Virus record (IMG/VR): IMGVR_UViG_3300017917_000952
Span: 1 to 64,000 of that record
Length of the DNA stretch: 64,000 nt
Direction: 5' to 3' (one strand)
The position numbers were made by a program, and so were the translations under genes. Each line of letters starts with the position of its first letter. Position 1 is the first letter of the stretch. The notes under the pieces are model-generated. The model saw nothing but the letters and a program-made list of their open reading frames with translations. It was not told the origin of the DNA and did no database searches. This document shows positions 1 to 64,000 of the stretch, piece after piece.

Positions 1-13
1 CCGACCATCCTGC

Positions 14-40
14 AATAGGCCCTTCGGGGCCTATTTTTTT
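14..40 (+). terminator. Rho-independent terminator
   Basis: AATAGGCCC-TTCG-GGGCCTATT stem with a C(UUCG)G tetraloop, followed by a T7 run. Confidence 0.9.
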
Positions 41-97
41 GGTTAAAATAATTTCAATAGTGCCATCTCCTTCTGTTTTCATGTGTTAAATATGCAC

Positions 98-1477
98 ATG
101 GCAAACTTAGGAAATTTAATCAAGCTCAATCGCAACCAATCGAAGGTCGCTATTATTGACGAAGATGCTCGCGTAACCTATAGACAATTGCATAATATGT
201 CTAACTATGCCGCATTTCATCTCAAATCAAAAGGTATTGCACCCGGTGACAGAGTAGCCATTAAAGGTGTTAATACCATAGGCTATGTAGCGGCATATTT
301 AGGAATTTTAAAACTAGGAGCCGTAGCGGTTCTCATAAATGTAAAACTTCCACAATCGCAGGTTGAGTTTATTTTAAAAGACAGCAATGTTAAATTTTTA
401 TGGGAAGATCCAAAAATCCCTAGCGATGTGTTTGTTGAATTTACTCCACACGAAGCTCAGGACAGTGACCCGGCTATTGTAATGTATACATCGGGTTCTA
501 CAAGCCAACCCAAAGGAGTCATTCTTCCGCATAGCCACAAATGGATTATTGAAAAGAAATCAAATTATCCGGCGGCTGTTCATAGGAGAGCGATTGTTGC
601 CGCACCATTATATCATATGAATGGCCTAAGCAATACCGAAACTACACTAAGCGGCCACGGTACTCTTATTCTTTTAAAAAGATTTGACCCGATACAATTC
701 TTAAAAAGAATAGCCTACCACCGAGTAAATTCTATTACATCTGTTCCTACGATGTTGGCATTGATACTTCAACATCAAGATGTAATGAAAAAATTAGATC
801 TAAAATGTGTTACACATATTGGAATGGCTTCTGCACCTGTTAGCAGACATTTATTTGAATCTCTAAAGGCTGCATTTCCAAAAGCAGTAATCAACAATGC
901 TTATGGAATAACTGAAGTTAGTCCGGGAATGTTTGGAAGGCATCCGACTCTACCCACGCCCGATATGAGTGTTGGATATCCAATACCTGGAATTGAATAT
1001 AGGCTAGTAGACGGAATTCTACAGGTAAAGAGTCCATCTATGTTCTTAAAATATAATAACCTAGCAACAAAAAACATAACCGAAGATGGGTTTTTTATCA
1101 CAAATGATTTGTTCAAAATAGACGAAAACGGGTTTTACTTTTTCTTAGGCCGCGCCGATGACATGTTTGTTAGCGGCGGGAATAATGTATACCCCCGTCA
1201 ATTAGAGTCAGTATTAGAAGAACACCCGTTAGTCAAACAAGCGGCAGTCATTGGCCTAGAAGATGATATTAAGGGGATGAAACCGTACGCATTTGTGGTA
1301 TCTACTGCCGGCGAGGACGAACTAAAAAGACATGTATTAGAATCGTTGCCGCCGAGTCATTGTCCTAGAAAAATTTGGTCGGTTATGACGATGCCACTAA
1401 CCAGCGTAAACAAAATAGATAAAAATGCACTAAAGAATCAAGCAAAAGAGTTATTAAATGTTGTTCAACAGAATTGA
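98..1477 (+). CDS. AMP-binding acyl-CoA synthetase (adenylate-forming enzyme)
   Basis: YTSGSTSQPKG AMP-binding loop, YGITE, FITNDL, GRADD and C-terminal NKIDK lysine. Start placed at ATG 98, 5 nt after TTAAATA (track start 83). Confidence 0.9.
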   Translation: MANLGNLIKLNRNQSKVAIIDEDARVTYRQLHNMSNYAAFHLKSKGIAPGDRVAIKGVNTIGYVAAYLGILKLGAVAVLINVKLPQSQVEFILKDSNVKFLWEDPKIPSDVFVEFTPHEAQDSDPAIVMYTSGSTSQPKGVILPHSHKWIIEKKSNYPAAVHRRAIVAAPLYHMNGLSNTETTLSGHGTLILLKRFDPIQFLKRIAYHRVNSITSVPTMLALILQHQDVMKKLDLKCVTHIGMASAPVSRHLFESLKAAFPKAVINNAYGITEVSPGMFGRHPTLPTPDMSVGYPIPGIEYRLVDGILQVKSPSMFLKYNNLATKNITEDGFFITNDLFKIDENGFYFFLGRADDMFVSGGNNVYPRQLESVLEEHPLVKQAAVIGLEDDIKGMKPYAFVVSTAGEDELKRHVLESLPPSHCPRKIWSVMTMPLTSVNKIDKNALKNQAKELLNVVQQN

Positions 1478-2195
1478 GAATCTTAACGGTCAGGTAGCCG
1501 TAATTACCGGAGCCAACGGCGGTGTCGGGTTTGCTGTTGCAGAAAGACTAGCAAAGTCGGGTGCTCAGATTATCGGAATAGTTAGACGCAACGTAGAAGA
1601 AATGCAGGCAAGGTTAGATCAACTAGGGCCAGGTCATAGAGCCCTATTAGCGGATGTAACTAGCAGCGAACAATTAATATCGGCGGCGGCCCAGATCACA
1701 CAGTGCGATATACTTATTAATAATGCCGGCGCTTCTACTCCTATCGATCATAAAAATTTAACCTCGCTGACGGACGAAATTTTTGAAAACGTAGTAAAGG
1801 TTAATCTAAACGGCGTATTTTACACTACTAAGGCATTTTTACCTCTCCTACGAAAGAGTCAGAATGCACTGGTTGTTAATATAAGTTCGGCTAGTAGTAT
1901 ACGAACAGGCGGCAGCAATGTTGCCTATGCAGCCGCAAAAGCAGGGGTTGACTCATTGACTAGAAATTTAGCAAAGGCCCTTGCTCCAATTAGAGTAGTA
2001 AGTTTAAATCCTACACTTATAAAAACTAATTTTACACAAATGCCAGACTCTTATTACCATAACGCAGGTCTAGGAACTCCATTAAAACGAGTAGTTACTG
2101 TAGAAGATGTTGCATCAACTGTAGAGGCACTGGCAACTACAGTGAGATTTGTAACCGGCAACAACATTGTCATTGACGGAGGAAGAACACTATGA
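1458..2195 (+). CDS. Short-chain dehydrogenase/reductase (SDR)
   Basis: TGANGGVG Rossmann motif, NNAG, catalytic S and YAAAK, IDGG C-terminus. Confidence 0.92.
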   Translation: MLFNRIENLNGQVAVITGANGGVGFAVAERLAKSGAQIIGIVRRNVEEMQARLDQLGPGHRALLADVTSSEQLISAAAQITQCDILINNAGASTPIDHKNLTSLTDEIFENVVKVNLNGVFYTTKAFLPLLRKSQNALVVNISSASSIRTGGSNVAYAAAKAGVDSLTRNLAKALAPIRVVSLNPTLIKTNFTQMPDSYYHNAGLGTPLKRVVTVEDVASTVEALATTVRFVTGNNIVIDGGRTL

Positions 2196-3064
2196 CTACA
2201 ATTATAACCTGTGCTATAACAGGAGCGGTCACTAGTAGAGATCAAACTCCGTATCTTCCAGTGACTCCTGAAGAGATTGCAATTAGCGCACTTGAAGCAG
2301 CAGAAGCCGGCGCGGCAGTAGCGCACATACATGTTCGAGATCCCGAAACAGGAAAACCGAGTATCAATGTAGAGTACTACAGAGATACAGTTGATAGAAT
2401 TCGTAAACAAAATAAAGACCTTTTGATTAACTTAACGACTGGGCCTGGCGCATTTTATTTGCCAAGTTTTGGTGTTAACCTAGCACAAGGTGCTCCAGGA
2501 ACTTTACTACTAGGCGCCGCAAAACGTGTAGAGCATATTCAGTTAATTAAACCCGATATCTGTAGTTTAGATTTTAATACCATGCATCAGGCCGGAGACG
2601 GTATCAGAATAAACCATAAACGTGTTACTAGAGAAATGCTAAGGTTAGTTCAAGAAGCAGGTACGAAACCAGAGTTAGAGATCTTTGATAGCGGAGACCT
2701 TCGCATAGCACAAGAGTTTGTTGCAGAAGGATTGGTAAAAGGTAAACCATTTTGGCAATTTGCCATGGGCGTTAAATATGGCTGGGGCGCAAGCACCAAT
2801 GCACTACAATATGCTTACAGAGAACTAACACCGGGATCGTTGTGGAGTGCCTTTGGCATAGGAAAAGAACAGATGCCATTTGTTGCACAGACAATGTTGT
2901 TAGGTGGGCATGTTAGGGTAGGCATGGAAGATAATATCTACACCAGTAAGGGAGTGTTAGCAAAAACTAATGCAGAATTGGTTAGTATGGCCGTTGACAT
3001 TATCAGACTATTAGGAGGCAAGGTTGCATCCTATCAAGAAGCAAGGGAAATTTTATTACAATGA
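2192..3064 (+). CDS. Beta-keto acid cleavage enzyme (BKACE/Kce, DUF849)
   Basis: ITCAITGA start, PVTPEEIA, AGAAVAHIHVRD zinc motif, PELEIFD, GGHVRVGMEDN. Confidence 0.9.
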   Translation: MTTIITCAITGAVTSRDQTPYLPVTPEEIAISALEAAEAGAAVAHIHVRDPETGKPSINVEYYRDTVDRIRKQNKDLLINLTTGPGAFYLPSFGVNLAQGAPGTLLLGAAKRVEHIQLIKPDICSLDFNTMHQAGDGIRINHKRVTREMLRLVQEAGTKPELEIFDSGDLRIAQEFVAEGLVKGKPFWQFAMGVKYGWGASTNALQYAYRELTPGSLWSAFGIGKEQMPFVAQTMLLGGHVRVGMEDNIYTSKGVLAKTNAELVSMAVDIIRLLGGKVASYQEAREILLQ

Positions 3065-3843
3065 CACAAGAAAGATTAGATACTAGACAGTCCTATTTCT
3101 ACAGGGATCATACCGGGATACGAAGAAGATACGGAATATACATGCCTGCTATTGATAGATTCCTGCATGTGTCAGAACAAGATTTATGGATGAGTCTCGA
3201 AACTGCTGAGATTCTAAGTTCCAAAGTACAAACTATGCTATATGTGCTGCCCCCTGGTTACATAAAAGTTCCCGAGTATACCGAACTTATTAATAATCAA
3301 AACTGTCTCAATTGGGGCATCTATGACAAGTCAAAATTAAAGATAGGTTCCGGCAGTGCGCTAGGTGCCAGACAGACTCCTATTATAGGTATGCTTTATC
3401 CTGATGATCGATTAGAAGAACATCAGTCTCTTCCAGAAGACTTTATCGAAGATAGTTCTATACTAATAGGTTTGAAAGACTATGCAGATTATGTATATCG
3501 AAGAGTTTTAGGAATTAGCATTGCAGTGAATTTTTATAATCCGTATTTCTCAAAGAAATTTATAGAAAAATATATCGACAATGATTGGGTAGAAAATAAA
3601 GAAAATTCAGCAGACCCTTCCTTTTCAAAAGGTATTGAATTTGAAATTAAGAAAATACTTTACCAGTGCAACTCTAAGGAAGAAGCCGAAGAAGCAATTA
3701 CTAATTTCTGGCTCGAAAATTATAGAAACGTAGGATTTATTATGGTAGGATATTATAAGGTAATCGGAGAAAGAATCCCAGAAAAACTAAGACCATACGC
3801 TTCAAATATTCACTATCTTAACCATTCAGTGTGGGTCATATAA
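3061..3843 (+). CDS. Hypothetical protein, coupled to the downstream PP-loop ATPase gene
   Basis: 260-aa ORF overlapping both neighbours; no motif recognised. Confidence 0.7.
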   Translation: MTQERLDTRQSYFYRDHTGIRRRYGIYMPAIDRFLHVSEQDLWMSLETAEILSSKVQTMLYVLPPGYIKVPEYTELINNQNCLNWGIYDKSKLKIGSGSALGARQTPIIGMLYPDDRLEEHQSLPEDFIEDSSILIGLKDYADYVYRRVLGISIAVNFYNPYFSKKFIEKYIDNDWVENKENSADPSFSKGIEFEIKKILYQCNSKEEAEEAITNFWLENYRNVGFIMVGYYKVIGERIPEKLRPYASNIHYLNHSVWVI

Positions 3844-5102
3844 TGCTTAATATAAACGATACACTTTATTTTTCAAGCCATGTTGTGAATTGGTATACTA
3901 GAGATACTTGGGATAAGGTATACAAAAACGTCCCTCCAGACGGTCAATGGTACCTAAAGGTGTACGAAAAGGTCTTACCTAATCGATTAATAACAAGGAA
4001 TGGGGAGTGGACTACTCCGTGGCCCCAGGAACTAATTCCTAAATTTAAGATGCCCGAGTACGATCCTTACTTTAGTAAATCGTTCGAACAGGTGACAGAT
4101 GAAAACGCTCTACGGATAAGGGATAGAATTCTCCAAGGAGAAAAGTTTGCCGTCATGTATTCGGGGGGTATTGATAGTACACTAGTTCTTTCATCGTTGA
4201 TTAAAAATCTTAGCAGTGAAGAATTAGAAAATGTAACTGTAGTTTGTAGTGGAGAAAGCATTGCCGAGAACCCTGTGTTCTATAGTAAGTTCATTCACGA
4301 AAAAATGAAAACCCTAGATTCTAAACGACACAAATATGATGACCTGATTAATCTAGGTTTGACTCCTATTATTTCAGATGAAGGAGATTGTATTTTTGGA
4401 ACACTTATCGGGCTCAATATGTACAACAGTTTTGATGCCTTAGTTGATCACGTATCGGGTCCCGTAAAAGAAAATCTAAGGCTTCTAAAAGATAAAATTA
4501 GCGATCCCAGTGTTCATTACAGTACATTTAAAGACCTAATTATTAAATTTTTGGATTTACCGCATTCACCGACATTTGGTAGAATTCTGTACGACAAATA
4601 TGATCATAATATAAGAACTGCAACAGTTCCTGTTCATAGTCTCCATGATTTTTTCTGGTGGTTAATTTTCAACGTTAAATATTACAATTGTTCCGTTAGG
4701 GGTGCAATATATATCAACGATACTATAGATATCAACACAGCCGTTCACAGAATCCATAATTGGTTTAATGATGAAGATTACCAACGATGGAGTATGGCAA
4801 ACAATAACAATGGAACAAAAATTAAAAAAAGTATCCTCAGTTATAAAACGGCGGCTAAAGAATATATCTACTCCGTTGATAACAATATTTGGTACAGAAC
4901 CTTTAAGACAAAATTAGAGTCCCTGTGGAATATAAGTAACTTGCAAAATGTACAGAATATTCCGATGGAAAAAAGGCCTGTAGCAAGGATAGCAGTTAAA
5001 AAAGAAAACTGGGAATTGGTGCATCTTACTGACCCGGGGGTGGTTGAGTATTTTACTCATCATGCATCAAATTATAAAATAGATTGGACAGACATCAAAT
5101 GA
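3831..5102 (+). CDS. PP-loop ATPase (asparagine synthase C-domain / adenine nucleotide alpha-hydrolase-like)
   Basis: MYSGGIDST PP-loop and SDEGDCIFG; no N-terminal glutaminase Cys. Confidence 0.7.
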   Translation: MGHIMLNINDTLYFSSHVVNWYTRDTWDKVYKNVPPDGQWYLKVYEKVLPNRLITRNGEWTTPWPQELIPKFKMPEYDPYFSKSFEQVTDENALRIRDRILQGEKFAVMYSGGIDSTLVLSSLIKNLSSEELENVTVVCSGESIAENPVFYSKFIHEKMKTLDSKRHKYDDLINLGLTPIISDEGDCIFGTLIGLNMYNSFDALVDHVSGPVKENLRLLKDKISDPSVHYSTFKDLIIKFLDLPHSPTFGRILYDKYDHNIRTATVPVHSLHDFFWWLIFNVKYYNCSVRGAIYINDTIDINTAVHRIHNWFNDEDYQRWSMANNNNGTKIKKSILSYKTAAKEYIYSVDNNIWYRTFKTKLESLWNISNLQNVQNIPMEKRPVARIAVKKENWELVHLTDPGVVEYFTHHASNYKIDWTDIK

Positions 5103-6004
5103 AAAAATTTTTAGCAACCTTATTATTAGCAACTACAGCATTTGTGGCACATGCTAAAGAAAATATTACAATTTTCTATGCATGGGGTCCAGGTGACTCT
5201 GTAGCAAACTATCATCGCACTATCGCTGCTGAAGCAAACAAAATTCAAGACAAATACAATTTTATCTTTGATACCAAGCCAGGCGCAGGTGGTGCAATCG
5301 CATCTAACCACGTACTTAATACTCCTAACAGTGTATTGGCACATAGCACAGCATTTTTTGTGCGTCCTGTAGTGTTCCCTAACGAAAGTTATGATTTAAC
5401 AAAATACAAAGAACAATATGTTCACTGCATGGCCCCAATGGCTGTGACTAGTACAAAGTATAAAACTGTAAAAGATGTACCTGCCAACGCTAGTGTAGGT
5501 ATTAGCGGCCTAGGTGTTACTACACACTTAGCAGCACTAGAACTAAAGAAACGTTATCCGGATTTAAATATCGTTCCTTTTAAATCTACCAACGATAGTA
5601 TGTTAAGTATGGTAAGCGGTCAAACTGATCTACATATTGGATTTATCAGCGAAGCAGAACAATGGAGTAAAGAAAACTCTAACAGTGATCGTAAGGTAAA
5701 TGTTTTAGGTATTACTGGATCAAAAGTTGTTAATGGTTACCAACCGTTGGTTCGTCAAGGCTTCGACGCTAGTTTTGCCGACATGAATGTTGGACATCAT
5801 CTCCTAGTACCAACAACAGTCAGCGAAGAAAAGCGCAAAGAGTTTCACGCCATTTTTGCTCGTGCAGCCCAGGCTCCTAGCGTTCGTGCTGCCTATGCAG
5901 TTGACTACTGCGAACCACAGGCTGTTACCTATGACGGTTTAGACAAGTTCTTCTTGTTCCATACAAACTATTGGAAGAAGTTAGCATCTGCGGTTAAACT
6001 ATGA
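5084..6004 (+). CDS. Bug/TctC-like tripartite tricarboxylate transporter substrate-binding protein
   Basis: Signal peptide (MKKFLATLLLATTAFVAHA, likely start about 5099), KPGAGGAIA, GVTTHL, VPFKS. Confidence 0.8.
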   Translation: MDRHQMKKFLATLLLATTAFVAHAKENITIFYAWGPGDSVANYHRTIAAEANKIQDKYNFIFDTKPGAGGAIASNHVLNTPNSVLAHSTAFFVRPVVFPNESYDLTKYKEQYVHCMAPMAVTSTKYKTVKDVPANASVGISGLGVTTHLAALELKKRYPDLNIVPFKSTNDSMLSMVSGQTDLHIGFISEAEQWSKENSNSDRKVNVLGITGSKVVNGYQPLVRQGFDASFADMNVGHHLLVPTTVSEEKRKEFHAIFARAAQAPSVRAAYAVDYCEPQAVTYDGLDKFFLFHTNYWKKLASAVKL

Positions 6005-6894
6005 TTAAGAAATTAATTATTGGAGTTCTAGGGGCATTGGCTATTTCGGCCAATGCTGCCGAAACTATTAAGGTATACAGTCCTTACAGTGCGAGCCACA
6101 GCGGTACTCCTGCATTGTTACGAGTGTTAGACCAAGCAAACGCAAATCAAAATATCTATAAATTCGTTCCAGAATTTAAACCGGGCGGAAATCAGATCAT
6201 CGCTGTAAAAAGTGTAGATGCAAATAGCCTGGCAATTATTGCACCTGCGTTTGTTGAGAATGTAGAATCGGGTAAACTTAATGAGTCTGACTATGTTCCA
6301 GTTTATGCACTCGGTGATGCCTGCTGGGCTGTGATCACAAACGGACCTTTAGAAGGTGCTAAGGAAGTTACAGTCGGCGGGGTTGGATTTGGCAATGCTG
6401 CACACTTAACAGCACTAGCATTAGGCGAGAAGTTTAAGTTTAACGTTCGTTATATTGTTTTTAGATCTAACAACGATGCACTGGTTAACATGACTGGAAA
6501 CAACGGTGTAGAATTTGTTGTTGAAAAATACGAAAGTTACGAAGGATTAAAAACTAAAAATCCTAATCTAAGAGTTATTGCTGCTAGTTGTCCTAAGAGA
6601 TTACCCCAGGCACCAAAAGTAAAAACACTCAAGGAAATGGGAATAGAAGCACCCTATGTCTTCAACATCATTGTATCTAACAGAGAAATGCCCAGTGGTC
6701 GTAGGTTAGCAATTTCAAAAATCTTAAATGACGCTACTCTAGCACTAGGCGAAGAAGAAATTTTTAAAATCTCTGCAATGCGTCCTCCTGTGTTCGATGG
6801 TGTCACTGCTGAAGATTTTTATGTAAAATCTACAGATCTTGTCAAAAATCTTCAGAAAAAGTATAGGTCTAAGATTGAAGAATCCAAAAAGTAA
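6001..6894 (+). CDS. Bug/TctC-like substrate-binding protein (divergent)
   Basis: Signal peptide ...AISANA, KPGG, GFGNAAHL, KRLPQAPKVKTLKEMG. Confidence 0.75.
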   Translation: MIKKLIIGVLGALAISANAAETIKVYSPYSASHSGTPALLRVLDQANANQNIYKFVPEFKPGGNQIIAVKSVDANSLAIIAPAFVENVESGKLNESDYVPVYALGDACWAVITNGPLEGAKEVTVGGVGFGNAAHLTALALGEKFKFNVRYIVFRSNNDALVNMTGNNGVEFVVEKYESYEGLKTKNPNLRVIAASCPKRLPQAPKVKTLKEMGIEAPYVFNIIVSNREMPSGRRLAISKILNDATLALGEEEIFKISAMRPPVFDGVTAEDFYVKSTDLVKNLQKKYRSKIEESKK

Positions 6895-6931
6895 CTAAAT
6901 ATATGAGCATGAAAGGTTCATGCTCATTTTT
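6895..6931 (+). terminator. Terminator hairpin directly downstream of a late-promoter-like CTAAATA
   Basis: ATGAGCATGAA-AGG-TTCATGCTCAT (6903-6927) plus T run; CTAAATA at 6895-6901. Confidence 0.75.
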
Positions 6932-6956
6932 AACGTTATAAAATGGAGCCTAAACA

Positions 6957-7904
6957 ATGACAAAAAAGCACGTAAAATGGGTTATCGCCCATGAGCCTAT
7001 TGGATTATTCCTAAAGGTAGCAGAGCGTTTTGCTAAGGAAGTAAACGAGCAGACCAACGGTATGTTCGATATCGAAGTTCTTTCTCTAAGCGATTATTCT
7101 GCAAAGTACAATGATGGTAAGAAAATTACCAAAGACGACCTAATGAAGTTAGTAGATACTGGCGCAATCGAAATGAGCCACATCTACACAACATGGTTAG
7201 CAGACTACAACAAAGATCTACACGCATTAGATCTACCTTTCTTATTCCGTGATCACGCACACGCTGACGCAGTTCTAGAAGGCGAAATCGGTGCAGAGCT
7301 TCTAGCAGGTGTTTCTAAGAACAGCAACATCAAGGCTATGAGTTTCACATATAGCGGTGGCTATCGTGTTGTTCCTGCAAACTTTGCAGCAGACACAGTA
7401 GAAGCATGGCAAGGTAAGAAAGTTCGTACCAGCCGTAGCCCAGTTGCAGTCGACACATTCAAACTGCTAGGCGCACAACCTTTTGAAGGTATTGCTTTAG
7501 AAGAAATGAATCAGGCTGCTGACCAAGGTATTATTGAAGCAGGCGAGAGCACATACGTTCGCGTATTCCCTCTAGACCAGCATAAGAGCTTCGAAGTTGT
7601 TAACGACACAGCACACAGCCTATTCTTAACAAGCATTATTGTTAACCAAGATTTCATGGCTCAGTTCAGCCAAGAAGTTCAAGAAGTTCTTGCAACAGCC
7701 GCATTCAATGCAGCACGTCAAGAGCGTCGCGAAAGTGTTGCTAACATTCCTGAAATCCTAGAACTTTGCGAAAAAGAAGGTGTTCAGGTTGTTAAGATGA
7801 GCGCAGAAGAAGAGTGCAAGTTCAAGGCAATCACAAGTCAGGTTTATGACATGTATGCCGACTATTTCACTCCCGGCTTAGTCCAGAAGATTCAGTTACA
7901 GTAA
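6957..7904 (+). CDS. dctP: TRAP transporter DctP-family substrate-binding protein lacking a signal peptide
   Basis: FAKEVNEQTNG, ALDLPFLFRD, GKKVRT with the conserved Arg, GIIEAGE; GGAG RBS at 6945-6948. Confidence 0.85.
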   Translation: MTKKHVKWVIAHEPIGLFLKVAERFAKEVNEQTNGMFDIEVLSLSDYSAKYNDGKKITKDDLMKLVDTGAIEMSHIYTTWLADYNKDLHALDLPFLFRDHAHADAVLEGEIGAELLAGVSKNSNIKAMSFTYSGGYRVVPANFAADTVEAWQGKKVRTSRSPVAVDTFKLLGAQPFEGIALEEMNQAADQGIIEAGESTYVRVFPLDQHKSFEVVNDTAHSLFLTSIIVNQDFMAQFSQEVQEVLATAAFNAARQERRESVANIPEILELCEKEGVQVVKMSAEEECKFKAITSQVYDMYADYFTPGLVQKIQLQ

Positions 7905-7921
7905 TCTGTACTTAATCAAGT

Positions 7922-7942
7922 AAAGGGCCATATGGCCCTTTT
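7922..7942 (+). terminator. Terminator / perfect 20-bp palindrome
   Basis: AAAGGGCCAT|ATGGCCCTTT just after the dctP stop. Confidence 0.8.
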
Positions 7943-7957
7943 CTTACGAGTATACCC

Positions 7958-7965
7958 TATAAATA
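7958..7965 (+). promoter_or_regulatory. T4-type late promoter TATAAATA
   Basis: Exact T4 late consensus, 4 nt before ATG 7970. Confidence 0.65.
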
Positions 7966-7969
7966 ATTC

Positions 7970-8569
7970 ATGTGGATGCCTGTTGATTTTAAAGAAATTG
8001 GAAAAATAGATCCGGAAATATTAAATCCGGTTATAGAACTATTTGATACAATAAACTGGAATGATTTTTCATACAGACGTCCAGAACCTAAACTGCGTGC
8101 CGGAAAATTACTGGCTTTGCCTTACCTGTTATACAAATATGATCATCCTGTTTATACCGAAGAGCAGCAGATGATAATTAAGGCCGTGGAACCAGTAGTA
8201 GATGAGATTATTAAACTATTCCCCGGTTATGTAAAAGTTCGCGGAGAAATTGCAACATTATTACCGGGGGTTGAATTACCTTTACATACTGATATTGTTT
8301 GGTTTCATAAGTATTGTAGGCGAATACACATTCCTATAATAACTAACAAGGACTGTTACCAACAATTTGAAAATAGAACTTCTCATTTAGAGTTTGCAAA
8401 AATATACGAGATTAATAATAGAATAATGCACGGTGCTGGTAATCTCGGAAACAGCCAACGCATACACTTAATCCTTGACTTGCTCAGTGACAACATCTAT
8501 AATATAATTGATAAAAAAGTATATCAACTTATGACGGCGCTGCCAAAAAATGAAGTCAAAATTTATTAA
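7970..8569 (+). CDS. Aspartyl/asparaginyl beta-hydroxylase-like 2OG-Fe(II) oxygenase
   Basis: LPLHTD (HxD), RRIHIPIITN, EINNRIMHGAGN, RIHLILD. Confidence 0.8.
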   Translation: MWMPVDFKEIGKIDPEILNPVIELFDTINWNDFSYRRPEPKLRAGKLLALPYLLYKYDHPVYTEEQQMIIKAVEPVVDEIIKLFPGYVKVRGEIATLLPGVELPLHTDIVWFHKYCRRIHIPIITNKDCYQQFENRTSHLEFAKIYEINNRIMHGAGNLGNSQRIHLILDLLSDNIYNIIDKKVYQLMTALPKNEVKIY

Positions 8570-9098
8570 CGCATATATGAATGTGGCAAAAGAGTTTGCC
8601 AATCTAAGCCATGCACGACGATTACACGTCGGTGCTATTGTAGTCAAAGACGACCGTATCATCAGCATCGGCTACAACGGTATGCCTGCCGGTTGGGATA
8701 ACGACTGTGAATACAAAGATTACTGCCTAAGCAAAGATCTCAATGGAAATTATTTTCCAGGGGCGGAAGAAGAATATCCGTTTGTAGAAGAAGAACACGG
8801 TCCATATTACGAGTATACTCGTCGGTACCGTCTTAAAACCAGACCAGAGGTATTACATGCAGAATCAAACGCTATTGCAAAACTGGCGAAGTCTAATGAC
8901 AGTGGTGATGGGGCTGACTTATTTGTTACTCACAGTCCTTGTATCGAGTGTGCCAAACTCATTTATCAGTCAGGCATTCGTCGTGTTTATTTTGGTGAAC
9001 ACTATCGCGACGATGCTGGGATTGAATTCCTCAAGAAGTCGGGCGTGGAGGTAGTACAACCCCAACTAGGTGAATCCGAGGAACCTCAGAGCAATTAA
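8550..9098 (+). CDS. dCMP deaminase
   Basis: VGAIVVKD, GYNG, HAESNAI and SPCIECAK zinc motifs. Confidence 0.93.
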   Translation: MKSKFINAYMNVAKEFANLSHARRLHVGAIVVKDDRIISIGYNGMPAGWDNDCEYKDYCLSKDLNGNYFPGAEEEYPFVEEEHGPYYEYTRRYRLKTRPEVLHAESNAIAKLAKSNDSGDGADLFVTHSPCIECAKLIYQSGIRRVYFGEHYRDDAGIEFLKKSGVEVVQPQLGESEEPQSN

Positions 9099-9570
9099 TA
9101 AATGTGTGCTTCTTTGTTGTATCTACATAGTAACTAGTGCCGTCAGCGGGCATGTGCTCTATAGAATTCTGTTCCGGAAAAATCATTAAACATTGGGGAT
9201 TAGTAATCACTGGTAAATGTATCCTAGGATACGGATCAGAATGTATGCTGTAGCAGGCCCTGGGATTCATGTACATTAATCTTGTTCTAACAATCCTATA
9301 CTCACTAAGTGATTGCAACCATTGATCAACAAAACCGCCCCGTAGTTTAGGGTGAATAAATTTATACTGGGGCTCTACTATCATTCCTCCGGTTTTTCTT
9401 ATTCTGCCGGTTGACTCGTAGAACTGCTCTATGCTATCATTGTTAGGATCTTTCACCTGCAGGCCTAACTGCATAACGTTTTCTCTAAACGGAAAATTTT
9501 TGATTAGGTCGTTTATTTCGCTAACTAAGTTATAGAAATTCTCAAACTTCTTGATAGGCGTACAGATCAT
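9031..9570 (-). CDS. Aspartyl/asparaginyl beta-hydroxylase-like 2OG-Fe(II) oxygenase
   Basis: YSIHSD, RIHLPVITN, DTTKKHTFIN, RIHLV. Start placed at 9570, 5 nt after TTAAATA on the minus strand. Confidence 0.75.
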   Translation of the reverse strand: MICTPIKKFENFYNLVSEINDLIKNFPFRENVMQLGLQVKDPNNDSIEQFYESTGRIRKTGGMIVEPQYKFIHPKLRGGFVDQWLQSLSEYRIVRTRLMYMNPRACYSIHSDPYPRIHLPVITNPQCLMIFPEQNSIEHMPADGTSYYVDTTKKHTFINCSEVPRIHLVGVVLPPRPTS

Positions 9571-9609
9571 ATCAATATTTAATAACATTCTAACATAAGG
9601 AAAAAATAG

Positions 9610-10536
9610 ATGAACTTAAAACCCCTAGTTGCAGCACTAGTTACTGCATTTACACTTCAAGTCGGCATTGCTAATGCAGAATTTAATCCTGTAGGTAAAC
9701 AGGTTAATGTTATCATTCCGTTTGCGCCAGGCGGCGGAGTAGATCAGACATTTAGACATCTTCAGACTTATGCTTCAAAGAAAGGCGTTAATCTTGTCGC
9801 AATTTATAAACCGGGTGCAGAAGGGCTGATCGCAATGAGCGAATTAGTTACCAAACCTGCAGACGGAATGACCGTTAGTGTTACTACAGCAGGCGTTATT
9901 GCCAATTACCGATTAAAGAATCCGTCTACAGATGTAGTTGCTATCTCTGGTATTCGAGACAGTATCATGGCCTTGGTTGTTAGTAATAAGAGCCAAATTG
10001 AAAGTCTAGACCAATTAGACAAAGATCTTAAAGAAGGTAAAAAACTAAATGTAGGATATGGTGCACCAGGGCAGCAGATGTTCTTAGAGCAGTTCTTTGA
10101 ATTAGCAAAGGCAAAGAAAGGCGTTGCCATGGTTCCTTATAAGGGCGGCGGGCCGGTTGTTACTGACCTACTAGGCGGGCATATTGATGTTGCAGCAGTA
10201 CCGTTATCAATTGTTAAGGCACATATCGATTCTGGAAAAGTAAAATTAGTAGGATTAGCCAGCAGAGCAAAGATAGAAGGTTATGATTCTACTCCGCTAA
10301 TGAAGGCCAAGTATCCAAAATGGGAAGAGTTTGATAACTTTGCAGTTGTTGCCGAAAAAGGCACAGACAAAGAAGCCATTAATTGGTGGTCTAATTTCTT
10401 AAAAGATTATATCAATGACGAATCTGTTAAGAAGGATTTTGTCAAAGACATGACTGTACCTGTCGAGTTTGGTGCAACTAACCTAGAAAAAACAATTCAG
10501 TCTAGCATGAATAGACTTAAAAAGAATGGAAATTAA
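9610..10536 (+). CDS. Bug/TctC substrate-binding protein
   Basis: Signal peptide, IIPFAPGGGVD, KPGAEG, VPYKGGGPVVTDLLGGHID. Confidence 0.9.
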   Translation: MNLKPLVAALVTAFTLQVGIANAEFNPVGKQVNVIIPFAPGGGVDQTFRHLQTYASKKGVNLVAIYKPGAEGLIAMSELVTKPADGMTVSVTTAGVIANYRLKNPSTDVVAISGIRDSIMALVVSNKSQIESLDQLDKDLKEGKKLNVGYGAPGQQMFLEQFFELAKAKKGVAMVPYKGGGPVVTDLLGGHIDVAAVPLSIVKAHIDSGKVKLVGLASRAKIEGYDSTPLMKAKYPKWEEFDNFAVVAEKGTDKEAINWWSNFLKDYINDESVKKDFVKDMTVPVEFGATNLEKTIQSSMNRLKKNGN

Positions 10537-11290
10537 AAAATTTACAGACCGTGTAAAGTACAAGAGTTTACCCCCGGACTTTAATCATCAAAACGGGGTA
10601 AACTTTCAAAGTTCTTACGAATACACAAAAACATTCAGTAACTATCATTTTAACAAATGGGTTGTTGAAGGCGACGGCGACTGGTATCATTCATTAGGCC
10701 GATTTGAAGGCGACTGGACTGCCGACGTTGAAAAAATTATTGAAAAGAGTAAAGAACTAAGTTGGGATCAAAGCACTAAGTCAGGACTTCGACCGGGATT
10801 CAAAGGCGGACAGAGTCCCATGAAAGCGCAGGAAGAATACGATCGCGCCCAACACGGACTTGATAAGGTAGATCAAACTAATTTAGTTCTTGAGGATTTT
10901 TTAGATCAATTTCCTACTATCAAGAAAATGATAGATTACTGGGAACTAGAAAAGGTAAGTTATCGGGCACACGTTCAATGGCCTGGACAATGCTTCGGTG
11001 TTCATATTGACAAATTGTGGCATAGGTGTCCGGAAGATCCTAGCCGTATTGTAAGACTTATTCTTAATCTAGCAGACTATGAACCTGGTCAGGTAATTCT
11101 TTACGGTAACAGTGTGCTAACGCAATGGCATGCCGGAGACATTCATATTTTTGATACACTAAACGTTCCTCACGGTACATTTAATCTAAGCACTAGTCCA
11201 CGACCTAATATTACAATAACTGGTCTTAGAACTGAGGCCACTGACCGTAAATTAGCAGCAGCAAACAAAGATTCAAGATATCAAATATGA
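10526..11290 (+). CDS. 2OG-Fe(II) oxygenase / cupin-like protein
   Basis: HVQWPGQCFGVHID (HxD), QWHAGD, NVPHGTFN, ITITG. Confidence 0.6.
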   Translation: MEIKKFTDRVKYKSLPPDFNHQNGVNFQSSYEYTKTFSNYHFNKWVVEGDGDWYHSLGRFEGDWTADVEKIIEKSKELSWDQSTKSGLRPGFKGGQSPMKAQEEYDRAQHGLDKVDQTNLVLEDFLDQFPTIKKMIDYWELEKVSYRAHVQWPGQCFGVHIDKLWHRCPEDPSRIVRLILNLADYEPGQVILYGNSVLTQWHAGDIHIFDTLNVPHGTFNLSTSPRPNITITGLRTEATDRKLAAANKDSRYQI

Positions 11291-11859
11291 CTCCCTACGA
11301 GCCCTTGAATATATGGTTGCCCGAAGATCTTCCTCTATATCAAAAATATAAAGATCTAAAATATAGACAGGTAGATACTGGAGCATATGAAATAGATAAA
11401 ACTTTTGAACGGGCAGGCCTTTCTATGAAAGAGTTTGAATCTGTTCCTGCCTTACTTGATCTTATAAAAAAATATAAGATGTTGTCAAAAGTGTTTATGC
11501 TATTGCCTAACACCACGTATAATTGGCATGTTGACGCATTTAGGTACGTAGCATTTAATTGTCTACTTACTACAGACGACTCTAACTATCTTACTTTGTT
11601 TTGCGATGAATTAGAAAAATATAATCTTGTATACTTCAAAACTAAAAGATTAGTATATGAACCAAGAAGATTTTATTTGTTTAACACACAGGTTCCTCAC
11701 ATAATAACAAATTATAGCGACAAACCTAGATATCTAATTTCTATTGCACCCTACTTTGCAGAAAAAATTTCTAATGAAAACATTAAAGCCACTGATAGAA
11801 ATTTTTCTACATATCTTAAAATTGTCGAAGAATTAAAACTACAAGGCCTGATAAATTAA
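11287..11859 (+). CDS. 2OG-Fe(II) oxygenase-like protein
   Basis: YNWHVD (HxD), LFNTQVPH distal His, RYLIS. Confidence 0.6.
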   Translation: MTPYEPLNIWLPEDLPLYQKYKDLKYRQVDTGAYEIDKTFERAGLSMKEFESVPALLDLIKKYKMLSKVFMLLPNTTYNWHVDAFRYVAFNCLLTTDDSNYLTLFCDELEKYNLVYFKTKRLVYEPRRFYLFNTQVPHIITNYSDKPRYLISIAPYFAEKISNENIKATDRNFSTYLKIVEELKLQGLIN

Positions 11860-11862
11860 ATT

Positions 11863-13293
11863 ATGCAGATTGTAATTTTAACCGGCGGAACTGATAACCG
11901 AAGATTTCTAAGGTACTTAGGTCCTTATCAAATAGCATGGTGGATGCGTGAACATGGATATTCTGTTCAGGTACTAGATTTTTTATTTTTTCTTCCTAAG
12001 GTGGAGAGAATAAATCTCCTAAGAAAATTTATAACAAAAGAAACAAAAGTAGTTTCAGTTGCCCCCTTTGCATACTTGGACTGGCATCACGACAGTGCTC
12101 TGGCTCCTATTATAAGTTTATTCCAAGACATAAAATACGAATTTCCTTGGGTCAAAATATCTGTAGGCGGGCAGTTTGCTACTAATTTTTTAAAGAAAAA
12201 AGTTTATACAAGACTAAAGTATAAGGTTGATGCAGTATTCCAAGGACCAGGAGAACATTCTTATCTAGACTATTGTAACTACATTTTTGGAAAGTCAGAT
12301 AAACACCCGGCATTCAAACTTATAGATGACCATAAAGTATTCGAATCCTCAGTAGAGTATGATGTACAAAACTGTAGAATGAGATTTTCTACTCAAGATT
12401 TTATTCTACCCGGAGAAGCATTACCAATCGAATTAAGTCGTGGATGTATTTTCAAATGTGCATTCTGTCAGTATCCTAACTTAGGCAAAGACAAAGACGA
12501 CTTCAACAGGAAGATTGAGAATATCCGAGATACCATGATTCATAATTATGAAAATTTCGGGACCACAGAATATTACATAGCAGACGATACAATTAACTCA
12601 CATAGGCAACGGACTAAAGATCTGCACGAAATGTCTAAAACATTACCTTTCAAATTAAATTACATAGGGTATGTAAGATTAGACCTGTTAGACATTTGGC
12701 CCGAGCAGCAAGAGATATTGCCAGAGTCGGGACTGGTTAGTTGCCACTTTGGAATAGAATCACTAGATCCTTACTCTTGCAAACAGATAGGCAAAGGTTG
12801 GGGAGCGAAGAATCACAAAATATGGATTCCTAAGATCGCAGAAATGTGGAAAGATACTGTGTCAATAAGATGTTCATTAATTGCAGGCCTTGGGAAAGAA
12901 ACAGAAAAAGACTGGAATGAAACAATGGAGTGGTTTAAAACTACCGGTGTAAAAGATTGGTTCTATAACCTACTGGTCCTAAGGAAAGAAATTGACCTAA
13001 GTCTTTTTGAAAAGAATCCCGAAAAGTACGGTTACAAATTTGATAGCAAAGGTAATTGGTATACAGATACAATGACCTATTATAGAGCAAAGGAATGGCA
13101 AACACTTAACTACTATAGTAATCTGTCTTTAAGATATGCTACCACATGGGATTACATAGGACTAAGAAACTTAGGATTCAGCAAAGAACAACTTAATACT
13201 GAAAAGTTTGGGTCCATGATTAAAGCCGTTGCAGCAAGAACTCAAGCCCGAGACTTTGCTAAACGTTACTACCAACTGGCAATGAGTTATTAA
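11863..13293 (+). CDS. B12-binding radical SAM protein
   Basis: SRGCIFKCAFC CxxxCxxC motif, N-terminal cobalamin-binding-like domain (ISVGG), DDT, GIES, LIAGL. Confidence 0.85.
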   Translation: MQIVILTGGTDNRRFLRYLGPYQIAWWMREHGYSVQVLDFLFFLPKVERINLLRKFITKETKVVSVAPFAYLDWHHDSALAPIISLFQDIKYEFPWVKISVGGQFATNFLKKKVYTRLKYKVDAVFQGPGEHSYLDYCNYIFGKSDKHPAFKLIDDHKVFESSVEYDVQNCRMRFSTQDFILPGEALPIELSRGCIFKCAFCQYPNLGKDKDDFNRKIENIRDTMIHNYENFGTTEYYIADDTINSHRQRTKDLHEMSKTLPFKLNYIGYVRLDLLDIWPEQQEILPESGLVSCHFGIESLDPYSCKQIGKGWGAKNHKIWIPKIAEMWKDTVSIRCSLIAGLGKETEKDWNETMEWFKTTGVKDWFYNLLVLRKEIDLSLFEKNPEKYGYKFDSKGNWYTDTMTYYRAKEWQTLNYYSNLSLRYATTWDYIGLRNLGFSKEQLNTEKFGSMIKAVAARTQARDFAKRYYQLAMSY

Positions 13294-14210
13294 GGCAGTT
13301 TGCCGTCTTTTAGATATTTAGAAAAGCACAATCTATTAGATCCTGTTCCTCGATTGTACTCTGTAAACTTATCTGTAGAAGTTGCGAAAAATACACACTT
13401 AGTCGGATTCACTCCTAACTGATCACTAAACATTTCCTGAGTATTTCTATAGGTATTATAGTTGTAATCGGGACTGTATTTTTCAATTAGTTTTTCACCA
13501 ACAGCGGCTCCTAAACGATTTACATATTTGTTTTTGTTGTAAACAAACAAAGGATCATCATTATCTAGTCGTGTTAACCTCATTCCTATTCTAAGATGTT
13601 GTACAGGAAAGTTTTTGCTTAGACTAAAAACTATTTCTTCAATACATTGATAATTAAAATCAAATTTTACATTACCGCATACACCAAAATAGCAACAGTC
13701 TACTAATACAGGAACATTTAGTTTTTCACAGACAGATAAAATATCTTCCATTAAGGGATTTTCTGCTCCGTTATCGGCGAAAGGTAAACTAAAAATTACA
13801 ACATCGTCTGCACGGATAGCATCGTCTTCGATAACTGCAACTCTATCAAAGTATGCTTTACCTGATGCAATGTGATACATGTACTCGCCTTTGAAATAAC
13901 GAAGGCGACGTTCTTTATGTTTTAGATAAAATTTATCAAATGCTTCCGTTGTTCCGTTACTGAAAGCAAAGGCATTGAAATTTTCTAGTCCTGCAATTTG
14001 ATTGTTCTTTGTTGATAAGATCCATTCTTTATATTTTCTGCAGAACCGATCGTGAACTTCAACATCATTTAAGCAACCTTCGGCAACAACAGTATTAATA
14101 ATACCTGCAACTTCTTGTTCTAGTTCTTCGTTTTTTACACAATGTACGCTACCGAAGGGTAGGCTTTTTAATTTTAACAGTGCATTCCACTGTTCTTCTT
14201 TTTGAGTCAT
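13290..14210 (-). CDS. PLP-dependent fold-type I enzyme (aminotransferase/decarboxylase-like)
   Basis: GTTEAFD, VLVDCCY (PLP Asp), FSLSKNF (Schiff-base Lys), LRIGMR. Confidence 0.65.
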   Translation of the reverse strand: MTQKEEQWNALLKLKSLPFGSVHCVKNEELEQEVAGIINTVVAEGCLNDVEVHDRFCRKYKEWILSTKNNQIAGLENFNAFAFSNGTTEAFDKFYLKHKERRLRYFKGEYMYHIASGKAYFDRVAVIEDDAIRADDVVIFSLPFADNGAENPLMEDILSVCEKLNVPVLVDCCYFGVCGNVKFDFNYQCIEEIVFSLSKNFPVQHLRIGMRLTRLDNDDPLFVYNKNKYVNRLGAAVGEKLIEKYSPDYNYNTYRNTQEMFSDQLGVNPTKCVFFATSTDKFTEYNRGTGSNRLCFSKYLKDGKLP

Positions 14211-15337
14211 TATTCGCTCACAAATATTTTCTTGGTAGGAATTAATCTATAACCTTTGTTCCACCACATTAGGTTAGGACGCAACTGCGACAGATGCTCT
14301 GCGGCCATATATTCGTATCTGTCTTTAAACTCTTTTAGTTCAGGGTACTGCCATAACCAGAAGTGTTTATCAGATCTATTAAGTCTAAGAGGTTTCTCTG
14401 CCTGGAATCTATCTGTCCAATTAGTATATAGAACATGGCGTAAAAACTTTTGTTGTTCTTTTTGTTTGAAGTAAAACATTTCAAGACTGTTCTTTACATC
14501 TCTTGTAAATGCTAATTCTGATAATTCTTTTTCTCTCTTGAATACTTTAATTGCTGCATTGGCCATTTCAAACGCAAGAATAGGAAATTTCGGTGTCCAG
14601 TAAAAATATTCCGTGCCGTAGATATTACCAGGATAAGGTGTTCCCATTGTAACAGCAGAGTCACAGAACCACATATAATTTTTATTGTCTTCGAAATAGG
14701 TCTTAGGTTTGTCAACACCGTATATCGATGCTACTTTCTTACCTTGCTCAGACAATTTAATTTCATTTGGACTCCATACTGCTAAAGAAGTAACTTCTAC
14801 ATCGTGCCAGTGATTAACTAGGCCAAATATTTCTTCTTGACCGATGGATGTTCTATCTTTAAACCAATCAACAATTTCAATTTTTATGTTAGGGTGTTTT
14901 TGAGCGACTTCTTCCAGGACCGGTTTGATAGCGTAGTCCCATTCACTCAAATAATTTACCGCGGTTTTTTCTTCTGTATTAGGTACGTAGATACCTCGGT
15001 CAATAACATCCGACGCCCATTTTACACAAATTTCATCTAGATGTATTCCGTTATCTAAAAATGAACGTAATACATTATAACTGTCAGCGCCGCCCGAGAA
15101 GTATAAAATAAGATAATCGTAACTGTCTCGCAACTGCTGAGCACGTTGTTTATATAGTTCATTGAGACTAAATTTACCAATCAATGATCTATCAAAATTT
15201 TGCCACACATCATCAAAAAATCTATACTGAACAGTGTTGTTTGTTTTAGTTGCATAGAGCAAAGCCTGATATTTGTTTATAAACTTTTGATCAGCGACTT
15301 CCCAATATCCTTGAGGGTAATTTTCTATAAATTGCAT
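14210..15337 (-). CDS. PP-loop ATPase (asparagine synthase-like)
   Basis: LYFSGGADS PP-loop, GVDKP, EYFYW; TATAAATA 8 nt upstream on the minus strand. Confidence 0.7.
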   Translation of the reverse strand: MQFIENYPQGYWEVADQKFINKYQALLYATKTNNTVQYRFFDDVWQNFDRSLIGKFSLNELYKQRAQQLRDSYDYLILYFSGGADSYNVLRSFLDNGIHLDEICVKWASDVIDRGIYVPNTEEKTAVNYLSEWDYAIKPVLEEVAQKHPNIKIEIVDWFKDRTSIGQEEIFGLVNHWHDVEVTSLAVWSPNEIKLSEQGKKVASIYGVDKPKTYFEDNKNYMWFCDSAVTMGTPYPGNIYGTEYFYWTPKFPILAFEMANAAIKVFKREKELSELAFTRDVKNSLEMFYFKQKEQQKFLRHVLYTNWTDRFQAEKPLRLNRSDKHFWLWQYPELKEFKDRYEYMAAEHLSQLRPNLMWWNKGYRLIPTKKIFVSE

Positions 15338-15397
15338 AGCAGTGATATTTATAGGCGGGTGTTTTGTAAAAGCATAAATATTGAAAAGGGGAACACC

Positions 15398-15769
15398 ATG
15401 CCATATATGATGTTAAAAGGAACATTTACACGACCAAACACAGATGTAGAATTTTTCGATGGGTCGGTTAATAGACCTGTCATGGAAGATATGCAGCAAA
15501 AGGGATTGATTATCGATCGCGGCAGTTATCTGTCAGAGGATCAATTGACCAAGACCCATTATTTCACTTCACAGATCGAAACGGCGTCAGATATTAATAT
15601 TGTTACCTCTGCTCTCAGAACTGATCCAAACTTCTATGAAATGCACATTGCATTTCAAGAGTACTGCGATCAACACGGAATTACCAGAGGACCGATTGTT
15701 ATTGAAGTTTACACTTCTGACTGGATTCTTATGAACACCATGAACTTTATGGTTGCTGATCTTTTCTAA
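15398..15769 (+). CDS. Hypothetical protein
   Basis: ATG 15398 with AAGGGG RBS and CATAAATA at 15373; the track start at 15200 overlaps the opposite-strand gene. Confidence 0.65.
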   Translation: MPYMMLKGTFTRPNTDVEFFDGSVNRPVMEDMQQKGLIIDRGSYLSEDQLTKTHYFTSQIETASDINIVTSALRTDPNFYEMHIAFQEYCDQHGITRGPIVIEVYTSDWILMNTMNFMVADLF

Positions 15770-16373
15770 TAAGTTCTTCCCTGAATTCCGGTTTAAGTGT
15801 TAGTAAAGAAATTAAGGTATCTCGTTTTACCTTATTATCGGGCCTAAAGAAAAATTCATGCGGCTCAAGTATTTCAACATCACCTTTCTTATAGATCTTA
15901 TCTAGCATATATATATACCTAATATCAGCAGAAGTATACACATTTTTTTCAACTAGCCTTTTATAATATCGGGCCATTGCGAGCCCTTCAGATAGTTCTC
16001 TAGCCATGTACATTTGGAATATTCCCAAAGACTCGGCCTGTGTAGTAAGCAACCTGAGGATATTATAGAAAACTTCTGCATATAAAGAAAAATGGTTGAA
16101 GCCGTTATACTCAATATTGAAACACTGACCATGACTACATGCCGCCATCTTGTTCCGAAAATAACGAGCTGCGCTAACAGCAACTAGTCGATCTTCTAAA
16201 AAACAACCGGATACTCGATAGTCGGGTTGGAAGAATAACCAAGCAAGGCGGTCAATGTATTCCTTCTTATCTGCCTCAGTCAAGGGATGATTCATAAACG
16301 TATTTTTCGTCTTATGCAATTTAATAAACTGCGAAAAGTCGCCTGCCTCTAAAAATCTGTAAGTGTAATTCAT
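15747..16373 (-). CDS. Hypothetical protein, possibly GNAT-like
   Basis: Starts YTYRFLEAGDF and has a VSGCFLEDRLVAV beta-hairpin reminiscent of N-acyltransferases; weak. Confidence 0.5.
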   Translation of the reverse strand: MNYTYRFLEAGDFSQFIKLHKTKNTFMNHPLTEADKKEYIDRLAWLFFQPDYRVSGCFLEDRLVAVSAARYFRNKMAACSHGQCFNIEYNGFNHFSLYAEVFYNILRLLTTQAESLGIFQMYMARELSEGLAMARYYKRLVEKNVYTSADIRYIYMLDKIYKKGDVEILEPHEFFFRPDNKVKRDTLISLLTLKPEFREELIRKDQQP

Positions 16374-16406
16374 GTCCGTAGTATTTTTCGAAGTATTTAG
16401 TACCAC

Positions 16407-16414
16407 TATAAATA
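16407..16414 (+). promoter_or_regulatory. T4-type late promoter TATAAATA
   Basis: Exact consensus, 7 nt before ATG 16422. Confidence 0.65.
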
Positions 16415-16421
16415 GCAGACT

Positions 16422-16529
16422 ATGAATATTTTTAAAAGAATCATTAACTGGTACAAATTAAGAAAGCAGCGCAAAGAACTAGAAAAACGCCTGGCCGAAC
16501 TTAGAAAACGAGATCCATTCATCTATTAA
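16422..16529 (+). CDS. 35-aa basic peptide upstream of the carbamoyltransferase (absent from the ORF track)
   Basis: MNIFKRIINWYKLRKQRKELEKRLAELRKRDPFIY; fills the gap between the promoter and ATG 16531. Confidence 0.7.
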   Translation: MNIFKRIINWYKLRKQRKELEKRLAELRKRDPFIY

Positions 16530-16530
16530 C

Positions 16531-17985
16531 ATGATACTAGGTATTAACGGTCAGAATCATGATGCAAGCATGGCCTTGGTAGATCAAGAATCTATCTTAT
16601 GGGCTGCACACGCAGAACGGTATTCTAGAACTAAAAACGATAAACTCCTTAATACTGATATGATTAAGGAAATGTACGAGTACGGTGCTCCAAAGGTTGC
16701 GGTATGGTTTGAAAAACCTTTCTCAAAGTCTATGAGAAAACTTTACAGCGGAGAACGACCCTGGTGGTGCAATCCTAAGGAAGAACTAAAGCGTGTCGGT
16801 CTAGGTCATCTAAGCCTAGAAAAAGTAGGACACCACGAAAGTCATGCAGCCGCAGGATTCTATACAAGTAAGTTTCAAGATGCGGCAATTCTTGTAGTAG
16901 ATGCAATAGGAGAATGGGACTCTGCCAGTATGTGGCACGGAACAGCCTACGGTCTTAATAAAATCTGGGATATGAAATATCCAGACAGCATGGGGTTATT
17001 CTACACAGCATTTACACAGTTCTTAGGACTGAAACCCAACGAAGAAGAATATATCTTAATGGGTATGGCTGCACTAGGCAAGCCTATAGTTGTAGAACAA
17101 ATTAAAAAAGATTTCTTTGATAGTTTTGGTCCACCGTTTATTAAATTAAAACACAATTTACATAGAGGTTGTCGTTGGTGGGAAGCACCTAAGGGCGTGA
17201 CTAATTTTGATATTGCAGCCAGTGTTCAATACATAATGGAAGAATATCTCTTAGATACCGTTGCTGCCCTAAGATCAAATGTAGCCAGTGATAATTTAGT
17301 ATTCATGGGCGGTGTTGCTCTTAACTGTGTTGCAAATAGTATCATTGCAAAACAAAAATATTTTAAAAATATTTGGGTAATGCCTAATCCTGGCGATGCA
17401 GGCAGTTCTATTGGTGCGGTTGCAGCGTTAGAAAGAAAGCACCTCGACTGGCGACATCCTTATCTAGGCACCTCTATTAATCGTGTATTAGATATAGAAG
17501 GCGTTGTTAAAGAACTTATGGCAGGTAATGTTGTTGCAGTCGCTAATGGTCGGGCAGAATTTGGGCCAAGGGCATTGGGTAATAGAAGTTTACTCTGCGA
17601 TCCTCGTGGCCCGGACGCTAAGGCCAGAATGAATAGGTTAAAGCGAAGGGAAGAATTTAGACCCTTTGCTCCTGCTATCCTAGAGGAACATGCACATTAT
17701 TATTTTGATATGGTTGTACCTACTAGTCCATACATGCAGTTTGTTATGCGGTGCAAGGATCCTAAGAATTTCCCGGGTATTTGCCACTACGACAATACCA
17801 GTAGGGTGCAGACAGTTAACCACGCAGATAATCCAAATTTTAGGGCTATTTTGGAATTATGGTACGAAAAAACCGGTTGTCCGATGCTTATGAATACTAG
17901 TCTAAATGTAAAAGGCGAGCCCTTGGTAAATAGTTTAAGCGATGCTGTACGTTGGGAAAAGTTAAATGGCGTAAAAGTATTTTGA
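16531..17985 (+). CDS. O-carbamoyltransferase (NodU/CmcH/TobZ family)
   Basis: HDAS, ERYSR, HHESHAAAGF, GGVALNC, GDAG, GRAEFGPRALGNRS, KRREEFRPFAP, LMNTSLN. Confidence 0.95.
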   Translation: MILGINGQNHDASMALVDQESILWAAHAERYSRTKNDKLLNTDMIKEMYEYGAPKVAVWFEKPFSKSMRKLYSGERPWWCNPKEELKRVGLGHLSLEKVGHHESHAAAGFYTSKFQDAAILVVDAIGEWDSASMWHGTAYGLNKIWDMKYPDSMGLFYTAFTQFLGLKPNEEEYILMGMAALGKPIVVEQIKKDFFDSFGPPFIKLKHNLHRGCRWWEAPKGVTNFDIAASVQYIMEEYLLDTVAALRSNVASDNLVFMGGVALNCVANSIIAKQKYFKNIWVMPNPGDAGSSIGAVAALERKHLDWRHPYLGTSINRVLDIEGVVKELMAGNVVAVANGRAEFGPRALGNRSLLCDPRGPDAKARMNRLKRREEFRPFAPAILEEHAHYYFDMVVPTSPYMQFVMRCKDPKNFPGICHYDNTSRVQTVNHADNPNFRAILELWYEKTGCPMLMNTSLNVKGEPLVNSLSDAVRWEKLNGVKVF

Positions 17986-18011
17986 CTTTGCCCAAAATTG
18001 AGTTTTACAAT
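17982..18011 (+). promoter_or_regulatory. Sigma70-like promoter
   Basis: TTGACT-18-TACAAT; the -35 box overlaps the upstream TGA stop. Confidence 0.55.
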
Positions 18012-18034
18012 TTAACTATTGTAGAGGAGCAAAA

Positions 18035-18769
18035 ATGGGTACATCTGGATCAAAATTTAATTGGTCAATATTAGACCGAGAAGGTCTGATTGAGTATTTT
18101 TACTCGTTGTACCCCGAAGTCTGCGATAAAAGAATGACTATTACTCAGTTACACAACAAAATCGCTAGACACATTAAAAAGCAACTACCAGTTAGAATTA
18201 CAAAAAAACGAGATCCGAAAGTAGATGAAGGATGGATTTGGGTCGGCGGTACCTATTATAGCGACTGGGACCAAGAAAAGAAAAAGTGCATTGAGTTAGA
18301 TCTAGTCTATGAACTATTTCACGACACTATAACTCTAACTAAACGCAGGTATCAACGTGTTTGTTACAGTCTTGCAGACACCCTGCTGCATGAAATAATG
18401 CACATGAGGCAATATCGCAGGAGGAAATTTAAAAACCTACCCGATTATGCTAGCAATGCATCTAGAGAAGAAAAAAGACAAGAACAAGAATATCTAGGTA
18501 ACAGTGACGAGATTGATGCCTACAGTTTTAATATTGCTTGTGAACTTCTAGACAAGTTCGATTACAACACAAAGAAGGTAATAAATTACCTGAACGAAAA
18601 CCAAAAAGGAAAACATCGTAGGCACAACTGTTGGAGGATGTACTTAAAAGCGTTTGATCACGATCATAACCACCCAGTCATCCAAAAAGTAAAAACCAAA
18701 GTTATTCGATATATCCCACATGCAATGAACGGCAAGCCTTATAGAAATAAAGATTGGATAGGCCGTTGA
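18035..18769 (+). CDS. Hypothetical protein with an HExxH metallopeptidase-like motif
   Basis: LLHEIMHMRQ followed by a downstream EIDA glutamate. Confidence 0.6.
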   Translation: MGTSGSKFNWSILDREGLIEYFYSLYPEVCDKRMTITQLHNKIARHIKKQLPVRITKKRDPKVDEGWIWVGGTYYSDWDQEKKKCIELDLVYELFHDTITLTKRRYQRVCYSLADTLLHEIMHMRQYRRRKFKNLPDYASNASREEKRQEQEYLGNSDEIDAYSFNIACELLDKFDYNTKKVINYLNENQKGKHRRHNCWRMYLKAFDHDHNHPVIQKVKTKVIRYIPHAMNGKPYRNKDWIGR

Positions 18770-18794
18770 CATAAAACAACATACCTGCTATCAT
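18766..18794 (+). promoter_or_regulatory. Sigma70-like promoter
   Basis: TTGACA-17-TATCAT. Confidence 0.75.
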
Positions 18795-18800
18795 GTAGGT

Positions 18801-19028
18801 ATGATTTTCACAGAACATAAAAGCCAAGTACACTCAATTCGTCAAGACGATCCAGAGTTTAAGATCGTAGACGGCTTTGCCGTACACCCCCGAGCAATGG
18901 TACATATTTTACCAGAATGTCCCTGGGAACTTAGAGACCAAATTAATTTTGCCATTGCCAAGGGCTATCTAAAATTGGTCGCCAACATTACGGAGCGTGA
19001 ACGTATTTTTATGGGCCTGACAAAATGA
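18801..19028 (+). CDS. Hypothetical protein
   Basis: 75-aa ORF directly after the promoter, ATGA-coupled to the next gene. Confidence 0.65.
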   Translation: MIFTEHKSQVHSIRQDDPEFKIVDGFAVHPRAMVHILPECPWELRDQINFAIAKGYLKLVANITERERIFMGLTK

Positions 19029-19879
19029 TATTAAATATGCCAGGGACAGCCGGAAGTGCAAAGATTACTATGAGACCACTATTAACAGAAAAAAAATTAG
19101 GCATTATTGGATTAGGATTCGTCGGAGGTGCAATTAAAGCATCACTTGACTGGGGTGACGAAATTTGGGTTGTTATTGATCCTGCTAAAGGATTTAATGC
19201 AACCTATCAAGAACTAGCAGAAAAAACAGACGGCGTGTTTGTCTGTGTGCCTACTCCTATGGGAGATGACGGCGTCTGCGATACCAGTTATTTAGAAGAT
19301 GTTCTTAAAAATCTAAAGTCTGTGAACTATGAAGGCGTTATTATCAGCAAATGTACAGCACCTCCTTCTGTTTACGAACGGTTAAACAAGGATCATCCCA
19401 ACCTTGTACATGCACCAGAATTTTTAACTGCCGCAAACGCAAACAGAGACTACGTTAATGGGCAATTTGCAATCATTGGCGGTCGAGTGAATGCCTACAT
19501 CCGAGAAGCAGAACGCATTATTAAAATTACTCAAACTAATTTAAAAGATGTTATGCACTGCACCATTGGCGAAGCCGCATTAGCAAAATATACTATCAAT
19601 AGTTTCCTGGCTACCAAAGTTGCGTTTATGAACGAAGTTTATGAAATTGCACAGGCAGCAAACATGGACTATGATAAGATCGCGCATATGGTAACTTTAG
19701 ATCCTCGCATTGGACGCACCCACATGCAGGTCCCAGGACCCGACGGGCAGTTTGGGTTTGGCGGGGCCTGTTTTCCTAAGGATACCAGTGCATTGCTGAA
19801 ATATGCAGAAAGTCTAAACCAAACACCTATGGTATTAGATGCCGCTGTGAAAAAGAATACCCTACTACGCTTAAAGTGA
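19025..19879 (+). CDS. UDP-glucose/GDP-mannose dehydrogenase family protein (short form)
   Basis: GLGFVG, VCVPTP, PEFL, AKYTINSFLATKVAFMNE, GFGGACFPKD; lacks the C-terminal UDP-binding domain. Confidence 0.88.
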   Translation: MILNMPGTAGSAKITMRPLLTEKKLGIIGLGFVGGAIKASLDWGDEIWVVIDPAKGFNATYQELAEKTDGVFVCVPTPMGDDGVCDTSYLEDVLKNLKSVNYEGVIISKCTAPPSVYERLNKDHPNLVHAPEFLTAANANRDYVNGQFAIIGGRVNAYIREAERIIKITQTNLKDVMHCTIGEAALAKYTINSFLATKVAFMNEVYEIAQAANMDYDKIAHMVTLDPRIGRTHMQVPGPDGQFGFGGACFPKDTSALLKYAESLNQTPMVLDAAVKKNTLLRLK

Positions 19880-19884
19880 GAAAT

Positions 19885-20145
19885 ATGGAAAAAGAAATCC
19901 TTGATGAAGTTATTCGTTTAGTTGGAAAGATTAAAAAAGATCTTCCAAAAGAAAAAATTGTACCAACTGCTGAATTTGTTAAAGATTTAGAATTTGACAG
20001 TCTGGATATTACAGAACTTGTTATCGATCTTGAAGACGAGTTTCATTTCGACTTAGCAGAAAAGAACGCTAAGGGCGTGGTTACAATTCAAGATTTGGTT
20101 AATACAATTCTAAAATTAGTTGACAAATCTAAAGTTAGTAACTAA
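19885..20145 (+). CDS. acpP: Acyl carrier protein
   Basis: DLEFDSLDITELVIDLEDEF with the phosphopantetheine Ser, and TIQDLV. Confidence 0.88.
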   Translation: MEKEILDEVIRLVGKIKKDLPKEKIVPTAEFVKDLEFDSLDITELVIDLEDEFHFDLAEKNAKGVVTIQDLVNTILKLVDKSKVSN

Positions 20146-20148
20146 AAT
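20120..20148 (+). promoter_or_regulatory. Sigma70-like promoter for folE-guaC
   Basis: TTGACA-17-TAAAAT. Confidence 0.7.
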
Positions 20149-20190
20149 TATTACGGCAATCCTCTGCCTTAACATCGGAGAACAAAAATA

Positions 20191-20937
20191 ATGACAGATA
20201 AGAAAGAAACGGCACTAGATGCCATGGCCGGAGACGGCGGATACGAAGAAGCGTACCTCGGCGACCATCTTCGCTTTAAAATGAAACGTGATAAAAAACG
20301 TTTTTGGGCCGGAGATAACATCAGCGATTATCTCAAAGAGGGAGACAAAGAACGTCTAATCGACGAAGCAACAGAAGCATTTGAACTAGTGCTCGATCGG
20401 TTGCTGATTGATCGAGAAGACGATCCTAACAGCAAAGGTACAGCCCGCAGGCTTGCTAAAATGTACTTTAACGAAATAATGGCAGGAAGATATGACCCAG
20501 CACCAGACGCAACCAGTTTCCCAAACGACTCGGCGGACCGTTACGAAGGTATGCTTGTTGTTCGCAGTGAGCTTCGCAGTATGTGTAGCCATCATCACCA
20601 ACCTGTGGTTGGCGTTGCTTATATTGGTATTATTGCCGCTCAACATCTTATTGGCCTATCGAAATATACAAGAATCGCCCAGTGGTGTGCCCGACGTGGT
20701 ACTCTCCAGGAGGAGTTGGCTAATGACATTGCTAGGGAAATCGCCAAAGCAACAGGAGCCAAGGACCTAGGTGTGTATATTCAAGCCACGCATGGGTGCT
20801 GTGAGAATCGCGGCATTATGGCACACTCTAGTCTAACACAGACCACAGTGTTAAAGGGTGCGTTTAGAGACGACATGGGCACAAAGAAAGAATTCTTTGA
20901 CAACATTAAAATGCAACAGGAATTTTCTCCGCGATGA
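20191..20937 (+). CDS. folE: GTP cyclohydrolase I
   Basis: [31 protein letters not shown]. Confidence 0.93.
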
Positions 20938-21953
20938 GAATCGAAGACGAAATTAAATTAGACTTTAAGGATGTGTTAATTCGTCCTAAGCGCAGTACAT
21001 TGTCTAGCCGTAAAGAAGTTGATCTAAAAAGAACTTATAGATTCAAACATAGCGGATCTAACTGGACTGGTATTCCTATTATGGCTGCAAACATGGACGG
21101 AGTCGGAACCATTGCTGTGGCTAAAGAACTCTATGAATATCGATTGTTTACATGTCTAACAAAGTCGTACACTGAAGATCAGTTTGAAGATCTAGTAGAC
21201 GAAGTTGGCGGAAATTACTTTGCTGTAAGTACTGGTACAAGCGACAGTGATTTTCAAAGATTGAATAGAATTATCAACGCTTATCCGGAGATACATTTTA
21301 TTTGCATCGACGTGGCTAACGGATATCAAGAACGATTTGGCGACTATGTTGCAAAAGTTCGACAGACTTTCCCGCACTGTACTATCATTGCAGGAAATGT
21401 TGTTACAGCAGATATGACACAGGAGTTAATTTTACGTGGTGCTGATATTGTTAAAGTGGGTATTGGCCCTGGTAGTGTTTGTACTACTCGTATTCAAACT
21501 GGTGTGGGTTATCCGCAACTCTCCGCGATCATTGAGTGTGCAGATGCGGCCCATGGTTTGGGTGGTCATATTATCGCTGATGGTGGATGCACTTGTCCTG
21601 GCGATGTTGCTAAGGCTTTTGGTGCAGGTGCGGACTTTGTTATGCTAGGCGGTATGCTGGCAGGACACGACGAAGGTGGCGGAACTGTTGAAAACGGTAT
21701 GGTTACTTTCTACGGTATGAGTTCAGATACCGCTATGGAAAAACATCACGGCGGTGTTGCCGAATATCGCAGTAGCGAAGGAAGAACTGTGACTATTCCA
21801 TACAAAGGCGCTATTAAAAATACAGTTCTAGATATTCTAGGCGGCTTAAGAAGTACCTGTACCTACGTCGGTGCTTCTACACTTAAACAATTAAGTAAGT
21901 GTACCACATTTATTAGGGTTAATCGTCAAATTAATGACGTCTTTCTAAAATAA
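20934..21953 (+). CDS. guaC: GMP reductase
   Basis: [57 protein letters not shown]. Confidence 0.95.
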
Positions 21954-21968
21954 TGGCAAAATCAACTA

Positions 21969-21997
21969 TTGACTTTTTCCATTTACTACATTACAAT
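21969..21997 (+). promoter_or_regulatory. Sigma70-like promoter
   Basis: TTGACT-17-TACAAT upstream of 22015. Confidence 0.6.
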
Positions 21998-22014
21998 AAA
22001 CTATAAGGTAACTC

Positions 22015-22734
22015 ATGAAAAAACCAAAGCTCAATATTCCTAACAGACAACAGTTTGCACAGCGTCCTACAGCACAGCCTGCTCCTGCACCTCAGGCTGG
22101 AGGCAAACCTCCTAGCGTTATGATCGCCGTTCCTGCAATGGAAATGGTTAACGCAGAATTTGCACAACATCTAGCAATGGCCGCAGCCAATATGGTTGCA
22201 CACGGCATTCGAATCAATTGTGCTTTTAATATCGGTAGTGTTATTACTATTGCTCGACGCAATCTTGTCGAAATCTTTTTAAAGAGCGATTTTGATTATA
22301 TGTTCTGGGTCGATAGCGATATGAAGTTTCCTATCGATGCCCCTGTTCGATTACTGCAACGAAACAAAGATATTGTAGGTTGTAACTACCGTCGTCGTCG
22401 TTTCCCTAACCCTAACTTCACAGGAATGATGGGTACCAGCGGAAACTTCACTGAATTCCAAACTACGGACAATAGTCCCGCAATGGAAAAGATCGACGTT
22501 CTTCCACATGGACTTGTAATGGTTAAACGACATGTCTATGAAACTATTCCTCACCCGCATTATCTACAGGAATTCTTACCAGAGAAAAACTTAGAAATCG
22601 GTGAAGATATCTACTTCTGTCAGCAGGCATACAAGGCAGGCTTTGAAGTATGGTGTGACCAGGAACTTAGCCGAGAAATAGCACATATTGGTATTTTCCA
22701 CTACAACTATAATCTCAGTGTTCCTAAATCTTAA
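22015..22734 (+). CDS. GT-A fold glycosyltransferase-like protein
   Basis: ARRNLV, FWVDSD (DxD), DIVG, GEDIYFC, IAHIG. Confidence 0.7.
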   Translation: MKKPKLNIPNRQQFAQRPTAQPAPAPQAGGKPPSVMIAVPAMEMVNAEFAQHLAMAAANMVAHGIRINCAFNIGSVITIARRNLVEIFLKSDFDYMFWVDSDMKFPIDAPVRLLQRNKDIVGCNYRRRRFPNPNFTGMMGTSGNFTEFQTTDNSPAMEKIDVLPHGLVMVKRHVYETIPHPHYLQEFLPEKNLEIGEDIYFCQQAYKAGFEVWCDQELSREIAHIGIFHYNYNLSVPKS

Positions 22735-22749
22735 AAAGAAAGGCAACCT

Positions 22750-22923
22750 ATGTTATTTGAAAGCATAGAAATTCGCAAAGTGTGTAACGGTGTAATCGTC
22801 ACACTGCGAAGCGACGAAGATGAAGATCAAGAATATGTATATGATAGCGACCGAAAGGCTATCAAATTCGTAAAAGATCTTCTCGAAAGCAAAGGGAAAG
22901 TCTCAGTCGCAGAGACTGAATAA
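22750..22923 (+). CDS. 57-aa hypothetical protein (absent from the ORF track)
   Basis: MLFESIEIRKVCNGVIVTLRSDEDEDQEYVYD..., AAGG RBS, fills the gap exactly. Confidence 0.6.
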   Translation: MLFESIEIRKVCNGVIVTLRSDEDEDQEYVYDSDRKAIKFVKDLLESKGKVSVAETE

Positions 22924-22926
22924 TCT

Positions 22927-23388
22927 ATGACAGTTAAGAAAAAATATAAGGTAGGTGATACCGTATGGATCTACGGTATTGGCAGAAGTAATGTTAAGCC
23001 TACTCAAGGTAAAGTTATTAAAGTCGTTGACCTAAGCGATGCGGGATATTCTATCGGTGATCATTACATTATCGAAGTTCCTACACATATCGAGCCTCTT
23101 TTAGAAGTTCGAACATGGCACAATATCAGCCAAGACGAAAAAGGCCCCATTGGATCTTTCAGAGAAATGGGCAATGTAGAATCTACAATTAAATTTGCTT
23201 CTACTATTGGATTTGCATTTGATGATAATCCAGAATTAGATCCTAGTGCCGACGAAGACGACGAAATTGATCCTAACATTATCCATGCCGCTCTTGAGAA
23301 AAGTCAAAAGGACGTTACACACGCACCGTTGAATCTCAAAACCGAAAAGCCTCGGCGCAGAAATTTTAGAAAAAAATCTAAAGAATGA
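22927..23388 (+). CDS. Hypothetical protein (N-terminal SH3/KOW-like barrel)
   Basis: YKVGDTVWI...QGKVIKV; basic tail. Confidence 0.6.
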   Translation: MTVKKKYKVGDTVWIYGIGRSNVKPTQGKVIKVVDLSDAGYSIGDHYIIEVPTHIEPLLEVRTWHNISQDEKGPIGSFREMGNVESTIKFASTIGFAFDDNPELDPSADEDDEIDPNIIHAALEKSQKDVTHAPLNLKTEKPRRRNFRKKSKE

Positions 23389-23729
23389 ACACTGCAAGCG
23401 CCGAGCGTTGGACGCAGATTCTGACAGGCATCACTCCTGATTATTTTAAATGGAAAGATATATTGGATAACGGTCCCGATATTGTTGTAGATATTAGTCG
23501 GAAGGGCAGATTCTGGCGAGTAACTCTACAGGATCGACACCATTCGGGAGAATGGACTCCGGTATGGATAGATCCCGGAGCCGTTGACGAACGAGTAAAC
23601 TGGACAGATGAACAACTTTTACATTGGTCCGGAGTTAAACGTATGGCATACGATATGTGGTACTTTCAACACAAACGCGATGCTGAAAAATTTCAAACAC
23701 TATATAATTTAAAATGGGGCTCGGCGTAA
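23385..23729 (+). CDS. Hypothetical phage protein
   Basis: ATGA-coupled ORF in a tiled run; ends KFQTLYNLKWG. Confidence 0.65.
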   Translation: MNTASAERWTQILTGITPDYFKWKDILDNGPDIVVDISRKGRFWRVTLQDRHHSGEWTPVWIDPGAVDERVNWTDEQLLHWSGVKRMAYDMWYFQHKRDAEKFQTLYNLKWGSA

Positions 23730-24028
23730 GATTTCGTGTTGTCCACGAAAATGGTGAAGACCGTGTTGAAGAAATTCACAAGGTTGTTGTACATAGATTT
23801 AGGCTAAGTGATGTCGACGATCCTGATATCTATGCGGCTCAGCCTATATGGGAATGGCAACAAACTGACGCTGGAAAGTTTGTTATGGAGCACGCCATAG
23901 AGACTCCCTCATACCATCAACATTTAGATGCTTCTACCTACAGTTACCAATATGCAATAACAGCAAAGTTAGAAAAGAAAAAACTATCAGAATTCTATTT
24001 AAGATGGGGCAAACCACAATGGAAATAA
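23714..24028 (+). CDS. Hypothetical phage protein
   Basis: Tiled ORF; ends EFYLRWG, similar to the upstream neighbour's ending. Confidence 0.65.
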   Translation: MGLGVRFRVVHENGEDRVEEIHKVVVHRFRLSDVDDPDIYAAQPIWEWQQTDAGKFVMEHAIETPSYHQHLDASTYSYQYAITAKLEKKKLSEFYLRWGKPQWK

Positions 24029-24249
24029 CAAGACATGAAGATCACTGCGAAGTAAAGCAGGCCAATAATTCTAAAAGTGTACGGGCAGAAATTTTAGAAT
24101 TTAAAGAGCACGATAGACTGATTGCAGTCTTAAACAAAAGCGTAAAATTGCCAATGAAATGGAACGGCCGTGTGTACGAAGGCCGTATGGCAGGTATGGA
24201 CTTTACTACTACCGGACCGAAGGTAACAAAAACATCAACAGGAAGATAA
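24019..24249 (+). CDS. Hypothetical phage protein
   Basis: Tiled ORF, start placed at ATG 24019. Confidence 0.6.
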   Translation: MEITRHEDHCEVKQANNSKSVRAEILEFKEHDRLIAVLNKSVKLPMKWNGRVYEGRMAGMDFTTTGPKVTKTSTGR

Positions 24250-24250
24250 C

Positions 24251-24655
24251 ATGACAAACCCTTTTAGAGACCAAGAAAAATTTATGCGGGCCTGCGACCA
24301 ATCAGTTGACGGTTCAGACCATGATCAATTTAAGATGTACCTAAAACTTATCAAAGAAGAATTTGATGAGTTACAAGAAGCACACGGAATTGATCTAGAA
24401 ACTGGAGAACAGGTTAGACCTTCTGATCCAGTTGAAACACTAGACGCACTGCTAGACATGTTGGTTGTTACTATTGGCGCTATCCATTCAGCAGGTTTCA
24501 ACGGCGAAGGTGGCTGGAAAGAAGTTATGCGTACAAACTTTGCCAAAATTGATAAAGAAACGGGCAAGGTTAGAAAAAGAGAGGACGGAAAGGTGCTAAA
24601 ACCAGTAGGTTGGACTCCTCCCGATTTAAATAGTTTTATAACCAAAGGAGATTAA
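24251..24655 (+). CDS. MazG-like / PRA-PH nucleotide pyrophosphohydrolase
   Basis: LIKEEFDEL, LDALLDMLVV, EVMRTNFAK, REDGKVLKP. Confidence 0.85.
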   Translation: MTNPFRDQEKFMRACDQSVDGSDHDQFKMYLKLIKEEFDELQEAHGIDLETGEQVRPSDPVETLDALLDMLVVTIGAIHSAGFNGEGGWKEVMRTNFAKIDKETGKVRKREDGKVLKPVGWTPPDLNSFITKGD

Positions 24656-24656
24656 C

Positions 24657-25349
24657 ATGGTTGATACTACATATGATTCAGTTTCTTATAGATCTGCAGG
24701 CGAGATCAACACCGCAATGGGCAGAGTCTATGCTAACATGGGTCTCGCAGTTCTTACATCTATGCTGATTAGTTATTTGGTAGGTAGTAGTCCTGCACTG
24801 TTGGCATTCTTTTTTACAGGTTTCCTAAAGTGGGTTGTAATTTTTGCACCACTAGTTGCTGTATTTGGAATTGGATTTGTTCTAGAAAACGAGAAACTAC
24901 CCAAATCGGTTTATCATTTATGTCTACACGGGTTTGCTGGACTGATGGGCCTAAGTTTTGCAACAATCTTTGCCGTTTTCCAAATGGGTAGCATTGTTAG
25001 TGCCTTCGTAGGAGCAGGAGTTCTATTTGGGGTAATGAGCTTTTACGGGTACTTTACCAAAAAAAGTCTAGATAGTTTAGGAAAATGGTTACTTGTTGGC
25101 TTGATTTCTATCGTGATTGCTAGTATAATTAACTTGTTCGTTGGTAGTTCTGTATTTCAAATGGTTATTTCGACATTAGCCATTGTAATTTTTACAGCAC
25201 TAACAGCATATGATACACAACAGATTAGGGAAGAATTAAGCGTTAGTACCAGCGAGGCTGCAGAAGTCCGTGGCGCTCTAAGATTGTACTTAGACTTTAT
25301 TAACCTATTCATCCATCTTTTACAACTTTTTGGTAGTAAGAAAGAATAA
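24657..25349 (+). CDS. yccA: Bax inhibitor-1/YccA family membrane protein
   Basis: About 7 hydrophobic segments, YGYFTKKSL, AYDTQQIR, ALRLYLDFINLF. Confidence 0.9.
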   Translation: MVDTTYDSVSYRSAGEINTAMGRVYANMGLAVLTSMLISYLVGSSPALLAFFFTGFLKWVVIFAPLVAVFGIGFVLENEKLPKSVYHLCLHGFAGLMGLSFATIFAVFQMGSIVSAFVGAGVLFGVMSFYGYFTKKSLDSLGKWLLVGLISIVIASIINLFVGSSVFQMVISTLAIVIFTALTAYDTQQIREELSVSTSEAAEVRGALRLYLDFINLFIHLLQLFGSKKE

Positions 25350-26177
25350 ATGAACCACTACTGGACATGCTCAAAGTTTGCAGACTGGCTTCGCGGAACG
25401 CCAAAAGGCGAAGCCAAGACTGGACGTGGATGGTGGGAATGGGAAAAGGCTGCAAAAGAGTCTCATCCCATTCGTTACTGGATTGCTGAAGAAGGTCTTG
25501 ACTATGTCCAAAAAGTAGTTTATTTCATTCCCGATAAACTCCATGCAGTCAAATACTATATTAACAATCGTTGGGTTACCCGCACTCATGCTCTTACTGC
25601 CCATCCTAGGGACCTTAAGCGCGGTGAATGGTGTGATGTAGGAAATCGCTTTCTTCCTTGTCTTTTTAACGAGCTCGTGGACTTTGTTGAAATAGAGCTT
25701 GCATGGTGGCACCTTGCCTGGAACAGCGAAGAACGACACAAGTATGACGCACCTTGGTGGGCGTTTGGATGGTTCCGTTGGAGAACATGGCGTTGTCCGC
25801 AAGCAGGACTTGACAACCTCAAGTGGCAAAGCGAACTTGTCTGGAAAGAAGATGAATGCGAGCCAGGAAGTCCAAACATTGGCAAGCCAACATACCAAGC
25901 AGAAAAGGCTCTGGAAATCCTTGCGCTCTACAAGTGGTGGACTGACGTTTATCGTAATAGACCAGATCCTCACGATGCCAGCGGTTGGTCCGAATTCTGT
26001 GACCGCAGGCGCAACGATGATCGACACTTTCTAGACTTTGAAAGCGAGACCGCAGAAGAAAAGGCAGAAAGTCGTAGAATTCTTGATCTGTGCCACAGCA
26101 TCGAACAGGAATATGAAAAGGAAGATGAAGAAATGATGATTCGTCTTATTAAAATCCGTAACTCACTCTGGACTTAA
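25350..26177 (+). CDS. Hypothetical Trp-rich phage protein
   Basis: 275-aa ORF tiled between neighbours. Confidence 0.7.
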   Translation: MNHYWTCSKFADWLRGTPKGEAKTGRGWWEWEKAAKESHPIRYWIAEEGLDYVQKVVYFIPDKLHAVKYYINNRWVTRTHALTAHPRDLKRGEWCDVGNRFLPCLFNELVDFVEIELAWWHLAWNSEERHKYDAPWWAFGWFRWRTWRCPQAGLDNLKWQSELVWKEDECEPGSPNIGKPTYQAEKALEILALYKWWTDVYRNRPDPHDASGWSEFCDRRRNDDRHFLDFESETAEEKAESRRILDLCHSIEQEYEKEDEEMMIRLIKIRNSLWT

Positions 26178-26178
26178 A

Positions 26179-26469
26179 ATGGCAAAGAAAAAACCTGAAG
26201 ATATGACTCCCGAAGAACGCAAAGAACTTAAAATTGAATTTGCACCTGGGTGCTTTGACAGTTTCGATGGAACTCAAGAAGAACTCGACCAGATGGTTGC
26301 AGAGATTCAAAAAATGATTCTCGACGGTAGCCTGTTTGAAAAGTCAAAAGAAATTGATCTCGACGAACTGATCGAAAGTGACGATCCAGACGATCAAGCA
26401 CTGGCTACAAAGATCCTACGATCCATTGATCGAGACCTCAACGGCGACAACGACCGAAACCTACAATGA
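26179..26469 (+). CDS. Hypothetical acidic protein
   Basis: Tiled ORF. Confidence 0.65.
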   Translation: MAKKKPEDMTPEERKELKIEFAPGCFDSFDGTQEELDQMVAEIQKMILDGSLFEKSKEIDLDELIESDDPDDQALATKILRSIDRDLNGDNDRNLQ

Positions 26470-27023
26470 GCGTGTCGAAAAGCCCGCAGAGGCATACCTT
26501 CCAAAAGGAAGGTTACTTAGAGCGCATGAAAGAAAAAGGCGAAGAGCCTAGCCAAGATTATCTTGACATGTTTGAGAAAATTTTGGAACAGCACAACCAC
26601 AAGTTTGACGATCCTGCCAGCCGTGTGGATAATATGGAATGGGATTTACTTACAACTGATTGGATTTTGGAAAAGGCCCGAGCCAGTAAAGACTATGCCC
26701 AAAATATCTATGCGGCATTATGCAACAACGGGTTTATCAAATTGGATGTTATTCCAATTCTAACCGAAAAGGAATGGAGTTGCAGTTGGCGCTATGCCGG
26801 AGGTATTGTTGCAGATATGCGACAAGAGGGCGACTACATTGATTGGTACTGTAGCGGTATTCGAAATGATTACGGAGATGACGCAGTTGAATCTCCAACT
26901 GGCTATGTGCCAGAGGGTCGTATAACTAACGAAATTCGAGAAGACTTCAAGAAATTAGGCTGGGCAGTTGCGCCTGGTGGTGATTGGGAAAACTTCGATG
27001 AGCAAACCGATAATTCTGTCTGA
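26466..27023 (+). CDS. Hypothetical phage protein
   Basis: Tiled ORF with WSCSWRYAGG and YIDWYCSG. Confidence 0.7.
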   Translation: MSVSKSPQRHTFQKEGYLERMKEKGEEPSQDYLDMFEKILEQHNHKFDDPASRVDNMEWDLLTTDWILEKARASKDYAQNIYAALCNNGFIKLDVIPILTEKEWSCSWRYAGGIVADMRQEGDYIDWYCSGIRNDYGDDAVESPTGYVPEGRITNEIREDFKKLGWAVAPGGDWENFDEQTDNSV

Positions 27024-27279
27024 AGAAGCCTGGGCTAAACTGCATACACGGCTGTCTCAAGACAACCATTCGAGTGTTATGCTAATTAGGACCAAGATGC
27101 GGGCAGTTTTGGGCTTTACTGTCAGACGCCATAGAGAGTGGCGTCACGATATGGGCGGTGTACAGCCCATAGATCTAATCCATTTGGATTTTTATAACGA
27201 GCCAAAACGTACAATGTTCATGCTCAAATATTCGGAATTTTTGGATAAATCTGGTAAAATTGATCTACGGGACAGTTGA
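26998..27279 (+). CDS. Hypothetical phage protein
   Basis: Start placed at ATG 26998 (MSKPIIL). Confidence 0.6.
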   Translation: MSKPIILSEEAWAKLHTRLSQDNHSSVMLIRTKMRAVLGFTVRRHREWRHDMGGVQPIDLIHLDFYNEPKRTMFMLKYSEFLDKSGKIDLRDS

Positions 27280-27304
27280 CATCTTGGTAAAAATGCTCTA
27301 TAAT
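27276..27304 (+). promoter_or_regulatory. Perfect-consensus sigma70 promoter
   Basis: TTGACA-17-TATAAT upstream of 27336. Confidence 0.85.
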
Positions 27305-27335
27305 ATAACTATACTGAAACGCAAAGGAGCACAAA

Positions 27336-28523
27336 ATGGCTACCAAACTTAAACAAGCAAGCATCGCACTTCGTCAAAACAAGGGCCGTGACATGAGCCC
27401 GAAGTGGGACGGTGCTGACGAATGGACTGGCGATCAGTTTACTAACCATTTCCGTCGGTCGATGGAATGGTATCGTTTGGAAAGTTCCGTTAAGGACCTC
27501 AAACCCAAACTCGTTGAATGGATGCACGGTGCAGGTTACGACCGCAGTGATATTAATGCCATTCGAAAGACCAAAGACAAATATTTTAGCGGCACTATGG
27601 TCGGTGTTGCCGCTTGCCTTGTTAAGGGTATGCCCGAAATTCACGAAGGCTTTAACAGTGGCAAGGATTCTGGCGCTTGGCTTCGCAACGAGATTGAAAA
27701 CGTGCTTAAAGCAGGTGCTAACGATCTTGAAGAAGACGAGGATGCACCCAAGGTTAAAGAAGAAAAGCCGGTTGTGGTTCAACCTAGTATTCAAGATCGT
27801 CTGCGTGAAGCCGCAGGTGACATGAGTGAAGAACTAGATTACGCTATTGACAGTTTTATCACTGACCCGGATGCCTTTGATCCCAAGGCTTTCAAGATCC
27901 TTAACCTGCTTCGCGGCAAGGGTGCCAAGGCTGCTCACACTCGTTTTATTAAGAACTACTTTTCTTTCAGTCATGGTCTGTTGCAAGAGCTCGCTAGTGG
28001 CAACGCAGACGAACAACTGCGAGAAGCATACAAACACCTACCCCGTAAGAACGTTAAGAAGTTGATTGAGTTCTACGATAGCATTATGGCCGCTTGTGAC
28101 CAAATTGCCGCAGAACAAAAAGTTCTCAAGAAGCCTCGTGCTAAGAAAGTTAAGCCTGCAGAGCAACTGGTTTCTAAACTCAAGTTCTGTATCAAGGACG
28201 ATAAGTTGGGCATTGTGTCAGTGCCGCCGGCGGGCATCATCGGTGCTCAGGGTGTCGTAGTCTACAACGTCAAGACTCGCAAGATCGGCTACTATGTTAG
28301 TAAGACTTCGGCAGGCTTGGGCGTCAAAGGTACTAGCCTAACTGACTTTACTGACAAGAGTACTCAAAAAACTCTGCGTAAACCTCCTGAACAACTCAAA
28401 GAGTTTAAGGAACAGAATACGCAGAAGCGTGTTGAAACCTGGTTCAAGGCAATCAAGACTACTGAGGTTGCTCTCAACGGTCGATTCAACGAAGATACTG
28501 TTATTCTCAAGGTGTTTAAATGA
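27336..28523 (+). CDS. Hypothetical 395-aa early protein, Lys-rich C-terminal half
   Basis: AGGAG RBS, long ORF, C-biased codons; no motif recognised. Confidence 0.8.
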   Translation: MATKLKQASIALRQNKGRDMSPKWDGADEWTGDQFTNHFRRSMEWYRLESSVKDLKPKLVEWMHGAGYDRSDINAIRKTKDKYFSGTMVGVAACLVKGMPEIHEGFNSGKDSGAWLRNEIENVLKAGANDLEEDEDAPKVKEEKPVVVQPSIQDRLREAAGDMSEELDYAIDSFITDPDAFDPKAFKILNLLRGKGAKAAHTRFIKNYFSFSHGLLQELASGNADEQLREAYKHLPRKNVKKLIEFYDSIMAACDQIAAEQKVLKKPRAKKVKPAEQLVSKLKFCIKDDKLGIVSVPPAGIIGAQGVVVYNVKTRKIGYYVSKTSAGLGVKGTSLTDFTDKSTQKTLRKPPEQLKEFKEQNTQKRVETWFKAIKTTEVALNGRFNEDTVILKVFK

Positions 28524-28741
28524 TTACAGGTGTACGTTGGTTTACTAGTCAACACTGTATGGGCATTGTACAAATCGTACAGGACCATCAGAAAGAAGAA
28601 TATCGTCAAACAGGCACTGCCGACTTCAAATACTATATTGGAGTAGGTTGGGGCGAGGATGAAAAAACTGATACCAGTTATATTGCAGAACATGGTGCGC
28701 CGTTTCCAAAAGAGGCAGGCGATGCCCTGTTTAATATATGA
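28520..28741 (+). CDS. Hypothetical protein
   Basis: ATGA-coupled 73-aa ORF. Confidence 0.65.
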   Translation: MITGVRWFTSQHCMGIVQIVQDHQKEEYRQTGTADFKYYIGVGWGEDEKTDTSYIAEHGAPFPKEAGDALFNI

Positions 28742-28917
28742 AGTGGTTATCGATAATATTCTTGCAAATTCTTTTGCTCTGTGCTACAATGTTCGTTATA
28801 CTAACATATTATCCACGAACCGGAACTGTCAGGTATGATTGCACATTGGCTGAAATCTCTCCTGACATTCCATTAAAAGCAAAAGAAGAATGTAGGAATG
28901 CGAAAAAGAATCAATGA
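28738..28917 (+). CDS. 59-aa membrane-anchored protein (absent from the ORF track)
   Basis: MKWLSIIFLQILLLCATMFVILTY hydrophobic helix, then YDCTLAEISPDIPLKAKEECR; ATGA-coupled. Confidence 0.6.
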   Translation: MKWLSIIFLQILLLCATMFVILTYYPRTGTVRYDCTLAEISPDIPLKAKEECRNAKKNQ

Positions 28918-29119
28918 ACTAGCAAAAGAAGCAGGTTATGCGGCGCCTGAACTTGCATTAAGAATGCAAAAAATGGTCGACCTTGTACTCAACGAAGTTA
29001 TTGTTGCAATTGAAAAAACACCGACTCACTGTGCATTTACGACACACGACCTCGGGGCTGTTCGATGCACAATTCAAAAGACTGTTGAAACTGTAAAAAA
29101 CCACTTTAAAGAGGAATAA
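28898..29119 (+). CDS. Hypothetical protein
   Basis: Tiled ORF with AGGA RBS. Confidence 0.6.
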   Translation: MRKRINELAKEAGYAAPELALRMQKMVDLVLNEVIVAIEKTPTHCAFTTHDLGAVRCTIQKTVETVKNHFKEE

Positions 29120-29120
29120 T

Positions 29121-29699
29121 ATGATCACGCTAAAGCAATGGATGGAAGTTGTTAACTATCGTATCACTGAAGGTGATGCATGGCATTCACAAGCATTTGG
29201 ACATAATGCACACTGTCTAAGTGCGTGGAACGGTGTTCACGGCACGGGCGGGTGGAGTCTTAACATTGTGTTTGACACAGAGACTCAACTGGTCTATCAG
29301 GTCGAAGCCTGTGATTATTCTAACGATCGTGCCTATCGTATGATCAATCCTCTTTACAAAGAGGCACACGATAAGGAAGCCAAAGGCGACAACTATGCTA
29401 ACCAAGCATGGGACGATGTTGACTATACTGATCTCGAAGTTGACGAGGATTGGCTTAACAAGGCCACTGCTATTGTTGACGGTGAAGAGTACGACACTCG
29501 TGTCAGTATTCCGCTCGACTTTACAGACGAAGAATTGCTCAAGTACATGACAATGGCACATGAGCGAGACATGACCTTCAATCAATTTGTTGAAGAAGCA
29601 CTTAAGGCGGCTATCGAAGAACATAAGCGAGATCCCGAAGGCTTTAAGGCCCGCGCTCAGGTATTTCTTAAAAAAGAATCAGAACCTCACGGTTATTAA
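29121..29699 (+). CDS. Hypothetical protein, possible C-terminal ribbon-helix-helix segment
   Basis: GAGGA RBS; ERDMTFNQFVEEAL resembles HicB/RHH-type motifs (weak). Confidence 0.65.
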   Translation: MITLKQWMEVVNYRITEGDAWHSQAFGHNAHCLSAWNGVHGTGGWSLNIVFDTETQLVYQVEACDYSNDRAYRMINPLYKEAHDKEAKGDNYANQAWDDVDYTDLEVDEDWLNKATAIVDGEEYDTRVSIPLDFTDEELLKYMTMAHERDMTFNQFVEEALKAAIEEHKRDPEGFKARAQVFLKKESEPHGY

Positions 29700-29700
29700 A

Positions 29701-29958
29701 ATGACTCTACCCGACGAAAGATATCGTGCTGTAATGTGGGCTAGTAGATTCCTTCAGGATATTGCCCACGATACTAAAAAGTACCCTAGGATTCCAAAGA
29801 CAGTACGGCGAGAAGCCTATAGTATCTTACGACACTTTCCTAGTAGTTGGGATATGCAACGTGCCTCTAACGGTGCGCCGGAGGTATTCCAAGAACGAAT
29901 GGAACCGTTATACAGAATGGTAAAAGCCTACGAACAGGACAAGAAAGATGAGAACTGA
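29701..29958 (+). CDS. Hypothetical phage protein
   Basis: Start placed at 29701 (MTLPDERYRAV); LRHFPSSWDM. Confidence 0.65.
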   Translation: MTLPDERYRAVMWASRFLQDIAHDTKKYPRIPKTVRREAYSILRHFPSSWDMQRASNGAPEVFQERMEPLYRMVKAYEQDKKDEN

Positions 29959-30382
29959 AGAGCAATACGAAGAATTTGCCAAACGAATGGAAGAAAAGTT
30001 TCCAAAGATGTTTGCACGGCCCTACGGAGGTTTCTGTGTTGATGCAGGATGGTGGCCTATTCTCGAAAGCCTGTGCAGTCAAATACAACATCACATCGAC
30101 TGGAAAAATAAACAGAAAGAAGAATACAACAAGGGCGACGGGTGCGCTCAAGTAGTTGTAGAACAAATTAAAGAAAAGTTTGGCGGACTACGTTTCTATT
30201 ACCAAGGCGGTGATGATATGATTCATGGCATGGTCTATATGGCAGAAAGTTGGGCATCTAGGCACTGTGAAGTTTGCGGCAAGCCCGGAGAAAGCCGTAG
30301 CAAAGGTTGGATCAAAACACTTTGTGACGAACATCACGAAGAACGAGAAGCACTTTATAAGAAAAGGTTCGGCAATGAATAA
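29948..30382 (+). CDS. Hypothetical protein with a Cys motif
   Basis: QIKEKFGGLRFY, CEVCG and TLC putative zinc ligands. Confidence 0.7.
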   Translation: MRTEEQYEEFAKRMEEKFPKMFARPYGGFCVDAGWWPILESLCSQIQHHIDWKNKQKEEYNKGDGCAQVVVEQIKEKFGGLRFYYQGGDDMIHGMVYMAESWASRHCEVCGKPGESRSKGWIKTLCDEHHEEREALYKKRFGNE

Positions 30383-30854
30383 ACTATTCAGAATCACTCC
30401 TTTGGAAAAGAAAAGTGTTGAGTACTTTGTAGATGTCTACGAAACATTGCCAGACGGCTCTATTCGAGGCTTTGATGTTACTGAAACGTGGCGTTGGGGA
30501 TTTGGATTTAAAGAACTAGACGACCCAGTATACGAGTACGAAACTAAGAGTGGAGTACATTGTAATCCGCAGGTAGGTTGGGGCTGCGATCTTGACGACC
30601 TATGCAGTGTTTTTGTAAACTTTACAGACGGATTTACTGAAGAAGAAAAAGCAGAAATTGAAGCAATTCTTCGTGGCGAAAAGGAAGATGAAGACGGTCG
30701 CTGGGGTACTGCTTGGATCTATGATGGAGACCACAATTGGGAAGTGGAAGACGATCATCTAAGAATCTTACCTCCATTTAAAATTGATTTAGTAGACGAA
30801 AGCGGTTACGGAGATTCTGCCGTTCTAGAAGAAAACGTGCAACCGGAAAAATAA
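30375..30854 (+). CDS. Hypothetical acidic protein
   Basis: Start placed at 30375 (MNKLFRITP). Confidence 0.65.
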   Translation: MNKLFRITPLEKKSVEYFVDVYETLPDGSIRGFDVTETWRWGFGFKELDDPVYEYETKSGVHCNPQVGWGCDLDDLCSVFVNFTDGFTEEEKAEIEAILRGEKEDEDGRWGTAWIYDGDHNWEVEDDHLRILPPFKIDLVDESGYGDSAVLEENVQPEK

Positions 30855-30864
30855 AAGGTTATAT

Positions 30865-31302
30865 ATGAAAATTGGACTTAGTTACAGTCGATGTATTAGA
30901 GACATCGTCGAAGGCAAAGTAGACATTCAGGATGTCCTTGTGATTATTGCTCGAACGGATTTCGATCCGCGAGACAATGAACAATGGGAAAGTATTTGGC
31001 GTGGCTACGGTGGCGGCAATGGCGGGAGAGGTAGCATTTGGAGCCGTCCGGAATGGGCAGACTACGAAGCAGAAGATGAGGACCGTTTCCGCAGTGTCAG
31101 TATCGAACTTTGGGAAAGCGGTAAACTGCATCAGCCTCGACAGTTCGGATCAAATCCAGGTCGCTTGCCCTACTACTGGTTAGAAGCAAGTTTGCCCGCC
31201 GAAGAACTCGAATCAAACCCTGCTGTAAAAAAGGCTTGGGAACAATTTCAGATTGTTGCAGGTCTGAGCAAATCTACAAAAATTTTAAAGGATGATTTCT
31301 AA
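30865..31302 (+). CDS. Hypothetical phage protein
   Basis: [17 protein letters not shown]; AAGG RBS. Confidence 0.7.
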
Positions 31303-31303
31303 T

Positions 31304-31888
31304 ATGTTAGTACCAATGGTTATTGAAAAGACTGGTCAAGGCGAGCGAGCATTTGACATTTACAGTCGACTGCTCAACGAGCGTATTGTGTTCCTTAACG
31401 GACCAGTTGACGATACCAGTTCAAATTTAATCGTAGCACAGATGCTACATCTCGAAAGCCAAGATAGCGAAAAGGACATTAACTTTTATATCAATAGCCC
31501 CGGCGGTGTTATTACTAGCGGAATGGCCATCTACGATGTAATGCAATTTGTTAAACCGGATGTTGCTACTTACGTTCTCGGTCAGGCTTGTTCTATGGGG
31601 TCATTTCTAGCACAGGCAGGCACCCCGGGTAAACGCTTTATGCTACCACATGCCCGCCATATGATTCATCAACCTAGCGGTGGTGCTCGTGGTATGCAGA
31701 GCGATATCGAGATCCAATACAAGGAAATCACGCAAATGAAAACCATGCTGACTAAGTTGTATGTCGAGCATAACACGGCAGGAAAAACGTATGCCGACTT
31801 TGAAAAGGACATGGATCGAGATACTTTTATGAGTGCAGACGAAGCACTTACATACGGTCTCTGTGATCGAATCGTAACAAAGCGATAA
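31304..31888 (+). CDS. clpP: ATP-dependent Clp protease proteolytic subunit
   Basis: [26 protein letters not shown] (catalytic Ser), MIHQP (His), DRDTFM. Confidence 0.96.
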
Positions 31889-31899
31889 ACTACTGACTA

Positions 31900-31945
31900 A
31901 AATCTCCCATCGAGCAGTGTAAATATTACTGCTTATGGGAGATTT
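31900..31945 (+). promoter_or_regulatory. Stem-loop with a late-promoter-like GTAAATA in the loop and the RBS in the 3' arm
   Basis: AAATCTCCCAT..AGCAGT-GTAAATATT-ACTGCT.ATGGGAGATTT, ATG at 31949. Confidence 0.7.
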
Positions 31946-31948
31946 ATT

Positions 31949-32167
31949 ATGGCACTAATTAGAATAATACTTTTATCATCTTTATTTTTTACAACACTAC
32001 TGTGGCTGATGTTTCTAGGTAAACTTGCTCTGGACAATTTTAGAAAAGAACGAGAACTTCTTGTTTCTCTAAACAAAGAAATGGTGGGGCTAAGATCGGA
32101 ACTTAATCTTTTTAAGGAAGATATTGATGATCTTAAGAAAAAAATAGTTGACAAGTCAGACAGTTAA
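31949..32167 (+). CDS. Small membrane-anchored coiled-coil protein
   Basis: N-terminal hydrophobic helix plus heptad tail; GGAG RBS. Confidence 0.65.
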   Translation: MALIRIILLSSLFFTTLLWLMFLGKLALDNFRKERELLVSLNKEMVGLRSELNLFKEDIDDLKKKIVDKSDS

Positions 32168-32177
32168 ATACTATACT
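32148..32177 (+). promoter_or_regulatory. Sigma70-like promoter for queD, with an internal TTAAATA
   Basis: TTGACA-18-TATACT. Confidence 0.55.
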
Positions 32178-32258
32178 TTGTTAGTGGACTGCGACATTCA
32201 CCCCACTTTAAATACTCTGCGTGTCATCAAACTTGCTACTTTTTAAAGGAGACTAGAG

Positions 32259-32765
32259 ATGGCAAATCTACAACCAATCACATACAAATGGACTAGTACT
32301 AAGGAATATGTTGATGCATTTCCTTGTGCTTATCGTCAATGGCGTGCTGATTCTCACTGTAATCTAATTCACGGTTACAGTTTTTCAATGAAGTTCTATT
32401 TTGGAACCAACGACTTAGACGTTCGTAACTGGGCTGCTGACTACGGTGGTCTAAAAGAACTTAAAAAACAACTAGAAGCTCAATTCGATCATACATTGAT
32501 TGTAGCACAAGACGATCCAGAAATGGAAACATTCAAATTGCTACAAGAAAAGAATATGGCCAAGATCGTAGTTCTACCTCGCCTAGGCTGTGAAGGTCTA
32601 GCCGACATGCTTTACAAGTATGTTAACGGTGTTTATATCCCCGAAATGTGGGGGCCAGGAGAAGCAGAACGTCTCTGGTGCTATCGTGTAGAAGTCCGCG
32701 AAACACAGGCTAACATGGCTTTCCGTGAAGGTCATCGTGAGTGGAATGAGGACCTGTTTGCATGA
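32259..32765 (+). CDS. queD: 6-pyruvoyl-tetrahydropterin synthase / QueD family
   Basis: HCNLIHGYS zinc His motif, DYGGLK, FDHTL, VEVRET. Confidence 0.88.
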   Translation: MANLQPITYKWTSTKEYVDAFPCAYRQWRADSHCNLIHGYSFSMKFYFGTNDLDVRNWAADYGGLKELKKQLEAQFDHTLIVAQDDPEMETFKLLQEKNMAKIVVLPRLGCEGLADMLYKYVNGVYIPEMWGPGEAERLWCYRVEVRETQANMAFREGHREWNEDLFA

Positions 32766-33094
32766 GATTGAATATCAATGACGTGGGCGGAGAGGTTGTT
32801 AAAGACAACGAGACCTATGTTCTCAAAGACAATAAAACTTTGAAGAATCTAGTTCTAAGCTCTACAGATCTAAAACCCGGACAGCAGACTAGAGGACACT
32901 CACATCCCGGTCAAGAAGAAGTCTACCATTTTATCTCCGGAAAGGGTTCTATACAGATCGACAATGATTTGTACAATGCGTCTGCCGGAGATATTTTCCT
33001 AATTCCGGATGGTGCATTTCATAAAGTCTTTAACGGATCAGAATCTGAAAATCTGTACTTTATCTGCGTATTTGATGGAAAGAGAAATCACTAA
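32762..33094 (+). CDS. Cupin-domain protein
   Basis: GHSHPGQEEVYHFISGKG and IPDGAFHKVFN. Confidence 0.88.
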   Translation: MRLNINDVGGEVVKDNETYVLKDNKTLKNLVLSSTDLKPGQQTRGHSHPGQEEVYHFISGKGSIQIDNDLYNASAGDIFLIPDGAFHKVFNGSESENLYFICVFDGKRNH

Positions 33095-33717
33095 TGTTAG
33101 AAACTATCTGCGAAACATTAGTCGAAGCATACCGCCGCAATTGGATTACCAGTCGCGACGGTAATGTTAGCATACGACACCACGATCGCGATCACTTTTA
33201 CATTACACCAAGCGGTGTACGTAAGCAGACAATGCAGCCCGATCAGTTTAAGAAGATTGGAATTGACGGGAATAATTGGGTAGACTTACCATATACTGAT
33301 ATCAGTTCTAATCTTAAGCCTAGCGGAGAAATTCCACTACACTTTGGCCTACAAAAGAATATGGGACAACACAGCAACGATGTTCGTGTAGTAGTACACC
33401 TGCATCCTACTTACTGTGTTGCGGCTATGCACGCCGGTATCGAATTAGGTTCCATTGCAAAGCAGTTCCCAGAACTTAGTCGTTATACCAAGGTAGCCTA
33501 CAATGTAGGTGATGTTCCTCCTATCAGTCAAGAACTGGCAGATCAGTGTCATCATCATCTTGAGTTAGACGATCGGGGCAATATCGCATACGATATCGTT
33601 GGTATCAAAGGGCACGGTGTTGTAGCCATTGACACTAGCCCCTGGCGTGCTTTTGAACACATCGAACGTCTGGAACATATCTGTAAAATTGTGCTTTCAA
33701 GTAAGGGGCATCAATGA
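33094..33717 (+). CDS. Class II aldolase/adducin family protein
   Basis: DGNVS, TPSG, PSGEIPLH, VHLHP, GHG. Confidence 0.88.
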   Translation: MLETICETLVEAYRRNWITSRDGNVSIRHHDRDHFYITPSGVRKQTMQPDQFKKIGIDGNNWVDLPYTDISSNLKPSGEIPLHFGLQKNMGQHSNDVRVVVHLHPTYCVAAMHAGIELGSIAKQFPELSRYTKVAYNVGDVPPISQELADQCHHHLELDDRGNIAYDIVGIKGHGVVAIDTSPWRAFEHIERLEHICKIVLSSKGHQ

Positions 33718-34904
33718 AACAGGTGGCAGTTATCGGAGCAGGTATTACTGGACTCATGTCTGCATATTATCTTGCTAAATCGGGATACAAAGTTGTTGTG
33801 TTCGAACAAGAACACTATCCTGCTATGAGAACTAGTTTTGCTAACGGAGGACAGATTAGCGTCAGCAACAGCGAGGTCTGGACTACTTGGAGTAATGTCA
33901 AAAAAGGCATCAAATGGATGTTTCAAAAAGACGCTCCATTATTAATTCGACCAAGTTTTTCTCTTTCAAAAATTGCATGGTTAACGAAATTTCTTTTTCA
34001 TACTATTTCTAATGCCTATGCAAAGAACACATCAGAAACTATCTGTCTAGGTTTAGAATCTAGAAAACTCTATAAACAAATTATAGAAGAAGAAAATTTA
34101 GAATTTGATCAAAGTTTCTGCGGTATCCTACATTTTTACAAAGATTCACAATACATGAATAATGCGGTTTCGGCAAAGGAACTGTATAACACTAACGGTT
34201 GCGAATGGGATATACTCAGTGCTAACGAAACTCTTAAAAAAGATCCTGCACTCGAAGACATAGAATTTGTTATCGGAGGCGCTTGGACTGGAGGAGATTG
34301 GACTGGAGACATTCATAAATTCTGTAAAGAACTGTCTAAAGTACTAGTACAGAAATACGGCGTGGATTTTGTGTTTGATTTTAAAATTCAAAAACAAGAT
34401 ATTTCTTCTATTTTTGAAGAGTTCGATTATGTCGTAGTATCAGCAGGTGTTGGTTCTATAAAACTTGCAAAACTTTTAGGTGACTCGCTGCCTATCTATC
34501 CTGTAAAAGGTTACAGCATTACTATTAATGTTAAAGAAGAGGATATGAAATATATTCCTAAAATTAGTCTACTCGATGACCAGGCTAAGATTGTAACCAG
34601 CACATTGGGTAATAGATTTAGAGTAGCAGGCACAGCCGAGTTAGACGGGGAAAATTACGATATTAGACGAGATAGAATCGAGCCGTTGTTAAATTGGGTG
34701 CATGATAACTTTCCAAAAATTGATACAAGCAATTATTCAAGTTGGGCTTGCCTAAGGCCAATGACTCCAAATATGATGCCTATTGTCCGCAAAGGTAAAA
34801 ATAAGAAAGTATTCTATCATGCAGGGCACGGACACCTAGGTTGGACATTGAGCCCGGCAACGGCTAAAAAACTAACGGAGTTGATTCAAAATGCAGATGA
34901 CTGA
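33714..34904 (+). CDS. dadA: D-amino acid dehydrogenase (FAD)
   Basis: GAGITG, TSFANGG, YPVKGYSIT, RVAGTAE, WACLRPMTP, GHGHLGWT. Confidence 0.88.
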   Translation: MKQVAVIGAGITGLMSAYYLAKSGYKVVVFEQEHYPAMRTSFANGGQISVSNSEVWTTWSNVKKGIKWMFQKDAPLLIRPSFSLSKIAWLTKFLFHTISNAYAKNTSETICLGLESRKLYKQIIEEENLEFDQSFCGILHFYKDSQYMNNAVSAKELYNTNGCEWDILSANETLKKDPALEDIEFVIGGAWTGGDWTGDIHKFCKELSKVLVQKYGVDFVFDFKIQKQDISSIFEEFDYVVVSAGVGSIKLAKLLGDSLPIYPVKGYSITINVKEEDMKYIPKISLLDDQAKIVTSTLGNRFRVAGTAELDGENYDIRRDRIEPLLNWVHDNFPKIDTSNYSSWACLRPMTPNMMPIVRKGKNKKVFYHAGHGHLGWTLSPATAKKLTELIQNADD

Positions 34905-35031
34905 TAAAGATTGGTTAGAAAGAATTAAAATTGCATATAAAGCATATCCATTCCCTAATAAGGATATTGAATCGTTTATTAGTTGGATGTATAAACAGTA
35001 TGGCATTGTAGAAAAAAAGGATAAAGAATGA
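34897..35031 (+). CDS. 44-aa hypothetical protein (absent from the ORF track)
   Basis: [18 protein letters not shown]..., overlaps both neighbours. Confidence 0.5.
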
Positions 35032-35966
35032 AAAAGATTTTAGTAACCGGCGGCGCTGGATTTTTAGGTAGTCACTTGTGTGAAAGACTTGTAGACCAAG
35101 GTCACCACGTTCTGTGTGTAGACAACTATTTTACAGGCAGTAAAAATAATATTGCACACCTACTAGATAACAAAAATTTTGAAGTCATTCGACAGGATGT
35201 CTGCTTTCCATTGTATGTAGAAGTAGATGAGATTTATAATCTTGCCTGCCCGGCAAGTCCTTATTACTATCAATGGGATCCTATTCAAACAATGAAGACC
35301 AGTGTGATTGGTACCTACAATATGCTAGGTCTAGCCAAGCGCACTGGTGCTAAGATCCTACAGGCCAGTACTAGCGAAGTATACGGTGATCCCACAGTAC
35401 ACCCGCAGCCAGAAGAATATTGGGGAAATGTAAACCCAATTGGAATCCGTAGTTGCTACGACGAAGGTAAACGTGCTGCCGAAACACTCTGCATGGATTA
35501 CTTCCGTATGCACAATGTTGATGTGCGTATCATTCGTATTTTTAATACCTACGGTCCTCGTATGGCACAGAATGACGGGCGTGTAGTCAGTAACTTTATT
35601 GTACAGGCTTTACAAGGCAAGGATATCACAGTCTATGGTAGCGGAGAACAAACTCGCAGTTTCTGCTATGTAGACGACCTCATTGATGGTATGATTGCTT
35701 ACATGGCCTTAGATGCCGCAGACGGTATGCCCGGTCCTATTAACCTAGGCAATCCCGGAGAATTTACCATGAATGAATTGGCCGAAAAAGTTATTGCCCT
35801 AACTGGTACTAAGAGCCAGGTGCTACATCCACCATTACCGCAGGACGATCCAAAACAGCGTAAACCCAATATCAGCCGCGCTAAGAGTATTTTAGGTTGG
35901 GAGCCAAAAATTCCTCTAGAAGAAGGACTCAAGAAGACCATTGACTATTTCCGCAAAATAGTGTAA
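35028..35966 (+). CDS. UDP-glucuronate decarboxylase (UXS-like NAD-dependent SDR)
   Basis: [63 protein letters not shown]. Confidence 0.93.
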
Positions 35967-35969
35967 AAT
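35941..35969 (+). promoter_or_regulatory. Sigma70-like promoter
   Basis: TTGACT-17-TAAAAT with TG just upstream of the -10 box. Confidence 0.55.
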
Positions 35970-35990
35970 ATTACATTATAGGAGTTAATT

Positions 35991-36167
35991 ATGGAATCTT
36001 TTCGTAACTGGTATGTTTGTAACCAAGACGCAATTACCTGGTTTCTTATTGGTTGGCTTACCTTTGCCGGGTTTGATAGTCTAGCAACGGGTAGTTATAT
36101 TTGGGCGGCTGTGAGTTTTATTCTTGCCTACTTTAATTACAAACTAACTGCTGTGAGACTGCAATGA
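35991..36167 (+). CDS. 58-aa two-helix membrane protein (absent from the ORF track)
   Basis: AGGAG RBS; ITWFLIGWLTFAGF and YIWAAVSFILAYF. Confidence 0.65.
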   Translation: MESFRNWYVCNQDAITWFLIGWLTFAGFDSLATGSYIWAAVSFILAYFNYKLTAVRLQ

Positions 36168-36328
36168 CCAAGTGGACCATCACTGTAGAAGAAGATCCAG
36201 AAACAGGAGAGCTTATCTTGCCTTTACCAGAAGATATGCTCAAAATGCAAGGGTGGGTTGAAGGCGACACACTCGAGTGGATTGATAACAACGATGGTTC
36301 ATGGAGCCTTCAAAAGGTAGACAAATGA
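36164..36328 (+). CDS. AbrB/MazE/SpoVT-like 54-aa protein (absent from the ORF track)
   Basis: GELILPLPEDMLKMQGWVEGDTLEW; ATGA-coupled on both sides. Confidence 0.7.
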   Translation: MTKWTITVEEDPETGELILPLPEDMLKMQGWVEGDTLEWIDNNDGSWSLQKVDK

Positions 36329-36933
36329 AAACCTTTATTCAAGTAGGAGCAGGCGCAGGTGATCGAGATCCTAGCGCCAACTTTGTAGACGGGTTTACAC
36401 GAATGGTCAAGGCTCTAGATCCTGCTACTGTAGGTAGGGTTTTACTTGTCGAACCAAATCCAATAAACATACCCTTTTTGCAAGAGTGTTGGAAAGATTA
36501 TCCGCAGGCAGAAATTTACAATATTGGTATTGTTCCTAGTTCTTACACAGAGCGTACTATTACTTTTTATTATGCCTTGTCAGATGGTCCACATTTTCAA
36601 TGCACAAGCATTAAAAAAGAACATACTCGACAGAGCAATTTGGGCCAGTTCATTGCACCCTGCGAGACTCTAACAGAGTTTTTAACCAGAACAGTTGACA
36701 AAACCTATATCGATGTGTTAGCATTAGATATTGAAGGTATTGACGGCGACGTTATTATTGACACTAATTGGGACTCTTTCAACATCGATCAACTGAGTTT
36801 TGAGTATACAAACCTCGGCGGTCAGACAGAGCTTGTGAAACAACATCTAGAAAAATATAACTTTGAGTACATGGGTGTCGGACTTGACCGAGACGGACTC
36901 GACTGGATGTATCAAAAAAGAAAGACACTATGA
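36325..36933 (+). CDS. FkbM-family methyltransferase
   Basis: FIQVGAGAG, VEPNP, LALDIEGID. Confidence 0.8.
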   Translation: MKTFIQVGAGAGDRDPSANFVDGFTRMVKALDPATVGRVLLVEPNPINIPFLQECWKDYPQAEIYNIGIVPSSYTERTITFYYALSDGPHFQCTSIKKEHTRQSNLGQFIAPCETLTEFLTRTVDKTYIDVLALDIEGIDGDVIIDTNWDSFNIDQLSFEYTNLGGQTELVKQHLEKYNFEYMGVGLDRDGLDWMYQKRKTL

Positions 36934-37958
36934 CTAAGCGTATTGGCTTTGCCTGCAAGTGGATTGATCATGCAGGCCAAGTTGACGGCATCAAACCCAA
37001 AGATGATGCTAAAAAATACAACACCGGCGCTACAACTGTTGCTTGGCTAAATAGACAAAGTCAGCATGTAGCCGAAGAAAAACTATGGGACCTAGTTAAA
37101 GGTAACATCGAGGCTACTCGACTTCTAGTTAAAAGAGTAGGGGAACTTGATGAAAATCGTAGAATGGTTCGACTCAGTAGCGATATCCTTCCTGTGTACA
37201 CTGAGCCAGTATGGGGCAAGTTTTACAGGCTATCCGATGTGCGAGACTATTGCGAAAGAGGATTTGGGCAAATCGGAGATCTGGCTCGCGAGAATAATGT
37301 GCGCCTCAGTTTTCATCCTGGCCAGTTTACTGTCTTGGCATCTGATAACCCAGATATTGTAAATCGCAGTATTGAGGAGTTTGAGTATCATGCAGATATG
37401 GCCCGTTGGATGGGATACGGTAAATCGTTTCAGGACTTTAAGATCAACGTCCACATTTCGGGTCGAGCCGGTACAGAAGGTATCCGACAAGCCTATAAGA
37501 GACTCAGTCCAGAAGCCCGTAACACACTTACCATCGAAAACGAAGAAATAAGTTACGGTCTTAACGACTGTCTTGAACTAGCAGATATTCTTCCGATTGT
37601 TCTCGATATCCACCACCATTGGATTCGCGAAGGTGAGTATATTTCTGCCAATGACTGCCGTGTTCAACAGGTAGTAGATTCATGGCGAGGTGTACGTCCA
37701 GTTTTGCACTATTCGGTGAGTCGAGAAGATATCCTTGTAGGCCACGATCCTATGGTTCCTCCTGATCATGCTCAACTGCTAACCGAAGGACACAAAAAGC
37801 AAAAGCTCAGAGCACATTCTGATTTCTACTGGAATTCAGCAGTTAACGAATGGGCACTGAGCTTCTTAGGTACACATGATATCATGTGCGAGTCTAAGGC
37901 TAAGAATCTTGCAAGCGAAAAACTTGCAGAGCAGGCACGTAAATTACGCCTTCTTTGA
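36930..37958 (+). CDS. uvsE: UV damage endonuclease
   Basis: RIGFACK, RLSSDILP, RLSFHPGQF, LTIENE, VLDIHHH, HYS, MCESKAK. Confidence 0.92.
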   Translation: MTKRIGFACKWIDHAGQVDGIKPKDDAKKYNTGATTVAWLNRQSQHVAEEKLWDLVKGNIEATRLLVKRVGELDENRRMVRLSSDILPVYTEPVWGKFYRLSDVRDYCERGFGQIGDLARENNVRLSFHPGQFTVLASDNPDIVNRSIEEFEYHADMARWMGYGKSFQDFKINVHISGRAGTEGIRQAYKRLSPEARNTLTIENEEISYGLNDCLELADILPIVLDIHHHWIREGEYISANDCRVQQVVDSWRGVRPVLHYSVSREDILVGHDPMVPPDHAQLLTEGHKKQKLRAHSDFYWNSAVNEWALSFLGTHDIMCESKAKNLASEKLAEQARKLRLL

Positions 37959-38285
37959 TTTCTTAGTTGCTTTCATAGCCGCTGCCTTTTTAGGTGCGGC
38001 TTTTTTTGCGGCTGGCTTTTCTGCTTTAGGAGCACGAGGTTTGCGTGTCTTTTTAGCAGGTGCTTCCTCTGCTACAGGAGCAGGAGGAATTTCAACAACA
38101 CCGGCGCCTTCTACAACTGCAACAGGTGTAGGCTCGGGTTGAGGTGCAACATCACCAGCAGGTACAGGTGCATCAACCTTATAAGGTGCGTCAGATGTTT
38201 CTGTAACAACTGGCTCATCCTTCTTGCGGAAGAATACAAAGTAGCCAACTACGGCAATGACTAATAGTCCAATAATTAATTCCAT
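37944..38285 (-). CDS. Membrane-anchored protein with a Pro/Ala/Lys-rich histone-H1-like tail
   Basis: MELIIGLLVIAVVGYFVFF anchor; KPAAKKAAPKKAAAMKATKK tail; AAGGA RBS and GTAAATA upstream on the minus strand. Confidence 0.7.
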   Translation of the reverse strand: MELIIGLLVIAVVGYFVFFRKKDEPVVTETSDAPYKVDAPVPAGDVAPQPEPTPVAVVEGAGVVEIPPAPVAEEAPAKKTRKPRAPKAEKPAAKKAAPKKAAAMKATKKSKKA

Positions 38286-38418
38286 GATATGGATTCCTTT
38301 ACGTAAATTGTGATTATATTTACTATTCACTAAATATCTATGAAACAAAAAATGGAGGGCAATCTAACCATATTAAGTAGGTAGATATCTACCAAAAATT
38401 TTTATTTGGAGTAACATA

Positions 38419-38643
38419 ATGCCCAACAGCATCCAATCTACAGATGTACTCATCGACGAGTACGAAGAAACAAACGAAGACGCCACAGAAGATTTTACCT
38501 TTGTTCTACATTCAGACGGTAGTTTAAAATCATTTTCTGTACCACAACATCTAATGGATGAGATTCCCGAAGAAGTTCAACTAATACTAGGGCTTTTTGG
38601 AATAGAAGATATACACCAACTTAACGATAGAACTATCCATTGA
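38419..38643 (+). CDS. Hypothetical acidic protein
   Basis: GGAG RBS, 74 aa. Confidence 0.65.
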   Translation: MPNSIQSTDVLIDEYEETNEDATEDFTFVLHSDGSLKSFSVPQHLMDEIPEEVQLILGLFGIEDIHQLNDRTIH

Positions 38644-38694
38644 CTTCAGTAAAACCACTTTTTGGTAAATACACTACAAAGTGGTTTATTGAGG
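38644..38694 (+). promoter_or_regulatory. Stem-loop with GTAAATA in the loop and the GAGG RBS in the 3' arm, upstream of the giant fibre gene
   Basis: AAACCACTTT (38652-61) pairs with AAAGTGGTTT (38678-87); the stem extends as CTTCAG/TTGAGG. Confidence 0.65.
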
Positions 38695-38701
38695 AAAATC
38701 A

Positions 38702-41700
38702 ATGTCTTTACAACTAATTAATTTAGGAGAAGGTGCGAACAGCGGCACCGGGGATAGCATCCTAACTGCGTTTCAAAAGGTAAACGATAACTTCGTTCAA
38801 ATTTACGGAACCGTAAATCCTTCGGAACTAAACTATGATGCCCTGGCTTCTATAATTTTAAACAACACATCGAGCTTTGTCTCACTGTTTTCTAGTCTCG
38901 GAATTACCGCAGATAATGTAAATTACGATTCCTTATTAGATCTACTTGAACTAAATTCCTCTACATTCGCAACATTTTTATCCGGGTTAGGCATTACCGG
39001 CACAACAATTTCTACTGCAACCTCTTTGAGTTCTGGACAATTAACACAGGTCCAGGGATTAATTGCAACTAGCACAGGTAGTATTGCCTTAAGATTTAAC
39101 CAGTTAGAAACCACATTTAACAATTCGTTAACCAACCTCAATAATGCAATTAATACCAAGGCTAGCATAAGCGACGTTAGCATTGCGATCAGTAACAGTA
39201 CAGCAAGTCTAGCCACACGAATCAGTGGACTACAAACCAACTTTACTCAACTACAAGGTTCATTAACTAACTTAACATCTGTTGTTAACACTAAGGCCAG
39301 CATCACTGATGTTCAGACCGCTGTAAGCAATAGCACAGCAAGTTTGGCAACAAGAATTAGTGGCCTACAAACTAACTTTACTCAATTACAAGGCTCGTTA
39401 ACTAACCTAACCTCTGTAATTAACAGTAAGGCCAGTATCACTGATGTGCAGACCGCTATCAGTAATGCAACCGCTAGTATTGCAATTAGAGTCAGTGGAC
39501 TCGAAACAAATTATACCAACGTCAACAATAGTTTAACCAACGTCGGTAACTGGATTAATATTGGTAGCAATGCTGCTATCGTAAATCTACAAAGTGCTAT
39601 CAGTAATAGCACAGCAAGTATTGCCACACAGATCAGTGGATTACAAACTAATTTTACACAAATACAAGGCTCATTAACTGGATTAACTTCAGTTATCAAC
39701 AGCAAAGCCAGCATTTCGGACGTACAAACTGCTATCAGTAATGCGACCGCAAGTATCGCAACTCGTGTTACAGGTCTTGAAACTAATTTCAGTGCTGTCA
39801 ACAACAGTTTAACCAATGTCGGCGTATGGGCCAACTTGACCAGCAACGCTGCGATTACCAATTTACAAACTGCAATTAGCAATAGCACAGCAAGTATTGC
39901 CACTCAGATCAGTGGGCTACAGACTAATTTCAATGCAGTCAGTAACAGCCTAACAAACGCAGGAACCTGGATTAATCTAACCAGCAACGCTGCGATTACC
40001 AATTTACAAAGTGCTATCAGTAATAGCACAGCAAGTATCGCCACACAGGTTAGTGGACTACAGACAAACTTCACCCAACTCGAAGGATCGTTAACTGGCC
40101 TAACATCTGTTGTTAACAGCAAGGCCAACATTACAGATGTTCAAACTGCTATCAGTAATGCGACTGCAAGTATCGCAACTCGAGTTAGCGGACTAGAAAC
40201 AAACTATACAAACGTATCTAACAGTCTAACTAATGCAGGCAGTTGGATCGATATCGGTAGCAACGCTGCTATCACCAATTTACAAAATTCTATTAGTAGT
40301 AGTACAGGTAGTTTTGCCACACAGATTAGTGGATTACAGACCAACTTCACCCAGCTCGAAGGGTCTCTAACAGGATTAACCTCTGTCGTTAACAGCAAGG
40401 CTAACATTACAGATGTTCAAACTGCTATCAGCAACGCAACCGCAAGTATTGCAACTAGGGTATCTGGTCTAGAGACCAATTACACCAGTGTTGATAACAG
40501 TCTAACTAATGCAGGAAATTGGATTAACTTAACTAGCAATGCTGCAATTACCAATTTACAAAATTCTATTAGTAGTAGTACAGGTAGTTTTGCTACACAG
40601 ATTAGTGGATTACAGACTAACTTTACTCAGTTAGAAGGATCTCTAACAGGATTAACTTCTGTTGTCAGTACTAAGGCCAGCATAACAGATGTTCAAACTG
40701 CTATCAGCAATAGCACAGCAAGTTTGGCGTCAAGGACATCTAGCCTAGAGACTAACTTTACAAATGTTAATAACAGTTTGACCAACGTCGGCGATTGGGC
40801 TAATATCAGTACCAACGCTGCAATTACAAACCTACAAACTGCAATCAGCAATAGTACTGGTAGTTTGGCAACACAGGTAAGCGGCCTACAGACCCAATAT
40901 AATGACCTGGCTAATTCTGTTACTACGTTCTCGACTTACACTCAAGAAGTTATCAGCATCAGCAACAGTTTTACCAGTGTTCTAACCAGTATCAACAATC
41001 TGCAGACTGCGTTTAATACGTTATCGACCGGTACAGGTGCAACTGTAGAATATGTTGACACCGCAATTAGTAATAGCACAGGTAGTTTTGCTAGTACGCT
41101 GAATACTCTTCAGACTAACTTTAATACCGTACAGAACACACTGACTAATATTAACAATAGTCTAACAAACATTGGCAATTGGTCGAATCTTGCTAACAAT
41201 TCTGCAATTACAGGTATTAACAACAGTTTGACCAATGTTGGCACATGGGCAGATATTCAAAACAACCTTGCTATTTTAGGCATTAACAACAGTTTAACCA
41301 ATGTCGGTAACTGGGTCAATTTAAGTAGCAATGCTGCGATTACAAACCTACAAACTGCAATCAGCAACAGTACTGGTAGTTTAGCCAGCAGTGTTAACGC
41401 TTTACAGACAAGTTTCAGTTCACAACAGAGCACAATTAATGACCTAAACAATACATTAACCAATGTTAATAACAGTCTAACTAATTTGAATAATAGTTTG
41501 ACTAATGTAGCAACATGGGTCAATTTAAGTAGCAATGCTGCGATCACAAACCTACAAACTGCAATCAGCAACAGCACCGCAAGTATCGCATCAACTGTTA
41601 ACACACTACAGACAAACTATACCAGCCAACAGACTACTATTAATGCAATTAATAACACCCTGACAAACGTTAATAACAGTCTAACTAATTTGAATAATAG

Positions 41701-44700
41701 TTTGACTAACGTAGCAACATGGGTTAACCTCAGTAGTAATGCTGCGATTACTAATTTACAGAACGCGATTAGTGCAAGCACAGGTAGTTTGGCTACAACT
41801 GTTAACACCCTACAGACTAACTTCTCAACCCAACAGGGAACCATTACTGGTCTTCAAGGTAGTTTAACCAATGTTCTAAATACTCTAACTGACATCAACA
41901 ACAGTTTGACCAACGTTGGTACCTGGGCTAACCTATCGACCAATGCTGCTATTACTAATCTGCAGACTTCTATTAGTAACAGCACAGGCAGTTTAGCATC
42001 TTCTGTTAATACACTACAGACAAATTATAACAGTCAACAGGCAACAATAACCAATATCAACAACAGTTTGACCAACGTTGGTACCTGGGCTAACCTATCG
42101 ACCAATGCTGCTATTACTAATCTGCAGACTGCAATCAGCAATAGCACTGGTAGTTTGGCTACCAGAACTTCTGCCCTTGAAACAAACTTTACAAATGTTA
42201 ACAACAGTTTAACCACGGTTGGTACTTGGGCTAACTTGAGTAATAACGCTGCGATCACAAACTTACAGACTGCTATCAGTAACAGCACCGCAAGTTTAGC
42301 CAGCAGTGTAAGCACTCTACAGACAAACTTCACAAGTCAACAGAGCTCGTTAACCAATATCAACAATAGTTTGACTAACGTGGGCGCATGGACTGGTATT
42401 AACGGCTCTATTACAAACATTAACAACAGTTTAACTAACGTCGGTTCGTGGGCTAACTTGAGCACCAACGCTGCAATTACTAACCTACAGACTGCTATCA
42501 GTAATAGCACTGCAAGTTTAGCGACAAGAGTAACTGGTCTTGAAACTAGTGCAACTTCTTTCAACGGGTCTATTGTAAACATCAACAACAGTCTAACTGG
42601 TATTGTAAGTTTAACAACTACCAAGGCTTCTATTAGTTACGTTGATACAGCAATTAGCAATAGTACTGCGAGCCTTGCAACAAGCGTAAGTACCCTACAG
42701 ACAAATTATACAAGTCAGCAGAGTTCGTTAACTAATATCAACAATAGTTTAACCAACGTTGGTAACTGGGCTAACTTGAGCAATAATGCTGCAATTACGA
42801 ACCTACAGACTGCAATTAGTAACAGTACTGCAAGTTTGGCCAGCAGTGTGAGCACACTACAGACTCAGTATACAAATCAACAGAGCTCGTTGACTAATAT
42901 CAACAATAGTTTAACCAACGTTGGTAACTGGGCTAACCTGAGCAATAATGCTGCAATCACAAACCTACAGACTGCAATTAGTAACAGTACTGCAAGTTTG
43001 GCAACAAGAACATCAAGTCTAGAAACTAACTTTACTAACTTGAACAGTTCGTTGACCAACGTGGGCGTATGGACTGGTATTAACAACAGCCTAACATCCA
43101 TTGTTAACCTAACTACAACTAAGGCTACGATCAGTTACGTTGACAATGCGGTAAGTGGCAGCACTTCGAGTTTAGCATCTAGTGTAAGTACCTTACAGAC
43201 AAACTATACAAATCAACAGACTTCTATTACCAACATCAGTGGTAGTTTAACTAACATTGTCAGTAACATTGCAACCAATTATGCAACTATTACTACAATG
43301 AACACTGCTATCAGTAATAGTACTGCGAGCTTGGCATCTAGAGCATCTACTCTAGAAACAAACTATACTAACCTGAATAGTTCGTTAACCAACGTAGGTG
43401 TATGGACTGGTATTAATAATAGTTTAACATCTATTGTTGCCATAACAACTTCTAAGGCCACGATCAGTTACGTCGATACTGCTGTAAGCAATAGCACTGC
43501 TTCTTTTGCAACCAGAATCAGCAATATCGAAACTGTTAATACTAACCAAGCGAACTCGTTAACCAACGTGGGCGTATGGAGTGGTATCAACAACAGTTTA
43601 ACATCTATTGTTTCGCTAACTACAACCAAGGCAAGTATCAGTTATGTTGACACTGCTGTAAGCAATAGCACCGGTAGTTTTGCAACTCGTGTTTCAAATA
43701 TTGAAAGTAGTGCAACAACATTTAACACTGCTATTGGTAATATCAATAACTCTTTAACAAACTTTAATACTTCCTTGAATACCAAGGCAAGTATTACCTA
43801 TGTGGACACTGCTGTAAGTAACAGCACTGCGTCTTTTGCTACTCGAGTTACAAACATCGAAACTGTTAATACTAACCAAGCCAGTTCTCTAACTAACTTC
43901 GGTAATAGTTTAACTAACGTAGGTGTTTGGACTGGTATTAACAACAGTTTAACATCTATTGTTGCTCTAACTACAACCAAGGCAAGTATCAGTTATGTTG
44001 ACACTGCTGTAAGCAATAGCACCGGCAGTTTTGCTACTCGTATCAGTAACATCGAAACTGTTAATACTAACCAAGCGAACTCGTTAACCAACGTGGGTGT
44101 TTGGACCGGTATTAATAACTCGTTGACTTCGATTGTTGCAATAACAACAACAAAGGCTACCATCAGTTATGTTGACACTGCTGTAAGTAATAGCACAGGA
44201 TCGTTTGCTACTCGTATTAGCAATATTGAAACAGTTAATACTAATCAGGCAAGTTCGTTAACCAACATCAATAACACCCTAGGTACCAAGGCATCTATTA
44301 CCTATGTTGATACTGCTGTAAGTAGTAGTACCGCTAGCCTGGCAACCAGTGTTCAAACACTAACCAGCAACTACAATGGTCTAAGTGCTACAATCCAAAC
44401 ACAGCAAAGTACTATTAACGGATTAACTGCTACCTATAGTGTAACTGTTAATAGCAACGGTGCAGTAAGCGGATTTAAGTTAAACAGCAACGGAACAACA
44501 TCTTCGTTTATTGTTCAAGCCGACCAGTTTAAGATTTACACATCAACCGGCGCGGCCGCACCGTTCAGTGTAAGCGGTAATACTGTCACAATGTCTAACG
44601 TAAACATCACCGGTGGTGTTAGTGCTAGTGCTATTCAGGCTGGTACCATTAGCGTCGGAGTTAAGATTCAATCTTCAGACGGTAAATTCGTCATTGACTT

Positions 44701-44731
44701 TGCTAATAAATACATCCAAATTAGTGTCTAA
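38702..44731 (+). CDS. 2009-aa repeat-rich tail fibre with a C-terminal gpJ/DUF1983-like segment
   Basis: N-terminal LINLGEGANSGTGDSILTAFQKVNDNF fibre-anchor motif; dozens of 45/47-aa repeats; C-terminal TYSVTVNSNGAVSGF...FIVQADQFKI resembles lambda J DUF1983. Confidence 0.85.
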   Translation: MSLQLINLGEGANSGTGDSILTAFQKVNDNFVQIYGTVNPSELNYDALASIILNNTSSFVSLFSSLGITADNVNYDSLLDLLELNSSTFATFLSGLGITGTTISTATSLSSGQLTQVQGLIATSTGSIALRFNQLETTFNNSLTNLNNAINTKASISDVSIAISNSTASLATRISGLQTNFTQLQGSLTNLTSVVNTKASITDVQTAVSNSTASLATRISGLQTNFTQLQGSLTNLTSVINSKASITDVQTAISNATASIAIRVSGLETNYTNVNNSLTNVGNWINIGSNAAIVNLQSAISNSTASIATQISGLQTNFTQIQGSLTGLTSVINSKASISDVQTAISNATASIATRVTGLETNFSAVNNSLTNVGVWANLTSNAAITNLQTAISNSTASIATQISGLQTNFNAVSNSLTNAGTWINLTSNAAITNLQSAISNSTASIATQVSGLQTNFTQLEGSLTGLTSVVNSKANITDVQTAISNATASIATRVSGLETNYTNVSNSLTNAGSWIDIGSNAAITNLQNSISSSTGSFATQISGLQTNFTQLEGSLTGLTSVVNSKANITDVQTAISNATASIATRVSGLETNYTSVDNSLTNAGNWINLTSNAAITNLQNSISSSTGSFATQISGLQTNFTQLEGSLTGLTSVVSTKASITDVQTAISNSTASLASRTSSLETNFTNVNNSLTNVGDWANISTNAAITNLQTAISNSTGSLATQVSGLQTQYNDLANSVTTFSTYTQEVISISNSFTSVLTSINNLQTAFNTLSTGTGATVEYVDTAISNSTGSFASTLNTLQTNFNTVQNTLTNINNSLTNIGNWSNLANNSAITGINNSLTNVGTWADIQNNLAILGINNSLTNVGNWVNLSSNAAITNLQTAISNSTGSLASSVNALQTSFSSQQSTINDLNNTLTNVNNSLTNLNNSLTNVATWVNLSSNAAITNLQTAISNSTASIASTVNTLQTNYTSQQTTINAINNTLTNVNNSLTNLNNSLTNVATWVNLSSNAAITNLQNAISASTGSLATTVNTLQTNFSTQQGTITGLQGSLTNVLNTLTDINNSLTNVGTWANLSTNAAITNLQTSISNSTGSLASSVNTLQTNYNSQQATITNINNSLTNVGTWANLSTNAAITNLQTAISNSTGSLATRTSALETNFTNVNNSLTTVGTWANLSNNAAITNLQTAISNSTASLASSVSTLQTNFTSQQSSLTNINNSLTNVGAWTGINGSITNINNSLTNVGSWANLSTNAAITNLQTAISNSTASLATRVTGLETSATSFNGSIVNINNSLTGIVSLTTTKASISYVDTAISNSTASLATSVSTLQTNYTSQQSSLTNINNSLTNVGNWANLSNNAAITNLQTAISNSTASLASSVSTLQTQYTNQQSSLTNINNSLTNVGNWANLSNNAAITNLQTAISNSTASLATRTSSLETNFTNLNSSLTNVGVWTGINNSLTSIVNLTTTKATISYVDNAVSGSTSSLASSVSTLQTNYTNQQTSITNISGSLTNIVSNIATNYATITTMNTAISNSTASLASRASTLETNYTNLNSSLTNVGVWTGINNSLTSIVAITTSKATISYVDTAVSNSTASFATRISNIETVNTNQANSLTNVGVWSGINNSLTSIVSLTTTKASISYVDTAVSNSTGSFATRVSNIESSATTFNTAIGNINNSLTNFNTSLNTKASITYVDTAVSNSTASFATRVTNIETVNTNQASSLTNFGNSLTNVGVWTGINNSLTSIVALTTTKASISYVDTAVSNSTGSFATRISNIETVNTNQANSLTNVGVWTGINNSLTSIVAITTTKATISYVDTAVSNSTGSFATRISNIETVNTNQASSLTNINNTLGTKASITYVDTAVSSSTASLATSVQTLTSNYNGLSATIQTQQSTINGLTATYSVTVNSNGAVSGFKLNSNGTTSSFIVQADQFKIYTSTGAAAPFSVSGNTVTMSNVNITGGVSASAIQAGTISVGVKIQSSDGKFVIDFANKYIQISV
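39120..44400 (+). repeat. Coding tandem repeat array (135/141-nt units)
   Basis: Recurring AISNSTAS(L/I)A..SGL(Q/E)TN(F/Y)T..NNSLTN units; 135-nt spacing checked at 39191 and 39326; boundaries approximate. Confidence 0.85.
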
Positions 44732-44742
44732 TAAGGAATAAA

Positions 44743-45384
44743 ATGTTCGGAATCGAAATACCAACTATAATCAGAGATGCCTGTGCCGCTAACGGTAATC
44801 AGGGTTATCTTGTAAACAACTTCGGAAAGATAGGGTTTTCACCAACTTTTACCGAAAACAAGACCGTGGCCATTATCAAAACTAATCACAACGATATGTC
44901 TATACCAGATGACATTCGTGCAGAGATGAACGAAAGAAATTTAATTTACACTATCATCGGAGAAAACAAAGATAACAGTAAAAGTTACCTTCCAGATAGA
45001 TATCTAGAAAAAGTTGGTTACGAAAATAGACTTTACATCTATGGAGTAAATGATTGCTACACGTTGTTAAGAGATTATTTCAGAGACAAGTACAACGCCT
45101 ACTTACCGTCAAACATTGACCGATCTTTCGGATGGTGGTTTATGGGACAAAGTTTGTATGTAGACAACTACTCCGAGTTCGGATTTAAAGAGACTAAAGA
45201 CTTTATTCGAAAAGACGATGTCCTATTGTTTAAATTTGAATCTGGTACTCCTAGCCATACTGCTATCTATATGGGCGACGGAATGATGTTGCACCACATG
45301 TTAGGTCGCTTCAGTTGTATAGAGCCCTACGACGGTACCTATAAAATGAACTTAGTTGGGGTCTTTAGGCATGGGTCAGTCTAA
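44743..45384 (+). CDS. NlpC/P60 tail assembly protein (lambda gpK-like)
   Basis: YGVNDCYTLLRDYF (catalytic Cys), SHTAIYMGDGMMLHH. Confidence 0.85.
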   Translation: MFGIEIPTIIRDACAANGNQGYLVNNFGKIGFSPTFTENKTVAIIKTNHNDMSIPDDIRAEMNERNLIYTIIGENKDNSKSYLPDRYLEKVGYENRLYIYGVNDCYTLLRDYFRDKYNAYLPSNIDRSFGWWFMGQSLYVDNYSEFGFKETKDFIRKDDVLLFKFESGTPSHTAIYMGDGMMLHHMLGRFSCIEPYDGTYKMNLVGVFRHGSV

Positions 45385-46408
45385 TCTCGTTAATTTAGAC
45401 ACTACAACTCTTGCAACAGGCTCAACTGCGTCTGCAAAAAAGAGTTTGTATGTAGGTAATTACGGAGGAACTACACCTGCGGTGGCTATCTACGGTGGCG
45501 AAGATGCTAGTGTCGTCGCTAATCCTACAGCAAACTTTGATAAACTGTTCTTCCATACTAACTTCGATTATCTTAGAATTAAGTCTGCGATAAGTTTTAA
45601 CATTTCGCTACCAACAAGATCAACTAGATCGTCTGGGGGAGGAAAGAAGGGTGGTTCTCAATTAACTAGTTATAATGGTTATTCTGATCGGTACATCCAT
45701 CAACACAACTACGGTTCGCCGCCGCCGGCATTTAGTATTGTGCTAGACAACGATCCGGCTAACGGATCGTACGCAGGTATGGCCTTAGCAGGTAGCGTTC
45801 CTATTCAGTATCTAAGCAATAACAGTTTTAGATTGGCTGTTGCATATTCAACCGATACTTACCTTGTTATTAGAGAACGCTATCAAGTTTATCAACAAGA
45901 ATTGGCCGCAATAACATTAAAGGCCACTGCTTACTTCTATAATAATCCAACTAACGTACAGGCTCTTAATGCTATGTCTGTACTTCATAGTCCGTTAACG
46001 TTTAACGATGTTGTTCCTTATAATGGTCAGCGAGGCAATGTCTATACCAATAGTGTAACTTTTACAAGCCAACAGGGCTCAACATTTAATCAGGTAGAGG
46101 TGTTAAGATTTGGGGGCGGAGTACCAGGAGACCCGGCAAAAAATCCTTTTAAGATTAAAACAATCAATGGTAGTGCAGTAACTCCATTTGATCCGTACTT
46201 TACATGGACAACTTATTCTTTTGGTTCTCAACAGACAAGTTTTAGTATGGGTATAGAGATTAAAGACATAGCAAGCAGTGTGGCTATTGGAAAGAACAAA
46301 TATGTGTACTATACACCTCGTTGGTACGCTAGATTTACAAATACCGTAACAGGTCAAACATTTACAGATTCTTGGGGAGGAGTGGTAAGTTTCTACATCT
46401 TACCTTAA
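45371..46408 (+). CDS. Putative tail-tip/fibre-associated structural protein
   Basis: Beta-rich G/S/T/Y composition, located in the tail module. Confidence 0.6.
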   Translation: MGQSNLVNLDTTTLATGSTASAKKSLYVGNYGGTTPAVAIYGGEDASVVANPTANFDKLFFHTNFDYLRIKSAISFNISLPTRSTRSSGGGKKGGSQLTSYNGYSDRYIHQHNYGSPPPAFSIVLDNDPANGSYAGMALAGSVPIQYLSNNSFRLAVAYSTDTYLVIRERYQVYQQELAAITLKATAYFYNNPTNVQALNAMSVLHSPLTFNDVVPYNGQRGNVYTNSVTFTSQQGSTFNQVEVLRFGGGVPGDPAKNPFKIKTINGSAVTPFDPYFTWTTYSFGSQQTSFSMGIEIKDIASSVAIGKNKYVYYTPRWYARFTNTVTGQTFTDSWGGVVSFYILP

Positions 46409-46414
46409 AAAATT

Positions 46415-46756
46415 ATGGCAGATACATTTCAACTTCGCATTGAACCAGGAGTGTTCAGTGTTACTCGAGTTTCAAACGGTGAGAAAATATTCAGCACCGA
46501 CTACAACTATCTCTATTACGACCCAACAGGCGCAATTAAATTTCCAGTAGGCCAGACTATGAAAGGTGCAGGCGGGAATCTAACTTGGCAATTTAACGGC
46601 GTTCAGCATACAATTGCAAATACCTACTACCCCGCTGGGGCGCAAGATTTTAACACATACCTAATTCCTCTAACGGCACTAAACCCAGGAATTACAGCAA
46701 GCACATTTACACCTGTAGAAGTTACAAACGTCGAAGGAAGCTCAGCAGGGGTATAA
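46415..46756 (+). CDS. Putative tail structural protein
   Basis: Tail module context; KIFSTDYNYL motif shared with neighbours. Confidence 0.55.
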   Translation: MADTFQLRIEPGVFSVTRVSNGEKIFSTDYNYLYYDPTGAIKFPVGQTMKGAGGNLTWQFNGVQHTIANTYYPAGAQDFNTYLIPLTALNPGITASTFTPVEVTNVEGSSAGV

Positions 46757-46759
46757 TCA

Positions 46760-47287
46760 ATGGCAAATACTTTTTACGCTAATAATAACAGCATCGAAAT
46801 TAACAATGCTACGCAGACTATCTTCAGTACTAACAGAAGAATGCCGCACATTGTCAGCGCTGTCTCTGGCACATTTAACTCCACTGATGCTGCAATAACA
46901 TCAAGCTCTAGCGGAGTATTTGTTAATACAACGACAGATACTTATGTTGCTAACAGTGCAAATTATAAATTTGCAGATTCTTTCGTATGGGCTTGGATGA
47001 AGATAACTACAAACGCAAACAGAACAGACTTAGACATAGGTAATCCAATTTTCTTAACAGGTTCTGTTCTGCTAAGATTTTATATCGGTAATAGTTCGTT
47101 GCGAGGAAGTTATATTCTAACACCTATGATATTCAATGGTAGTATTGGATTTAGAGAAGAATGGAACTTTGCAAATAACAATATTACAAACCCACCGGGT
47201 GGTCTATACGCAACGGACCTGGCAGAAACAAACGGTAACTTAGGTCTTACCTATAGTTACACTATATACTATGGAAGATTCATATGA
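46760..47287 (+). CDS. Putative tail structural protein
   Basis: Tail module context; TIFSTN motif; N/S/T-rich. Confidence 0.55.
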   Translation: MANTFYANNNSIEINNATQTIFSTNRRMPHIVSAVSGTFNSTDAAITSSSSGVFVNTTTDTYVANSANYKFADSFVWAWMKITTNANRTDLDIGNPIFLTGSVLLRFYIGNSSLRGSYILTPMIFNGSIGFREEWNFANNNITNPPGGLYATDLAETNGNLGLTYSYTIYYGRFI

Positions 47288-47529
47288 AAACAATTAACAT
47301 TCAAACTATTGCTGTAGAGTTTCCTAATCAGGTAACCAAAGTAACTTTGCAAGTTGTAGAGACTACAGGTATTATTACAAAGGTAACTGATACATTAACA
47401 TTAAACGTTCCCGGAATTTATCAAAGTTTAAATTCTGAACTTTACAATATTGTACTAACAGAACTAGTAAATGCCGGTTACGACATACAAGCAGGTGTCC
47501 CGGGCGACCAGCCGACCCAGACACAATAA
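47284..47529 (+). CDS. Small tail-associated protein, possibly a chaperone
   Basis: ATGA-coupled 81-aa ORF ending the fibre operon. Confidence 0.5.
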   Translation: MKTINIQTIAVEFPNQVTKVTLQVVETTGIITKVTDTLTLNVPGIYQSLNSELYNIVLTELVNAGYDIQAGVPGDQPTQTQ

Positions 47530-47539
47530 ATAGTATGTT

Positions 47540-49519
47540 ATGGCAATATCATGGGTAACCCCTGAAGGTACACTTTTTACTTGCACAGCCGGTGCTGTGA
47601 TAAGCAGTTCGGTGCAGGCAAACAATGCATCGTCATATTCTCTCCTATGCGGAAAGTTACCCAGCGGACTAAGTTTGAGTACCGCAGGAAATATTACAGG
47701 AACCCCAGATCCTGTTAATTATACTACTACTTCGAGATTTGTAATTAGAGCAACTGATGCAACAACATCAAAAGACCGAACATTTAGTATTTCAGTATGG
47801 GATGCTACTCCAGTATTATGGAACGACGACGAGTTCAACGTTAGCAGTGGTGTTTTTAGAAAACTGTTAATCAACAAAGACTATGTAGAAATACAACTGT
47901 CCGTTAACAACGAACTTCCCTCAACCTTTACAATAGACAAAACTACTGGGAATTTACCGTTTGGAATGAAAATGGACTCCAATGGATTGATTACTGGAAG
48001 TCCGAAATTAATCCTTGCTCCTGGTATCGTAGAGGATTTTACTTTCGATGTTGTAGCATTTGACGGTGTCAATGAATACAGACAAACATTTAGTTTTTCA
48101 GTATTAGACAGTTTTACATTCACTGTAGATAATACAACCCTGTTTCTAGGAACAAATACTACTTCGTTAATTAATCTCGGTAACACGGGTACAGTTACCT
48201 TATCGAATTTACAGCCTGCAGAATTTGTCACCGATGGTAACCTAGGAATAGCACTTGCCGACGATCGACAATATCTTTCTGTTCGTGCATATGATCCAAA
48301 CCCCGGTATGGGCCCGTTAGTGTATACCGCACTAACTCCCTTACCCCCAGGATTATCGCTAGACAGAGGTATAGGGTATCTATATGGTAACCTAAGCCCA
48401 CAAGCGGATTTCTCTCACATTTATAATTTTTCGATAGAAGCGAAAAAATCAAATATCAGGTCAGGCGAGTTTGTTCTAAGTACTGGAACATTTTATCTAA
48501 CAGTAGTAAATCAATACTACAATAATGTAGTATGGCCTGAATCAAATTTAGGTAATATCTTAGAAGGTACAGTTAGTGAACTAGCCGTAACTGCTAAACA
48601 AAAGGATGCAACTTGGGACTTAAACTATTATCTAGTTCCGGATAGTCAACTACCAGACGGTCTTACATTATCTACTAGCACAGGCAATATTATCGGAAAC
48701 GCTACTACCAGCGGAAACTTTACATTTAGAATTGCTGCTTCTACCTCTACATACCAACCACACGAATTGTTGTGGCCTGTATTATCGAGCCCTGTTTCGT
48801 TCAATACATTTAATTTGACTGTAAGTCCTATCTCGGGAGAATTTACCAGTATTTGGGCTAAGCCATTCTTAATTCCTTCCCAACGAGCAGTGTGGGAAAC
48901 ATTTATCAATAATGAAAATGTATTCTTACCTGATATACTATATCGTGCAGATGACCCTATTTTTGGTGTTCAAAAGGACTTAAGAGTATTTTTAGAATTT
49001 GGCATAGAACGTGTAGAAATAGGTGAGTACGCTTCTGCACTATATCAAAATCTATACGAAAGAAGATTAACCTTTGGTAAAGTTAAGTCTGCTATAGCCA
49101 AGGACAAGAAAGGCAATCACGTTTATGATGCTATCTATGTTGATGTAGTTGACGAACTGGAGGGATCAAAAACGTCTATAGAAATAAACGGTGTCACGTA
49201 TTACCCAGGTAGCGTTGATAATATAAGAAATTCTTTACAATCTGTTGTTCTAGACGACGGCGGCGAGATTAAAGTCGACGGAAGATTTTTACCAAAATTT
49301 ATGACTACTGTTGCACCAGATCAGCCATATGGCTATATTCGTGCAGCCGTATTATGTTATACTAAGCCAGGAGAATCTAACAAAATCCTTAACAGGATAC
49401 GTGCATCCAAGTTTAACTTCAACAACTTGAGCTTCTTTATAGACCGCTTGATTGTGCAAAACAGTTTAGATCAAACAGGCACAACCTACATAGCATTTAA
49501 TAGACAGCCCATCGGTTAA
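47540..49519 (+). CDS. Ig-like (He_PIG/cadherin) repeat structural protein, baseplate-wedge-like
   Basis: Repeated LPSGLSLSTAGNITGTP / LPPGLSLD / LPDGLTLSTSTGNIIG motifs; AATAAATA 7 nt upstream. Confidence 0.75.
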   Translation: MAISWVTPEGTLFTCTAGAVISSSVQANNASSYSLLCGKLPSGLSLSTAGNITGTPDPVNYTTTSRFVIRATDATTSKDRTFSISVWDATPVLWNDDEFNVSSGVFRKLLINKDYVEIQLSVNNELPSTFTIDKTTGNLPFGMKMDSNGLITGSPKLILAPGIVEDFTFDVVAFDGVNEYRQTFSFSVLDSFTFTVDNTTLFLGTNTTSLINLGNTGTVTLSNLQPAEFVTDGNLGIALADDRQYLSVRAYDPNPGMGPLVYTALTPLPPGLSLDRGIGYLYGNLSPQADFSHIYNFSIEAKKSNIRSGEFVLSTGTFYLTVVNQYYNNVVWPESNLGNILEGTVSELAVTAKQKDATWDLNYYLVPDSQLPDGLTLSTSTGNIIGNATTSGNFTFRIAASTSTYQPHELLWPVLSSPVSFNTFNLTVSPISGEFTSIWAKPFLIPSQRAVWETFINNENVFLPDILYRADDPIFGVQKDLRVFLEFGIERVEIGEYASALYQNLYERRLTFGKVKSAIAKDKKGNHVYDAIYVDVVDELEGSKTSIEINGVTYYPGSVDNIRNSLQSVVLDDGGEIKVDGRFLPKFMTTVAPDQPYGYIRAAVLCYTKPGESNKILNRIRASKFNFNNLSFFIDRLIVQNSLDQTGTTYIAFNRQPIG

Positions 49520-49575
49520 AATATAAGTAGTTAATATATCGAATAAATAAAGAAAGCAAGTTACGGAGTCCATTA

Positions 49576-50535
49576 ATGGCATCTACTATTACAAATTTAA
49601 TTAACACAATTGACGTCAATTTCCCGGTTGCAGGTCAGGACAATGACAGTCAAGGTTTCAGGAATAATTTCAGCATTATTCAGCAGTCTCTCCTAGCACA
49701 GGAAGGTGAGATCGAACAGATTAACAATACAATTAGCACACTAGGCGGTAGTGTATATGTTACAGCAACACACATTGTTGCACTACAAGATGTAACTATC
49801 GGTACAACAAATACGGCGGTCTTGAGCGTAACTGACAGCGGTATTGTTGCCCAAGTGAACACCGGCTCAATGGTTTTACTAGGATTGAGTCAAACAATTG
49901 ATGCGTCTGTTGCATTTGCTATTACTGATTCTGTTACTGACTCAACTGCAACAACATTTGCAGTTCTCGATTCAACAGATATTATTGTCGGAGCACGGGT
50001 TGTAATCGGCGGAACGAATCGAACTGTTACAAACATCGATAGGAACACTAACTACATTACCGTAACTCCCGCTTTCACAGTTCCTTCTTTTAATGTAGGC
50101 GATGTTTTAACATTCAACAATCCGTACACTAGCCCAGTTGGTAATTTATTCTTAGACGGCGACATCGTTGCTACAGGTAATATTACTGCGTTTGCAGGTA
50201 GCCCGTCTGATGCAAGATTAAAAGAAAATGTATCAACAATCACTAACGCACTATCAATGGTAAACACCATGAGAGGTGTGATGTATGATTGGACTGATGC
50301 ATACCTAGAAAACATTAACTTTTCTCCCTTCTTAACTAAACACGATACTGGTGTTATTGCTCAAGAGATGCAAGAAGTATTTCCAGAGATTGTGTTTATG
50401 AAACCTAATGGCGACCTAAGTGTCAAATACGAAAAACTTGCCGGTGTATTCATCGAAGCAATCAAAGAATTGTCTAACAAGGTTGCATCGTTAGAAGCAC
50501 AAGTAAGTGCTCTAACAACCTCAACGAATGTTTAA
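49576..50535 (+). CDS. Tail fibre/spike with a C-terminal intramolecular chaperone (Peptidase S74)
   Basis: SDARLKENV auto-cleavage motif, GVIAQE, VKYEKL, AIKEL coiled coil. Confidence 0.85.
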   Translation: MASTITNLINTIDVNFPVAGQDNDSQGFRNNFSIIQQSLLAQEGEIEQINNTISTLGGSVYVTATHIVALQDVTIGTTNTAVLSVTDSGIVAQVNTGSMVLLGLSQTIDASVAFAITDSVTDSTATTFAVLDSTDIIVGARVVIGGTNRTVTNIDRNTNYITVTPAFTVPSFNVGDVLTFNNPYTSPVGNLFLDGDIVATGNITAFAGSPSDARLKENVSTITNALSMVNTMRGVMYDWTDAYLENINFSPFLTKHDTGVIAQEMQEVFPEIVFMKPNGDLSVKYEKLAGVFIEAIKELSNKVASLEAQVSALTTSTNV

Positions 50536-50773
50536 TCCGTTAATTGAAGATACACGAAAATTAAAAGACTTGGATCTAGAAAAGAAAATTTTAGATCTAA
50601 GTCAAAAATATAATGTTGCTCTTAGATTAGGCCAAGGTAGCCTTGCACATCAAATTGCAGTCGCTCTAGAACAGTATAAAAGCGAGTATAGAGATCGACA
50701 GGTTGCTGCCCTAAAGAAAATAGAAGAAAAACAAAAAGAGCAAGGTTTAGATGATTTAATAAATGTCGATTGA
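50528..50773 (+). CDS. Hypothetical coiled-coil protein
   Basis: Tiled ORF. Confidence 0.65.
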   Translation: MFNPLIEDTRKLKDLDLEKKILDLSQKYNVALRLGQGSLAHQIAVALEQYKSEYRDRQVAALKKIEEKQKEQGLDDLINVD

Positions 50774-51320
50774 AAGTTCTCAAATAGTTTGGCCAGTTAG
50801 TTTTGTATGCACACTAGTAACTGAGAATAGAATTTTACCAAACTCATATACCCTAAATATTAGTATAGTTCCGATAGATGCTGCACCGGGTAGCATCACA
50901 ATAGGATATAAAAAGATCAGATATTTTGTTGACGAATATCTGCACAACAGTATATTCATTTCAAAAGAAAATCCGCTAGCCGAAAGTCTAGCAAAGACAA
51001 CAAACAATTTGGTTCTATTTCCAACTGAACCATATGACTTGTTTGTTGGGCACGTTCTCTATTCAAAATTTTTATCAATTTCTGAAAAATATTTCCACAT
51101 TGACATGATTAATATTGACAGCGTAGTCGGTGATAATATATGCTATAACATAGCAGACACAGACGGCTGCAATTTAGATCTTGAAGGTGAACATTGGTGG
51201 AACTCGGACTCAACTCACACAGGACATGGTCCTGCAGAAGGTTGGGGAAACATTACAGAAGAGTCATCACCAAAGTTTGAGCCTAAGATCATCAAAGGCG
51301 GAAAAAAGAGTGATAATTGA
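50763..51320 (+). CDS. Hypothetical protein
   Basis: Tiled ORF. Confidence 0.65.
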   Translation: MSIESSQIVWPVSFVCTLVTENRILPNSYTLNISIVPIDAAPGSITIGYKKIRYFVDEYLHNSIFISKENPLAESLAKTTNNLVLFPTEPYDLFVGHVLYSKFLSISEKYFHIDMINIDSVVGDNICYNIADTDGCNLDLEGEHWWNSDSTHTGHGPAEGWGNITEESSPKFEPKIIKGGKKSDN

Positions 51321-51831
51321 CAGATACGGCAGAGTATCTCTAACAGAACAAGAAGCATTTGAAGGACTATACACTGGTAAACTAAAAAGTTTAGACAGTG
51401 TCTTTATCAATGGCCCCATTAACCAATACAATCAGGCCCGTCGAACAAATGCTGATAAAATTCCAGAACTAGCTCTACTAGAAGATCTAGAAGATGTTAG
51501 CATAGAATTTTTTGACGAGTCAAATCAATGCGATTGGTTCATGCCCGAAGATTACTGTCCAAATCTCGTAGAAATGCTCTACGGATTGTGCGAAACAGAT
51601 GAACAAAAAGACAGGGTAACTAAAGAACTAGAACTTTTTATACAACACGGAATGTTTGATCTGTTGTTTTATCTAAAGTATCTAGTAGACACTATGCGGG
51701 CTAATAACATAGTATGGGGTGTAGGACGAGGGTCCAGTGTAGCCAGTTTTGTGCTATATTTAATTGGCGTTCACAAGATTAACAGTATTAAATACAATCT
51801 CGACATACACGAATTTCTAAAGGAGAAATAA
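51310..51831 (+). CDS. dnaE: DNA polymerase III alpha-subunit fragment
   Basis: RVTKELELF, YLVDTMRANNIVWGVGRGSSVASFVLYLIGVHKIN matches the DnaE GRGS region. Likely GTG start at 51310. Confidence 0.8.
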   Translation: MIIDRYGRVSLTEQEAFEGLYTGKLKSLDSVFINGPINQYNQARRTNADKIPELALLEDLEDVSIEFFDESNQCDWFMPEDYCPNLVEMLYGLCETDEQKDRVTKELELFIQHGMFDLLFYLKYLVDTMRANNIVWGVGRGSSVASFVLYLIGVHKINSIKYNLDIHEFLKEK

Positions 51832-52125
51832 ATGGTCTACAGAACAATGCAAGGTAAAATTATCGACATGGACAAACTAATGCAGAAGAACGAGTTGACT
51901 CCTGCTGTTGGTAATGCTAAAATGAATGCAAGGGGCGATAAATTAGGCCCAGGCGGAAAAATTATTAAAACTAGAGAAGAAGTAGTTGCTGAATACTACG
52001 AAAGTAACCCAAAGGCTAAAAAAAGAGCACCAGGGGCTACTATCGTAGAAGACTCTGCTCCTGCACAGTCTACTCCGGCTCCTGCATCTACAGGTAAAAC
52101 AAGAAAAACACAATCAGAGGAATAA
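51832..52125 (+). CDS. Hypothetical phage protein
   Basis: AGGAG RBS; NARGDKLGPGGKIIK. Confidence 0.7.
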   Translation: MVYRTMQGKIIDMDKLMQKNELTPAVGNAKMNARGDKLGPGGKIIKTREEVVAEYYESNPKAKKRAPGATIVEDSAPAQSTPAPASTGKTRKTQSEE

Positions 52126-52467
52126 ATGAAAGTTGAAGGCAAAATTGTTCCGTTACGCGACATGATTATTGGTAGCGATATGGAATTTGGAATGGAAAAA
52201 CTAGCGTCCGGTATTATCTTGCATAGTGACAACGGCAAGACTACCGGAATCCATCCTAGGTGGTGCAGAGTATACGCAGTTGGCCCTGAACAAAAAGATG
52301 TTACAGTAGGACAATGGATTTGCGTAGAACACGGCCGATGGGGTAGAACTATTGAGCTAGAACAACAAAACGGTGAGAAGATCGAACTACGTGCGATCGA
52401 TCCAAAGTGTGTTATGTTAGTATCCGACGAAAAACCCGAAGGTACTACTATGAGAAACGTGGCATAA
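52126..52467 (+). CDS. groES: GroES-like co-chaperonin
   Basis: VPLRDMII, SGIIL mobile loop, VYAVGP, VTVGQWI. Confidence 0.75.
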   Translation: MKVEGKIVPLRDMIIGSDMEFGMEKLASGIILHSDNGKTTGIHPRWCRVYAVGPEQKDVTVGQWICVEHGRWGRTIELEQQNGEKIELRAIDPKCVMLVSDEKPEGTTMRNVA

Positions 52468-52468
52468 A

Positions 52469-52708
52469 ATGGGACACAAGTATCAACTAGACATGGCCAG
52501 TATTGCTGCACAGATTAATGCAGCAGCCTATGAAACCAATAGTCCATATAACGATGGATTTATTGGCTGGGGTTACAAACAAGACCTTTATAGACTTAAA
52601 TGGCTTCTAGATGATGCACTAAAACGCTGCCCGCCTTTTTCAGGAGAAGAAGAGTGGTTACGCGAACAAGAAAAGAAACAGGTAATTAAAATCCTTTCTG
52701 AGAAATAA
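52469..52708 (+). CDS. Hypothetical protein
   Basis: Tiled ORF. Confidence 0.65.
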   Translation: MGHKYQLDMASIAAQINAAAYETNSPYNDGFIGWGYKQDLYRLKWLLDDALKRCPPFSGEEEWLREQEKKQVIKILSEK

Positions 52709-52709
52709 A

Positions 52710-52877
52710 ATGACGCTGATCTACGACGAGTACGCCGAGGTATGGGTGTGGGTTGAAGAAAACAATCACGACATCGAACTCAGTCCACAGTTCGATTATG
52801 AAGAAGCAGCCAGACTGTGGAAAACTAGGATGATTAATATCCTGTGTAAGGGCAAGCATGATATTCAACAAAGTTAA
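52710..52877 (+). CDS. 55-aa hypothetical protein (absent from the ORF track)
   Basis: MTLIYDEYAEVWVWVEENNHDIELSPQFDYEE...; fills the gap. Confidence 0.55.
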   Translation: MTLIYDEYAEVWVWVEENNHDIELSPQFDYEEAARLWKTRMINILCKGKHDIQQS

Positions 52878-53322
52878 AGAATTAAAAGCCAAGGGCTTAA
52901 AAATTGGAATAACATTTAGTACATTTGACCTGCTCCACGCAGGTCATATTGCTATGTTAGCCGAAGTTAAGAATCACTGCGATTATCTAATTGCCGCAGT
53001 TCAAACTGATCCTACTATTGACAGACCTGATACAAAAAACAAGCCTGTTCAAAGTATTGTAGAAAGACAGATACAGGTTAGCGCCTGCAGATTTGTGGAC
53101 GAAATAGTTGTTTACCAAACAGAAAAAGATCTCGAAGACATCTTGCTTACACTGCCTATTGATGTTAGAATTTTAGGTGTAGAGTATAAAGACAAAGAAT
53201 TCACAGGCAAGAAAATCTGTGAACAGCGAGGAATTGAAATTGTCTACAACGGTAGAGATCACAGTTTCAGTTCTAGCAGTCTACGCAAACGTGTGGCGGA
53301 AGCCGAGAAAGGTAAAAAATAA
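52858..53322 (+). CDS. Cytidylyltransferase (TagD/glycerol-3-phosphate type)
   Basis: FSTFDLLHAGH (HxGH), RDHSFSSSSLR. Confidence 0.9.
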   Translation: MIFNKVKELKAKGLKIGITFSTFDLLHAGHIAMLAEVKNHCDYLIAAVQTDPTIDRPDTKNKPVQSIVERQIQVSACRFVDEIVVYQTEKDLEDILLTLPIDVRILGVEYKDKEFTGKKICEQRGIEIVYNGRDHSFSSSSLRKRVAEAEKGKK

Positions 53323-53702
53323 TGGAAACAGCATACGCAGTAGAGTCAGATCATCGTCCGATGGCTGTGGCAACAAAGAAAAAGAAAATTGGATTTATTA
53401 AGCGTTGGCTACTAAATTCTGTAAAAGAAGCAGTTGACCAAGAGCGGGGTCAAGTTATTAGTAAAGAACGAGACTACCCATTAAGTAGTAGCGGCCAAAT
53501 TGGCATTCAGCGAGGTGGTATTGATCAACCCGAACGTGCTATTCATTTTACTGTACATGTGGCCAACGGGGGTCGTGTTGTTGAAACTCGGCGTATGGAT
53601 AGAAAGACTGAACGATCCACTAACGGTCTGTATGTTATTACAAATGATCAAGATTTCGGTAAAGAAATTGACAAGATCATTACCATGGAAGCACTGCGAT
53701 GA
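53322..53702 (+). CDS. Hypothetical phage protein
   Basis: Tiled ORF. Confidence 0.65.
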   Translation: METAYAVESDHRPMAVATKKKKIGFIKRWLLNSVKEAVDQERGQVISKERDYPLSSSGQIGIQRGGIDQPERAIHFTVHVANGGRVVETRRMDRKTERSTNGLYVITNDQDFGKEIDKIITMEALR

Positions 53703-53947
53703 CCTGTTCTACCTGCGGTAAAGAATATACTGCATCTTGTGATTATAATCAAGGCAGGTGTCCACATCATCCGCCTATGTTAAACATTCAGCCTAAAGAC
53801 ACAAGCAAAGGACATTTCTATGTTAGCCTTGTAAAAAGCGGATTGAGAATTCTTGCAGGGGCTGTTCTTATTTCAGGTAGTCTATACTGGGCGGGTGCTC
53901 TAATCATCACCGCAGAAATTTTAGGCATTGTTGAGGAATTAGTATGA
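53699..53947 (+). CDS. Small protein with an N-terminal Cys motif and a C-terminal membrane hairpin
   Basis: CSTCG..C...CPHH; two hydrophobic helices. Confidence 0.6.
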   Translation: MTCSTCGKEYTASCDYNQGRCPHHPPMLNIQPKDTSKGHFYVSLVKSGLRILAGAVLISGSLYWAGALIITAEILGIVEELV

Positions 53948-54091
53948 AATTATTGCTCATTAAGATTTACTTGCAGATTATTGTAATGCTACAATATACT
54001 TTGCTAAAAATTTCAAAAGCGGCTATGTTCATGTATGGACCATTGCCTGCCTGTGCTTTGCAGGCTAGACTATTAATTGAGGATATTAAGA

Positions 54092-55006
54092 ATGAAAGAA
54101 CTGTGGACAGAAAAATATCGTCCTAAAACTGTAAGCGACTATGTATTTCGTGATGAGGCGCAACGCCGTCAAGTAGACTCATGGATCAAAGAGGGAAGCA
54201 TCCCTCACTTACTGTTAAGTGGCGCTGCTGGCATCGGAAAGACCACCTTAGCAAAAGTTCTATGCCACGAACTAGGTATCGAGGACTATGATATTCTTGA
54301 AATCAACGCTAGCCGTGATAACAATGTTGACACAGTTCGTGATAAAATTGTGAACTTTGTTCAGATGATTCCGTTTGGTCCATTTAAGGTTGTATTGTTA
54401 GACGAGGCTGATTATCTAACACCTAATGCACAGGCTATCTTGCGTGGTGTTATGGAACAATATTCTAGCACTGCTCGATTTATTCTAACTTGCAATTATC
54501 CTAACAGAATCATTCCTGCTATTCACAGCCGGTGCCAGGGTTATCATGTCGAGAAGACTGACCAAACTGAATTCACTGCTAGAGTAGCAACAATTCTAGT
54601 TACCGAGGGAGTTGACTTCGATCTAGATACGCTTGACACTTATGTTAAGGCTGCTTACCCAGATTTGCGTAAGTGTATTAATATGGTTCAACAAAATGTG
54701 CAAGGTGATAAACTGTCTGCTCCGACAGCAGAAGCAGACGGCGGTGATTATCGAATTGAAATGGTTGAACTGTTTAAGAAAGGTAAGATCCCCGAAGCAC
54801 GTAAACTAGTATGCTCAAAGGCTCGTCCTGAAGAGATCGAGGATATTTTCCGCTGGCTGTACGATAATCTTGATCTATTCGGAGACTCTGAAGAGAAGAA
54901 AGATAGTGCCTTGCTTATTATCAAACAAGGTCTAGTAGATCATACGCTTATCGCGGATCCAGAAATAAATTTATCAGCCACTTTAGTTAAATTAGCAAGG
55001 CTATAA
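54092..55006 (+). CDS. Clamp loader small subunit (RFC/gp44-like AAA+ ATPase)
   Basis: LWTEKYRP, GAAGIGKTT Walker A, EINAS, LLDEAD Walker B, SRC motif. Confidence 0.93.
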   Translation: MKELWTEKYRPKTVSDYVFRDEAQRRQVDSWIKEGSIPHLLLSGAAGIGKTTLAKVLCHELGIEDYDILEINASRDNNVDTVRDKIVNFVQMIPFGPFKVVLLDEADYLTPNAQAILRGVMEQYSSTARFILTCNYPNRIIPAIHSRCQGYHVEKTDQTEFTARVATILVTEGVDFDLDTLDTYVKAAYPDLRKCINMVQQNVQGDKLSAPTAEADGGDYRIEMVELFKKGKIPEARKLVCSKARPEEIEDIFRWLYDNLDLFGDSEEKKDSALLIIKQGLVDHTLIADPEINLSATLVKLARL

Positions 55007-55024
55007 TAGACAATAAATACCTAA

Positions 55025-55780
55025 ATGAAGCATATATTTAGGTTAACTGAAAAATCAGTCCTGATCAACAGATATATTCTGTTATCAGGATTTCTCTTAT
55101 TGCTGTATTACGGAACACTAATTCACTGGCTCGTTGTTTTAGGTGTTTATCTAGTCAAGGGACTTATGGGTACTGCGGTTATTCACAGAGGACTTTCTCA
55201 CAGAGCCTTCAAAATGAATAAATTGGTTGAGAGATTGTTTGGAGGATTTTCTCTGTTAGGGACAAATTCTACTCCTATTTCATGGGTAGCAGTTCATCGA
55301 CAGCACCATAGATTTTCTGATCACCAAGGAGATTTACATAGTCCGCAAATATACCCTTATTGGGATGTTCAATTAATGAAGTTCCACGATCCTATAGATC
55401 TAACTTATGCTCCGGATTTAGTTCGTCAACCTTACTATACATGGCTTTTTAGATACCACTGGGCAATCAGTTATAGTATTGCCTTACTATTATTAATAAT
55501 TGATCCTATGCTACTTTTATGTGCGTGGCTTGCTCCAAATTTTATACAATCATATGCAGGAACTACTGTAAACGCACTTAACCATATTAATTTTGGTTAC
55601 AGAAATTTTGCTACCAAAGATAACAGCCATAACAACTGGATTACAGGAATCTTCTGTTTAGGTGAAGGATGGCATAACAATCACCACCACGACCCTGCAA
55701 ATCCAAACTTCGGAGTTAAATGGTGGGAGTTTGATTTAGGATATCAATTTGTAAAACTAATTCAACAAAAAACCGCATAG
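55025..55780 (+). CDS. Membrane fatty-acid (acyl-CoA delta-9 type) desaturase
   Basis: His boxes HRGLSH, HRQHH, GEGWHNNHH; WWEFD; hydrophobic helices. Confidence 0.92.
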   Translation: MKHIFRLTEKSVLINRYILLSGFLLLLYYGTLIHWLVVLGVYLVKGLMGTAVIHRGLSHRAFKMNKLVERLFGGFSLLGTNSTPISWVAVHRQHHRFSDHQGDLHSPQIYPYWDVQLMKFHDPIDLTYAPDLVRQPYYTWLFRYHWAISYSIALLLLIIDPMLLLCAWLAPNFIQSYAGTTVNALNHINFGYRNFATKDNSHNNWITGIFCLGEGWHNNHHHDPANPNFGVKWWEFDLGYQFVKLIQQKTA

Positions 55781-55810
55781 TCGTTTGCAGGTCGAATTCT
55801 ATGCGGTTTT
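55769..55810. terminator. Bidirectional terminator between convergent genes
   Basis: AAAACCGCATAG-N18-CTATGCGGTTTT. Confidence 0.7.
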
Positions 55811-55830
55811 CTTATGGGTATTAGTAGGCC

Positions 55831-56589
55831 TTACTCGATACTCGTCTCCTTATATATGCTCAAGATCTCTTTTACCACAGGATGACGTTCAACATCCTTA
55901 GACTCAAATCTTGCCATAGCAATCATACGATAGTCACCTCCTTCTCCGTACAATGTGCAAAATTCTAGCAGACCGTTTTCCCTTGGCCGGTCAGCCTGAT
56001 TCAAGTCTCCAGTTACTACCATTCTAGAATTTTCTCCTAGTCTAGTTAGTAACATTTTCATCTGCGACGGAGTTGCGTTCTGCATCTCGTCGGCAATAAT
56101 GAAAGCATTTTTAAAAGTTCTACCACGCATGTATGCTAGTGGACTGATTTCAATTACACCATCTTCTAGCATGTCCTGGATCTCTCGCGGGTGGTAATAC
56201 TCTTCGAACACATCAAAAATCGGTCGTGTCCAAGGTTCCATTTTTTGATTTAATGTGCCCGGAAGAAATCCATGTTCCTCATCAACACTAACAGCAGGTC
56301 TTGTTACAATAATTTTACTTATTGCACCTTCTTTGAATAACTTGATGGCCATTTGAACGGCCAGCATAGTTTTACCCGTCCCTGCTGGGCCTATAGCAAA
56401 AGTGATGAATTTACGGGGATTTTTTAGCAATTCTAAATAGTTTTCTTGCGCCACATTGCGTGGAACGATTAAAACTTGTTGCTTTCTTTTTAGGTAAGGC
56501 TTGATCTGAATCAAGTTACTTCCATTCTGTAGAGAGCGAGGATCATGGTGAACCTGCTCTTTGATGTTACGTCGTTTGGCTCTAGGCAA
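55831..56589 (-). CDS. phoH: PhoH-like ATPase
   Basis: GPAGTGKT, GFLPG, LAYMRGRT, DEMQN, GDLNQAD; TTG start at 56589 with AGGAGG RBS. Confidence 0.95.
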   Translation of the reverse strand: MPRAKRRNIKEQVHHDPRSLQNGSNLIQIKPYLKRKQQVLIVPRNVAQENYLELLKNPRKFITFAIGPAGTGKTMLAVQMAIKLFKEGAISKIIVTRPAVSVDEEHGFLPGTLNQKMEPWTRPIFDVFEEYYHPREIQDMLEDGVIEISPLAYMRGRTFKNAFIIADEMQNATPSQMKMLLTRLGENSRMVVTGDLNQADRPRENGLLEFCTLYGEGGDYRMIAMARFESKDVERHPVVKEILSIYKETSIE

Positions 56590-56684
56590 TTTTACCTCCT
56601 TGGTAATCTCGACCTGCACAGATATTTACACTCTTAAGAAAAAAACCGCCTCAAATTAACGAATTTTTTCCCATGGTAATTCTG

Positions 56685-56692
56685 TATAAATA
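56685..56692 (+). promoter_or_regulatory. T4-type late promoter TATAAATA
   Basis: Exact consensus in the divergent intergenic region; GTAAATA faces the other way at 56623-56629. Confidence 0.65.
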
Positions 56693-56712
56693 AAACAATA
56701 ACGAGACCTACT

Positions 56713-57252
56713 ATGCACGATATTATCGACGTAATTAAAAATGTTCAAACCCTAAGCGAGAACAACAATGCTTTCAAGGTATTAAAAGACTTTGAGCGTG
56801 TTCTCGACGAACTAGATATCTATGTATTTAAAAACTGGGAAGATGGTGAACTCATTGCAGGTCCTGAAGTAAACAGATATACCGTAACCTGTTCCTTTAT
56901 GTGGGACAGAGATGAAATGCCCGACCCCGAAGGCGGAGAACGTCTAAGCGATTACGGGTGTAAAGTAATTTACAAAAAGACAAACATATTGATTCCTAGA
57001 AAAATTAAGAGTCCCGGTGATTATCGTCCTGGTACGAAAAAAGGAAAGATTGATGCACATCCTATTTGGGTAGTTGAAATTTCAATGCCTAAGAAACTAA
57101 TGCAGGATGTATACATAGGTAAAGAAAACCAAGAGAACAACCAGATGGCCGAATTCATGAAGTATCGTTCAGATGCTAGCGCAGCAGCACAGGCCGACGA
57201 AGTTGCTCAGGAGAATCCAGAAAATGCAGAACCAGAAACACCAACGGCTTGA
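56713..57252 (+). CDS. Hypothetical phage protein
   Basis: 179-aa ORF after a late promoter. Confidence 0.75.
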   Translation: MHDIIDVIKNVQTLSENNNAFKVLKDFERVLDELDIYVFKNWEDGELIAGPEVNRYTVTCSFMWDRDEMPDPEGGERLSDYGCKVIYKKTNILIPRKIKSPGDYRPGTKKGKIDAHPIWVVEISMPKKLMQDVYIGKENQENNQMAEFMKYRSDASAAAQADEVAQENPENAEPETPTA

Positions 57253-57979
57253 TGAAGGTCTACGCTCGAAAGATCTAAAAGATTACGTAAGTGATCTTTT
57301 TACTGTTGACCAATATCGTAGCAAGATGGGGGAAGACCGAGACATCGTTGTCTTAGGATTTCGCGTAAACGAAAAACACCCTGCTGCTGACCTAATGGAA
57401 TTCATGGAACGCGGATACAATTTTATTTTAGATGCTGATATGAGTGCAGGAGAAGAGCACGACGGAAAATATCAAGTGTTTGTTGAGATCGAAAGAACTG
57501 AAGAATTTCCGGAACAACTAGAATCACTGTTAAGGGGTATCGGACAATTAACAGACATTAGAGAATGGCGATATCGCTATCAGAAGTCTAGCAATAGTGT
57601 TGAGTATAAGAAAGAAACTATTAAAGAACACATTCCTTTAACTCCCCAAGAATACGAACAAAAAGTTTTAGAATTTAAGACTACTGATGTTAAAGAGTTT
57701 TTTGACCAGGGTAGTGTAGATGTAGAGTTAGATGAGGATAATAATTTAACTTTCAAGAAGCCTTACGCAGGTGATGTAACTGCAAAATTTATTTCTATCG
57801 GTGACTACGAAGATGTAAAACATACTGTCCCTGGCGGAATAAACCTAGATGAAAGTAGTCAAGGACAAGTTCTATTCCTAAACAAATTCTTAGGTAACTA
57901 CGACATCAATAAGATAGGTAATAAATTTTTAATTCGTAATAAAGATAAGGCAATTGTAATAGAAAAAGGTAGGTGGTAA
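57224..57979 (+). CDS. Hypothetical acidic phage protein
   Basis: GGAG RBS at about 57210, ATG 57224. Confidence 0.7.
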   Translation: MQNQKHQRLDEGLRSKDLKDYVSDLFTVDQYRSKMGEDRDIVVLGFRVNEKHPAADLMEFMERGYNFILDADMSAGEEHDGKYQVFVEIERTEEFPEQLESLLRGIGQLTDIREWRYRYQKSSNSVEYKKETIKEHIPLTPQEYEQKVLEFKTTDVKEFFDQGSVDVELDEDNNLTFKKPYAGDVTAKFISIGDYEDVKHTVPGGINLDESSQGQVLFLNKFLGNYDINKIGNKFLIRNKDKAIVIEKGRW

Positions 57980-57980
57980 A

Positions 57981-58454
57981 GTGTGGCAACTGTCATGGAT
58001 GCTTAGTTTTATTCCGACTGCATTATGGTCTATATTGCTTTGGGGTAGCCTAGCAACTTTTGCTGCAACTTATTTTCTTACATTCATCAAGCCTCTTGCA
58101 ATCTACGCACATATCATTAGACCGATTGCACTTGTAATTGCTTTCTTTTCCGTATATTGGTTAGGCGGCGCCGACGTTGAAGAACGTTGGCAAGCAAAGG
58201 TAAAGGACCTTGAAAATAAAGTTGCAGTGGCTGAAGAACAGGCTCGTACTGCAAATGCAAAGATTGAAACAAAAGTAATAACCAAGACTAAGGTAGTAAA
58301 AGAAAAGGGCGATCAAATTGTTCAATATGTTGATCGTGTTGTAACACAAGATAAGGAAGTTGTTAAGTTTGTTGAACGCTGTCCTATACCTCCTGCTGTT
58401 GTTAACACTATCAATGCCGCAGCAAAAAATCAACCAATAGAGGAAAAGAAATGA
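57981..58454 (+). CDS. Inner-membrane spanin candidate (Rz-like)
   Basis: N-terminal TM helices, then an Ala/Lys coiled coil and CPIPP, in the lysis region. Confidence 0.65.
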   Translation: MWQLSWMLSFIPTALWSILLWGSLATFAATYFLTFIKPLAIYAHIIRPIALVIAFFSVYWLGGADVEERWQAKVKDLENKVAVAEEQARTANAKIETKVITKTKVVKEKGDQIVQYVDRVVTQDKEVVKFVERCPIPPAVVNTINAAAKNQPIEEKK

Positions 58455-58723
58455 AGCACATTGCATTTCTATTAGTTCCTATGTTACTAGTTGGGTGTGG
58501 AACTACTGCACCTGTTACAGTTAAATTTCCAGAGGCACCGTCAGTTCTTTTAGAAAAGTGTCCGCCTTTACAAACTATCGAGAAAGAAGAAGTAAGCATT
58601 ATAGACATTACAAAAAATGTAACAGTAAACTATACCACTTATCACGAATGTGGAATAAAGGTAGAAAATTGGATCGAATGGTATAACGATCAAAAGAAGA
58701 TTTTTGAAAAGATTAAACGATGA
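58451..58723 (+). CDS. Outer-membrane lipoprotein spanin candidate (Rz1-like)
   Basis: Lipobox LVGC, Pro-rich segment, YHEC. Confidence 0.65.
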   Translation: MKHIAFLLVPMLLVGCGTTAPVTVKFPEAPSVLLEKCPPLQTIEKEEVSIIDITKNVTVNYTTYHECGIKVENWIEWYNDQKKIFEKIKR

Positions 58724-59124
58724 AAAAATTACTTTTAATCCTAGTCGCATTATCATTAAGTGGGTGTGCCGTAGTTGATGCTTTTCTAATGACCAAATAT
58801 GATCCTAACGAATATCAACTAATTACCAATGTTCGCTTGCAAGCACAGCAGGCAAAAGAACAGTGTGGTGATGCCGCTGTAAGCAAACAGAACGCCGTTA
58901 GGATCAATTCCGACACACAGATGTTCATGTTATATAGCGAACATATTCCACGCAACAAAGACATGATTGATGCTTCTAAAAGTTTATATGAAATTGCCAA
59001 AGGACTTAATGATCAATACATTAAATCAGACAAAGTAAGTCCTGCGTTTTGCCGAATAAAATTTCAAAACATAGAAACCTCGGCAGATAAAATTCAAACT
59101 GTTATATCAGGGAGGCCGAGATGA
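58720..59124 (+). CDS. Second lipoprotein of the lysis region
   Basis: Lipobox LSGC; two further Cys. Confidence 0.7.
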   Translation: MKKLLLILVALSLSGCAVVDAFLMTKYDPNEYQLITNVRLQAQQAKEQCGDAAVSKQNAVRINSDTQMFMLYSEHIPRNKDMIDASKSLYEIAKGLNDQYIKSDKVSPAFCRIKFQNIETSADKIQTVISGRPR

Positions 59125-59381
59125 GTGTAGAGCAACATCAACAAGAACTATTAACTTGTTATCAAAACACCGCAGATCCAAAGATGCAGAGTGCTGCTGA
59201 ACAAGCAAATAGTTACACAGAATTACTAAAGGCCGGACAAATTAGTCGAGATGAATATATAGAACTAATGGAAGATATTAAGCGTCAGGCTAACATAGAT
59301 CAACGTGTAGAACATCAACAACTGTTAATACACATGAACACTGCAATTAACGGACTAATCAGTCTAGCAAAACTAGTTTAA
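59121..59381 (+). CDS. Hypothetical helical protein
   Basis: ATGA-coupled to the lipoprotein gene. Confidence 0.65.
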   Translation: MSVEQHQQELLTCYQNTADPKMQSAAEQANSYTELLKAGQISRDEYIELMEDIKRQANIDQRVEHQQLLIHMNTAINGLISLAKLV

Positions 59382-59392
59382 AGGAAATACCA

Positions 59393-60016
59393 ATGTCAGC
59401 ATTTATTTTACCAAAAGAGCAATTCGCACAGATTTTAAAAGGAAACCCATACGTAGATTATTGGTATCATGCACTTGAACAGTGCTTGCCTGATTACGAT
59501 ATTAATAGTCCGCAGCGTGTTTCTGCATTCTTAGCACAGTGTATGCATGAAAGCGGTAACTTTAAATTTCTAAAAGAAAATTTAAACTATCGTGCAGAAA
59601 GTCTAATGCGTGTATGGCCTCGCTATTTTCCTAACATCGAAATTGCACGTCAATATGCACAGAAACCGGAAATGATTGCAAATCGAGCCTACGGTGGGCG
59701 TATGGGCAATGGTCCAGAAGAAACTGGTGACGGTTGGAAGTTCTGTGGACGAGGTCTTATTCAGTTAACTGGCCGTAATAACTATCAAGCATTTGCCGAC
59801 AGCATTGAAACACCCATTGACGATATTCCCGAGTATCTTCAGACCTTCGAAGGCGCTGTACAGAGCGCCTGTTGGTTCTGGGAAACAAATAATCTAAATC
59901 AATGGGCAGACCGCGGAGATATGGTTACACTGACCAAACGAATCAATGGCGGCACACTAGGTCTCGAAGACCGTATTAAACACTATCAACACATCTTACA
60001 TATTTTAGGAGCATAA
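59393..60016 (+). CDS. Glycoside hydrolase family 19 endolysin
   Basis: AFLAQCMHES, ENLNY, GRGLIQLTGRNNY, SACWFW, TKRINGG..GLEDR. Confidence 0.93.
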   Translation: MSAFILPKEQFAQILKGNPYVDYWYHALEQCLPDYDINSPQRVSAFLAQCMHESGNFKFLKENLNYRAESLMRVWPRYFPNIEIARQYAQKPEMIANRAYGGRMGNGPEETGDGWKFCGRGLIQLTGRNNYQAFADSIETPIDDIPEYLQTFEGAVQSACWFWETNNLNQWADRGDMVTLTKRINGGTLGLEDRIKHYQHILHILGA

Positions 60017-60017
60017 C

Positions 60018-60584
60018 ATGGCAGGATTAGTAGATTCAGTATTAGGATTACTTCGTAAAGAACCGAAGGACCCAGACGCACCAAAGCCGCCGGTGGGCAG
60101 TCGTAGCGAGCGAGAAGCAAAGATTAAAGATAAAGCAGGTCTAGTTATCAACGTCTTTGCATTATTGTTAGCCATTAACTCCTGGTATGGGGGTAAACTA
60201 TCGAGCACGGTATTAAACAATACTATTGCTGCAAACAATCAATGGTCTTGGTACCAGGCAAAGAACGTCCGAGAAGTTCTATACACAACTAGCGCCCTAG
60301 AAGCAAAGGTTCCTGAGAACAAAGCAAAGTTTGAGGCAGAAGCCGCACGTATGAATGCCGATAAGAAAGAAATCTTAGAAAAGGCTACCAAACTAGAAAA
60401 AGAACGCGACGAAGCAAAACTACGTAGCCCGTGGATTGGTTATGCTAATACTGCATATCAATTAGCGATTGTGTTACTGTCTGCGAGTATTCTTGCTGTC
60501 AGTATGCCTTTATTCTGGGGCAGTTTTGTAGTTGCTGGAATTGGCTTATTATTAAGCAGCCAAGGACTATTTCTCTGGCTTTAA
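60018..60584 (+). CDS. DUF4337-like membrane protein
   Basis: TM helix, ANNQWSWYQAK, coiled coil, two C-terminal TM helices. Confidence 0.7.
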   Translation: MAGLVDSVLGLLRKEPKDPDAPKPPVGSRSEREAKIKDKAGLVINVFALLLAINSWYGGKLSSTVLNNTIAANNQWSWYQAKNVREVLYTTSALEAKVPENKAKFEAEAARMNADKKEILEKATKLEKERDEAKLRSPWIGYANTAYQLAIVLLSASILAVSMPLFWGSFVVAGIGLLLSSQGLFLWL

Positions 60585-61456
60585 TTTATACCAAACTGGC
60601 TTTTAATTAGTCGCACAGGAACATTCCTAGAAACTACTTCCCCTAATTTTTGTCTTCGGGGAACAATGTAGTTTAGAGCTAGGTCTGTTCCTGTTATCTT
60701 TTCGAAGCCGTCATATTTCATCCTACGTGGCATTTCTGGCCAGTACTTATGATATACAGTTAGTTTTTCGGGGCTAGTTGTTGGCCACACTGTAACAAAA
60801 TATTCAGGATCAGTTAACATAAAATTTATTAACCCTTGGCTAAAGTAGGAAGCCATAATTTCAGAATTTTGCCAATAGAAATATGGAAAGTGTTTTTGGT
60901 TATTATTCTTTAACCAATCAAGACACATAAACTCATCTATTTTAAAATTCAAACATATTTCACCGTCTACAGTAAAGAACGGCGACGGGCCGCCGCCGAG
61001 TACCGCAGTATATCCTAAAGATTCTGCAAGTTCAAAAAGATACAACTGTTGAAATCTAAAAGTTCTCCAAGTAACATAACCCTGTTCGATATATTTAGGA
61101 ATTTTGTTAATAACAAAATCTTCAAAGTCAAAGTCGATAACAATGTGTTTTAAATTCCTGTCTCGGCAAAATTTTATTGCCCAATCTACATCGTGATTGT
61201 TTGTTCCTTTTATGTGCCTTAAACTTAATGCAGTGAATTCAATATTGTTTTCTATAAATGCACGAGCAACTACTTCGCTATCGATGCCTCCGCTCATACA
61301 CAGTAATAAAGGTCTATCAGTTAGAGAACGTATTTGTTTGGCCGTTTCATATACTTCTTGTTTCCAGCCTAATAAAGGTCGAGTTACTGGCTTGAACTTA
61401 ATATCAAAAGTTCCATCAGCAGTATATGAATAATCAAAATTCACAATATCTTTCAT
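60581..61456 (-). CDS. PP-loop ATPase (asparagine synthase-like), paralogue A
   Basis: CMSGGIDSE PP-loop; clearly similar to 61458-62330. Confidence 0.7.
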   Translation of the reverse strand: MKDIVNFDYSYTADGTFDIKFKPVTRPLLGWKQEVYETAKQIRSLTDRPLLLCMSGGIDSEVVARAFIENNIEFTALSLRHIKGTNNHDVDWAIKFCRDRNLKHIVIDFDFEDFVINKIPKYIEQGYVTWRTFRFQQLYLFELAESLGYTAVLGGGPSPFFTVDGEICLNFKIDEFMCLDWLKNNNQKHFPYFYWQNSEIMASYFSQGLINFMLTDPEYFVTVWPTTSPEKLTVYHKYWPEMPRRMKYDGFEKITGTDLALNYIVPRRQKLGEVVSRNVPVRLIKSQFGIN

Positions 61457-61457
61457 T

Positions 61458-62330
61458 TTAAATTCCTAGTTGTTCTCTAATTAAAGATACAGGTATATAT
61501 TGAGATACCGGATCTCCTAATTCTTTCCTTCGTGGATGTACATAGTTAATAGTGAAATCGGCTGTTTTTAAATTTTCAAAGCCGTTAAACTTTTTTCGTC
61601 GTTTCATCTCGGGCCAATTTTTATGATACACAAACATTTTATCATAACTAGTATCATTGCCCCAAACGTTAACAAAATAAGAAGGATCTTTATGCATATA
61701 CTGTATTAACTTATCGTTTAGATAAGATGCATAAAGTTCAGAATTCTGCATATGAAAGAATGGAAAATGTAGTTTTTTGTTATTTTTCAACCATTCCACA
61801 CACATAAAAAAATCACTTTTAAAGTTTATACATATCTCGTTATTCTTAGTTATGTATGTCTGTTCTCCGCCACCTAAAACTGTGGTTCCTCCAAGAGATT
61901 CTGCTAGTTCAAAAAGGTATATCTGTTGAAATCTAAATGTGCGCCACGACCGATATCCTTGTTCTATATAGAAGGGAATATTATTTCTAATAAAGAAAGA
62001 AATATCAAAATCTACAATCTTATGAGGAATATTGTAGGCCTTACAAAATTCTCTAGCATAAACTATGTCGTGTTCATTAGTTCCAGCATTATGTCTGAGA
62101 GTTAATGCTGTAAATTCTATACCTGCTTTAATAAAACTTCTAGCAGCAACTTCACCGTCTATCCCGCCGCTTAGACATAGGAATAAAGGCTTGTCAGTAA
62201 GAGCTCTAATATTTTTTGCTGTTTGAATTAATTCACTTTTCCAATCTAACAGCGGGCGGCTTATGGGATTGAAATTTATCTTAAAGGTGCCGTCCTGGTT
62301 AAGTAGATAAGTAAAGTTTACATTATTCAT
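61458..62330 (-). CDS. PP-loop ATPase (asparagine synthase-like), paralogue B
   Basis: CLSGGIDGE; shares IEQGY.(S/T)WRTFRFQQ.YLFELAESLG with paralogue A. Confidence 0.7.
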   Translation of the reverse strand: MNNVNFTYLLNQDGTFKINFNPISRPLLDWKSELIQTAKNIRALTDKPLFLCLSGGIDGEVAARSFIKAGIEFTALTLRHNAGTNEHDIVYAREFCKAYNIPHKIVDFDISFFIRNNIPFYIEQGYRSWRTFRFQQIYLFELAESLGGTTVLGGGEQTYITKNNEICINFKSDFFMCVEWLKNNKKLHFPFFHMQNSELYASYLNDKLIQYMHKDPSYFVNVWGNDTSYDKMFVYHKNWPEMKRRKKFNGFENLKTADFTINYVHPRRKELGDPVSQYIPVSLIREQLGI

Positions 62331-62344
62331 GGGTAGAGGTATTT

Positions 62345-62716
62345 ATGTTAAATTTAATGGTTAAATCAAAAATTCACAGGGCAACAGTTACAGATGGAAA
62401 TCTTGCATACAAGGGAAGTATAACAGTAGATAGGAAGTTAATGAAGGCAGCAAATTTGCGACCTTTTGAATTCGTTCATGTTAACAATCTAAGCAATGCC
62501 CAACACTGGGAAACTTATGTAATTCCTGGAAACGACGGAGAGATTATCCTAAACGGGCCACCTGCAAGATTATTTCAAAAGGGCGACAAAGTTGTTATAT
62601 TAGGGTTCAGTTATCTATCAAACGACGAATTATCTACATTTGAGCACGTAGATGTAATGGTTACAGAAACTAACGAAATCACTAACGTGATCGTTTCAAA
62701 AAGCGATTTTGAATAA
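62345..62716 (+). CDS. panD: Aspartate 1-decarboxylase
   Basis: KSKIHRATVT, YKG|SITVD self-cleavage site, ETYVI (Tyr58), GDKVVI; GAGGT RBS. Confidence 0.9.
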   Translation: MLNLMVKSKIHRATVTDGNLAYKGSITVDRKLMKAANLRPFEFVHVNNLSNAQHWETYVIPGNDGEIILNGPPARLFQKGDKVVILGFSYLSNDELSTFEHVDVMVTETNEITNVIVSKSDFE

Positions 62717-62736
62717 ATAAATTAACACTACACAAA

Positions 62737-63270
62737 ATGGAGCAACACATGTCCGAAGAAAAAATGAGCGAAAGCCAAAAGAAAAAAGAAGATTGGATGA
62801 ACGCTAAATGGCGTCCTATGATGGGATGGATGTACATGGTCGTCTGTATGATGGACATGGTAATCTTTCCTGTTCTTTGGAGTCTATTGCAAACATTCGC
62901 AAAAGTACCTCTAACCCAGTGGAACCCATTAACTCTACAGGGTGCTGGACTATTCCATATCGCTATGGGTGCAGTTCTAGGTATTGCAGCATTTGGAAGA
63001 ACACAAGAAAAATTAAACGGAGCAAACAATGGCGGCGCACAATTACCATCAAGCGGGTTTGCAGCATCTAGCGTACCTGCGTCAGGCGGTTTCGGAACAC
63101 CAGTTGCAGCAAGCGGCTTTGGGGCAGTCGGTAGCACAGTACCCGCGTATGGCGGAGGTGGCTTTGGAAGCGTATCTAGTACACCAACAGCGGACACAGG
63201 CTTCGGACAAGTTACCACAGGTTTCGGAGGAAAGCCTGCACCAATCCAACCTCCACAACCGTTAATTTAA
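62737..63270 (+). CDS. Holin-like membrane protein with a Gly/Ser-rich tail
   Basis: KWRPMMGWMY, WNPLTL, LGIAAFGRTQEK (3TM holin-like); low-complexity GFG repeats. Confidence 0.65.
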   Translation: MEQHMSEEKMSESQKKKEDWMNAKWRPMMGWMYMVVCMMDMVIFPVLWSLLQTFAKVPLTQWNPLTLQGAGLFHIAMGAVLGIAAFGRTQEKLNGANNGGAQLPSSGFAASSVPASGGFGTPVAASGFGAVGSTVPAYGGGGFGSVSSTPTADTGFGQVTTGFGGKPAPIQPPQPLI

Positions 63271-63280
63271 GGAAACACTT

Positions 63281-63508
63281 ATGAAGAAAATTATTTTTGT
63301 TGCAGGTCTTGCCCTAAGCCTAGCATTCCCAACATTTGCAGCAGACGAAGGTCCGGGCAAAGGTGAAATGAAAACTGTTTGCCATCCAAAAAAAGATAAG
63401 GCCGGCAAAGAGGTAAAAGGTAAAGACGGAAAAGTTGTAGAAGAATGCAAGCAGATCAAGGTTCGCAAGAAACTAGAAGGAACAGAAATTCCTCCTGCTA
63501 AGAAGTAA
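63281..63508 (+). CDS. Small exported basic protein with two Cys
   Basis: Signal peptide MKKIIFVAGLALSLAFPTFA; KTVCH...EECKQ; AAGGA RBS. Confidence 0.7.
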   Translation: MKKIIFVAGLALSLAFPTFAADEGPGKGEMKTVCHPKKDKAGKEVKGKDGKVVEECKQIKVRKKLEGTEIPPAKK

Positions 63509-63512
63509 CTAC

Positions 63513-63556
63513 TTGACAAATCCAAAAAGGTATAGTAAAATTTACTATACCTTTTT
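63513..63556 (+). promoter_or_regulatory. Sigma70-like promoter overlapped by a perfect 33-bp palindrome
   Basis: TTGACA-17-TAAAAT; AAAAAGGTATAGTAAA-A-TTTACTATACCTTTTT at 63524-63556. Confidence 0.7.
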
Positions 63557-63561
63557 CTATT

Positions 63562-64000
63562 ATGGCTGACCATTATCAAACACTCGGCGTAGACCGAACT
63601 GCCTCACAAGATGATATCAAAAAAGCGTTCCGCAAACTTGCGGCACAGCATCATCCTGACCGCGGCGGGGACACGGCCAAATTTCAAGAAATACAGGCTG
63701 CGTATGCTACACTTAGCGATCCAGAAAAACGGGCGCAGTACGACAACCCTACTCCACAATTTGAAGGCTTCCGACAATATGGCGGTATGCCTCCCGGGTT
63801 TGAAGATGTTATAAATCAAATGTTTGGAGGTAATCATCCGTTTAATGATATTTTTGGAAGACCGCATCCGACTCAACCTAAAAACAGAATATTAAACATC
63901 CAGACTACAATTACATTGGAAGAAGCATTCTCTGGTAAGGAGATGGTGGCGAACATCACTCTGCCCAGCGGCCGTGATCAAATTTTACAAATTAAAATTC
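63562..64000 (+). CDS. dnaJ: DnaJ/CbpA-like co-chaperone (truncated by the window end; absent from the ORF track)
   Basis: [36 protein letters not shown] (HPD motif), G/F-rich linker, ITLEEAFSG. Confidence 0.92.

What the first reader, a model, noticed from the sequence alone, without database searches (positions are those of the whole stretch)
3831..62330. Four SGGxD(S/G) PP-loop ATPases of an unassigned family, including a tandem duplicate
Seen: YSGGIDS (3831-5102), FSGGADS (14210-15337), MSGGIDS (60581-61456) and LSGGIDG (61458-62330). The last two are adjacent paralogues with long shared blocks, inserted on the minus strand in the lysis region. None shows the Cys zinc cluster of QueC or a glutaminase domain. 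Two of the loci have a TAAATA box 8-9 nt before the ATG. Inference: an expanded, late-expressed family of adenylating enzymes with diversified substrates. The S-to-G change in one paralogue may mark subfunctionalisation.
Basis: partly seen in the sequence, partly recalled or inferred. Interest (0 to 1): 0.72.

Follow-up and report, generated by a model that had tools for sequence, protein, structure and literature searches.

The report
Phage asparagine-synthetase-like enzymes lacking glutaminase
A freshwater jumbo phage carries four genes for stripped-down relatives of asparagine synthetase, from three old, virus-only families that sit inside phage metabolic gene islands; they probably use ATP to turn carboxylic acids into amides, but on what molecules is unknown.

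Summary
Four intact ORFs carry SGGxD(S/G); they are the only four in the 207-kb virus record, where about 0.25 would be expected by chance. They are not one recently expanded family. They are three deep lineages: A (3843-5102), B (14210-15337) and C/D (60581-62330). All are AsnB-type PP-loop synthetase domains with no glutaminase domain, no zinc or Fe-S cysteines and no RNA-binding domain.

A sits in a translationally coupled operon: acyl-CoA ligase, SDR, BKACE, unknown, A, then two TctC-like binding proteins. B is coupled to a PLP aminotransferase-fold gene. D and C fill a variable slot in the lysis module beside PanD.

C and D are old paralogues (58% identity; backbone proteins 80-99%). The S-to-G change predates their split and also occurs in single-copy genes. 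The more telling change is loss of the AsnB-Glu348-like residue in C.

The most likely function is ATP-dependent amide formation on small-molecule carboxylates. Substrates are unknown.

The parts
3843..5102 (+). PP-loop protein A, 419 aa from ATG 3843. P-loop SGGIDS at residue 107, acidic loop D179-E180-G181-D182, K355/K357 motif. AsnB-type synthetase fold with no glutaminase domain.
3061..3843 (+). 260-aa protein of unknown fold, translationally coupled to A through a TAATG overlap. It is a conserved upstream partner of family A.
   Evidence: It is 40% identical to the gene upstream of A in L018 and 36% to that in L016. No Pfam, Atlas or PADLOC match. The complex prediction gave no answer.
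83..3064 (+). Three upstream operon genes: AMP-binding acyl-CoA ligase-like (83-1477), short-chain dehydrogenase (1458-2195) and beta-keto acid cleavage enzyme (2192-3064). Their starts and stops overlap.
   Evidence: Pfam. The same order is found upstream of family A in L018. ATGA overlaps confirmed.
5099..6894 (+). Two TctC-like periplasmic solute-binding proteins (5099-6004 and 6001-6894), coupled to A by ATGA overlaps. A hairpin with a T-run after 6894 ends the operon.
6957..7904 (+). DctP-type TRAP solute-binding protein. It recurs directly after family A in other phages.
   Evidence: Pfam E 5e-40. It is 72% identical to its L016 counterpart and 50% to that in L018, next to A in both.
14210..15337 (-). 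PP-loop protein B, 375 aa. P-loop SGGADS at residue 81, invariant Y206-G-x-D209-K210-P211, R321..K324. AsnB-type fold. No sequence-family match.
13290..14210 (-). 306-aa protein with a class I/II PLP aminotransferase fold, translationally coupled to B through a TAATG overlap. It is a conserved downstream partner.
   Evidence: Atlas score 0.99 to viral Aminotran_1_2 clusters. It is 59% identical to the gene after B in L019. Overlap confirmed.
15346..15353 (-). TATAAATA box 8 nt upstream of B's ATG.
61458..62330 (-). PP-loop protein D, 290 aa. P-loop SGGIDG at residue 54. It keeps the acidic residue (GGGE156) and the R-x-K-x2-G-F-E motif. It is the first gene of the D-C unit.
60581..61456 (-). 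PP-loop protein C, 291 aa. Canonical P-loop SGGIDS at residue 55, but Pro157 where the family has Glu or Asp. It scores above the Pfam Asn_synthase gathering threshold. Its ATG lies 1 nt after D's stop.
62340..62346 (-). ATAAATA box 9 nt upstream of D's ATG. It overlaps the ATG of the divergently transcribed PanD gene.
62345..62716 (+). Aspartate 1-decarboxylase (PanD), divergent from D. It is present in the same slot in L024 and L011 but absent in L022.
   Evidence: Pfam E 3e-36. Contexts.

Best explanation
The four genes encode standalone AsnB-type PP-loop synthetase domains, that is, asparagine-synthetase-like enzymes without the glutamine-hydrolysing domain. They belong to three ancient lineages (A, B, C/D) of one largely virus-restricted superfamily.

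Shown here: intact genes under purifying selection; a canonical or near-canonical pyrophosphate-binding loop; confident models whose best structural matches are AsnB, beta-lactam synthetase and TsnB9; profile links among the three lineages; conserved operon partners.

Inferred: each enzyme binds ATP at the P-loop and adenylates a carboxylate of a small molecule. Free ammonia or a substrate amine then attacks to give an amide, releasing AMP and PPi.

A probably works on a carboxylate handled by its own operon (acyl-CoA ligase, SDR, BKACE, TctC and DctP binding proteins, which suggest imported organic acids). B probably works together with its coupled PLP aminotransferase-fold partner on an amino- or keto-acid-like compound. 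D and C are alternative or successive cassettes of a hypervariable slot in the lysis module, sometimes joined to PanD; beta-alanine or aspartate is a candidate substrate there. B and the D-C unit are probably transcribed from the phage's ATAAATA-type promoters, together with virion genes.
For: The motif is non-random and the genes are intact.

Sequence: C matches Pfam Asn_synthase at E 7e-8, 32.9 bits against a cut-off of 21. The rest of the hits are weak and confined to the P-loop region.

Superfamily links: hhalign gives A-C/D 92.6% and B-C/D 87.9%. Intermediate paralogues hit two or three of the profiles.

Catalytic motifs: A has TADEGDCIFG, which lines up without gaps with AsnB SGEGSDEVFGG and sits in the same strand-loop-helix position. 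The hhalign of the C/D profile with AsnB ends exactly at VLSG|E. E or D occupies that position in 111 of 150 representatives. The R-x-K-x2-G-x-E motif, like AsnB's RQK449EQF, is nearly universal.

Selection and context: dN/dS for C against its orthologue is 0.04. Partners are conserved and genes are coupled.
Against: No substrate, product or ATPase activity has been shown for any member. Sequence similarity to AsnB is weak for A and D and absent for B at the sequence level. Foldseek E-values against PDB are only about 1e-3. The Lys449 equivalence is a motif resemblance only; I could not superpose coordinates. C lacks the acidic residue that serves as general base in AsnB, and D has Gly at P-loop position 6. 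Neighbour types around distant family members vary, with no single dominant partner. PanD linkage holds in the window and its duplicate locus L011 plus one of the two sister phages with this backbone; it was not seen in other backbones. No expression data could be found.
Confidence: 0.6

Rival explanations
1. They are nucleic-acid-modifying PP-loop enzymes, like TilS, MnmA, ThiI or QueC. They would adenylate a base of host tRNA or phage DNA, or a 7-deazaguanine precursor, and then substitute it with an amine, ammonia or sulfur.
For: The best PDB sequence hits of the C/D profile are TilS (4e-5), ThiI (5e-4) and NadE. D passes the tRNA_Me_trans cut-off marginally (22.4 against 20.6 bits). FolE and a PTPS/QueD-like gene lie in the window.
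Against: Those hits cover only the P-loop region, about 60-110 residues. There is no THUMP, PUA or TilS C-terminal domain. There is no CxxC zinc or Fe-S motif and no paired catalytic cysteines. QueC scores fall below its cut-off. The 207-kb record has no TGT/DpdA, no QueE-sized radical SAM enzyme and no tRNA genes, though it is only about 58% complete. Whole-chain structural matches favour AsnB-type enzymes.
Confidence: 0.12
2. They act on peptides or proteins, in the manner of lasso-peptide cyclases or other macrolactam synthetases. They would adenylate an Asp/Glu side chain or a C-terminus of a phage or host protein and form an isopeptide or amide. In related phages they could be part of a RiPP-like tailoring island with radical SAM, ATP-grasp, Asp/Asn hydroxylase and GNAT genes.
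For: Lasso cyclases and beta-lactam/carbapenam synthetases are AsnB-type enzymes that need no active glutaminase, and these are among the best structural matches. There is a weak NCBIfam hit to a macrolactam cyclase. The islands are rich in radical SAM, GARS_A ATP-grasp, Asp_Arg_Hydrox, GNAT and PP-binding genes.
Against: No precursor peptide, leader peptidase or B-protein was recognised next to any of the four. The macrolactam-cyclase score is 15.5 bits against a cut-off of 300. The operon partners of A and B are small-molecule enzymes and solute-binding proteins.
Confidence: 0.15
3. C, and perhaps D, is a catalytically impaired pseudoenzyme. After divergence it would serve as a regulatory or structural partner rather than as an independent ligase.
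For: C has Pro157 where 74% of the family has Glu or Asp, the position aligned with AsnB Glu348. D has Gly at P-loop position 6. Two paralogues in related phages lack the P-loop altogether. AsnB-type enzymes are usually dimers (established knowledge).
Against: A C-type gene with the same GGGP stands alone in the slot of a sister phage (L022) and is under strong purifying selection, with dN/dS 0.04. A D-like gene with SGGIDG/GGGE also stands alone in L024. Beta-lactam synthetase has Tyr at the corresponding position and is active (established knowledge). All other family-invariant residues are kept in both C and D.
Confidence: 0.1

Closest known systems
Asparagine synthetase B / human ASNS (Pfam PF00733, class II glutamine amidotransferase)
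   Different: There is no N-terminal Ntn glutaminase domain and no Cys1, so glutamine cannot be the nitrogen source. The proteins are 290-420 aa against about 550. Sequence identity is 6-13% in the structural alignments. The N- and C-terminal elaborations are family-specific. C lacks the Glu348 equivalent.
Beta-lactam synthetase (BLS), carbapenam synthetase (CarA) and the hydroxyamidotransferase TsnB9
   Different: Those enzymes keep a (degenerate) N-terminal domain and come from actinomycete or proteobacterial natural-product clusters. The phage proteins lack that domain, and their gene clusters are unrelated.
NH3-dependent NAD+ synthetase (NadE), LarE and the ATP-pyrophosphatase domain of GMP synthetase
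   Different: The matches cover only the core of about 130-190 residues. The substrate-binding elements of NadE, LarE and GMPS are not shared. LarE's sacrificial Cys and the GMPS dimerisation domain are absent.
AsnB-like uronamide amidotransferases of O-antigen clusters (WbpS/WbtH type; recalled from memory, not tested here)
   Same: This would be a precedent for AsnB homologues that amidate a sugar carboxylate near a UDP-sugar dehydrogenase. The window has a UDP-glucose dehydrogenase-like gene at 19025-19879 and a carbamoyltransferase at 16531-17985.
   Different: Those enzymes keep the glutaminase domain. No direct comparison was made, and the sugar genes here are not adjacent to any of the four.

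Membership tests
PP-loop ATP pyrophosphatase superfamily | SGGxDS pyrophosphate-binding loop after the first strand of a Rossmann-like alpha/beta domain | tested here: met
   The motif is present in all four, with SGGIDG in D. In the A and B models it lies between a strand and a helix (E105-109/H114-126 in A; E75-79/H85-94 in B). The core matches GMPS, NadE, LarE and AsnB.
PP-loop ATP pyrophosphatase superfamily | Cleavage of ATP to AMP + PPi through an adenylated substrate | not testable with these tools
   Needs an enzyme assay.
AsnB-type synthetase domain (Pfam PF00733 Asn_synthase) | Score above the Pfam gathering threshold (21 bits) | tested here: inconclusive
   C scores 32.9 bits (met). 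D scores 16.8 and A 12.1 (not met). B has no hit.
AsnB-type synthetase domain (Pfam PF00733 Asn_synthase) | Whole-domain fold closest to AsnB, BLS, CarA or TsnB9 rather than to other PP-loop enzymes | tested here: met
AsnB-type synthetase domain (Pfam PF00733 Asn_synthase) | Acidic loop equivalent to AsnB S-G-E348-G-S-D351-E after the central strand | tested here: inconclusive
   A has the invariant D179-E-G-D182, which aligns without gaps to the AsnB motif. D has GGGE156, C has GGGP157 (acid lost) and B has Y-G-V-D209-K-P, whose equivalence is unclear. This rests on motif alignment, not on coordinate superposition.
AsnB-type synthetase domain (Pfam PF00733 Asn_synthase) | Catalytic lysine equivalent to AsnB Lys449 / BLS Lys443 | tested here: inconclusive
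   Conserved candidates exist: K247 in C/D (132 of 150 representatives), K324 in B (invariant) and K355/K357 in A (invariant). Sequence alignment to AsnB does not reach this region.
Glutamine-dependent asparagine synthetase (AsnB proper) | N-terminal Ntn-type glutaminase domain with catalytic Cys1 | tested here: not met
   The P-loop is at residue 54-107 against 235 in E. coli AsnB. Residue 2 is L, Q, K or N. There is no GATase Pfam hit.
QueC (7-cyano-7-deazaguanine synthase) | QueC HMM above cut-off, a C-terminal Cys zinc cluster, and a preQ0 pathway context (QueD, QueE, and TGT/DpdA in phages) | tested here: not met
   PF06508 scores are 20.1 (D) and 17.3 (C) against a cut-off of 22. There is no CxxC motif. 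FolE and a PTPS-like gene are present, but no TGT/DpdA or QueE-sized radical SAM enzyme is found in 207 kb.
tRNA PP-loop enzymes (TilS, MnmA, ThiI, TtcA/TtuA) | RNA-binding accessory domains, and catalytic Cys pairs or Fe-S cysteines | tested here: not met
   HMM and PDB hits are limited to the P-loop region. No accessory-domain hits and no Cys clusters were found. Each family has only one or two conserved Cys.
Lasso-peptide / macrolactam cyclases | Family HMM above cut-off, plus an adjacent precursor peptide and leader peptidase | tested here: not met
   NF033561 scores 15.5 bits against a cut-off of 300. No such neighbours appear among the annotated flanking genes. Very small ORFs were not examined.

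The most novel reading that the evidence does not exclude
A virus-restricted superfamily of glutaminase-less AsnB-like ligases, together with membrane FA-desaturase-like oxygenases, LpxO/OlsC-type Asp/Asn hydroxylases, Rieske and radical SAM enzymes, GNATs, ATP-grasp ligases and acyl carrier proteins, forms modular and rapidly reshuffled biosynthetic islands in large aquatic phages. During infection these islands would make or remodel an amide-containing lipid or metabolite, for example aminolipid or envelope remodelling, or a phage-made natural product. The C/D slot in the lysis module would be one such exchangeable tailoring cassette.
Probability: 0.2. Interest if true: 0.8.

Novelty: new variant of a known kind. 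Interest (0 to 1): 0.5.

Why it matters
Families A and B are widespread in aquatic metagenomes (at least 429 and 908 clusters at 90% identity). The C/D type has at least 2,211 clusters at 50% identity. None has a name, a Pfam or PHROG assignment (apart from weak PF00733 hits), or a homologue in 50,697 sequenced phage records. Placing them as glutaminase-less AsnB-type amide synthetases with conserved partners turns a block of viral dark matter into testable enzymes. The partners are an acyl-CoA ligase/SDR/BKACE/solute-binding operon for A, a PLP enzyme for B, and PanD for C/D. Their multiplicity (up to 7 in 17 kb) and the cassette-like turnover of the C/D slot suggest that phages diversify amide-forming chemistry much as they diversify host-interaction genes. 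If the substrates turn out to be host lipids, envelope components or imported organic acids, this would be a new class of auxiliary metabolic function in freshwater and marine phages. The families would also be a source of new ligases.

Tried and rejected
- blastn and tblastn of the loci and of A, B and C against 50,697 GenBank phage records found no match.
- PHROGs gave only phrog_16728 (unknown function) for C and D, at E about 1e-4.
- PADLOC defence models gave nothing meaningful.
- PDB sequence search with the B profile gave no hit.
- Foldseek alone against PDB was weak, E about 1e-3 with poor TM. A VIA-align second look was needed.
- hhalign of the family profiles against single-sequence E. 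coli AsnB covers only the N-terminal half in local mode. Global mode gave nonsense, so Lys449 could not be mapped by sequence.
- Complex prediction of A with its coupled upstream partner returned no answer; it counts neither for nor against binding.
- The Atlas search for A's partner found nothing.
- RNA-seq evidence: no run was listed.
- Neighbour census around 79 IMG/VR C/D-type loci found no dominant partner (FA_desaturase 6, Rieske 5, radical SAM 4, cupin 4). Many of these loci match only the P-loop region.
- Literature searches found no description of these families.
- Considered and rejected: chance motif occurrences; canonical QueC in a deazaguanine pathway; a recent tandem duplication.


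Full report
SOURCE. The window is the first 64 kb of a 206,751-bp linear IMG/VR virus record with 41% GC and a CheckV completeness estimate of 58%. Near-identical DNA occurs in pond, freshwater, estuary and aquaculture metagenomes. The record encodes ClpB-like, DnaJ, peptide deformylase, PhoH, clamp-loader and DnaE-type polymerase genes. This points to a large, probably jumbo, freshwater phage.

OBSERVATION. All four ORFs are present as described. SGGxD[SG] occurs four times among 519 ORFs of the whole record. All four are in this window, and residue shuffling gives 0.25. Profile HMMs of the three families find no further copy in the record. C and D are 58.5% identical, and D's stop lies 1 nt from C's start. 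None of the four has CxxC motifs or Cys2. The P-loops lie at residues 54-107, against 235 in E. coli AsnB, so there is no glutaminase domain. The true start of A is most likely ATG 3843: the family consensus begins there, and the ATG overlaps the upstream stop as TAATG.

PROMOTER-LIKE BOX. TATAAATA lies 8 nt before B's ATG and ATAAATA lies 9 nt before D's ATG; the latter overlaps the ATG of the divergent PanD gene. TAAATA lies within 40 nt upstream of 37 of 221 non-nested ORFs where 2.1 would be expected. It is mostly 3-9 nt from the start codon. The ORFs that carry it include genes of 2009, 1804, 1145, 991 and 661 aa and an Ig-domain protein, which are probably virion genes. So it is a genuine shared regulatory signal. 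That it marks late transcription is an analogy with T4-type late promoters and is untested; no RNA run was listed. A has no box because it is internal to an operon, and C is read through from D.

WHAT THE PROTEINS ARE: SEQUENCE. C matches Pfam Asn_synthase above threshold (E 7e-8, 32.9 bits against 21). D, A and B give only weak hits around the P-loop (tRNA_Me_trans, QueC, ThiI, NadE, LarE) or none at all. PHROGs gives only phrog_16728, of unknown function.

- AFDB fold clusters: for A the best hits are 'Asparagine synthetase domain-containing' proteins (E 1e-16, TM 0.66-0.73). For B the best hit is an unnamed-type protein of 363 aa (E 2e-16, TM 0.7), followed by Asn-synthetase-domain proteins.
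- ESM Atlas: the nearest clusters are 89-100% viral, followed by Asn_synthase clusters. B's model matches the 288-aa C/D-type viral cluster at TM 0.74 over 270 residues.

ONE SUPERFAMILY, THREE OLD LINEAGES. By BLAST, A, B and C/D share only 40-67 residues around the P-loop. Profile-profile comparison links C/D with A (92.6% probability, 150 columns) and with B (87.9%, 178 columns), but barely links A with B (26.7%). In related phage contigs, intermediate paralogues match two or three profiles. L014_2011 scores A1 4e-4, A2 4e-40 and A3 5e-6. L014_15689 and L023_971 match both A1 and A3. The families are large and unnamed: at least 429 clusters for A and 908 for B at 90% identity. A full HMMER scan with the C/D profile finds 2,211 clusters at 50% identity with E <= 1e-3, and 392 with E <= 1e-30. 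None of A, B or C has a match in 50,697 GenBank phage records. Family B was found once in 185,579 species genomes, on a 2-kb MAG contig. The C/D signature gives 152 confirmed stretches in IMG/VR.

EXPANSION IN OTHER PHAGES. Related contigs, several of them with T4-type markers (Gp23, gp59), hold more copies than this window. L014 has 7 in 17 kb, L018 has 5, L019 has 4 and L023 has 3 in 8.7 kb; two copies lack the P-loop. These copies sit among FA_desaturase, Asp_Arg_Hydrox, Rieske, radical SAM, GNAT, GARS_A ATP-grasp, PP-binding and AdoMet decarboxylase genes.

E. coli AsnB was fetched from NC_000913. It has SGGLDS at 235, GEGSDE at 348 and RQKEQ at 448, counting from Met1.
- A: the invariant T-A-D179-E-G-D182-C-I-F-G aligns without gaps to S-G-E-G-S-D-E-V-F-G and occupies the same strand-loop-helix position.
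- C/D: the hhalign with AsnB runs from the P-loop to VLSG|E. At the next position, 83 of 150 representatives have E and 28 have D.
- Residues E61, N86, D89, C97, R245, K247, G250 and E252 are nearly universal in the C/D type. R-x-K-x2-G-F-E resembles the AsnB Lys449 region.
- B has invariant Y206-G-x-D209-K210-P211 and R321-x-D-K324.
These patterns point to active adenylating enzymes but do not prove it.

CONTEXT OF A. Genes 83-6894 form one translationally coupled operon: AMP-binding ligase, SDR, BKACE, a 260-aa unknown, A, and two TctC-like binding proteins. ATGA or TAATG overlaps occur at 2192, 3061, 3843, 5099 and 6001, and a hairpin with a T-run follows 6894. A DctP binding protein follows. 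L018 has the same order: AMP-binding, SDR, BKACE, a C/D-like paralogue, the unknown, A, then DctP. L016 and L017 keep the unknown, A and DctP. The unknown partner has no detectable relatives with a known fold, and the complex prediction was uninformative.

CONTEXT OF B. B is coupled by a TAATG overlap to a 306-aa protein with a class I/II PLP aminotransferase fold (Atlas score 0.99). The pair is conserved in L019 (62% and 59% identity), where an Amidohydro_2 gene precedes it.

CONTEXT OF C/D. The backbone ClpB, Def, DnaJ, holin-like | slot | DUF4337, GH19, PhoH is conserved in two other phages. L022 has a single C-type gene and no PanD. L024 has PanD and a single D-like gene (SGGIDG/GGGE). The window and L011 have PanD, D and C. 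Backbone proteins are 80-99% identical. The slot genes are far more divergent: C against L022 is 82%, D against L024 is 60%, C against D is 58% and L022 against L024 is 58%. For C against its L022 orthologue, dN/dS is 0.04 and pS is 0.72, against 0.07-0.46 for ClpB, GH19 and PhoH. So the slot exchanges old, selected cassettes. The pair is not a recent in-place duplication.

ORDER OF CHANGES IN C/D. The tree has a well-supported clade of 12 sequences. Its states are consistent with an ancestral SGGIDS/GGGE, then S-to-G before the D / L024-type / C split, then loss of the Glu (to P or Q) in the lineage leading to C, then a reversal to Ser. This ordering is my inference from the tree. SGGxDG occurs in 13 of 142 representatives. 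Another, independent tandem pair (43% identity) occurs in L023.

MECHANISM. The best-supported reading has each enzyme binding ATP at the PP-loop and adenylating a carboxylate. With no glutaminase domain, free ammonia or a substrate amine then completes an amide. This is what NH3-dependent NadE does, and what BLS, CarA and TsnB9 do with non-glutamine nucleophiles (established knowledge of those families). The solute-binding proteins and the acyl-CoA ligase/SDR/BKACE genes suggest that A acts on an imported or beta-oxidised organic acid. B's PLP partner suggests amino/keto-acid chemistry. PanD suggests aspartate or beta-alanine for some C/D cassettes. These substrate ideas are inferences. The rival readings (base modification, peptide modification, pseudoenzyme) are weighed in their own sections.

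NOVELTY. No description of these families was found in the literature searched. They are new, divergent, virus-specific variants of a known enzyme kind rather than a new kind of system.

Noticed in passing
window 5099-6004, 6001-6894, 6957-7904, 9610-10536: The phage encodes four periplasmic solute-binding proteins: three TctC/Bug-like and one DctP/TRAP. No cognate membrane components were seen nearby. The phage may redirect host TTT or TRAP transporters to import particular organic acids. A TctC-rich host such as a betaproteobacterium is a guess.
   Followed up: partly
window 20191-20937, 20934-21953, 32259-32765: GTP cyclohydrolase I (FolE), an IMPDH/GMP-reductase-like gene and a PTPS/QueD-like gene are present. 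No TGT/DpdA, canonical QueC or QueE-sized radical SAM enzyme is found in the 207-kb record. This is either a partial deazaguanine or pterin pathway, or the remaining genes lie in the missing 42% of the genome.
   Followed up: partly
window 62345-62716: Aspartate 1-decarboxylase (PanD) is encoded inside the lysis module. Its ATG overlaps the promoter-like box of the divergent D gene. PanD is present or absent in the same slot of sister phages.
   Followed up: partly
whole record; examples at window 7970, 47540, 55025, 62331-62346: The ATAAATA box usually lies only 3-9 nt from the start codon, leaving little room for a Shine-Dalgarno sequence. The transcripts may be leaderless or have very short leaders, or the box may also act in translation initiation.
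   Followed up: partly
window 7970-8569 (+) and 9031-9588 (-): There are two Asp/Asn beta-hydroxylase-family (LpxO/OlsC-like) 2OG oxygenases, plus an FA_desaturase-like membrane di-iron enzyme at 55025-55780. Homologues recur, often in several copies, beside PP-loop paralogues in related phages. In L014 and L018 there is a repeated module of a PP-loop gene, a ~180-aa unknown and an FA_desaturase; L012 and L019 have the same three genes, but with the FA_desaturase on the opposite strand.
   Followed up: partly
window 8550-9098, 11863-13293, 16531-17985, 19025-19879: A dCMP deaminase, a large (476 aa) radical SAM enzyme, a NodU/CmcH-type carbamoyltransferase and a short UDP-glucose/GDP-mannose dehydrogenase-like gene lie in the same island. 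Possible roles are nucleotide, sugar or envelope tailoring; function unknown.
   Followed up: no
window 63.3-72.3 kb (L010 1-9050): A host-like proteostasis set lies beside the lysis genes: a ClpB-like AAA+ protein (756 aa), peptide deformylase and DnaJ. Among sister phages, the DUF4337 and holin-like genes flanking the slot are more divergent (64-84%) than the rest of the backbone (79-99%). This is consistent with a recombination hot spot.
   Followed up: partly
window 38702-44731: A 2009-aa protein gives only coiled-coil-type Pfam matches and is preceded by a TAAATA box. It may be a tape-measure or internal virion protein.
   Followed up: no
window 15200-15769 (+), 62682-63218 (-), 62808-63071 (+): These listed ORFs overlap better-supported genes or the B promoter region and look spurious.
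   Followed up: no
L016 15354-16436; L018 2501-3412: Two C/D-type paralogues in related phages have lost the SGGxDS motif (HMM E 2e-23 and 3e-13). They may be pseudoenzymes within the superfamily.
   Followed up: no
AFDB hits: The best or near-best AFDB cluster representatives for A (A0A1F3TQ24) and B (A0A1F3TQ25) have consecutive accessions. They are probably adjacent genes in one metagenome-assembled genome. A 590-aa protein (A0A2V3ISY1) also matches A at TM 0.71. The origin of these entries could not be checked.
   Followed up: no

What the first reader, a model, noticed from the sequence alone, without database searches (positions are those of the whole stretch)
5084..10536. Four orphan solute-binding proteins with no transporter membrane subunits
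Seen: three Bug/TctC proteins with signal peptides and one DctP, but no TctA/TctB or DctQ/DctM gene in the 64 kb. Known: these proteins normally deliver carboxylates to those permeases. Bug genes are greatly expanded, and often orphan, in Burkholderiales. Inference: the phage re-tunes host uptake by docking its binding proteins on host permeases, scavenges a pathway precursor, or blocks sensing or receptors. It also suggests a betaproteobacterial host.
Basis: partly seen in the sequence, partly recalled or inferred. Interest (0 to 1): 0.7.

Follow-up and report, generated by a model that had tools for sequence, protein, structure and literature searches.

The report
Orphan solute-binding proteins in aquatic phages
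A large pond phage carries four transporter-type binding proteins and no transporter; three look exported and could use the host's permease, but the fourth has no export signal, must stay in the cytoplasm, and is kept almost unchanged next to an amide-forming enzyme in many unrelated aquatic phages.

Summary
Window 5084-10536 encodes one canonical TctC/Bug protein, a tandem pair of very divergent TctC-fold proteins, and one full-length TRAP DctP-fold protein. No TctA, TctB, DctQ or DctM is found in the 206.7-kb record. None is found in seven complete or near-complete related phage genomes either.

The interpretation needs splitting. The three TctC-type proteins have Sec-type leaders, so docking on a host TctAB permease (as assumed for cyanophage PstS) is plausible. 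The DctP has no leader: an in-frame TAA lies two codons upstream, and 0 of about 120 orthologue clusters have one. It cannot reach a periplasmic permease face.

None of the four looks like a recent host pick-up. Each belongs to a phage-borne clade found in T4-like myophages and PA5oct-like jumbo phages. Each SBP type sits beside a stand-alone AsnB-type PP-loop synthetase that adenylates carboxylates. Radical-SAM and AspH-like oxygenases also recur. Here there is also an acyl-CoA ligase/SDR/BKACE trio, whose closest cellular relatives are Comamonadaceae operons served by Bug proteins.

My best reading is that the SBPs are the capture arm of a phage carboxylic-acid processing module. The ligand, the host and any physical partnership remain unproven.

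The parts
83..1477 (+). AMP-forming acyl-CoA ligase, first gene of the module. A strong hairpin with a T-run lies at 14-35 just upstream.
   Evidence: PF00501 3e-59 and PF13193. NCBIfam gives generic fatty-acyl/aryl-CoA ligase matches, all below equivalog cut-offs. Hairpin.
1458..2195 (+). Short-chain dehydrogenase/reductase (hydroxy-acid to keto-acid type).
   Evidence: PF13561/PF00106 about 1e-42. 44-49% identical to the SDR immediately upstream of BKACE in 63 of 76 mostly Comamonadaceae loci.
2192..3064 (+). Beta-keto acid cleavage enzyme (BKACE/DUF849).
   Evidence: PF05853 1.7e-94. Below every NCBIfam equivalog cut-off, so the substrate is unknown. Best cellular relatives are Comamonadaceae at 55-59%.
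3061..3843 (+). Unknown 260-aa protein (P0006) that travels with the PP-loop gene and the SBP.
   Evidence: Homologues lie directly upstream of the PP-loop gene in L005, L031, L039, L058 and L163, and more distantly in L083 and L084. No family or fold match.
3831..5102 (+). Stand-alone AsnB-type PP-loop synthetase (P0005; SGGIDS motif) with no glutaminase domain. Its TGA stop overlaps the ATG of the next gene (ATGA).
   Evidence: Motif seen. AF2 model pLDDT 94.8. VIA-align Z 13.1 to TsnB9, 12.9 to beta-lactam synthetase, 11.8 to carbapenam synthetase and 11.7 to human ASNS, all to their synthetase domains. 975 50%-identity representatives at E<=1e-3. Atlas clusters are 94% viral. Overlap.
5099..6004 (+). 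Divergent exported TctC-fold protein no. 1 (P0001). The canonical PFAPGGGVD loop reads AWGPGDSVA.
   Evidence: PF03401 20.2 bits over profile positions 16-269. Profile-profile match 97.4%. More than 120 clusters at 78-94% identity, about 301 aa each. Leader.
6001..6894 (+). Divergent exported TctC-fold protein no. 2 (P0002), tandem paralogue about 22% identical to no. 1. ATGA overlap with no. 1; hairpin at 6903-6927 downstream.
   Evidence: PF03401 27.8 bits. Alignment A2. Profile evidence. Overlap. Hairpin.
6957..7904 (+). Leaderless, hence cytoplasmic, TRAP DctP-fold protein (P0003).
   Evidence: PF03480 5e-40. In-frame TAA at 6951-6953. AF2 pLDDT 94.3, TM 0.84-0.92 to mature periplasmic TRAP SBPs over the full length. 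53 IMG/VR loci at 63-87% identity. More than 120 clusters at >=81% identity, 314-316 aa. None has a leader.
7970..8569 (+). AspH-like cupin oxygenase (HxD...H).
   Evidence: PF05118 6e-8; motif. Recurs beside phage TctC genes (cluster 3).
8550..9098 (+). dCMP deaminase, probably a bystander nucleotide-metabolism gene. It recurs near TctC in 7 loci.
   Evidence: PF00383 1.3e-22 and phrog_174 1.7e-53. Recurrence.
9031..9588 (-). AspH-like cupin oxygenase.
   Evidence: PF05118 3.8e-5; motif.
9610..10536 (+). Canonical exported TctC/Bug protein (P0004) with intact PFAPGGGVD and PYKGGGP loops.
   Evidence: PF03401 1.2e-21. PDB BugE 2dvz 3e-18 and AdpC 7ndr 1e-17. In the phage clade 110 of 122 members have leaders. 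Invariant residues.
10526..11290 (+). Cupin-like 254-aa protein (P0245) whose start overlaps the TctC stop.
   Evidence: HxD...H motif. Directly follows TctC in 13 loci. Atlas neighbours are AspH-like and viral.
11287..11859 (+). Cupin-like 190-aa protein (P0246).
   Evidence: HxD...H motif. Cluster 9 recurs with TctC.
11863..13293 (+). Radical SAM enzyme of about 476 aa.
   Evidence: PF04055 1e-11. Cluster 6 recurs beside phage TctC.
13290..14210 (-). Unknown 306-aa protein ('cl.4') that travels with TctC and the second PP-loop gene.
   Evidence: 15 loci. No family match.
14210..15337 (-). Second PP-loop (SGGxDS) protein, 375 aa, the usual companion of phage TctC.
   Evidence: Cluster 1 in 18 of 24 TctC loci. 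No Pfam match.

Best explanation
The four genes are the substrate-capture arm of a phage-borne module that processes a carboxylic acid, probably a keto-, hydroxy- or dicarboxylic acid.

Shown:
- All four are real SBP-fold proteins.
- Three have Sec-type leaders and one has none.
- No permease is encoded here or in complete relatives.
- Each SBP type is genetically coupled to an AsnB-type PP-loop synthetase. That class adenylates a carboxylate and makes an amide.

Inferred:
- The exported TctC-type proteins bind the acid in the periplasm and pass it to the host's own TctAB permease. Orphan Bug proteins do this in Burkholderiales, and cyanophage PstS is thought to do the same with host PstCA.
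- Inside the cell the leaderless DctP holds the same or a related acid, by the TRAP-type arginine clamp, for the PP-loop synthetase.
- The ligase, SDR and BKACE convert the acid or its relatives into CoA esters and acetoacetate.
- The end product is unknown. It could be a metabolite, or a modification made with the radical-SAM and AspH-like enzymes.
For: Fold and family.

Leaders: 110 of 122 phage TctC proteins have an N-terminal hydrophobic leader, against 0 of about 120 DctP orthologue clusters. An in-frame stop lies upstream of the DctP start.

Orphan status: own record. Five complete T4-like genomes, one complete 168-kb genome and one 98%-complete 353-kb genome lack TctA and DctM, while six of the seven carry TctC-type genes.

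Linkage of SBP and PP-loop genes:
- An ORF with the PP-loop motif is the immediate neighbour of DctP in 36 of 46 loci, in two different genomic contexts.
- A roughly 380-aa PP-loop protein accompanies TctC in 18 of 24 loci.
- The PP-loop stop and the P0001-type SBP start overlap by 4 nt, here and in the 373-kb relative L163.

PP-loop enzyme: it is an AsnB-type synthetase domain, Z 11.7-13.1 to TsnB9, beta-lactam synthetase, carbapenam synthetase and ASNS.

Module recurrence: ligase, SDR, BKACE, PP-loop and leaderless DctP recur in shuffled order in L083 and L084 at only 41-65% identity.

Cellular parallel: in Comamonadaceae the SDR-BKACE pair sits within 1.5 kb of a Bug gene in 48 of 76 loci.

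Full transporter in one lineage: a T4-like lineage (L044/L045) places the leaderless DctP directly after a full dctQ-dctM-dctP(with leader) operon and two PP-loop genes. This ties it to imported carboxylates.

Conservation: DctP is 68% identical between phages whose terminases are 30% identical. Arg137 and 100 other positions are invariant.
Against: - No ligand, transport or expression data exist. No RNA run was listed as holding the region.
- The host is unknown, so whether it has TctAB is unknown.
- P0001 and P0002 have lost the canonical Bug carboxylate-clamp loop. They may bind something else or nothing.
- The DctP has many invariant His, Glu and Asp residues. This is more than a plain binder needs and could point to catalysis or a protein interface.
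- The PP-loop partner is only about 24% conserved while DctP is about 80% conserved. That is odd for a fixed complex.
- Eight of 46 DctP loci show no PP-loop ORF within three genes; in two of them (L044, L045) PP-loop genes lie four or more genes upstream.
- Gene linkage in hypervariable phage islands can also reflect co-transfer rather than a shared pathway.
Confidence: 0.45

Rival explanations
1. Plain nutrient-uptake boosters. All four proteins simply add binding capacity to host TTT and TRAP permeases to raise carbon uptake during infection, with no tie to the neighbouring enzymes.
For: Three proteins carry leaders and there is no permease. Orphan Bug proteins that share one TctAB are the norm in Burkholderiales, and cyanophage PstS is a precedent (own knowledge). 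Pelagimyophages carry transport AMGs, including a TctA-family gene (PMC7029224 Table S5).
Against: The DctP has no leader in any orthologue. The tight, rearrangement-proof linkage to PP-loop genes is left unexplained. P0001 and P0002 lack the canonical clamp loop.
Confidence: 0.17
2. The leaderless DctP is no longer a binder for transport. It is an SBP-fold enzyme or obligatory enzyme subunit, as happened to other SBP folds. The exported TctC-likes are unrelated passengers.
For: Conservation is extreme: 79% mean column identity, with invariant H12, E13, H75, H100, H102, E197, D217 and H220. The location is cytoplasmic. It neighbours PP-loop and radical-SAM genes.
Against: The model superposes on ordinary TRAP SBPs at TM 0.84-0.92 with no extra domain. 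The family arginine is kept. I did not map the invariant residues onto the cleft.
Confidence: 0.15
3. Metabolite sponge or decoy. The cytoplasmic DctP sequesters a host metabolite or signal (for example 2-oxoglutarate or a carboxylate-bearing immune signal). The exported proteins starve or mask a host sensor or receptor.
For: A leaderless, high-copy binder is what a sponge would look like. Many 2-oxoglutarate-dependent oxygenases are nearby. The protein spreads across unrelated phages.
Against: Nothing links it to defence loci or sensors. I ran no search against the PADLOC library. Linkage to a carboxylate-activating enzyme suggests use of the ligand rather than removal.
Confidence: 0.08
4. 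Artefact: cellular DNA mis-called as viral, or a chimeric contig, so that these are ordinary host SBP genes.
For: The ligase, SDR and BKACE resemble bacterial operons. Two related loci are filed under bacterial MAGs.
Against: The same record holds tail-fibre-like genes and a T4-type terminase 54% identical to that of phage PA5oct. The cluster is syntenic in independent assemblies (L058, L163). The SBP clades sit among tail-fibre, VrlC, neck and terminase genes in complete genomes with terminal repeats. G+C is even across the window.
Confidence: 0.02

Closest known systems
Cyanophage PstS (phage-encoded phosphate-binding protein without PstCAB)
   Same: An exported solute-binding protein is encoded by a phage with no membrane subunits. 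It is presumed to use the host permease. It is common in aquatic T4-like phages (own knowledge; listed as an AMG in PMC7029224 Table S5).
   Different: It belongs to a different transporter class (ABC rather than TTT/TRAP) and binds a different ligand. PstS is not coupled to a PP-loop enzyme. No leaderless PstS is known to me.
Orphan Bug/TctC proteins of Burkholderiales (BugD, BugE, Bug27; AdpC of Rhodopseudomonas)
   Same: P0004 shares the fold, the leader and the PFxxGGxxD / PYKG loops. It is encoded without TctAB and lies next to catabolic genes, as in Comamonadaceae SDR-BKACE loci.
   Different: The phage proteins form their own clade at 44-98% identity, and all five sampled contigs look like phage. 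P0001 and P0002 have replaced the clamp loop. Companions are PP-loop, radical-SAM and cupin genes, not LysR regulators.
Periplasmic TRAP binding proteins (DctP, SiaP; PDB 4ovr, 4nq8, 8t9t)
   Same: Full-length structural match at TM 0.84-0.92 with 20-25% identity and the conserved arginine.
   Different: There is no signal peptide or lipobox, and no DctQM except in the L044/L045 lineage. Conservation across unrelated phages is about 80%.
AsnB-type synthetase domains (asparagine synthetase B, beta-lactam synthetase, carbapenam synthetase, TsnB9)
   Same: The partner P0005 has the SGGxDS PP-loop and matches these synthetase domains at Z 8.9-13.1.
   Different: It has no N-terminal glutaminase domain. 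Identity is 8-12%. The family is almost wholly viral. The substrate is unknown.
Transport AMGs of pelagimyophages (TctA family, lactate permease, PnuC)
   Same: These are aquatic T4-like phages with a hypervariable host-recognition cluster between VrlC and the neck gene. That cluster holds radical-SAM cassettes, asnB-like genes and AspH (PMC7029224). Many DctP loci lie in this same kind of place.
   Different: That paper lists a TctA-family permease but no TctC or DctP binding protein. The phages here have G+C of 38-42%, not 30-35%, and their VrlC is only 35-42% identical.

Membership tests
TTT solute-binding proteins (TctC/Bug, PF03401) | Sequence match to the family profile above the curated cut-off | tested here: met
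   P0004 scores 77.9 bits and P0002 27.8 bits against a cut-off of 27. P0001 alone scores 20.2 bits, below the cut-off. Its family profile matches the TctC profile at 97.4% probability, E 1.2e-11, and PDB TTT SBPs at 7e-14.
TTT solute-binding proteins (TctC/Bug, PF03401) | N-terminal export signal (periplasmic location) | tested here: met
   A hydropathy rule plus AxA-type sites give leaders for all three proteins here, and for 110 of 122 clade members; the rest are truncated. This is heuristic: no SignalP run and no experiment.
TTT solute-binding proteins (TctC/Bug, PF03401) | Carboxylate-clamp loops (PFxxGGxxD and PYKG) | tested here: inconclusive
   Intact and invariant in the P0004 clade (P37, F38, G41-43, D45, Y177, G179). 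Replaced in P0001 (AWGPGDSVA; FKSTND) and in P0002 (SPYSASHSG; FRSNND).
TTT solute-binding proteins (TctC/Bug, PF03401) | Works with TctA/TctB membrane subunits | not testable with these tools
   None is encoded in the phage or in complete relatives. The host is unknown, so a host TctAB could not be examined.
TRAP solute-binding proteins (DctP, PF03480) | Family profile match and complete two-lobe fold | tested here: met
   138 bits. AF2 pLDDT 94.3. TM 0.84-0.92 to solved TRAP SBPs across all 315 residues.
TRAP solute-binding proteins (DctP, PF03480) | Exported to the periplasm or anchored outside the membrane | tested here: not met
   There is no leader. An in-frame TAA lies at 6951-6953. All orthologues start M..KKHVKWVIAHEP. 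The protein length equals that of mature SBPs.
TRAP solute-binding proteins (DctP, PF03480) | Conserved arginine that clamps the ligand carboxylate | tested here: inconclusive
   Arg137 (SGGYR) is invariant and aligns with an Arg of 4ovr in the HMMER alignment. I did not check it in three dimensions.
TRAP solute-binding proteins (DctP, PF03480) | Encoded with or served by DctQ/DctM | tested here: not met
   Absent from the own record and from 35 of 37 related records, including 5 complete genomes. Present only in L044/L045, which also have their own exported DctP.
Phage orphan-SBP auxiliary genes (PstS type) | Exported phage SBP that raises uptake through the host permease | not testable with these tools
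   The exported proteins fit the pattern: leader present, no permease. Host and transport are untested. The DctP fails the export criterion.
AsnB-type PP-loop synthetases (partner P0005) | SGGxDS PP-loop and synthetase-domain fold; glutaminase domain | tested here: met
   SGGIDS at residues 111-116 is invariant. Z 8.9-13.1 to the synthetase domains of TsnB9, beta-LS, CarA, ASNS and AsnB. No glutaminase domain is present, so this is a stand-alone variant.

The most novel reading that the evidence does not exclude
A TRAP-family binding protein has been taken into the cytoplasm by phages. There it serves as the substrate-holding partner, or a catalytic subunit, of a virus-specific family of AsnB-like amide synthetases. 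The pair forms a mobile two-gene unit that spreads among unrelated aquatic phages and makes a so far unknown amide-linked product. The exported TctC-type proteins are the matching periplasmic harvesters that hijack the host's TctAB.
Probability: 0.25. Interest if true: 0.8.

Novelty: new variant of a known kind. Interest (0 to 1): 0.62.

Why it matters
Phage binding proteins without permeases are known for phosphate (PstS). I found no description of TTT or TRAP binding proteins as conserved phage genes in the searchable literature. That library is incomplete.

These families are large and widespread.
- The DctP has more than 120 clusters at >=81% identity.
- The P0001 type has more than 120 clusters at >=78% identity.
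- The PP-loop partner has about 975 representatives at 50% identity, almost all viral.
- They occur in pond, lake, estuary, aquaculture and wastewater samples.

They therefore mark a common, unstudied activity of aquatic phages.

A signal-less TRAP binding protein held at about 80% identity across phages with 30%-identical terminases is unusual in itself. It gives a clean target: a soluble 315-aa protein for ligand screening. Identifying that ligand could name the chemistry of a whole block of viral 'dark matter', namely the PP-loop, radical-SAM and AspH-like genes in the host-recognition islands of T4-like phages.

Tried and rejected
- Complex prediction of P0005 with P0003 gave no answer (score 0.00, mark 0.32). 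I do not count it for or against binding.
- A 7-deazaguanine (QueC-like) reading of the PP-loop genes was not supported. No TGT/DpdA is found in the 206 kb, and the fold is closer to AsnB-type than to QueC (Z 4.4).
- The leaderless DctP is not a recent copy of the exported DctP in L044. The two show no significant BLAST similarity, and the exported one belongs to the TakP/keto-acid subgroup.
- No cultured phage in GenBank/INPHARED has a close DctP or TctC homologue. The only hits are 21-24% identical, apparently on bacterial contaminants.
- The first viral scan with P0004 alone found nothing. An alignment query found 17 loci.
- P0006 remains without fold or family.
- The sigma-70 promoter scan was at chance level.
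- No RNA run was listed for the region.
- There are no tRNA genes for host matching.
- ENA contigs (L058, L062, L163) could not be searched whole for permeases.
- NCBIfam gave no equivalog-level name for the ligase, SDR or BKACE.
- An adipate/3-oxoadipate reading rests only on AdpC being a top PDB hit for the TctC-type proteins and on a 3-oxoadipate BKACE model scoring below its cut-off. I treat it as a lead.

Full report
WHAT IS THERE

The window is the first 64 kb of a 206,751-b IMG/VR virus record. The record is linear, CheckV-estimated 58% complete, and has 41% G+C. It is a tailed phage. It has tail-fibre-like proteins. Its T4-type large terminase is 54% identical to that of Pseudomonas jumbo phage PA5oct and 47-49% identical to those of Atu_ph07 and Phosso. 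The same DNA occurs in pond, estuary, freshwater, aquaculture and wastewater metagenomes.

From base 83 to 13293 the genes run head to tail on the + strand:
- acyl-CoA ligase
- SDR
- BKACE
- an unknown 260-aa protein
- a 423-aa PP-loop protein
- two TctC-like genes
- DctP
- an AspH-like cupin
- dCMP deaminase
- a second AspH-like gene on the minus strand
- TctC
- two more cupin-like proteins
- a radical-SAM enzyme

On the minus strand follow an unknown 306-aa protein and a second PP-loop protein (13290-15337).

CHECK OF THE OBSERVATION

P0004 (9610-10536) is a canonical TctC/Bug protein. It matches PF03401 at 1.2e-21 and solved BugE and AdpC at 3e-18 and 1e-17. Its PFAPGGGVD and PYKGGGP loops are intact.

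P0002 is marginal (27.8 bits) and P0001 sub-threshold (20.2 bits, but full length). A profile of their family nevertheless aligns to the phage TctC profile over 280 columns at 97.4% probability. It also finds solved TTT proteins at 7e-14. 'Three TctC' is therefore right, although two are far from canonical and have lost the clamp loop.

P0003 is a clear DctP (5e-40). Its model (pLDDT 94.3) superposes on mature periplasmic TRAP proteins at TM 0.84-0.92 over its whole length.

The three TctC-types begin with textbook Sec leaders. The DctP does not. It starts MTKKHVKWVIAHEP, and a TAA two codons upstream excludes a longer form.

TctA, TctB, DctQ and DctM are absent from all 206 kb.

The cluster lies only 5 kb from the contig end, so I looked at relatives.
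- A near-identical 140-kb contig reaches 12 kb further upstream. The four genes called in the 4 kb fetched beyond this record's start include no permease.
- A 98%-complete 353-kb relative (TerL 61% identical) has one TctC and neither TctA nor DctM.

THESE ARE PHAGE GENE FAMILIES, NOT HOST LEFTOVERS

The DctP has orthologues at 63-87% identity in 53 IMG/VR loci. It has more than 120 protein clusters at >=81% identity, almost all 314-316 aa. None has a leader.

More than half of the loci (26 of 46) are T4-like myophages of 160-175 kb. Their VrlC is 35-42% identical to those of Synechococcus and Pelagibacter myophages. In them the gene lies in the variable island between VrlC and the tail-fibre genes. 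This is the 'host recognition cluster' described for pelagimyophages, which also holds radical-SAM cassettes (PMC7029224).

Between our jumbo phage and one such T4-like contig, DctP is 68% identical, while the terminases are 30% and the PP-loop partners 24-26% identical.

The TctC clade behaves likewise. The top 120 relatives are 44-95% identical. All five sampled contigs of this clade, including the near-identical L058, are phage-like, and 17 IMG/VR loci were found.

The P0001 type has more than 120 clusters at 78-94% identity, some on contigs of 300-374 kb.

Five complete T4-like genomes with the DctP, one complete 168-kb genome and the 353-kb genome lack TctA and DctM. Six of these seven carry TctC-type genes. 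Orphan status is therefore a stable feature.

The number of SBPs varies among close relatives: four here, three in L058, one in L163.

WHAT TRAVELS WITH THEM

- An ORF with the SGGxDS PP-loop motif is the immediate neighbour of the DctP in 36 of 46 loci, in two different genomic settings.
- The phage TctC is accompanied by a roughly 380-aa PP-loop protein in 18 of 24 loci. It is often joined by a 305-aa unknown, a 254-aa cupin, a roughly 480-aa radical-SAM enzyme and AspH-like cupins. All of these are present here at 7970-15337.
- The P0001-type gene starts inside the stop codon of the P0005-type PP-loop gene (ATGA), here and in L163.

P0005 folds with pLDDT 94.8. It matches the synthetase domains of TsnB9, beta-lactam synthetase, carbapenam synthetase and asparagine synthetases at Z 8.9-13.1, and it has no glutaminase domain. 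Established knowledge of that class says such enzymes adenylate a substrate carboxylate and form an amide. The family has about 975 representatives at 50% identity and is about 94% viral.

Both SBP families are carboxylate binders by family knowledge. The recurring pair is therefore 'carboxylate binder plus carboxylate activator'.

THE LIGASE/SDR/BKACE TRIO

The trio recurs with the PP-loop gene and a leaderless DctP (49% identical) in two further contigs. Gene order is shuffled and identity is only 41-65%. That argues for a functional unit. These two contigs are filed as bacterial MAGs but look like large phages.

The best cellular BKACE relatives (55-59%) are almost all Comamonadaceae. In those loci the SDR is immediately upstream in 63 of 76, and a Bug/TctC gene lies within 1.5 kb in 48. 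The phage module thus mirrors a bacterial catabolic operon served by a TTT binding protein.

The substrate cannot be named. BKACE scores below every equivalog cut-off.

A TELLING EXCEPTION

Two T4-like contigs (L044, L045) carry neck, T4-type terminase and sheath genes. They also encode a full TRAP system: DctQ, DctM and an exported DctP of the keto-acid (TakP) subgroup. The leaderless DctP follows directly, and two PP-loop genes precede it. The two DctPs are unrelated at BLAST level. This links the leaderless protein to imported carboxylates. It also shows that phages can carry the permease when they need one.

MECHANISM (INFERRED)

- The exported TctC-types capture an acid in the periplasm and use the host's TctAB.
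- The leaderless DctP holds an acid in the cytoplasm for the PP-loop synthetase.
- The ligase, SDR and BKACE process related keto or hydroxy acids.

I put this at about 0.45.

Rivals:
- Plain uptake boosters (0.17). This fails for the DctP and ignores the linkage.
- DctP as an SBP-fold enzyme or subunit (0.15), suggested by its many invariant His, Glu and Asp residues.
- A metabolite sponge or decoy (0.08).
- An artefact (0.02).

Complex prediction gave no answer. No RNA run was listed.

HOST

The BKACE/SDR evidence gives it weak independent support. The 41% G+C, the terminase relatives and the lack of tRNA genes leave it open.

NOVELTY

The principle of an orphan phage SBP is known from PstS. 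A TctA-family permease is listed among pelagimyophage AMGs. I found no account of phage TctC or DctP binding proteins, of a leaderless TRAP binding protein, or of their coupling to AsnB-like enzymes. The library searched is incomplete.

I rate this a new variant of a known kind, with a one-in-four chance that the cytoplasmic DctP/PP-loop pair is something truly new.

Noticed in passing
L044:5227-9117 (also L045): A T4-like phage contig encodes a complete TRAP transporter: DctQ, DctM and an exported TakP-type DctP. The leaderless DctP follows it and two PP-loop genes precede it. I know of no described phage-borne full TRAP system.
   Followed up: partly
L083 (JAIELP010000006.1, 504-kb contig) and L084 (JAYVHE010000106.1): Contigs filed under bacterial MAGs ('bacterium', 'Bdellovibrio sp.') carry the phage-type module. 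L084 also has GroEL, a radical-SAM gene and a fatty-acid desaturase, as in phage loci. They are probably mis-binned large phages.
   Followed up: partly
window 7970-8569, 9031-9588(-), 10526-11290, 11287-11859: Four AspH-like cupin (HxD...H) paralogues lie within 4 kb. Two were invisible to Pfam. AspH is reported as core to pelagimyophages (PMC7029224).
   Followed up: partly
window 14-35 and 6903-6927: A strong GC-rich hairpin with a T-run lies just before the ligase gene. A perfect 11-bp palindromic hairpin lies between TctC-like no. 2 and DctP. These suggest two transcription units.
   Followed up: no
whole record G000 (206,751 b): ARAGORN finds no tRNA gene in 206 kb of a jumbo phage.
   Followed up: no
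window 16531-17985, 20934-21953, 35028-35966: Carbamoyltransferase, a dehydrogenase (phrog_9582) and a nucleotide-sugar epimerase lie downstream. In the relative L163 the same stretch also has UDP-glucose dehydrogenase, an acyl carrier protein and GTP cyclohydrolase I. This hints at sugar or glycan chemistry nearby.
   Followed up: no
window 38702-44731: A 2009-aa ORF has a tail-protein-like C-terminus (phrog_2589) and several small repeated domains of unknown function.
   Followed up: no
L058 and L163 compared with window 5084-10536: Close relatives differ in SBP content: 4 here, 3 in L058, 1 in L163. L163 has an acetyltransferase where the DctP block sits here. The SBP set is being gained and lost quickly.
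   Followed up: partly
L085:4340-7875 (Variovorax paradoxus): The bacterial SDR-BKACE pair sits between a catechol 1,2-dioxygenase-like gene and a quinone-oxidoreductase-like gene. This hints that the cellular operon handles ring-cleavage products.
   Followed up: no

What the first reader, a model, noticed from the sequence alone, without database searches (positions are those of the whole stretch)
6957..7904. DctP homologue without a signal peptide: a possible cytoplasmic ligand sponge
Seen: the protein starts directly at the mature-domain strand (MTKKHVKWVIAHEP) behind a good GGAG RBS. The nearer upstream ATG at 6943 is out of frame. Its three Bug neighbours all have signal peptides. It keeps the carboxylate-binding Arg (GKKVRT), is flanked by hairpins on both sides, and appears by eye to favour C-ending codons. 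Known: DctP proteins are periplasmic, and several phage anti-defence proteins act by sequestering small molecules. Inference: a highly expressed cytoplasmic binder for a metabolite or immune signal.
Basis: partly seen in the sequence, partly recalled or inferred. Interest (0 to 1): 0.72.

Follow-up and report, generated by a model that had tools for sequence, protein, structure and literature searches.

The report
Cytoplasmic DctP-fold protein in a phage
A freshwater jumbo phage encodes a well-folded relative of bacterial periplasmic TRAP nutrient-binding proteins that has no export signal, and it belongs to a large signal-less clade (phages, predatory bacteria) usually encoded next to an asparagine-synthetase-like enzyme, which suggests a job inside the cell in a small-molecule pathway, not transport or an immune-signal sponge.

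Summary
ORF 6957-7904 is a 315-aa DctP-family protein (Pfam E 5e-40; AF2 pLDDT 97.5; TM 0.86-0.9 to TRAP binding proteins). It starts four residues before the first mature-domain strand, with an in-frame stop two codons upstream, a GGAG RBS and terminator-like hairpins on both sides. Its three Bug/TctC neighbours have classic signal peptides.

This is not a local truncation. About 50 IMG/VR loci and 120 protein clusters share the signal-less start, and a well-supported 66-member clade is signal-less throughout. That clade includes Bdellovibrionota and Proteobacteria MAGs.

No DctQ/DctM was found in the phage record or in four of five MAGs that carry the family.

Gene context does not suggest a sponge. 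In 35 of about 47 viral loci the gene abuts a PP-loop (SGGIDS) protein with weak structural likeness to the asparagine-synthetase synthetase domain. The window's set of AMP-ligase, SDR, BKACE, a 260-aa protein, the PP-loop protein and DctP recurs at 26-65% identity in three MAG contigs.

Best reading: a cytoplasmic ligand-binding (possibly catalytic) component of an acid-activating pathway. The ligand is unknown. The anti-defence sponge idea is untested and has no positive support. It is a new variant of a known kind and moderately interesting.

The parts
6957..7904 (+). DctP-fold protein without a signal peptide (315 aa), the subject of the finding
   Evidence: Pfam PF03480 E 5e-40. AF2 pLDDT 97.5. 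Foldseek TM 0.86-0.9 to TRAP binding proteins. In-frame stop two codons upstream.
6945..6948 (+). GGAG ribosome-binding site, 8 nt before the ATG
   Evidence: Sequence. A GGAG/AGGAG at the same spacing is present in nearly all related loci.
6903..6927 (+). Upstream terminator-like hairpin (11 bp stem) followed by a T run; it ends the Bug gene unit
   Evidence: dG -13.8, z -4.8. Also listed by the scan.
7918..7945 (+). Downstream terminator-like hairpin (GC-rich 8 bp core) followed by TTTTCTT
   Evidence: dG -15.2, z -3.55.
3843..5102 (+). PP-loop (SGGIDS) protein with a weak asparagine-synthetase synthetase-domain likeness and no glutaminase domain; the conserved partner gene of the DctP-fold protein
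   Evidence: Directly adjacent on the same strand in 35 of about 47 viral loci. HMM hit in 41 of 52 viral loci. Weak Pfam Asn_synthase hit at the PP-loop. AF2 pLDDT 89; weak Foldseek hits to AsnB, TsnB9, carbapenam and beta-lactam synthetases, McjC and LarE.
3061..3843 (+). 260-aa protein of unknown family that accompanies the long form of the PP-loop gene
   Evidence: jackhmmer hits in 7 viral and 5 MAG loci, where coordinates were listed directly upstream of the PP-loop gene. No Pfam or PHROG match.
83..1477 (+). AMP-binding (adenylate-forming) enzyme of the shared cassette
   Evidence: Pfam. 38-44% identical to the copies in L068, L116, L070 and L029. Commonest neighbour family in the MAG loci, 15 loci.
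1458..2195 (+). Short-chain dehydrogenase/reductase of the cassette
   Evidence: Pfam. 43-53% identity to the cassette copies.
2192..3064 (+). Beta-keto acid cleavage enzyme (BKACE) of the cassette
   Evidence: Pfam E 1.7e-94. 59-65% identity to the cassette copies.
5099..6004 (+). Bug/TctC-like periplasmic binding protein with a signal peptide (weak TctC match)
6001..6894 (+). Bug/TctC-like periplasmic binding protein with a signal peptide
9610..10536 (+). Bug/TctC periplasmic binding protein with a signal peptide
19876..20145 (+). Phosphopantetheine carrier protein (possible partner of the AMP-binding enzyme; link inferred only)
   Evidence: Pfam PP-binding E 2.8e-7. A carrier protein sits between the DctP gene and the AMP-ligase gene in L068.

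Best explanation
The gene encodes a cytoplasmic member of the DctP (TRAP solute-binding) fold family. It belongs to a distinct subfamily with an N-terminal [KR]-W-[VL]-[IL]-A-H-E-P motif that is not coupled to TRAP membrane subunits.

Within that subfamily a large clade lost the signal peptide long ago. That clade is now spread through freshwater T4-like and jumbo phages, Bdellovibrionota and some Proteobacteria.

The protein most likely binds a small anionic (carboxylate-bearing) metabolite in its cleft and works together with the neighbouring PP-loop, asparagine-synthetase-like enzyme. Enzymes of that class adenylate a carboxyl group and convert it to an amide. The DctP-fold protein would serve either as the substrate-capturing and presenting component or as a catalytic partner.

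In this phage the pair sits in a transferable cassette with an adenylate-forming ligase, an SDR and a beta-keto-acid cleavage enzyme. Three exported Bug proteins could capture an acid outside the cell for import by host permeases.

Shown: fold, absence of a signal peptide, clade structure, gene linkage, and no TRAP membrane genes found in the sequences searched. Inferred: location, ligand class, and cooperation with the PP-loop enzyme.
For: Fold and family.

No signal peptide here or in relatives:
- Upstream frames are open for only 0-18 codons in about 50 viral loci, with a conserved RBS.
- The top 120 clusters are nearly all 314-316 aa, and the longer calls carry unrelated, non-hydrophobic extensions.
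- A signal-less clade of 66 rows has support 97. Three rows scored 'SP' look like ORF-extension artefacts of my ORF caller.

Not a TRAP subunit:
- No DctM, DctQ or TctA in the 206-kb record.
- None is listed in any Pfam-annotated context.
- MAGs G001-G004 have 1-3 family members each but no DctM. In G005 the two DctM genes sit beside conventional DctP genes, away from the copies of this subfamily.
- The canonical TRAP Arg is kept in only 54 of 104 subfamily members, against 96.8% of TRAP binding proteins (PMC5812351).

Partner gene:
- The PP-loop gene is adjacent on the same strand in 35 of about 47 viral loci.
- It scores as an HMM hit in 41 of 52 viral and 8 other loci. These include high-GC MAG contigs L071 and L081, where the order is DctP, 262-aa protein, PP-loop, flanked by AcrB pumps and an amidase.
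- P0172, in a second signal-less clade, is followed by a 571-aa Asn_synthase.

PP-loop nature.

Shared six-gene cassette with L068, L116, L070 and L029. Those MAGs have no T4-type terminase.

Conservation:
- The DctP gene averages 78% identity across loci where the PP-loop gene averages 30%.
- 62 of 315 positions are at least 99% invariant in 169 close relatives.
- The invariant polar residues (H12, R137, E197, R202, H220, E256, R257) are equally conserved in signal-less and signal-bearing members.
Against: - No ligand or activity was tested.
- Complex prediction for the DctP and PP-loop proteins gave no answer.
- In this window the two genes are 1.86 kb apart, with two Bug genes and a terminator between them.
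- The partner is not universal. The MFS-linked group (L072, L076 and others) and the distant phage group (L055-L058) show no PP-loop HMM hit.
- The PP-loop protein's similarity to Asn synthetase is weak (TM 0.3-0.38, E about 1e-3).
- In the commonest phage lineage the pair lies among tail-fibre genes with a radical SAM enzyme and a 2OG oxygenase, which could mean a protein substrate.
- Signal peptides were judged by hydrophobicity and by eye, not by SignalP.
Confidence: 0.5

Rival explanations
1. Anti-defence sponge. An abundant cytoplasmic binder sequesters a host immune second messenger or another small molecule needed by a defence system.
For: No signal peptide and no transporter partner. 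Own RBS and terminators on both sides. Mild bias towards C-ending codons. Relatives' transcripts appear in metatranscriptome assemblies. The family is virus-enriched in the ESM Atlas.
Against: The conserved neighbours are enzymes, not anti-defence genes. The same signal-less protein, with the same invariant polar residues, sits in MAG contigs and in a chromosomal operon context. The whole chain is explained by the TRAP binding-protein fold. From my own knowledge, the known sponges (Tad1, Tad2, Acb2) are small oligomers of unrelated fold. No binding test was possible.
Confidence: 0.07
2. The DctP-fold protein is itself an enzyme (a binding-protein fold recruited for catalysis, as in THI5/NMT1-type proteins), acting on an intermediate of the cassette.
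For: There is an unusually large set of invariant polar residues (H12, S133, R137, E197, T199, R202, H220, E256, R257) across 104 members at about 30% mean identity, while the canonical TRAP Arg is dispensable. It is always embedded among enzymes.
Against: The overall fold is indistinguishable from ligand-binding TRAP proteins. Invariant cleft residues are equally expected for one conserved ligand. There is no precedent in the DctP family that I know of.
Confidence: 0.15
3. Part of a protein- or peptide-modifying module. The AsnB-like enzyme (a relative of the lasso cyclase McjC), a radical SAM enzyme and Asp/Asn-hydroxylase-type oxygenases modify a peptide or a tail-fibre protein, and the DctP-fold protein holds the carboxyl-bearing substrate.
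For: In the commonest lineage the order is tail fibre genes, radical SAM (weak SPASM), a conserved 105-aa protein, DctP, PP-loop, 2OG oxygenase, then more tail genes. The window has two Asp_Arg_Hydrox genes and a radical SAM gene nearby. McjC is among the structural matches.
Against: The cassettes in the MAG contigs contain small-molecule enzymes (SDR, BKACE, AMP-ligase, carrier protein, MBOAT) and no tail genes. DctP-type proteins are known to bind small organic acids.
Confidence: 0.15
4. It is still a periplasmic TRAP binding protein. It is exported by a non-classical route or from a mis-called start, and it feeds the host's DctQM permease as an auxiliary uptake gene, like phage PstS.
For: It belongs to a transporter family and keeps the Arg. 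It sits beside exported Bug proteins.
Against: There are stops directly upstream in this and about 50 related loci, with a conserved RBS at the short start. The same genome uses ordinary signal peptides for its Bug proteins. Four of five MAGs that carry the family showed no DctM. Signal-bearing relatives exist and form separate branches.
Confidence: 0.05

Closest known systems
DctP-type TRAP transporter solute-binding proteins (e.g. SiaP, DctP, IseP; Pfam PF03480)
   Same: Sequence family and fold: Pfam E 5e-40 and TM 0.86-0.9 to solved TRAP binding proteins. It also keeps two Arg residues, 20 residues apart (R137 and R157), matching the spacing of SiaP R127 and R147 as I recall it.
   Different: No signal peptide. 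No DctQ/DctM in the record, and none found in most MAGs that carry the family. It scores below the TIGR00787 cut-off (118 vs 175 bits). The subfamily keeps the canonical Arg in only about half of its members and has its own invariant set (W8, H12, P14, S133-G-G, R137, E197, R202, H220, E256, R257). It is linked to enzymes instead of permeases.
Orphan Bug/TctC binding proteins of Betaproteobacteria (PMC5812351)
   Same: Binding proteins far outnumber, or entirely lack, their membrane partners and sit next to catabolic enzymes. Three such genes flank this one.
   Different: Bug proteins are a different family, and the ones here are exported. This protein is not.
Binding-protein folds recruited to the cytoplasm (THI5/NMT1 pyrimidine synthase, LysR effector domains); from my own knowledge
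   Same: A periplasmic-binding-protein type II fold working inside the cell as an enzyme or ligand sensor.
   Different: Different sequence families. I know of no DctP-family example, and four full-text searches on this question found none.
Phage small-molecule sponges (Tad1, Tad2, Acb2); from my own knowledge
   Same: A phage-encoded soluble binder with no enzymatic domain recognised.
   Different: No fold or sequence relation. Orthologues occur in MAG contigs inside biosynthetic-looking operons. There is no anti-defence neighbourhood.
Asparagine synthetase B-like amidoligases without a glutaminase domain (beta-lactam synthetase, carbapenam synthetase, TsnB9, McjC); applies to the partner gene
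   Same: PP-loop SGGxDS motif and weak structural likeness of the synthetase domain.
   Different: Very divergent (TM under 0.4), no Pfam family, shorter, and every homologue in the database is unannotated.

Membership tests
DctP family (Pfam PF03480), as a fold and sequence family | Significant match to the family profile over its full length | tested here: met
   138 bits vs a cut-off of 23.4, profile positions 13-283 of 286. NCBIfam NF037995 108 bits vs 50.
DctP family (Pfam PF03480), as a fold and sequence family | Two-lobed type II binding-protein fold with the long spanning helix | tested here: met
   AF2 pLDDT 97.5. Foldseek TM 0.86-0.9 and rmsd 2-3 A to more than 50 TRAP binding proteins.
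Functional TRAP transporter P subunit | N-terminal signal peptide or lipobox for export | tested here: not met
   The protein starts 3 residues before strand 1, with stops directly upstream. The same holds in about 50 related loci. No SignalP run was possible.
Functional TRAP transporter P subunit | Cognate DctQ/DctM membrane genes adjacent or elsewhere in the genome | tested here: not met
   None in the 206-kb record, which is 58% complete. None in the annotated contexts. Not found in 4 of 5 MAGs carrying the family; MAGs may be incomplete.
Functional TRAP transporter P subunit | Conserved carboxylate-binding Arg in strand 6 | tested here: met
   R157 aligns with the Arg of 4ovr and is present in 167 of 169 close relatives. 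It is present in only 54 of 104 across the subfamily.
Functional TRAP transporter P subunit | Score above the TIGR00787 dctP trusted cut-off | tested here: not met
   118.2 bits vs 175.05.
Phage anti-defence small-molecule sponge | High-affinity binding of an immune signalling molecule | not testable with these tools
Phage anti-defence small-molecule sponge | Relation in fold or sequence to a known sponge family | tested here: not met
   The listed PDB matches are all TRAP binding proteins and they cover the whole chain. PHROGs gives only one family of unknown function.
Phage anti-defence small-molecule sponge | Phage-restricted gene in an anti-defence or early-gene neighbourhood | tested here: not met
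   Orthologues occur in MAG contigs, including a chromosomal operon context. The neighbours are metabolic enzymes or tail genes.
Asparagine-synthetase-like PP-loop amidoligase (partner gene 3843-5102) | PP-loop SGGxDS ATP-pyrophosphatase motif | tested here: met
   S107, G108, G109, D111 and S112 are invariant in 24 homologues.
Asparagine-synthetase-like PP-loop amidoligase (partner gene 3843-5102) | Significant match to the Asn_synthase profile or a clear structural superposition | tested here: inconclusive
   Pfam E 0.15, at the motif only. Foldseek E about 1e-3 and TM 0.3-0.38 to AsnB, TsnB9 and McjC.

The most novel reading that the evidence does not exclude
A large family of cytoplasmic DctP-fold proteins, carried by phages and predatory bacteria, has been uncoupled from TRAP transport. 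It acts as the substrate-capturing (or catalytic) subunit of a previously unannotated AsnB-like amidoligase. Together they make or remodel an unknown carboxylate metabolite during infection or predation. This would be the first intracellular, enzyme-coupled role for the TRAP binding-protein fold.
Probability: 0.35. Interest if true: 0.72.

Novelty: new variant of a known kind. Interest (0 to 1): 0.58.

Why it matters
TRAP binding proteins are textbook extracytoplasmic receptors. This clade has hundreds of members, and its closest ESM Atlas clusters are 81-100% viral. A clade that has no export signal, has no permease and is tied to an unannotated ATP-pyrophosphatase would add an intracellular use of the fold. 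It would also flag a widespread, wholly uncharacterised pathway shared by freshwater phages and Bdellovibrio-like predators.

There is a practical point too. Current pipelines label these genes 'TRAP-type C4-dicarboxylate transport system, periplasmic component', and viral AMG surveys would count them as uptake genes. That reading is probably wrong.

Tried and rejected
- Complex prediction of the DctP and PP-loop proteins: score 0.00, 'no answer'. It is not used as evidence either way.
- Reference phage genomes: no near-identical DNA, and only 21-24% identical DctP hits, mostly in contaminated or unannotated records.
- Bug protein in reference phages: one weak hit.
- PP-loop protein against PDB sequences: nothing.
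- T4 late-promoter motif TATAAATA: not enriched in the record (10 found vs about 26 expected on both strands).
- The TTAACGTTA motif upstream of the gene: not repeated in the window.
- The 202-aa gene upstream of DctP in the MFS-linked loci: unrelated to the 260-aa window protein and to the 203-aa neighbour in L057.
- Literature: four full-text searches on this question found no description of signal-less or phage DctP proteins. A search for Bdellovibrio with DctP and TRAP returned two papers that I did not read. 'DctP' also collides with dCTP in text search.
- GC-rich end of the record: Pfam gave nothing informative.
- Coordinates of the AF2 model could not be read in the script box. Cleft residues were therefore placed only by alignment and secondary structure, not by measured distances.

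Full report
**Setting.** The window is the first 64 kb of a 206,751-bp IMG/VR virus record, estimated 58% complete. It has T4-type tail-fibre genes and other phage families. Near-identical DNA occurs in pond, estuary, freshwater, wastewater and aquaculture metagenomes. Mean GC is about 40%.

**The observation.** ORF 6957-7904 (+) encodes 315 aa.
- Read in frame, a TAA lies two codons before the ATG and a further stop lies a few codons upstream. The only other ATG-started peptide in that frame lies inside the upstream hairpin and does not resemble a signal peptide.
- The ATG at 6943 is out of frame.
- GGAG lies 8 nt before the start.
- The protein matches Pfam DctP over profile positions 13-283 of 286 with residues 20-300 (E 5e-40). 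AF2 places strand 1 at residues 4-10. So it starts at the mature domain.
- The three TctC/Bug neighbours begin with textbook n-h-c/AXA leaders.
- Both flanking hairpins fold far better than shuffles and are followed by U runs.
- Preference for C-ending codons exists but is modest (z 1.4, rank 18 of 190).
- R157 in GKKVRT aligns with the Arg of solved TRAP binding proteins.

**Not a local truncation.**
- A word-indexed search found more than 2,250 relatives. The best 120 clusters are 81-100% identical and almost all 314-316 aa. The few longer calls carry dissimilar, non-hydrophobic extensions.
- 53 IMG/VR loci were fetched. In each locus whose match covers the N-terminus, the frame upstream of the shared start is open for only 0-18 codons and a GGAG-type RBS sits at the same spacing.
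- An exhaustive search of 50%-identity representatives found 151 families at E below 1e-30. All carry an N-terminal [KR]W[VL][IL]AHEP motif. About half have a signal peptide or membrane anchor and about half do not.
- On a tree of 167 members with leaders trimmed off, the window protein lies in a clade of 66 rows (support 97) that is signal-less throughout. The three apparent exceptions look like artefacts of taking the longest ORF. The sister branches are signal-bearing Bdellovibrionota proteins. A second signal-less clade occurs in Elusimicrobiota and Myxococcota.

**Not a TRAP subunit.**
- The record has no DctM, DctQ, TctA or MBOAT.
- None of the Pfam-annotated contexts of relatives lists DctQ or DctM.
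- Five MAGs that carry the family were searched whole. Four have one to three family members and no DctM. In the fifth, each of the two DctM genes lies beside a conventional DctP, away from the copies of this subfamily. MAGs may be incomplete.
- The protein scores below the TIGR00787 cut-off.
- The Arg that is kept in 96.8% of TRAP binding proteins (PMC5812351, read) is kept in only 54 of 104 subfamily members, although it is kept in 167 of 169 close phage relatives.
- The subfamily instead has its own invariant polar set (H12, S133, R137, E197, T199, R202, H220, E256, R257). This set is equally conserved in exported and non-exported members.
- By alignment and secondary structure these residues fall on the loops that line the cleft in SiaP-type proteins. 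That is an inference, because I could not read the model's coordinates.

**What it travels with.** Clustering all ORFs of the loci showed one dominant companion: the family of window ORF 3843-5102, present in 43 of 58 loci.
- It is immediately adjacent on the same strand in 35 of about 47 viral loci.
- A profile of the family hits 41 of 52 viral-type loci and 8 others.
- This protein has an invariant SGGxDS PP-loop and only a marginal Pfam Asn_synthase hit at that motif.
- It has no PDB sequence relative, and its database homologues carry no Pfam domain and are annotated, if at all, only as hypothetical proteins.
- Its AF2 model (pLDDT 89) weakly resembles the synthetase domain of asparagine synthetase, TsnB9, carbapenam and beta-lactam synthetases and McjC, and the PP-loop core of LarE and TilS.
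- Enzymes of that class adenylate a carboxyl group. This is established knowledge of the AsnB family.

**Two arrangements.**
- Type A (this window). A 260-aa protein, a long PP-loop protein (about 420 aa) and DctP, here with two Bug genes inserted, preceded by an AMP-binding enzyme, an SDR and a BKACE. The six proteins recur at 26-65% identity in phage locus L029 and in contigs binned to Pseudobdellovibrio/Bdellovibrio MAGs and an unclassified 504-kb contig (L068, L116, L070).
  - In L068 they are followed by a carrier protein, a second AMP-ligase, a weak DUF1574 match and an MBOAT (the MBOAT assigned by clustering with Pfam-annotated copies), which resembles a Dlt-type set.
  - Those MAGs contain no T4-type terminase.
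  - The core trio also occurs in high-GC Xanthobacteraceae and Burkholderiales MAG contigs, in L081 between AcrB pumps and an amidase.
- Type B (most IMG/VR loci, T4-like, contigs up to about 170 kb). Radical SAM, a conserved 105-aa protein, DctP, a short PP-loop protein and a 2OG oxygenase, set between tail-fibre genes.

Other contexts:
- The exported relatives in Bdellovibrionota sit with an AMP-ligase, a carrier protein, an MBOAT and an NMT1-type ABC system.
- A third signal-less group sits behind a Crp-type regulator, an MFS transporter and a 200-aa protein.
- P0172, from the second signal-less clade, is followed by a 571-aa Asn_synthase.

**Interpretation.** The evidence supports a cytoplasmic DctP-fold protein that belongs to an enzyme pathway rather than to a transporter. 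The most economical mechanism has two steps.
1. It binds a small anionic metabolite. The Arg pair R137/R157 is retained in this clade.
2. It works with the AsnB-like PP-loop enzyme, either presenting the acid for adenylation and amidation or acting on it directly.

In this phage the exported Bug proteins could capture an acid for host TctAB import, and the SDR, BKACE and AMP-ligase could process it. This relay is speculation. The DctP gene is far more conserved than its partner (78% vs 30% mean identity across loci), which points to strong constraint.

**The sponge idea.** It cannot be excluded, because no binding test was possible. Nothing positive supports it beyond the absence of a leader and hints of good expression.
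- Metatranscriptome assemblies from three studies contain contigs 85-95% identical to the gene, including a 935-nt contig spanning 6927-7857.
- Those runs were selected with this gene, RNA libraries may hold DNA, and the neighbouring genes are too divergent to map.
- This shows at most that relatives are transcribed.
- Orthologues with the same invariant residues in MAG contigs and chromosomal operons argue against a phage-specific counter-defence role.

**Novelty.** PHROGs holds only one distant family of unknown function for the DctP protein and none for its PP-loop, 260-aa, Bug or BKACE neighbours. The nearest ESM Atlas clusters are 81-100% viral. Source annotations call the gene a periplasmic TRAP component. 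Four full-text searches on this question found no description of signal-less or phage DctP proteins. I rate it a new variant of a known kind. The fold is ordinary; the location, the uncoupling from TRAP and the enzyme partnership are not.

**Limits.**
- Signal peptides were judged by hydrophobicity windows and by eye.
- All non-viral homologues are from MAGs, and mis-binned phage contigs are likely among them. The copies labelled Saccharibacteria and Nomurabacteria, 74-76% identical to the window protein, are probable examples.
- The tree is FastTree with midpoint rooting.
- Adjacency counts include related genomes.
- The ligand and any activity remain unknown.

Noticed in passing
window 83-7904; L068:271-10343; L116:6627-12749; L070; L029: A six-gene cassette (AMP-binding enzyme, SDR, BKACE, 260-aa protein, PP-loop protein, DctP-fold protein) is shared at 26-65% identity between freshwater phages and contigs binned to Bdellovibrio-like predators. 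In L068 it continues into a Dlt-like set (carrier protein, AMP-ligase, a weak DUF1574 match, MBOAT).
   Followed up: partly
window 5099-6004, 6001-6894, 9610-10536: The phage encodes three exported Bug/TctC binding proteins, but no TctA was found in the 206-kb record (TctB was not searched). PHROGs has no family for them. They may hijack host TTT permeases.
   Followed up: partly
G000:C1:195000-206751 (L145:3000-14752): The last 11-12 kb of the virus record has 46-53% GC against about 41% elsewhere. Its ORFs have no Pfam match except a weak AAA hit. It could be a foreign island, a mis-join or flanking DNA.
   Followed up: partly
L041:1732-5245, L042:3563-7076, L019, L028, L038: Some phages carry two or three PP-loop paralogues (three in tandem in L041 and L042), and some carry two DctP-fold genes in tandem (L019, L038; also L057 and L058). 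This suggests diversification of the pair.
   Followed up: no
window 7970-8569 (+), 9031-9588 (-), 8550-9098, 11863-13293, 16531-17985, 19025-19879: The region downstream of the DctP gene is dense in tailoring-type enzymes: two Asp/Arg-hydroxylase-like cupins, a dCMP/cytidine deaminase, a radical SAM enzyme, a carbamoyltransferase (43% identical to Ralstonia jumbo phage RsoM2USA) and a truncated-looking UDP-glucose dehydrogenase.
   Followed up: partly
window 38702-44731: A 2,009-aa ORF with only short PHROG matches (a tail protein C-terminus) lies in a stretch whose GC skew turns negative (38-44 kb) although the gene is on the + strand.
   Followed up: no
L088, L093, L094 (one MAG labelled Polynucleobacter); L066, L067 (MAGs labelled Saccharibacteria and Nomurabacteria): Short contigs with signal-less DctP genes are binned into MAGs of unrelated taxa. 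L066 and L067 (74-76% identical to the window protein) are probably phage contigs. The Polynucleobacter bin might hint at a host, and TTT/Bug-rich Betaproteobacteria would fit the Bug genes.
   Followed up: no
L003-L054, about 290-340 nt directly upstream of the DctP gene (e.g. L004:9656-9988): A conserved protein of about 105 aa of unknown family (motifs YPR, IP, W) sits between the radical SAM gene and the DctP gene in 33 loci. It could be a substrate peptide, a chaperone or a small subunit.
   Followed up: partly
window 7958-7965: A perfect T4 late-promoter-like TATAAATA lies just after the DctP terminator and 5 nt before the next gene's ATG at 7970. The motif is not enriched in the record overall.
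   Followed up: yes
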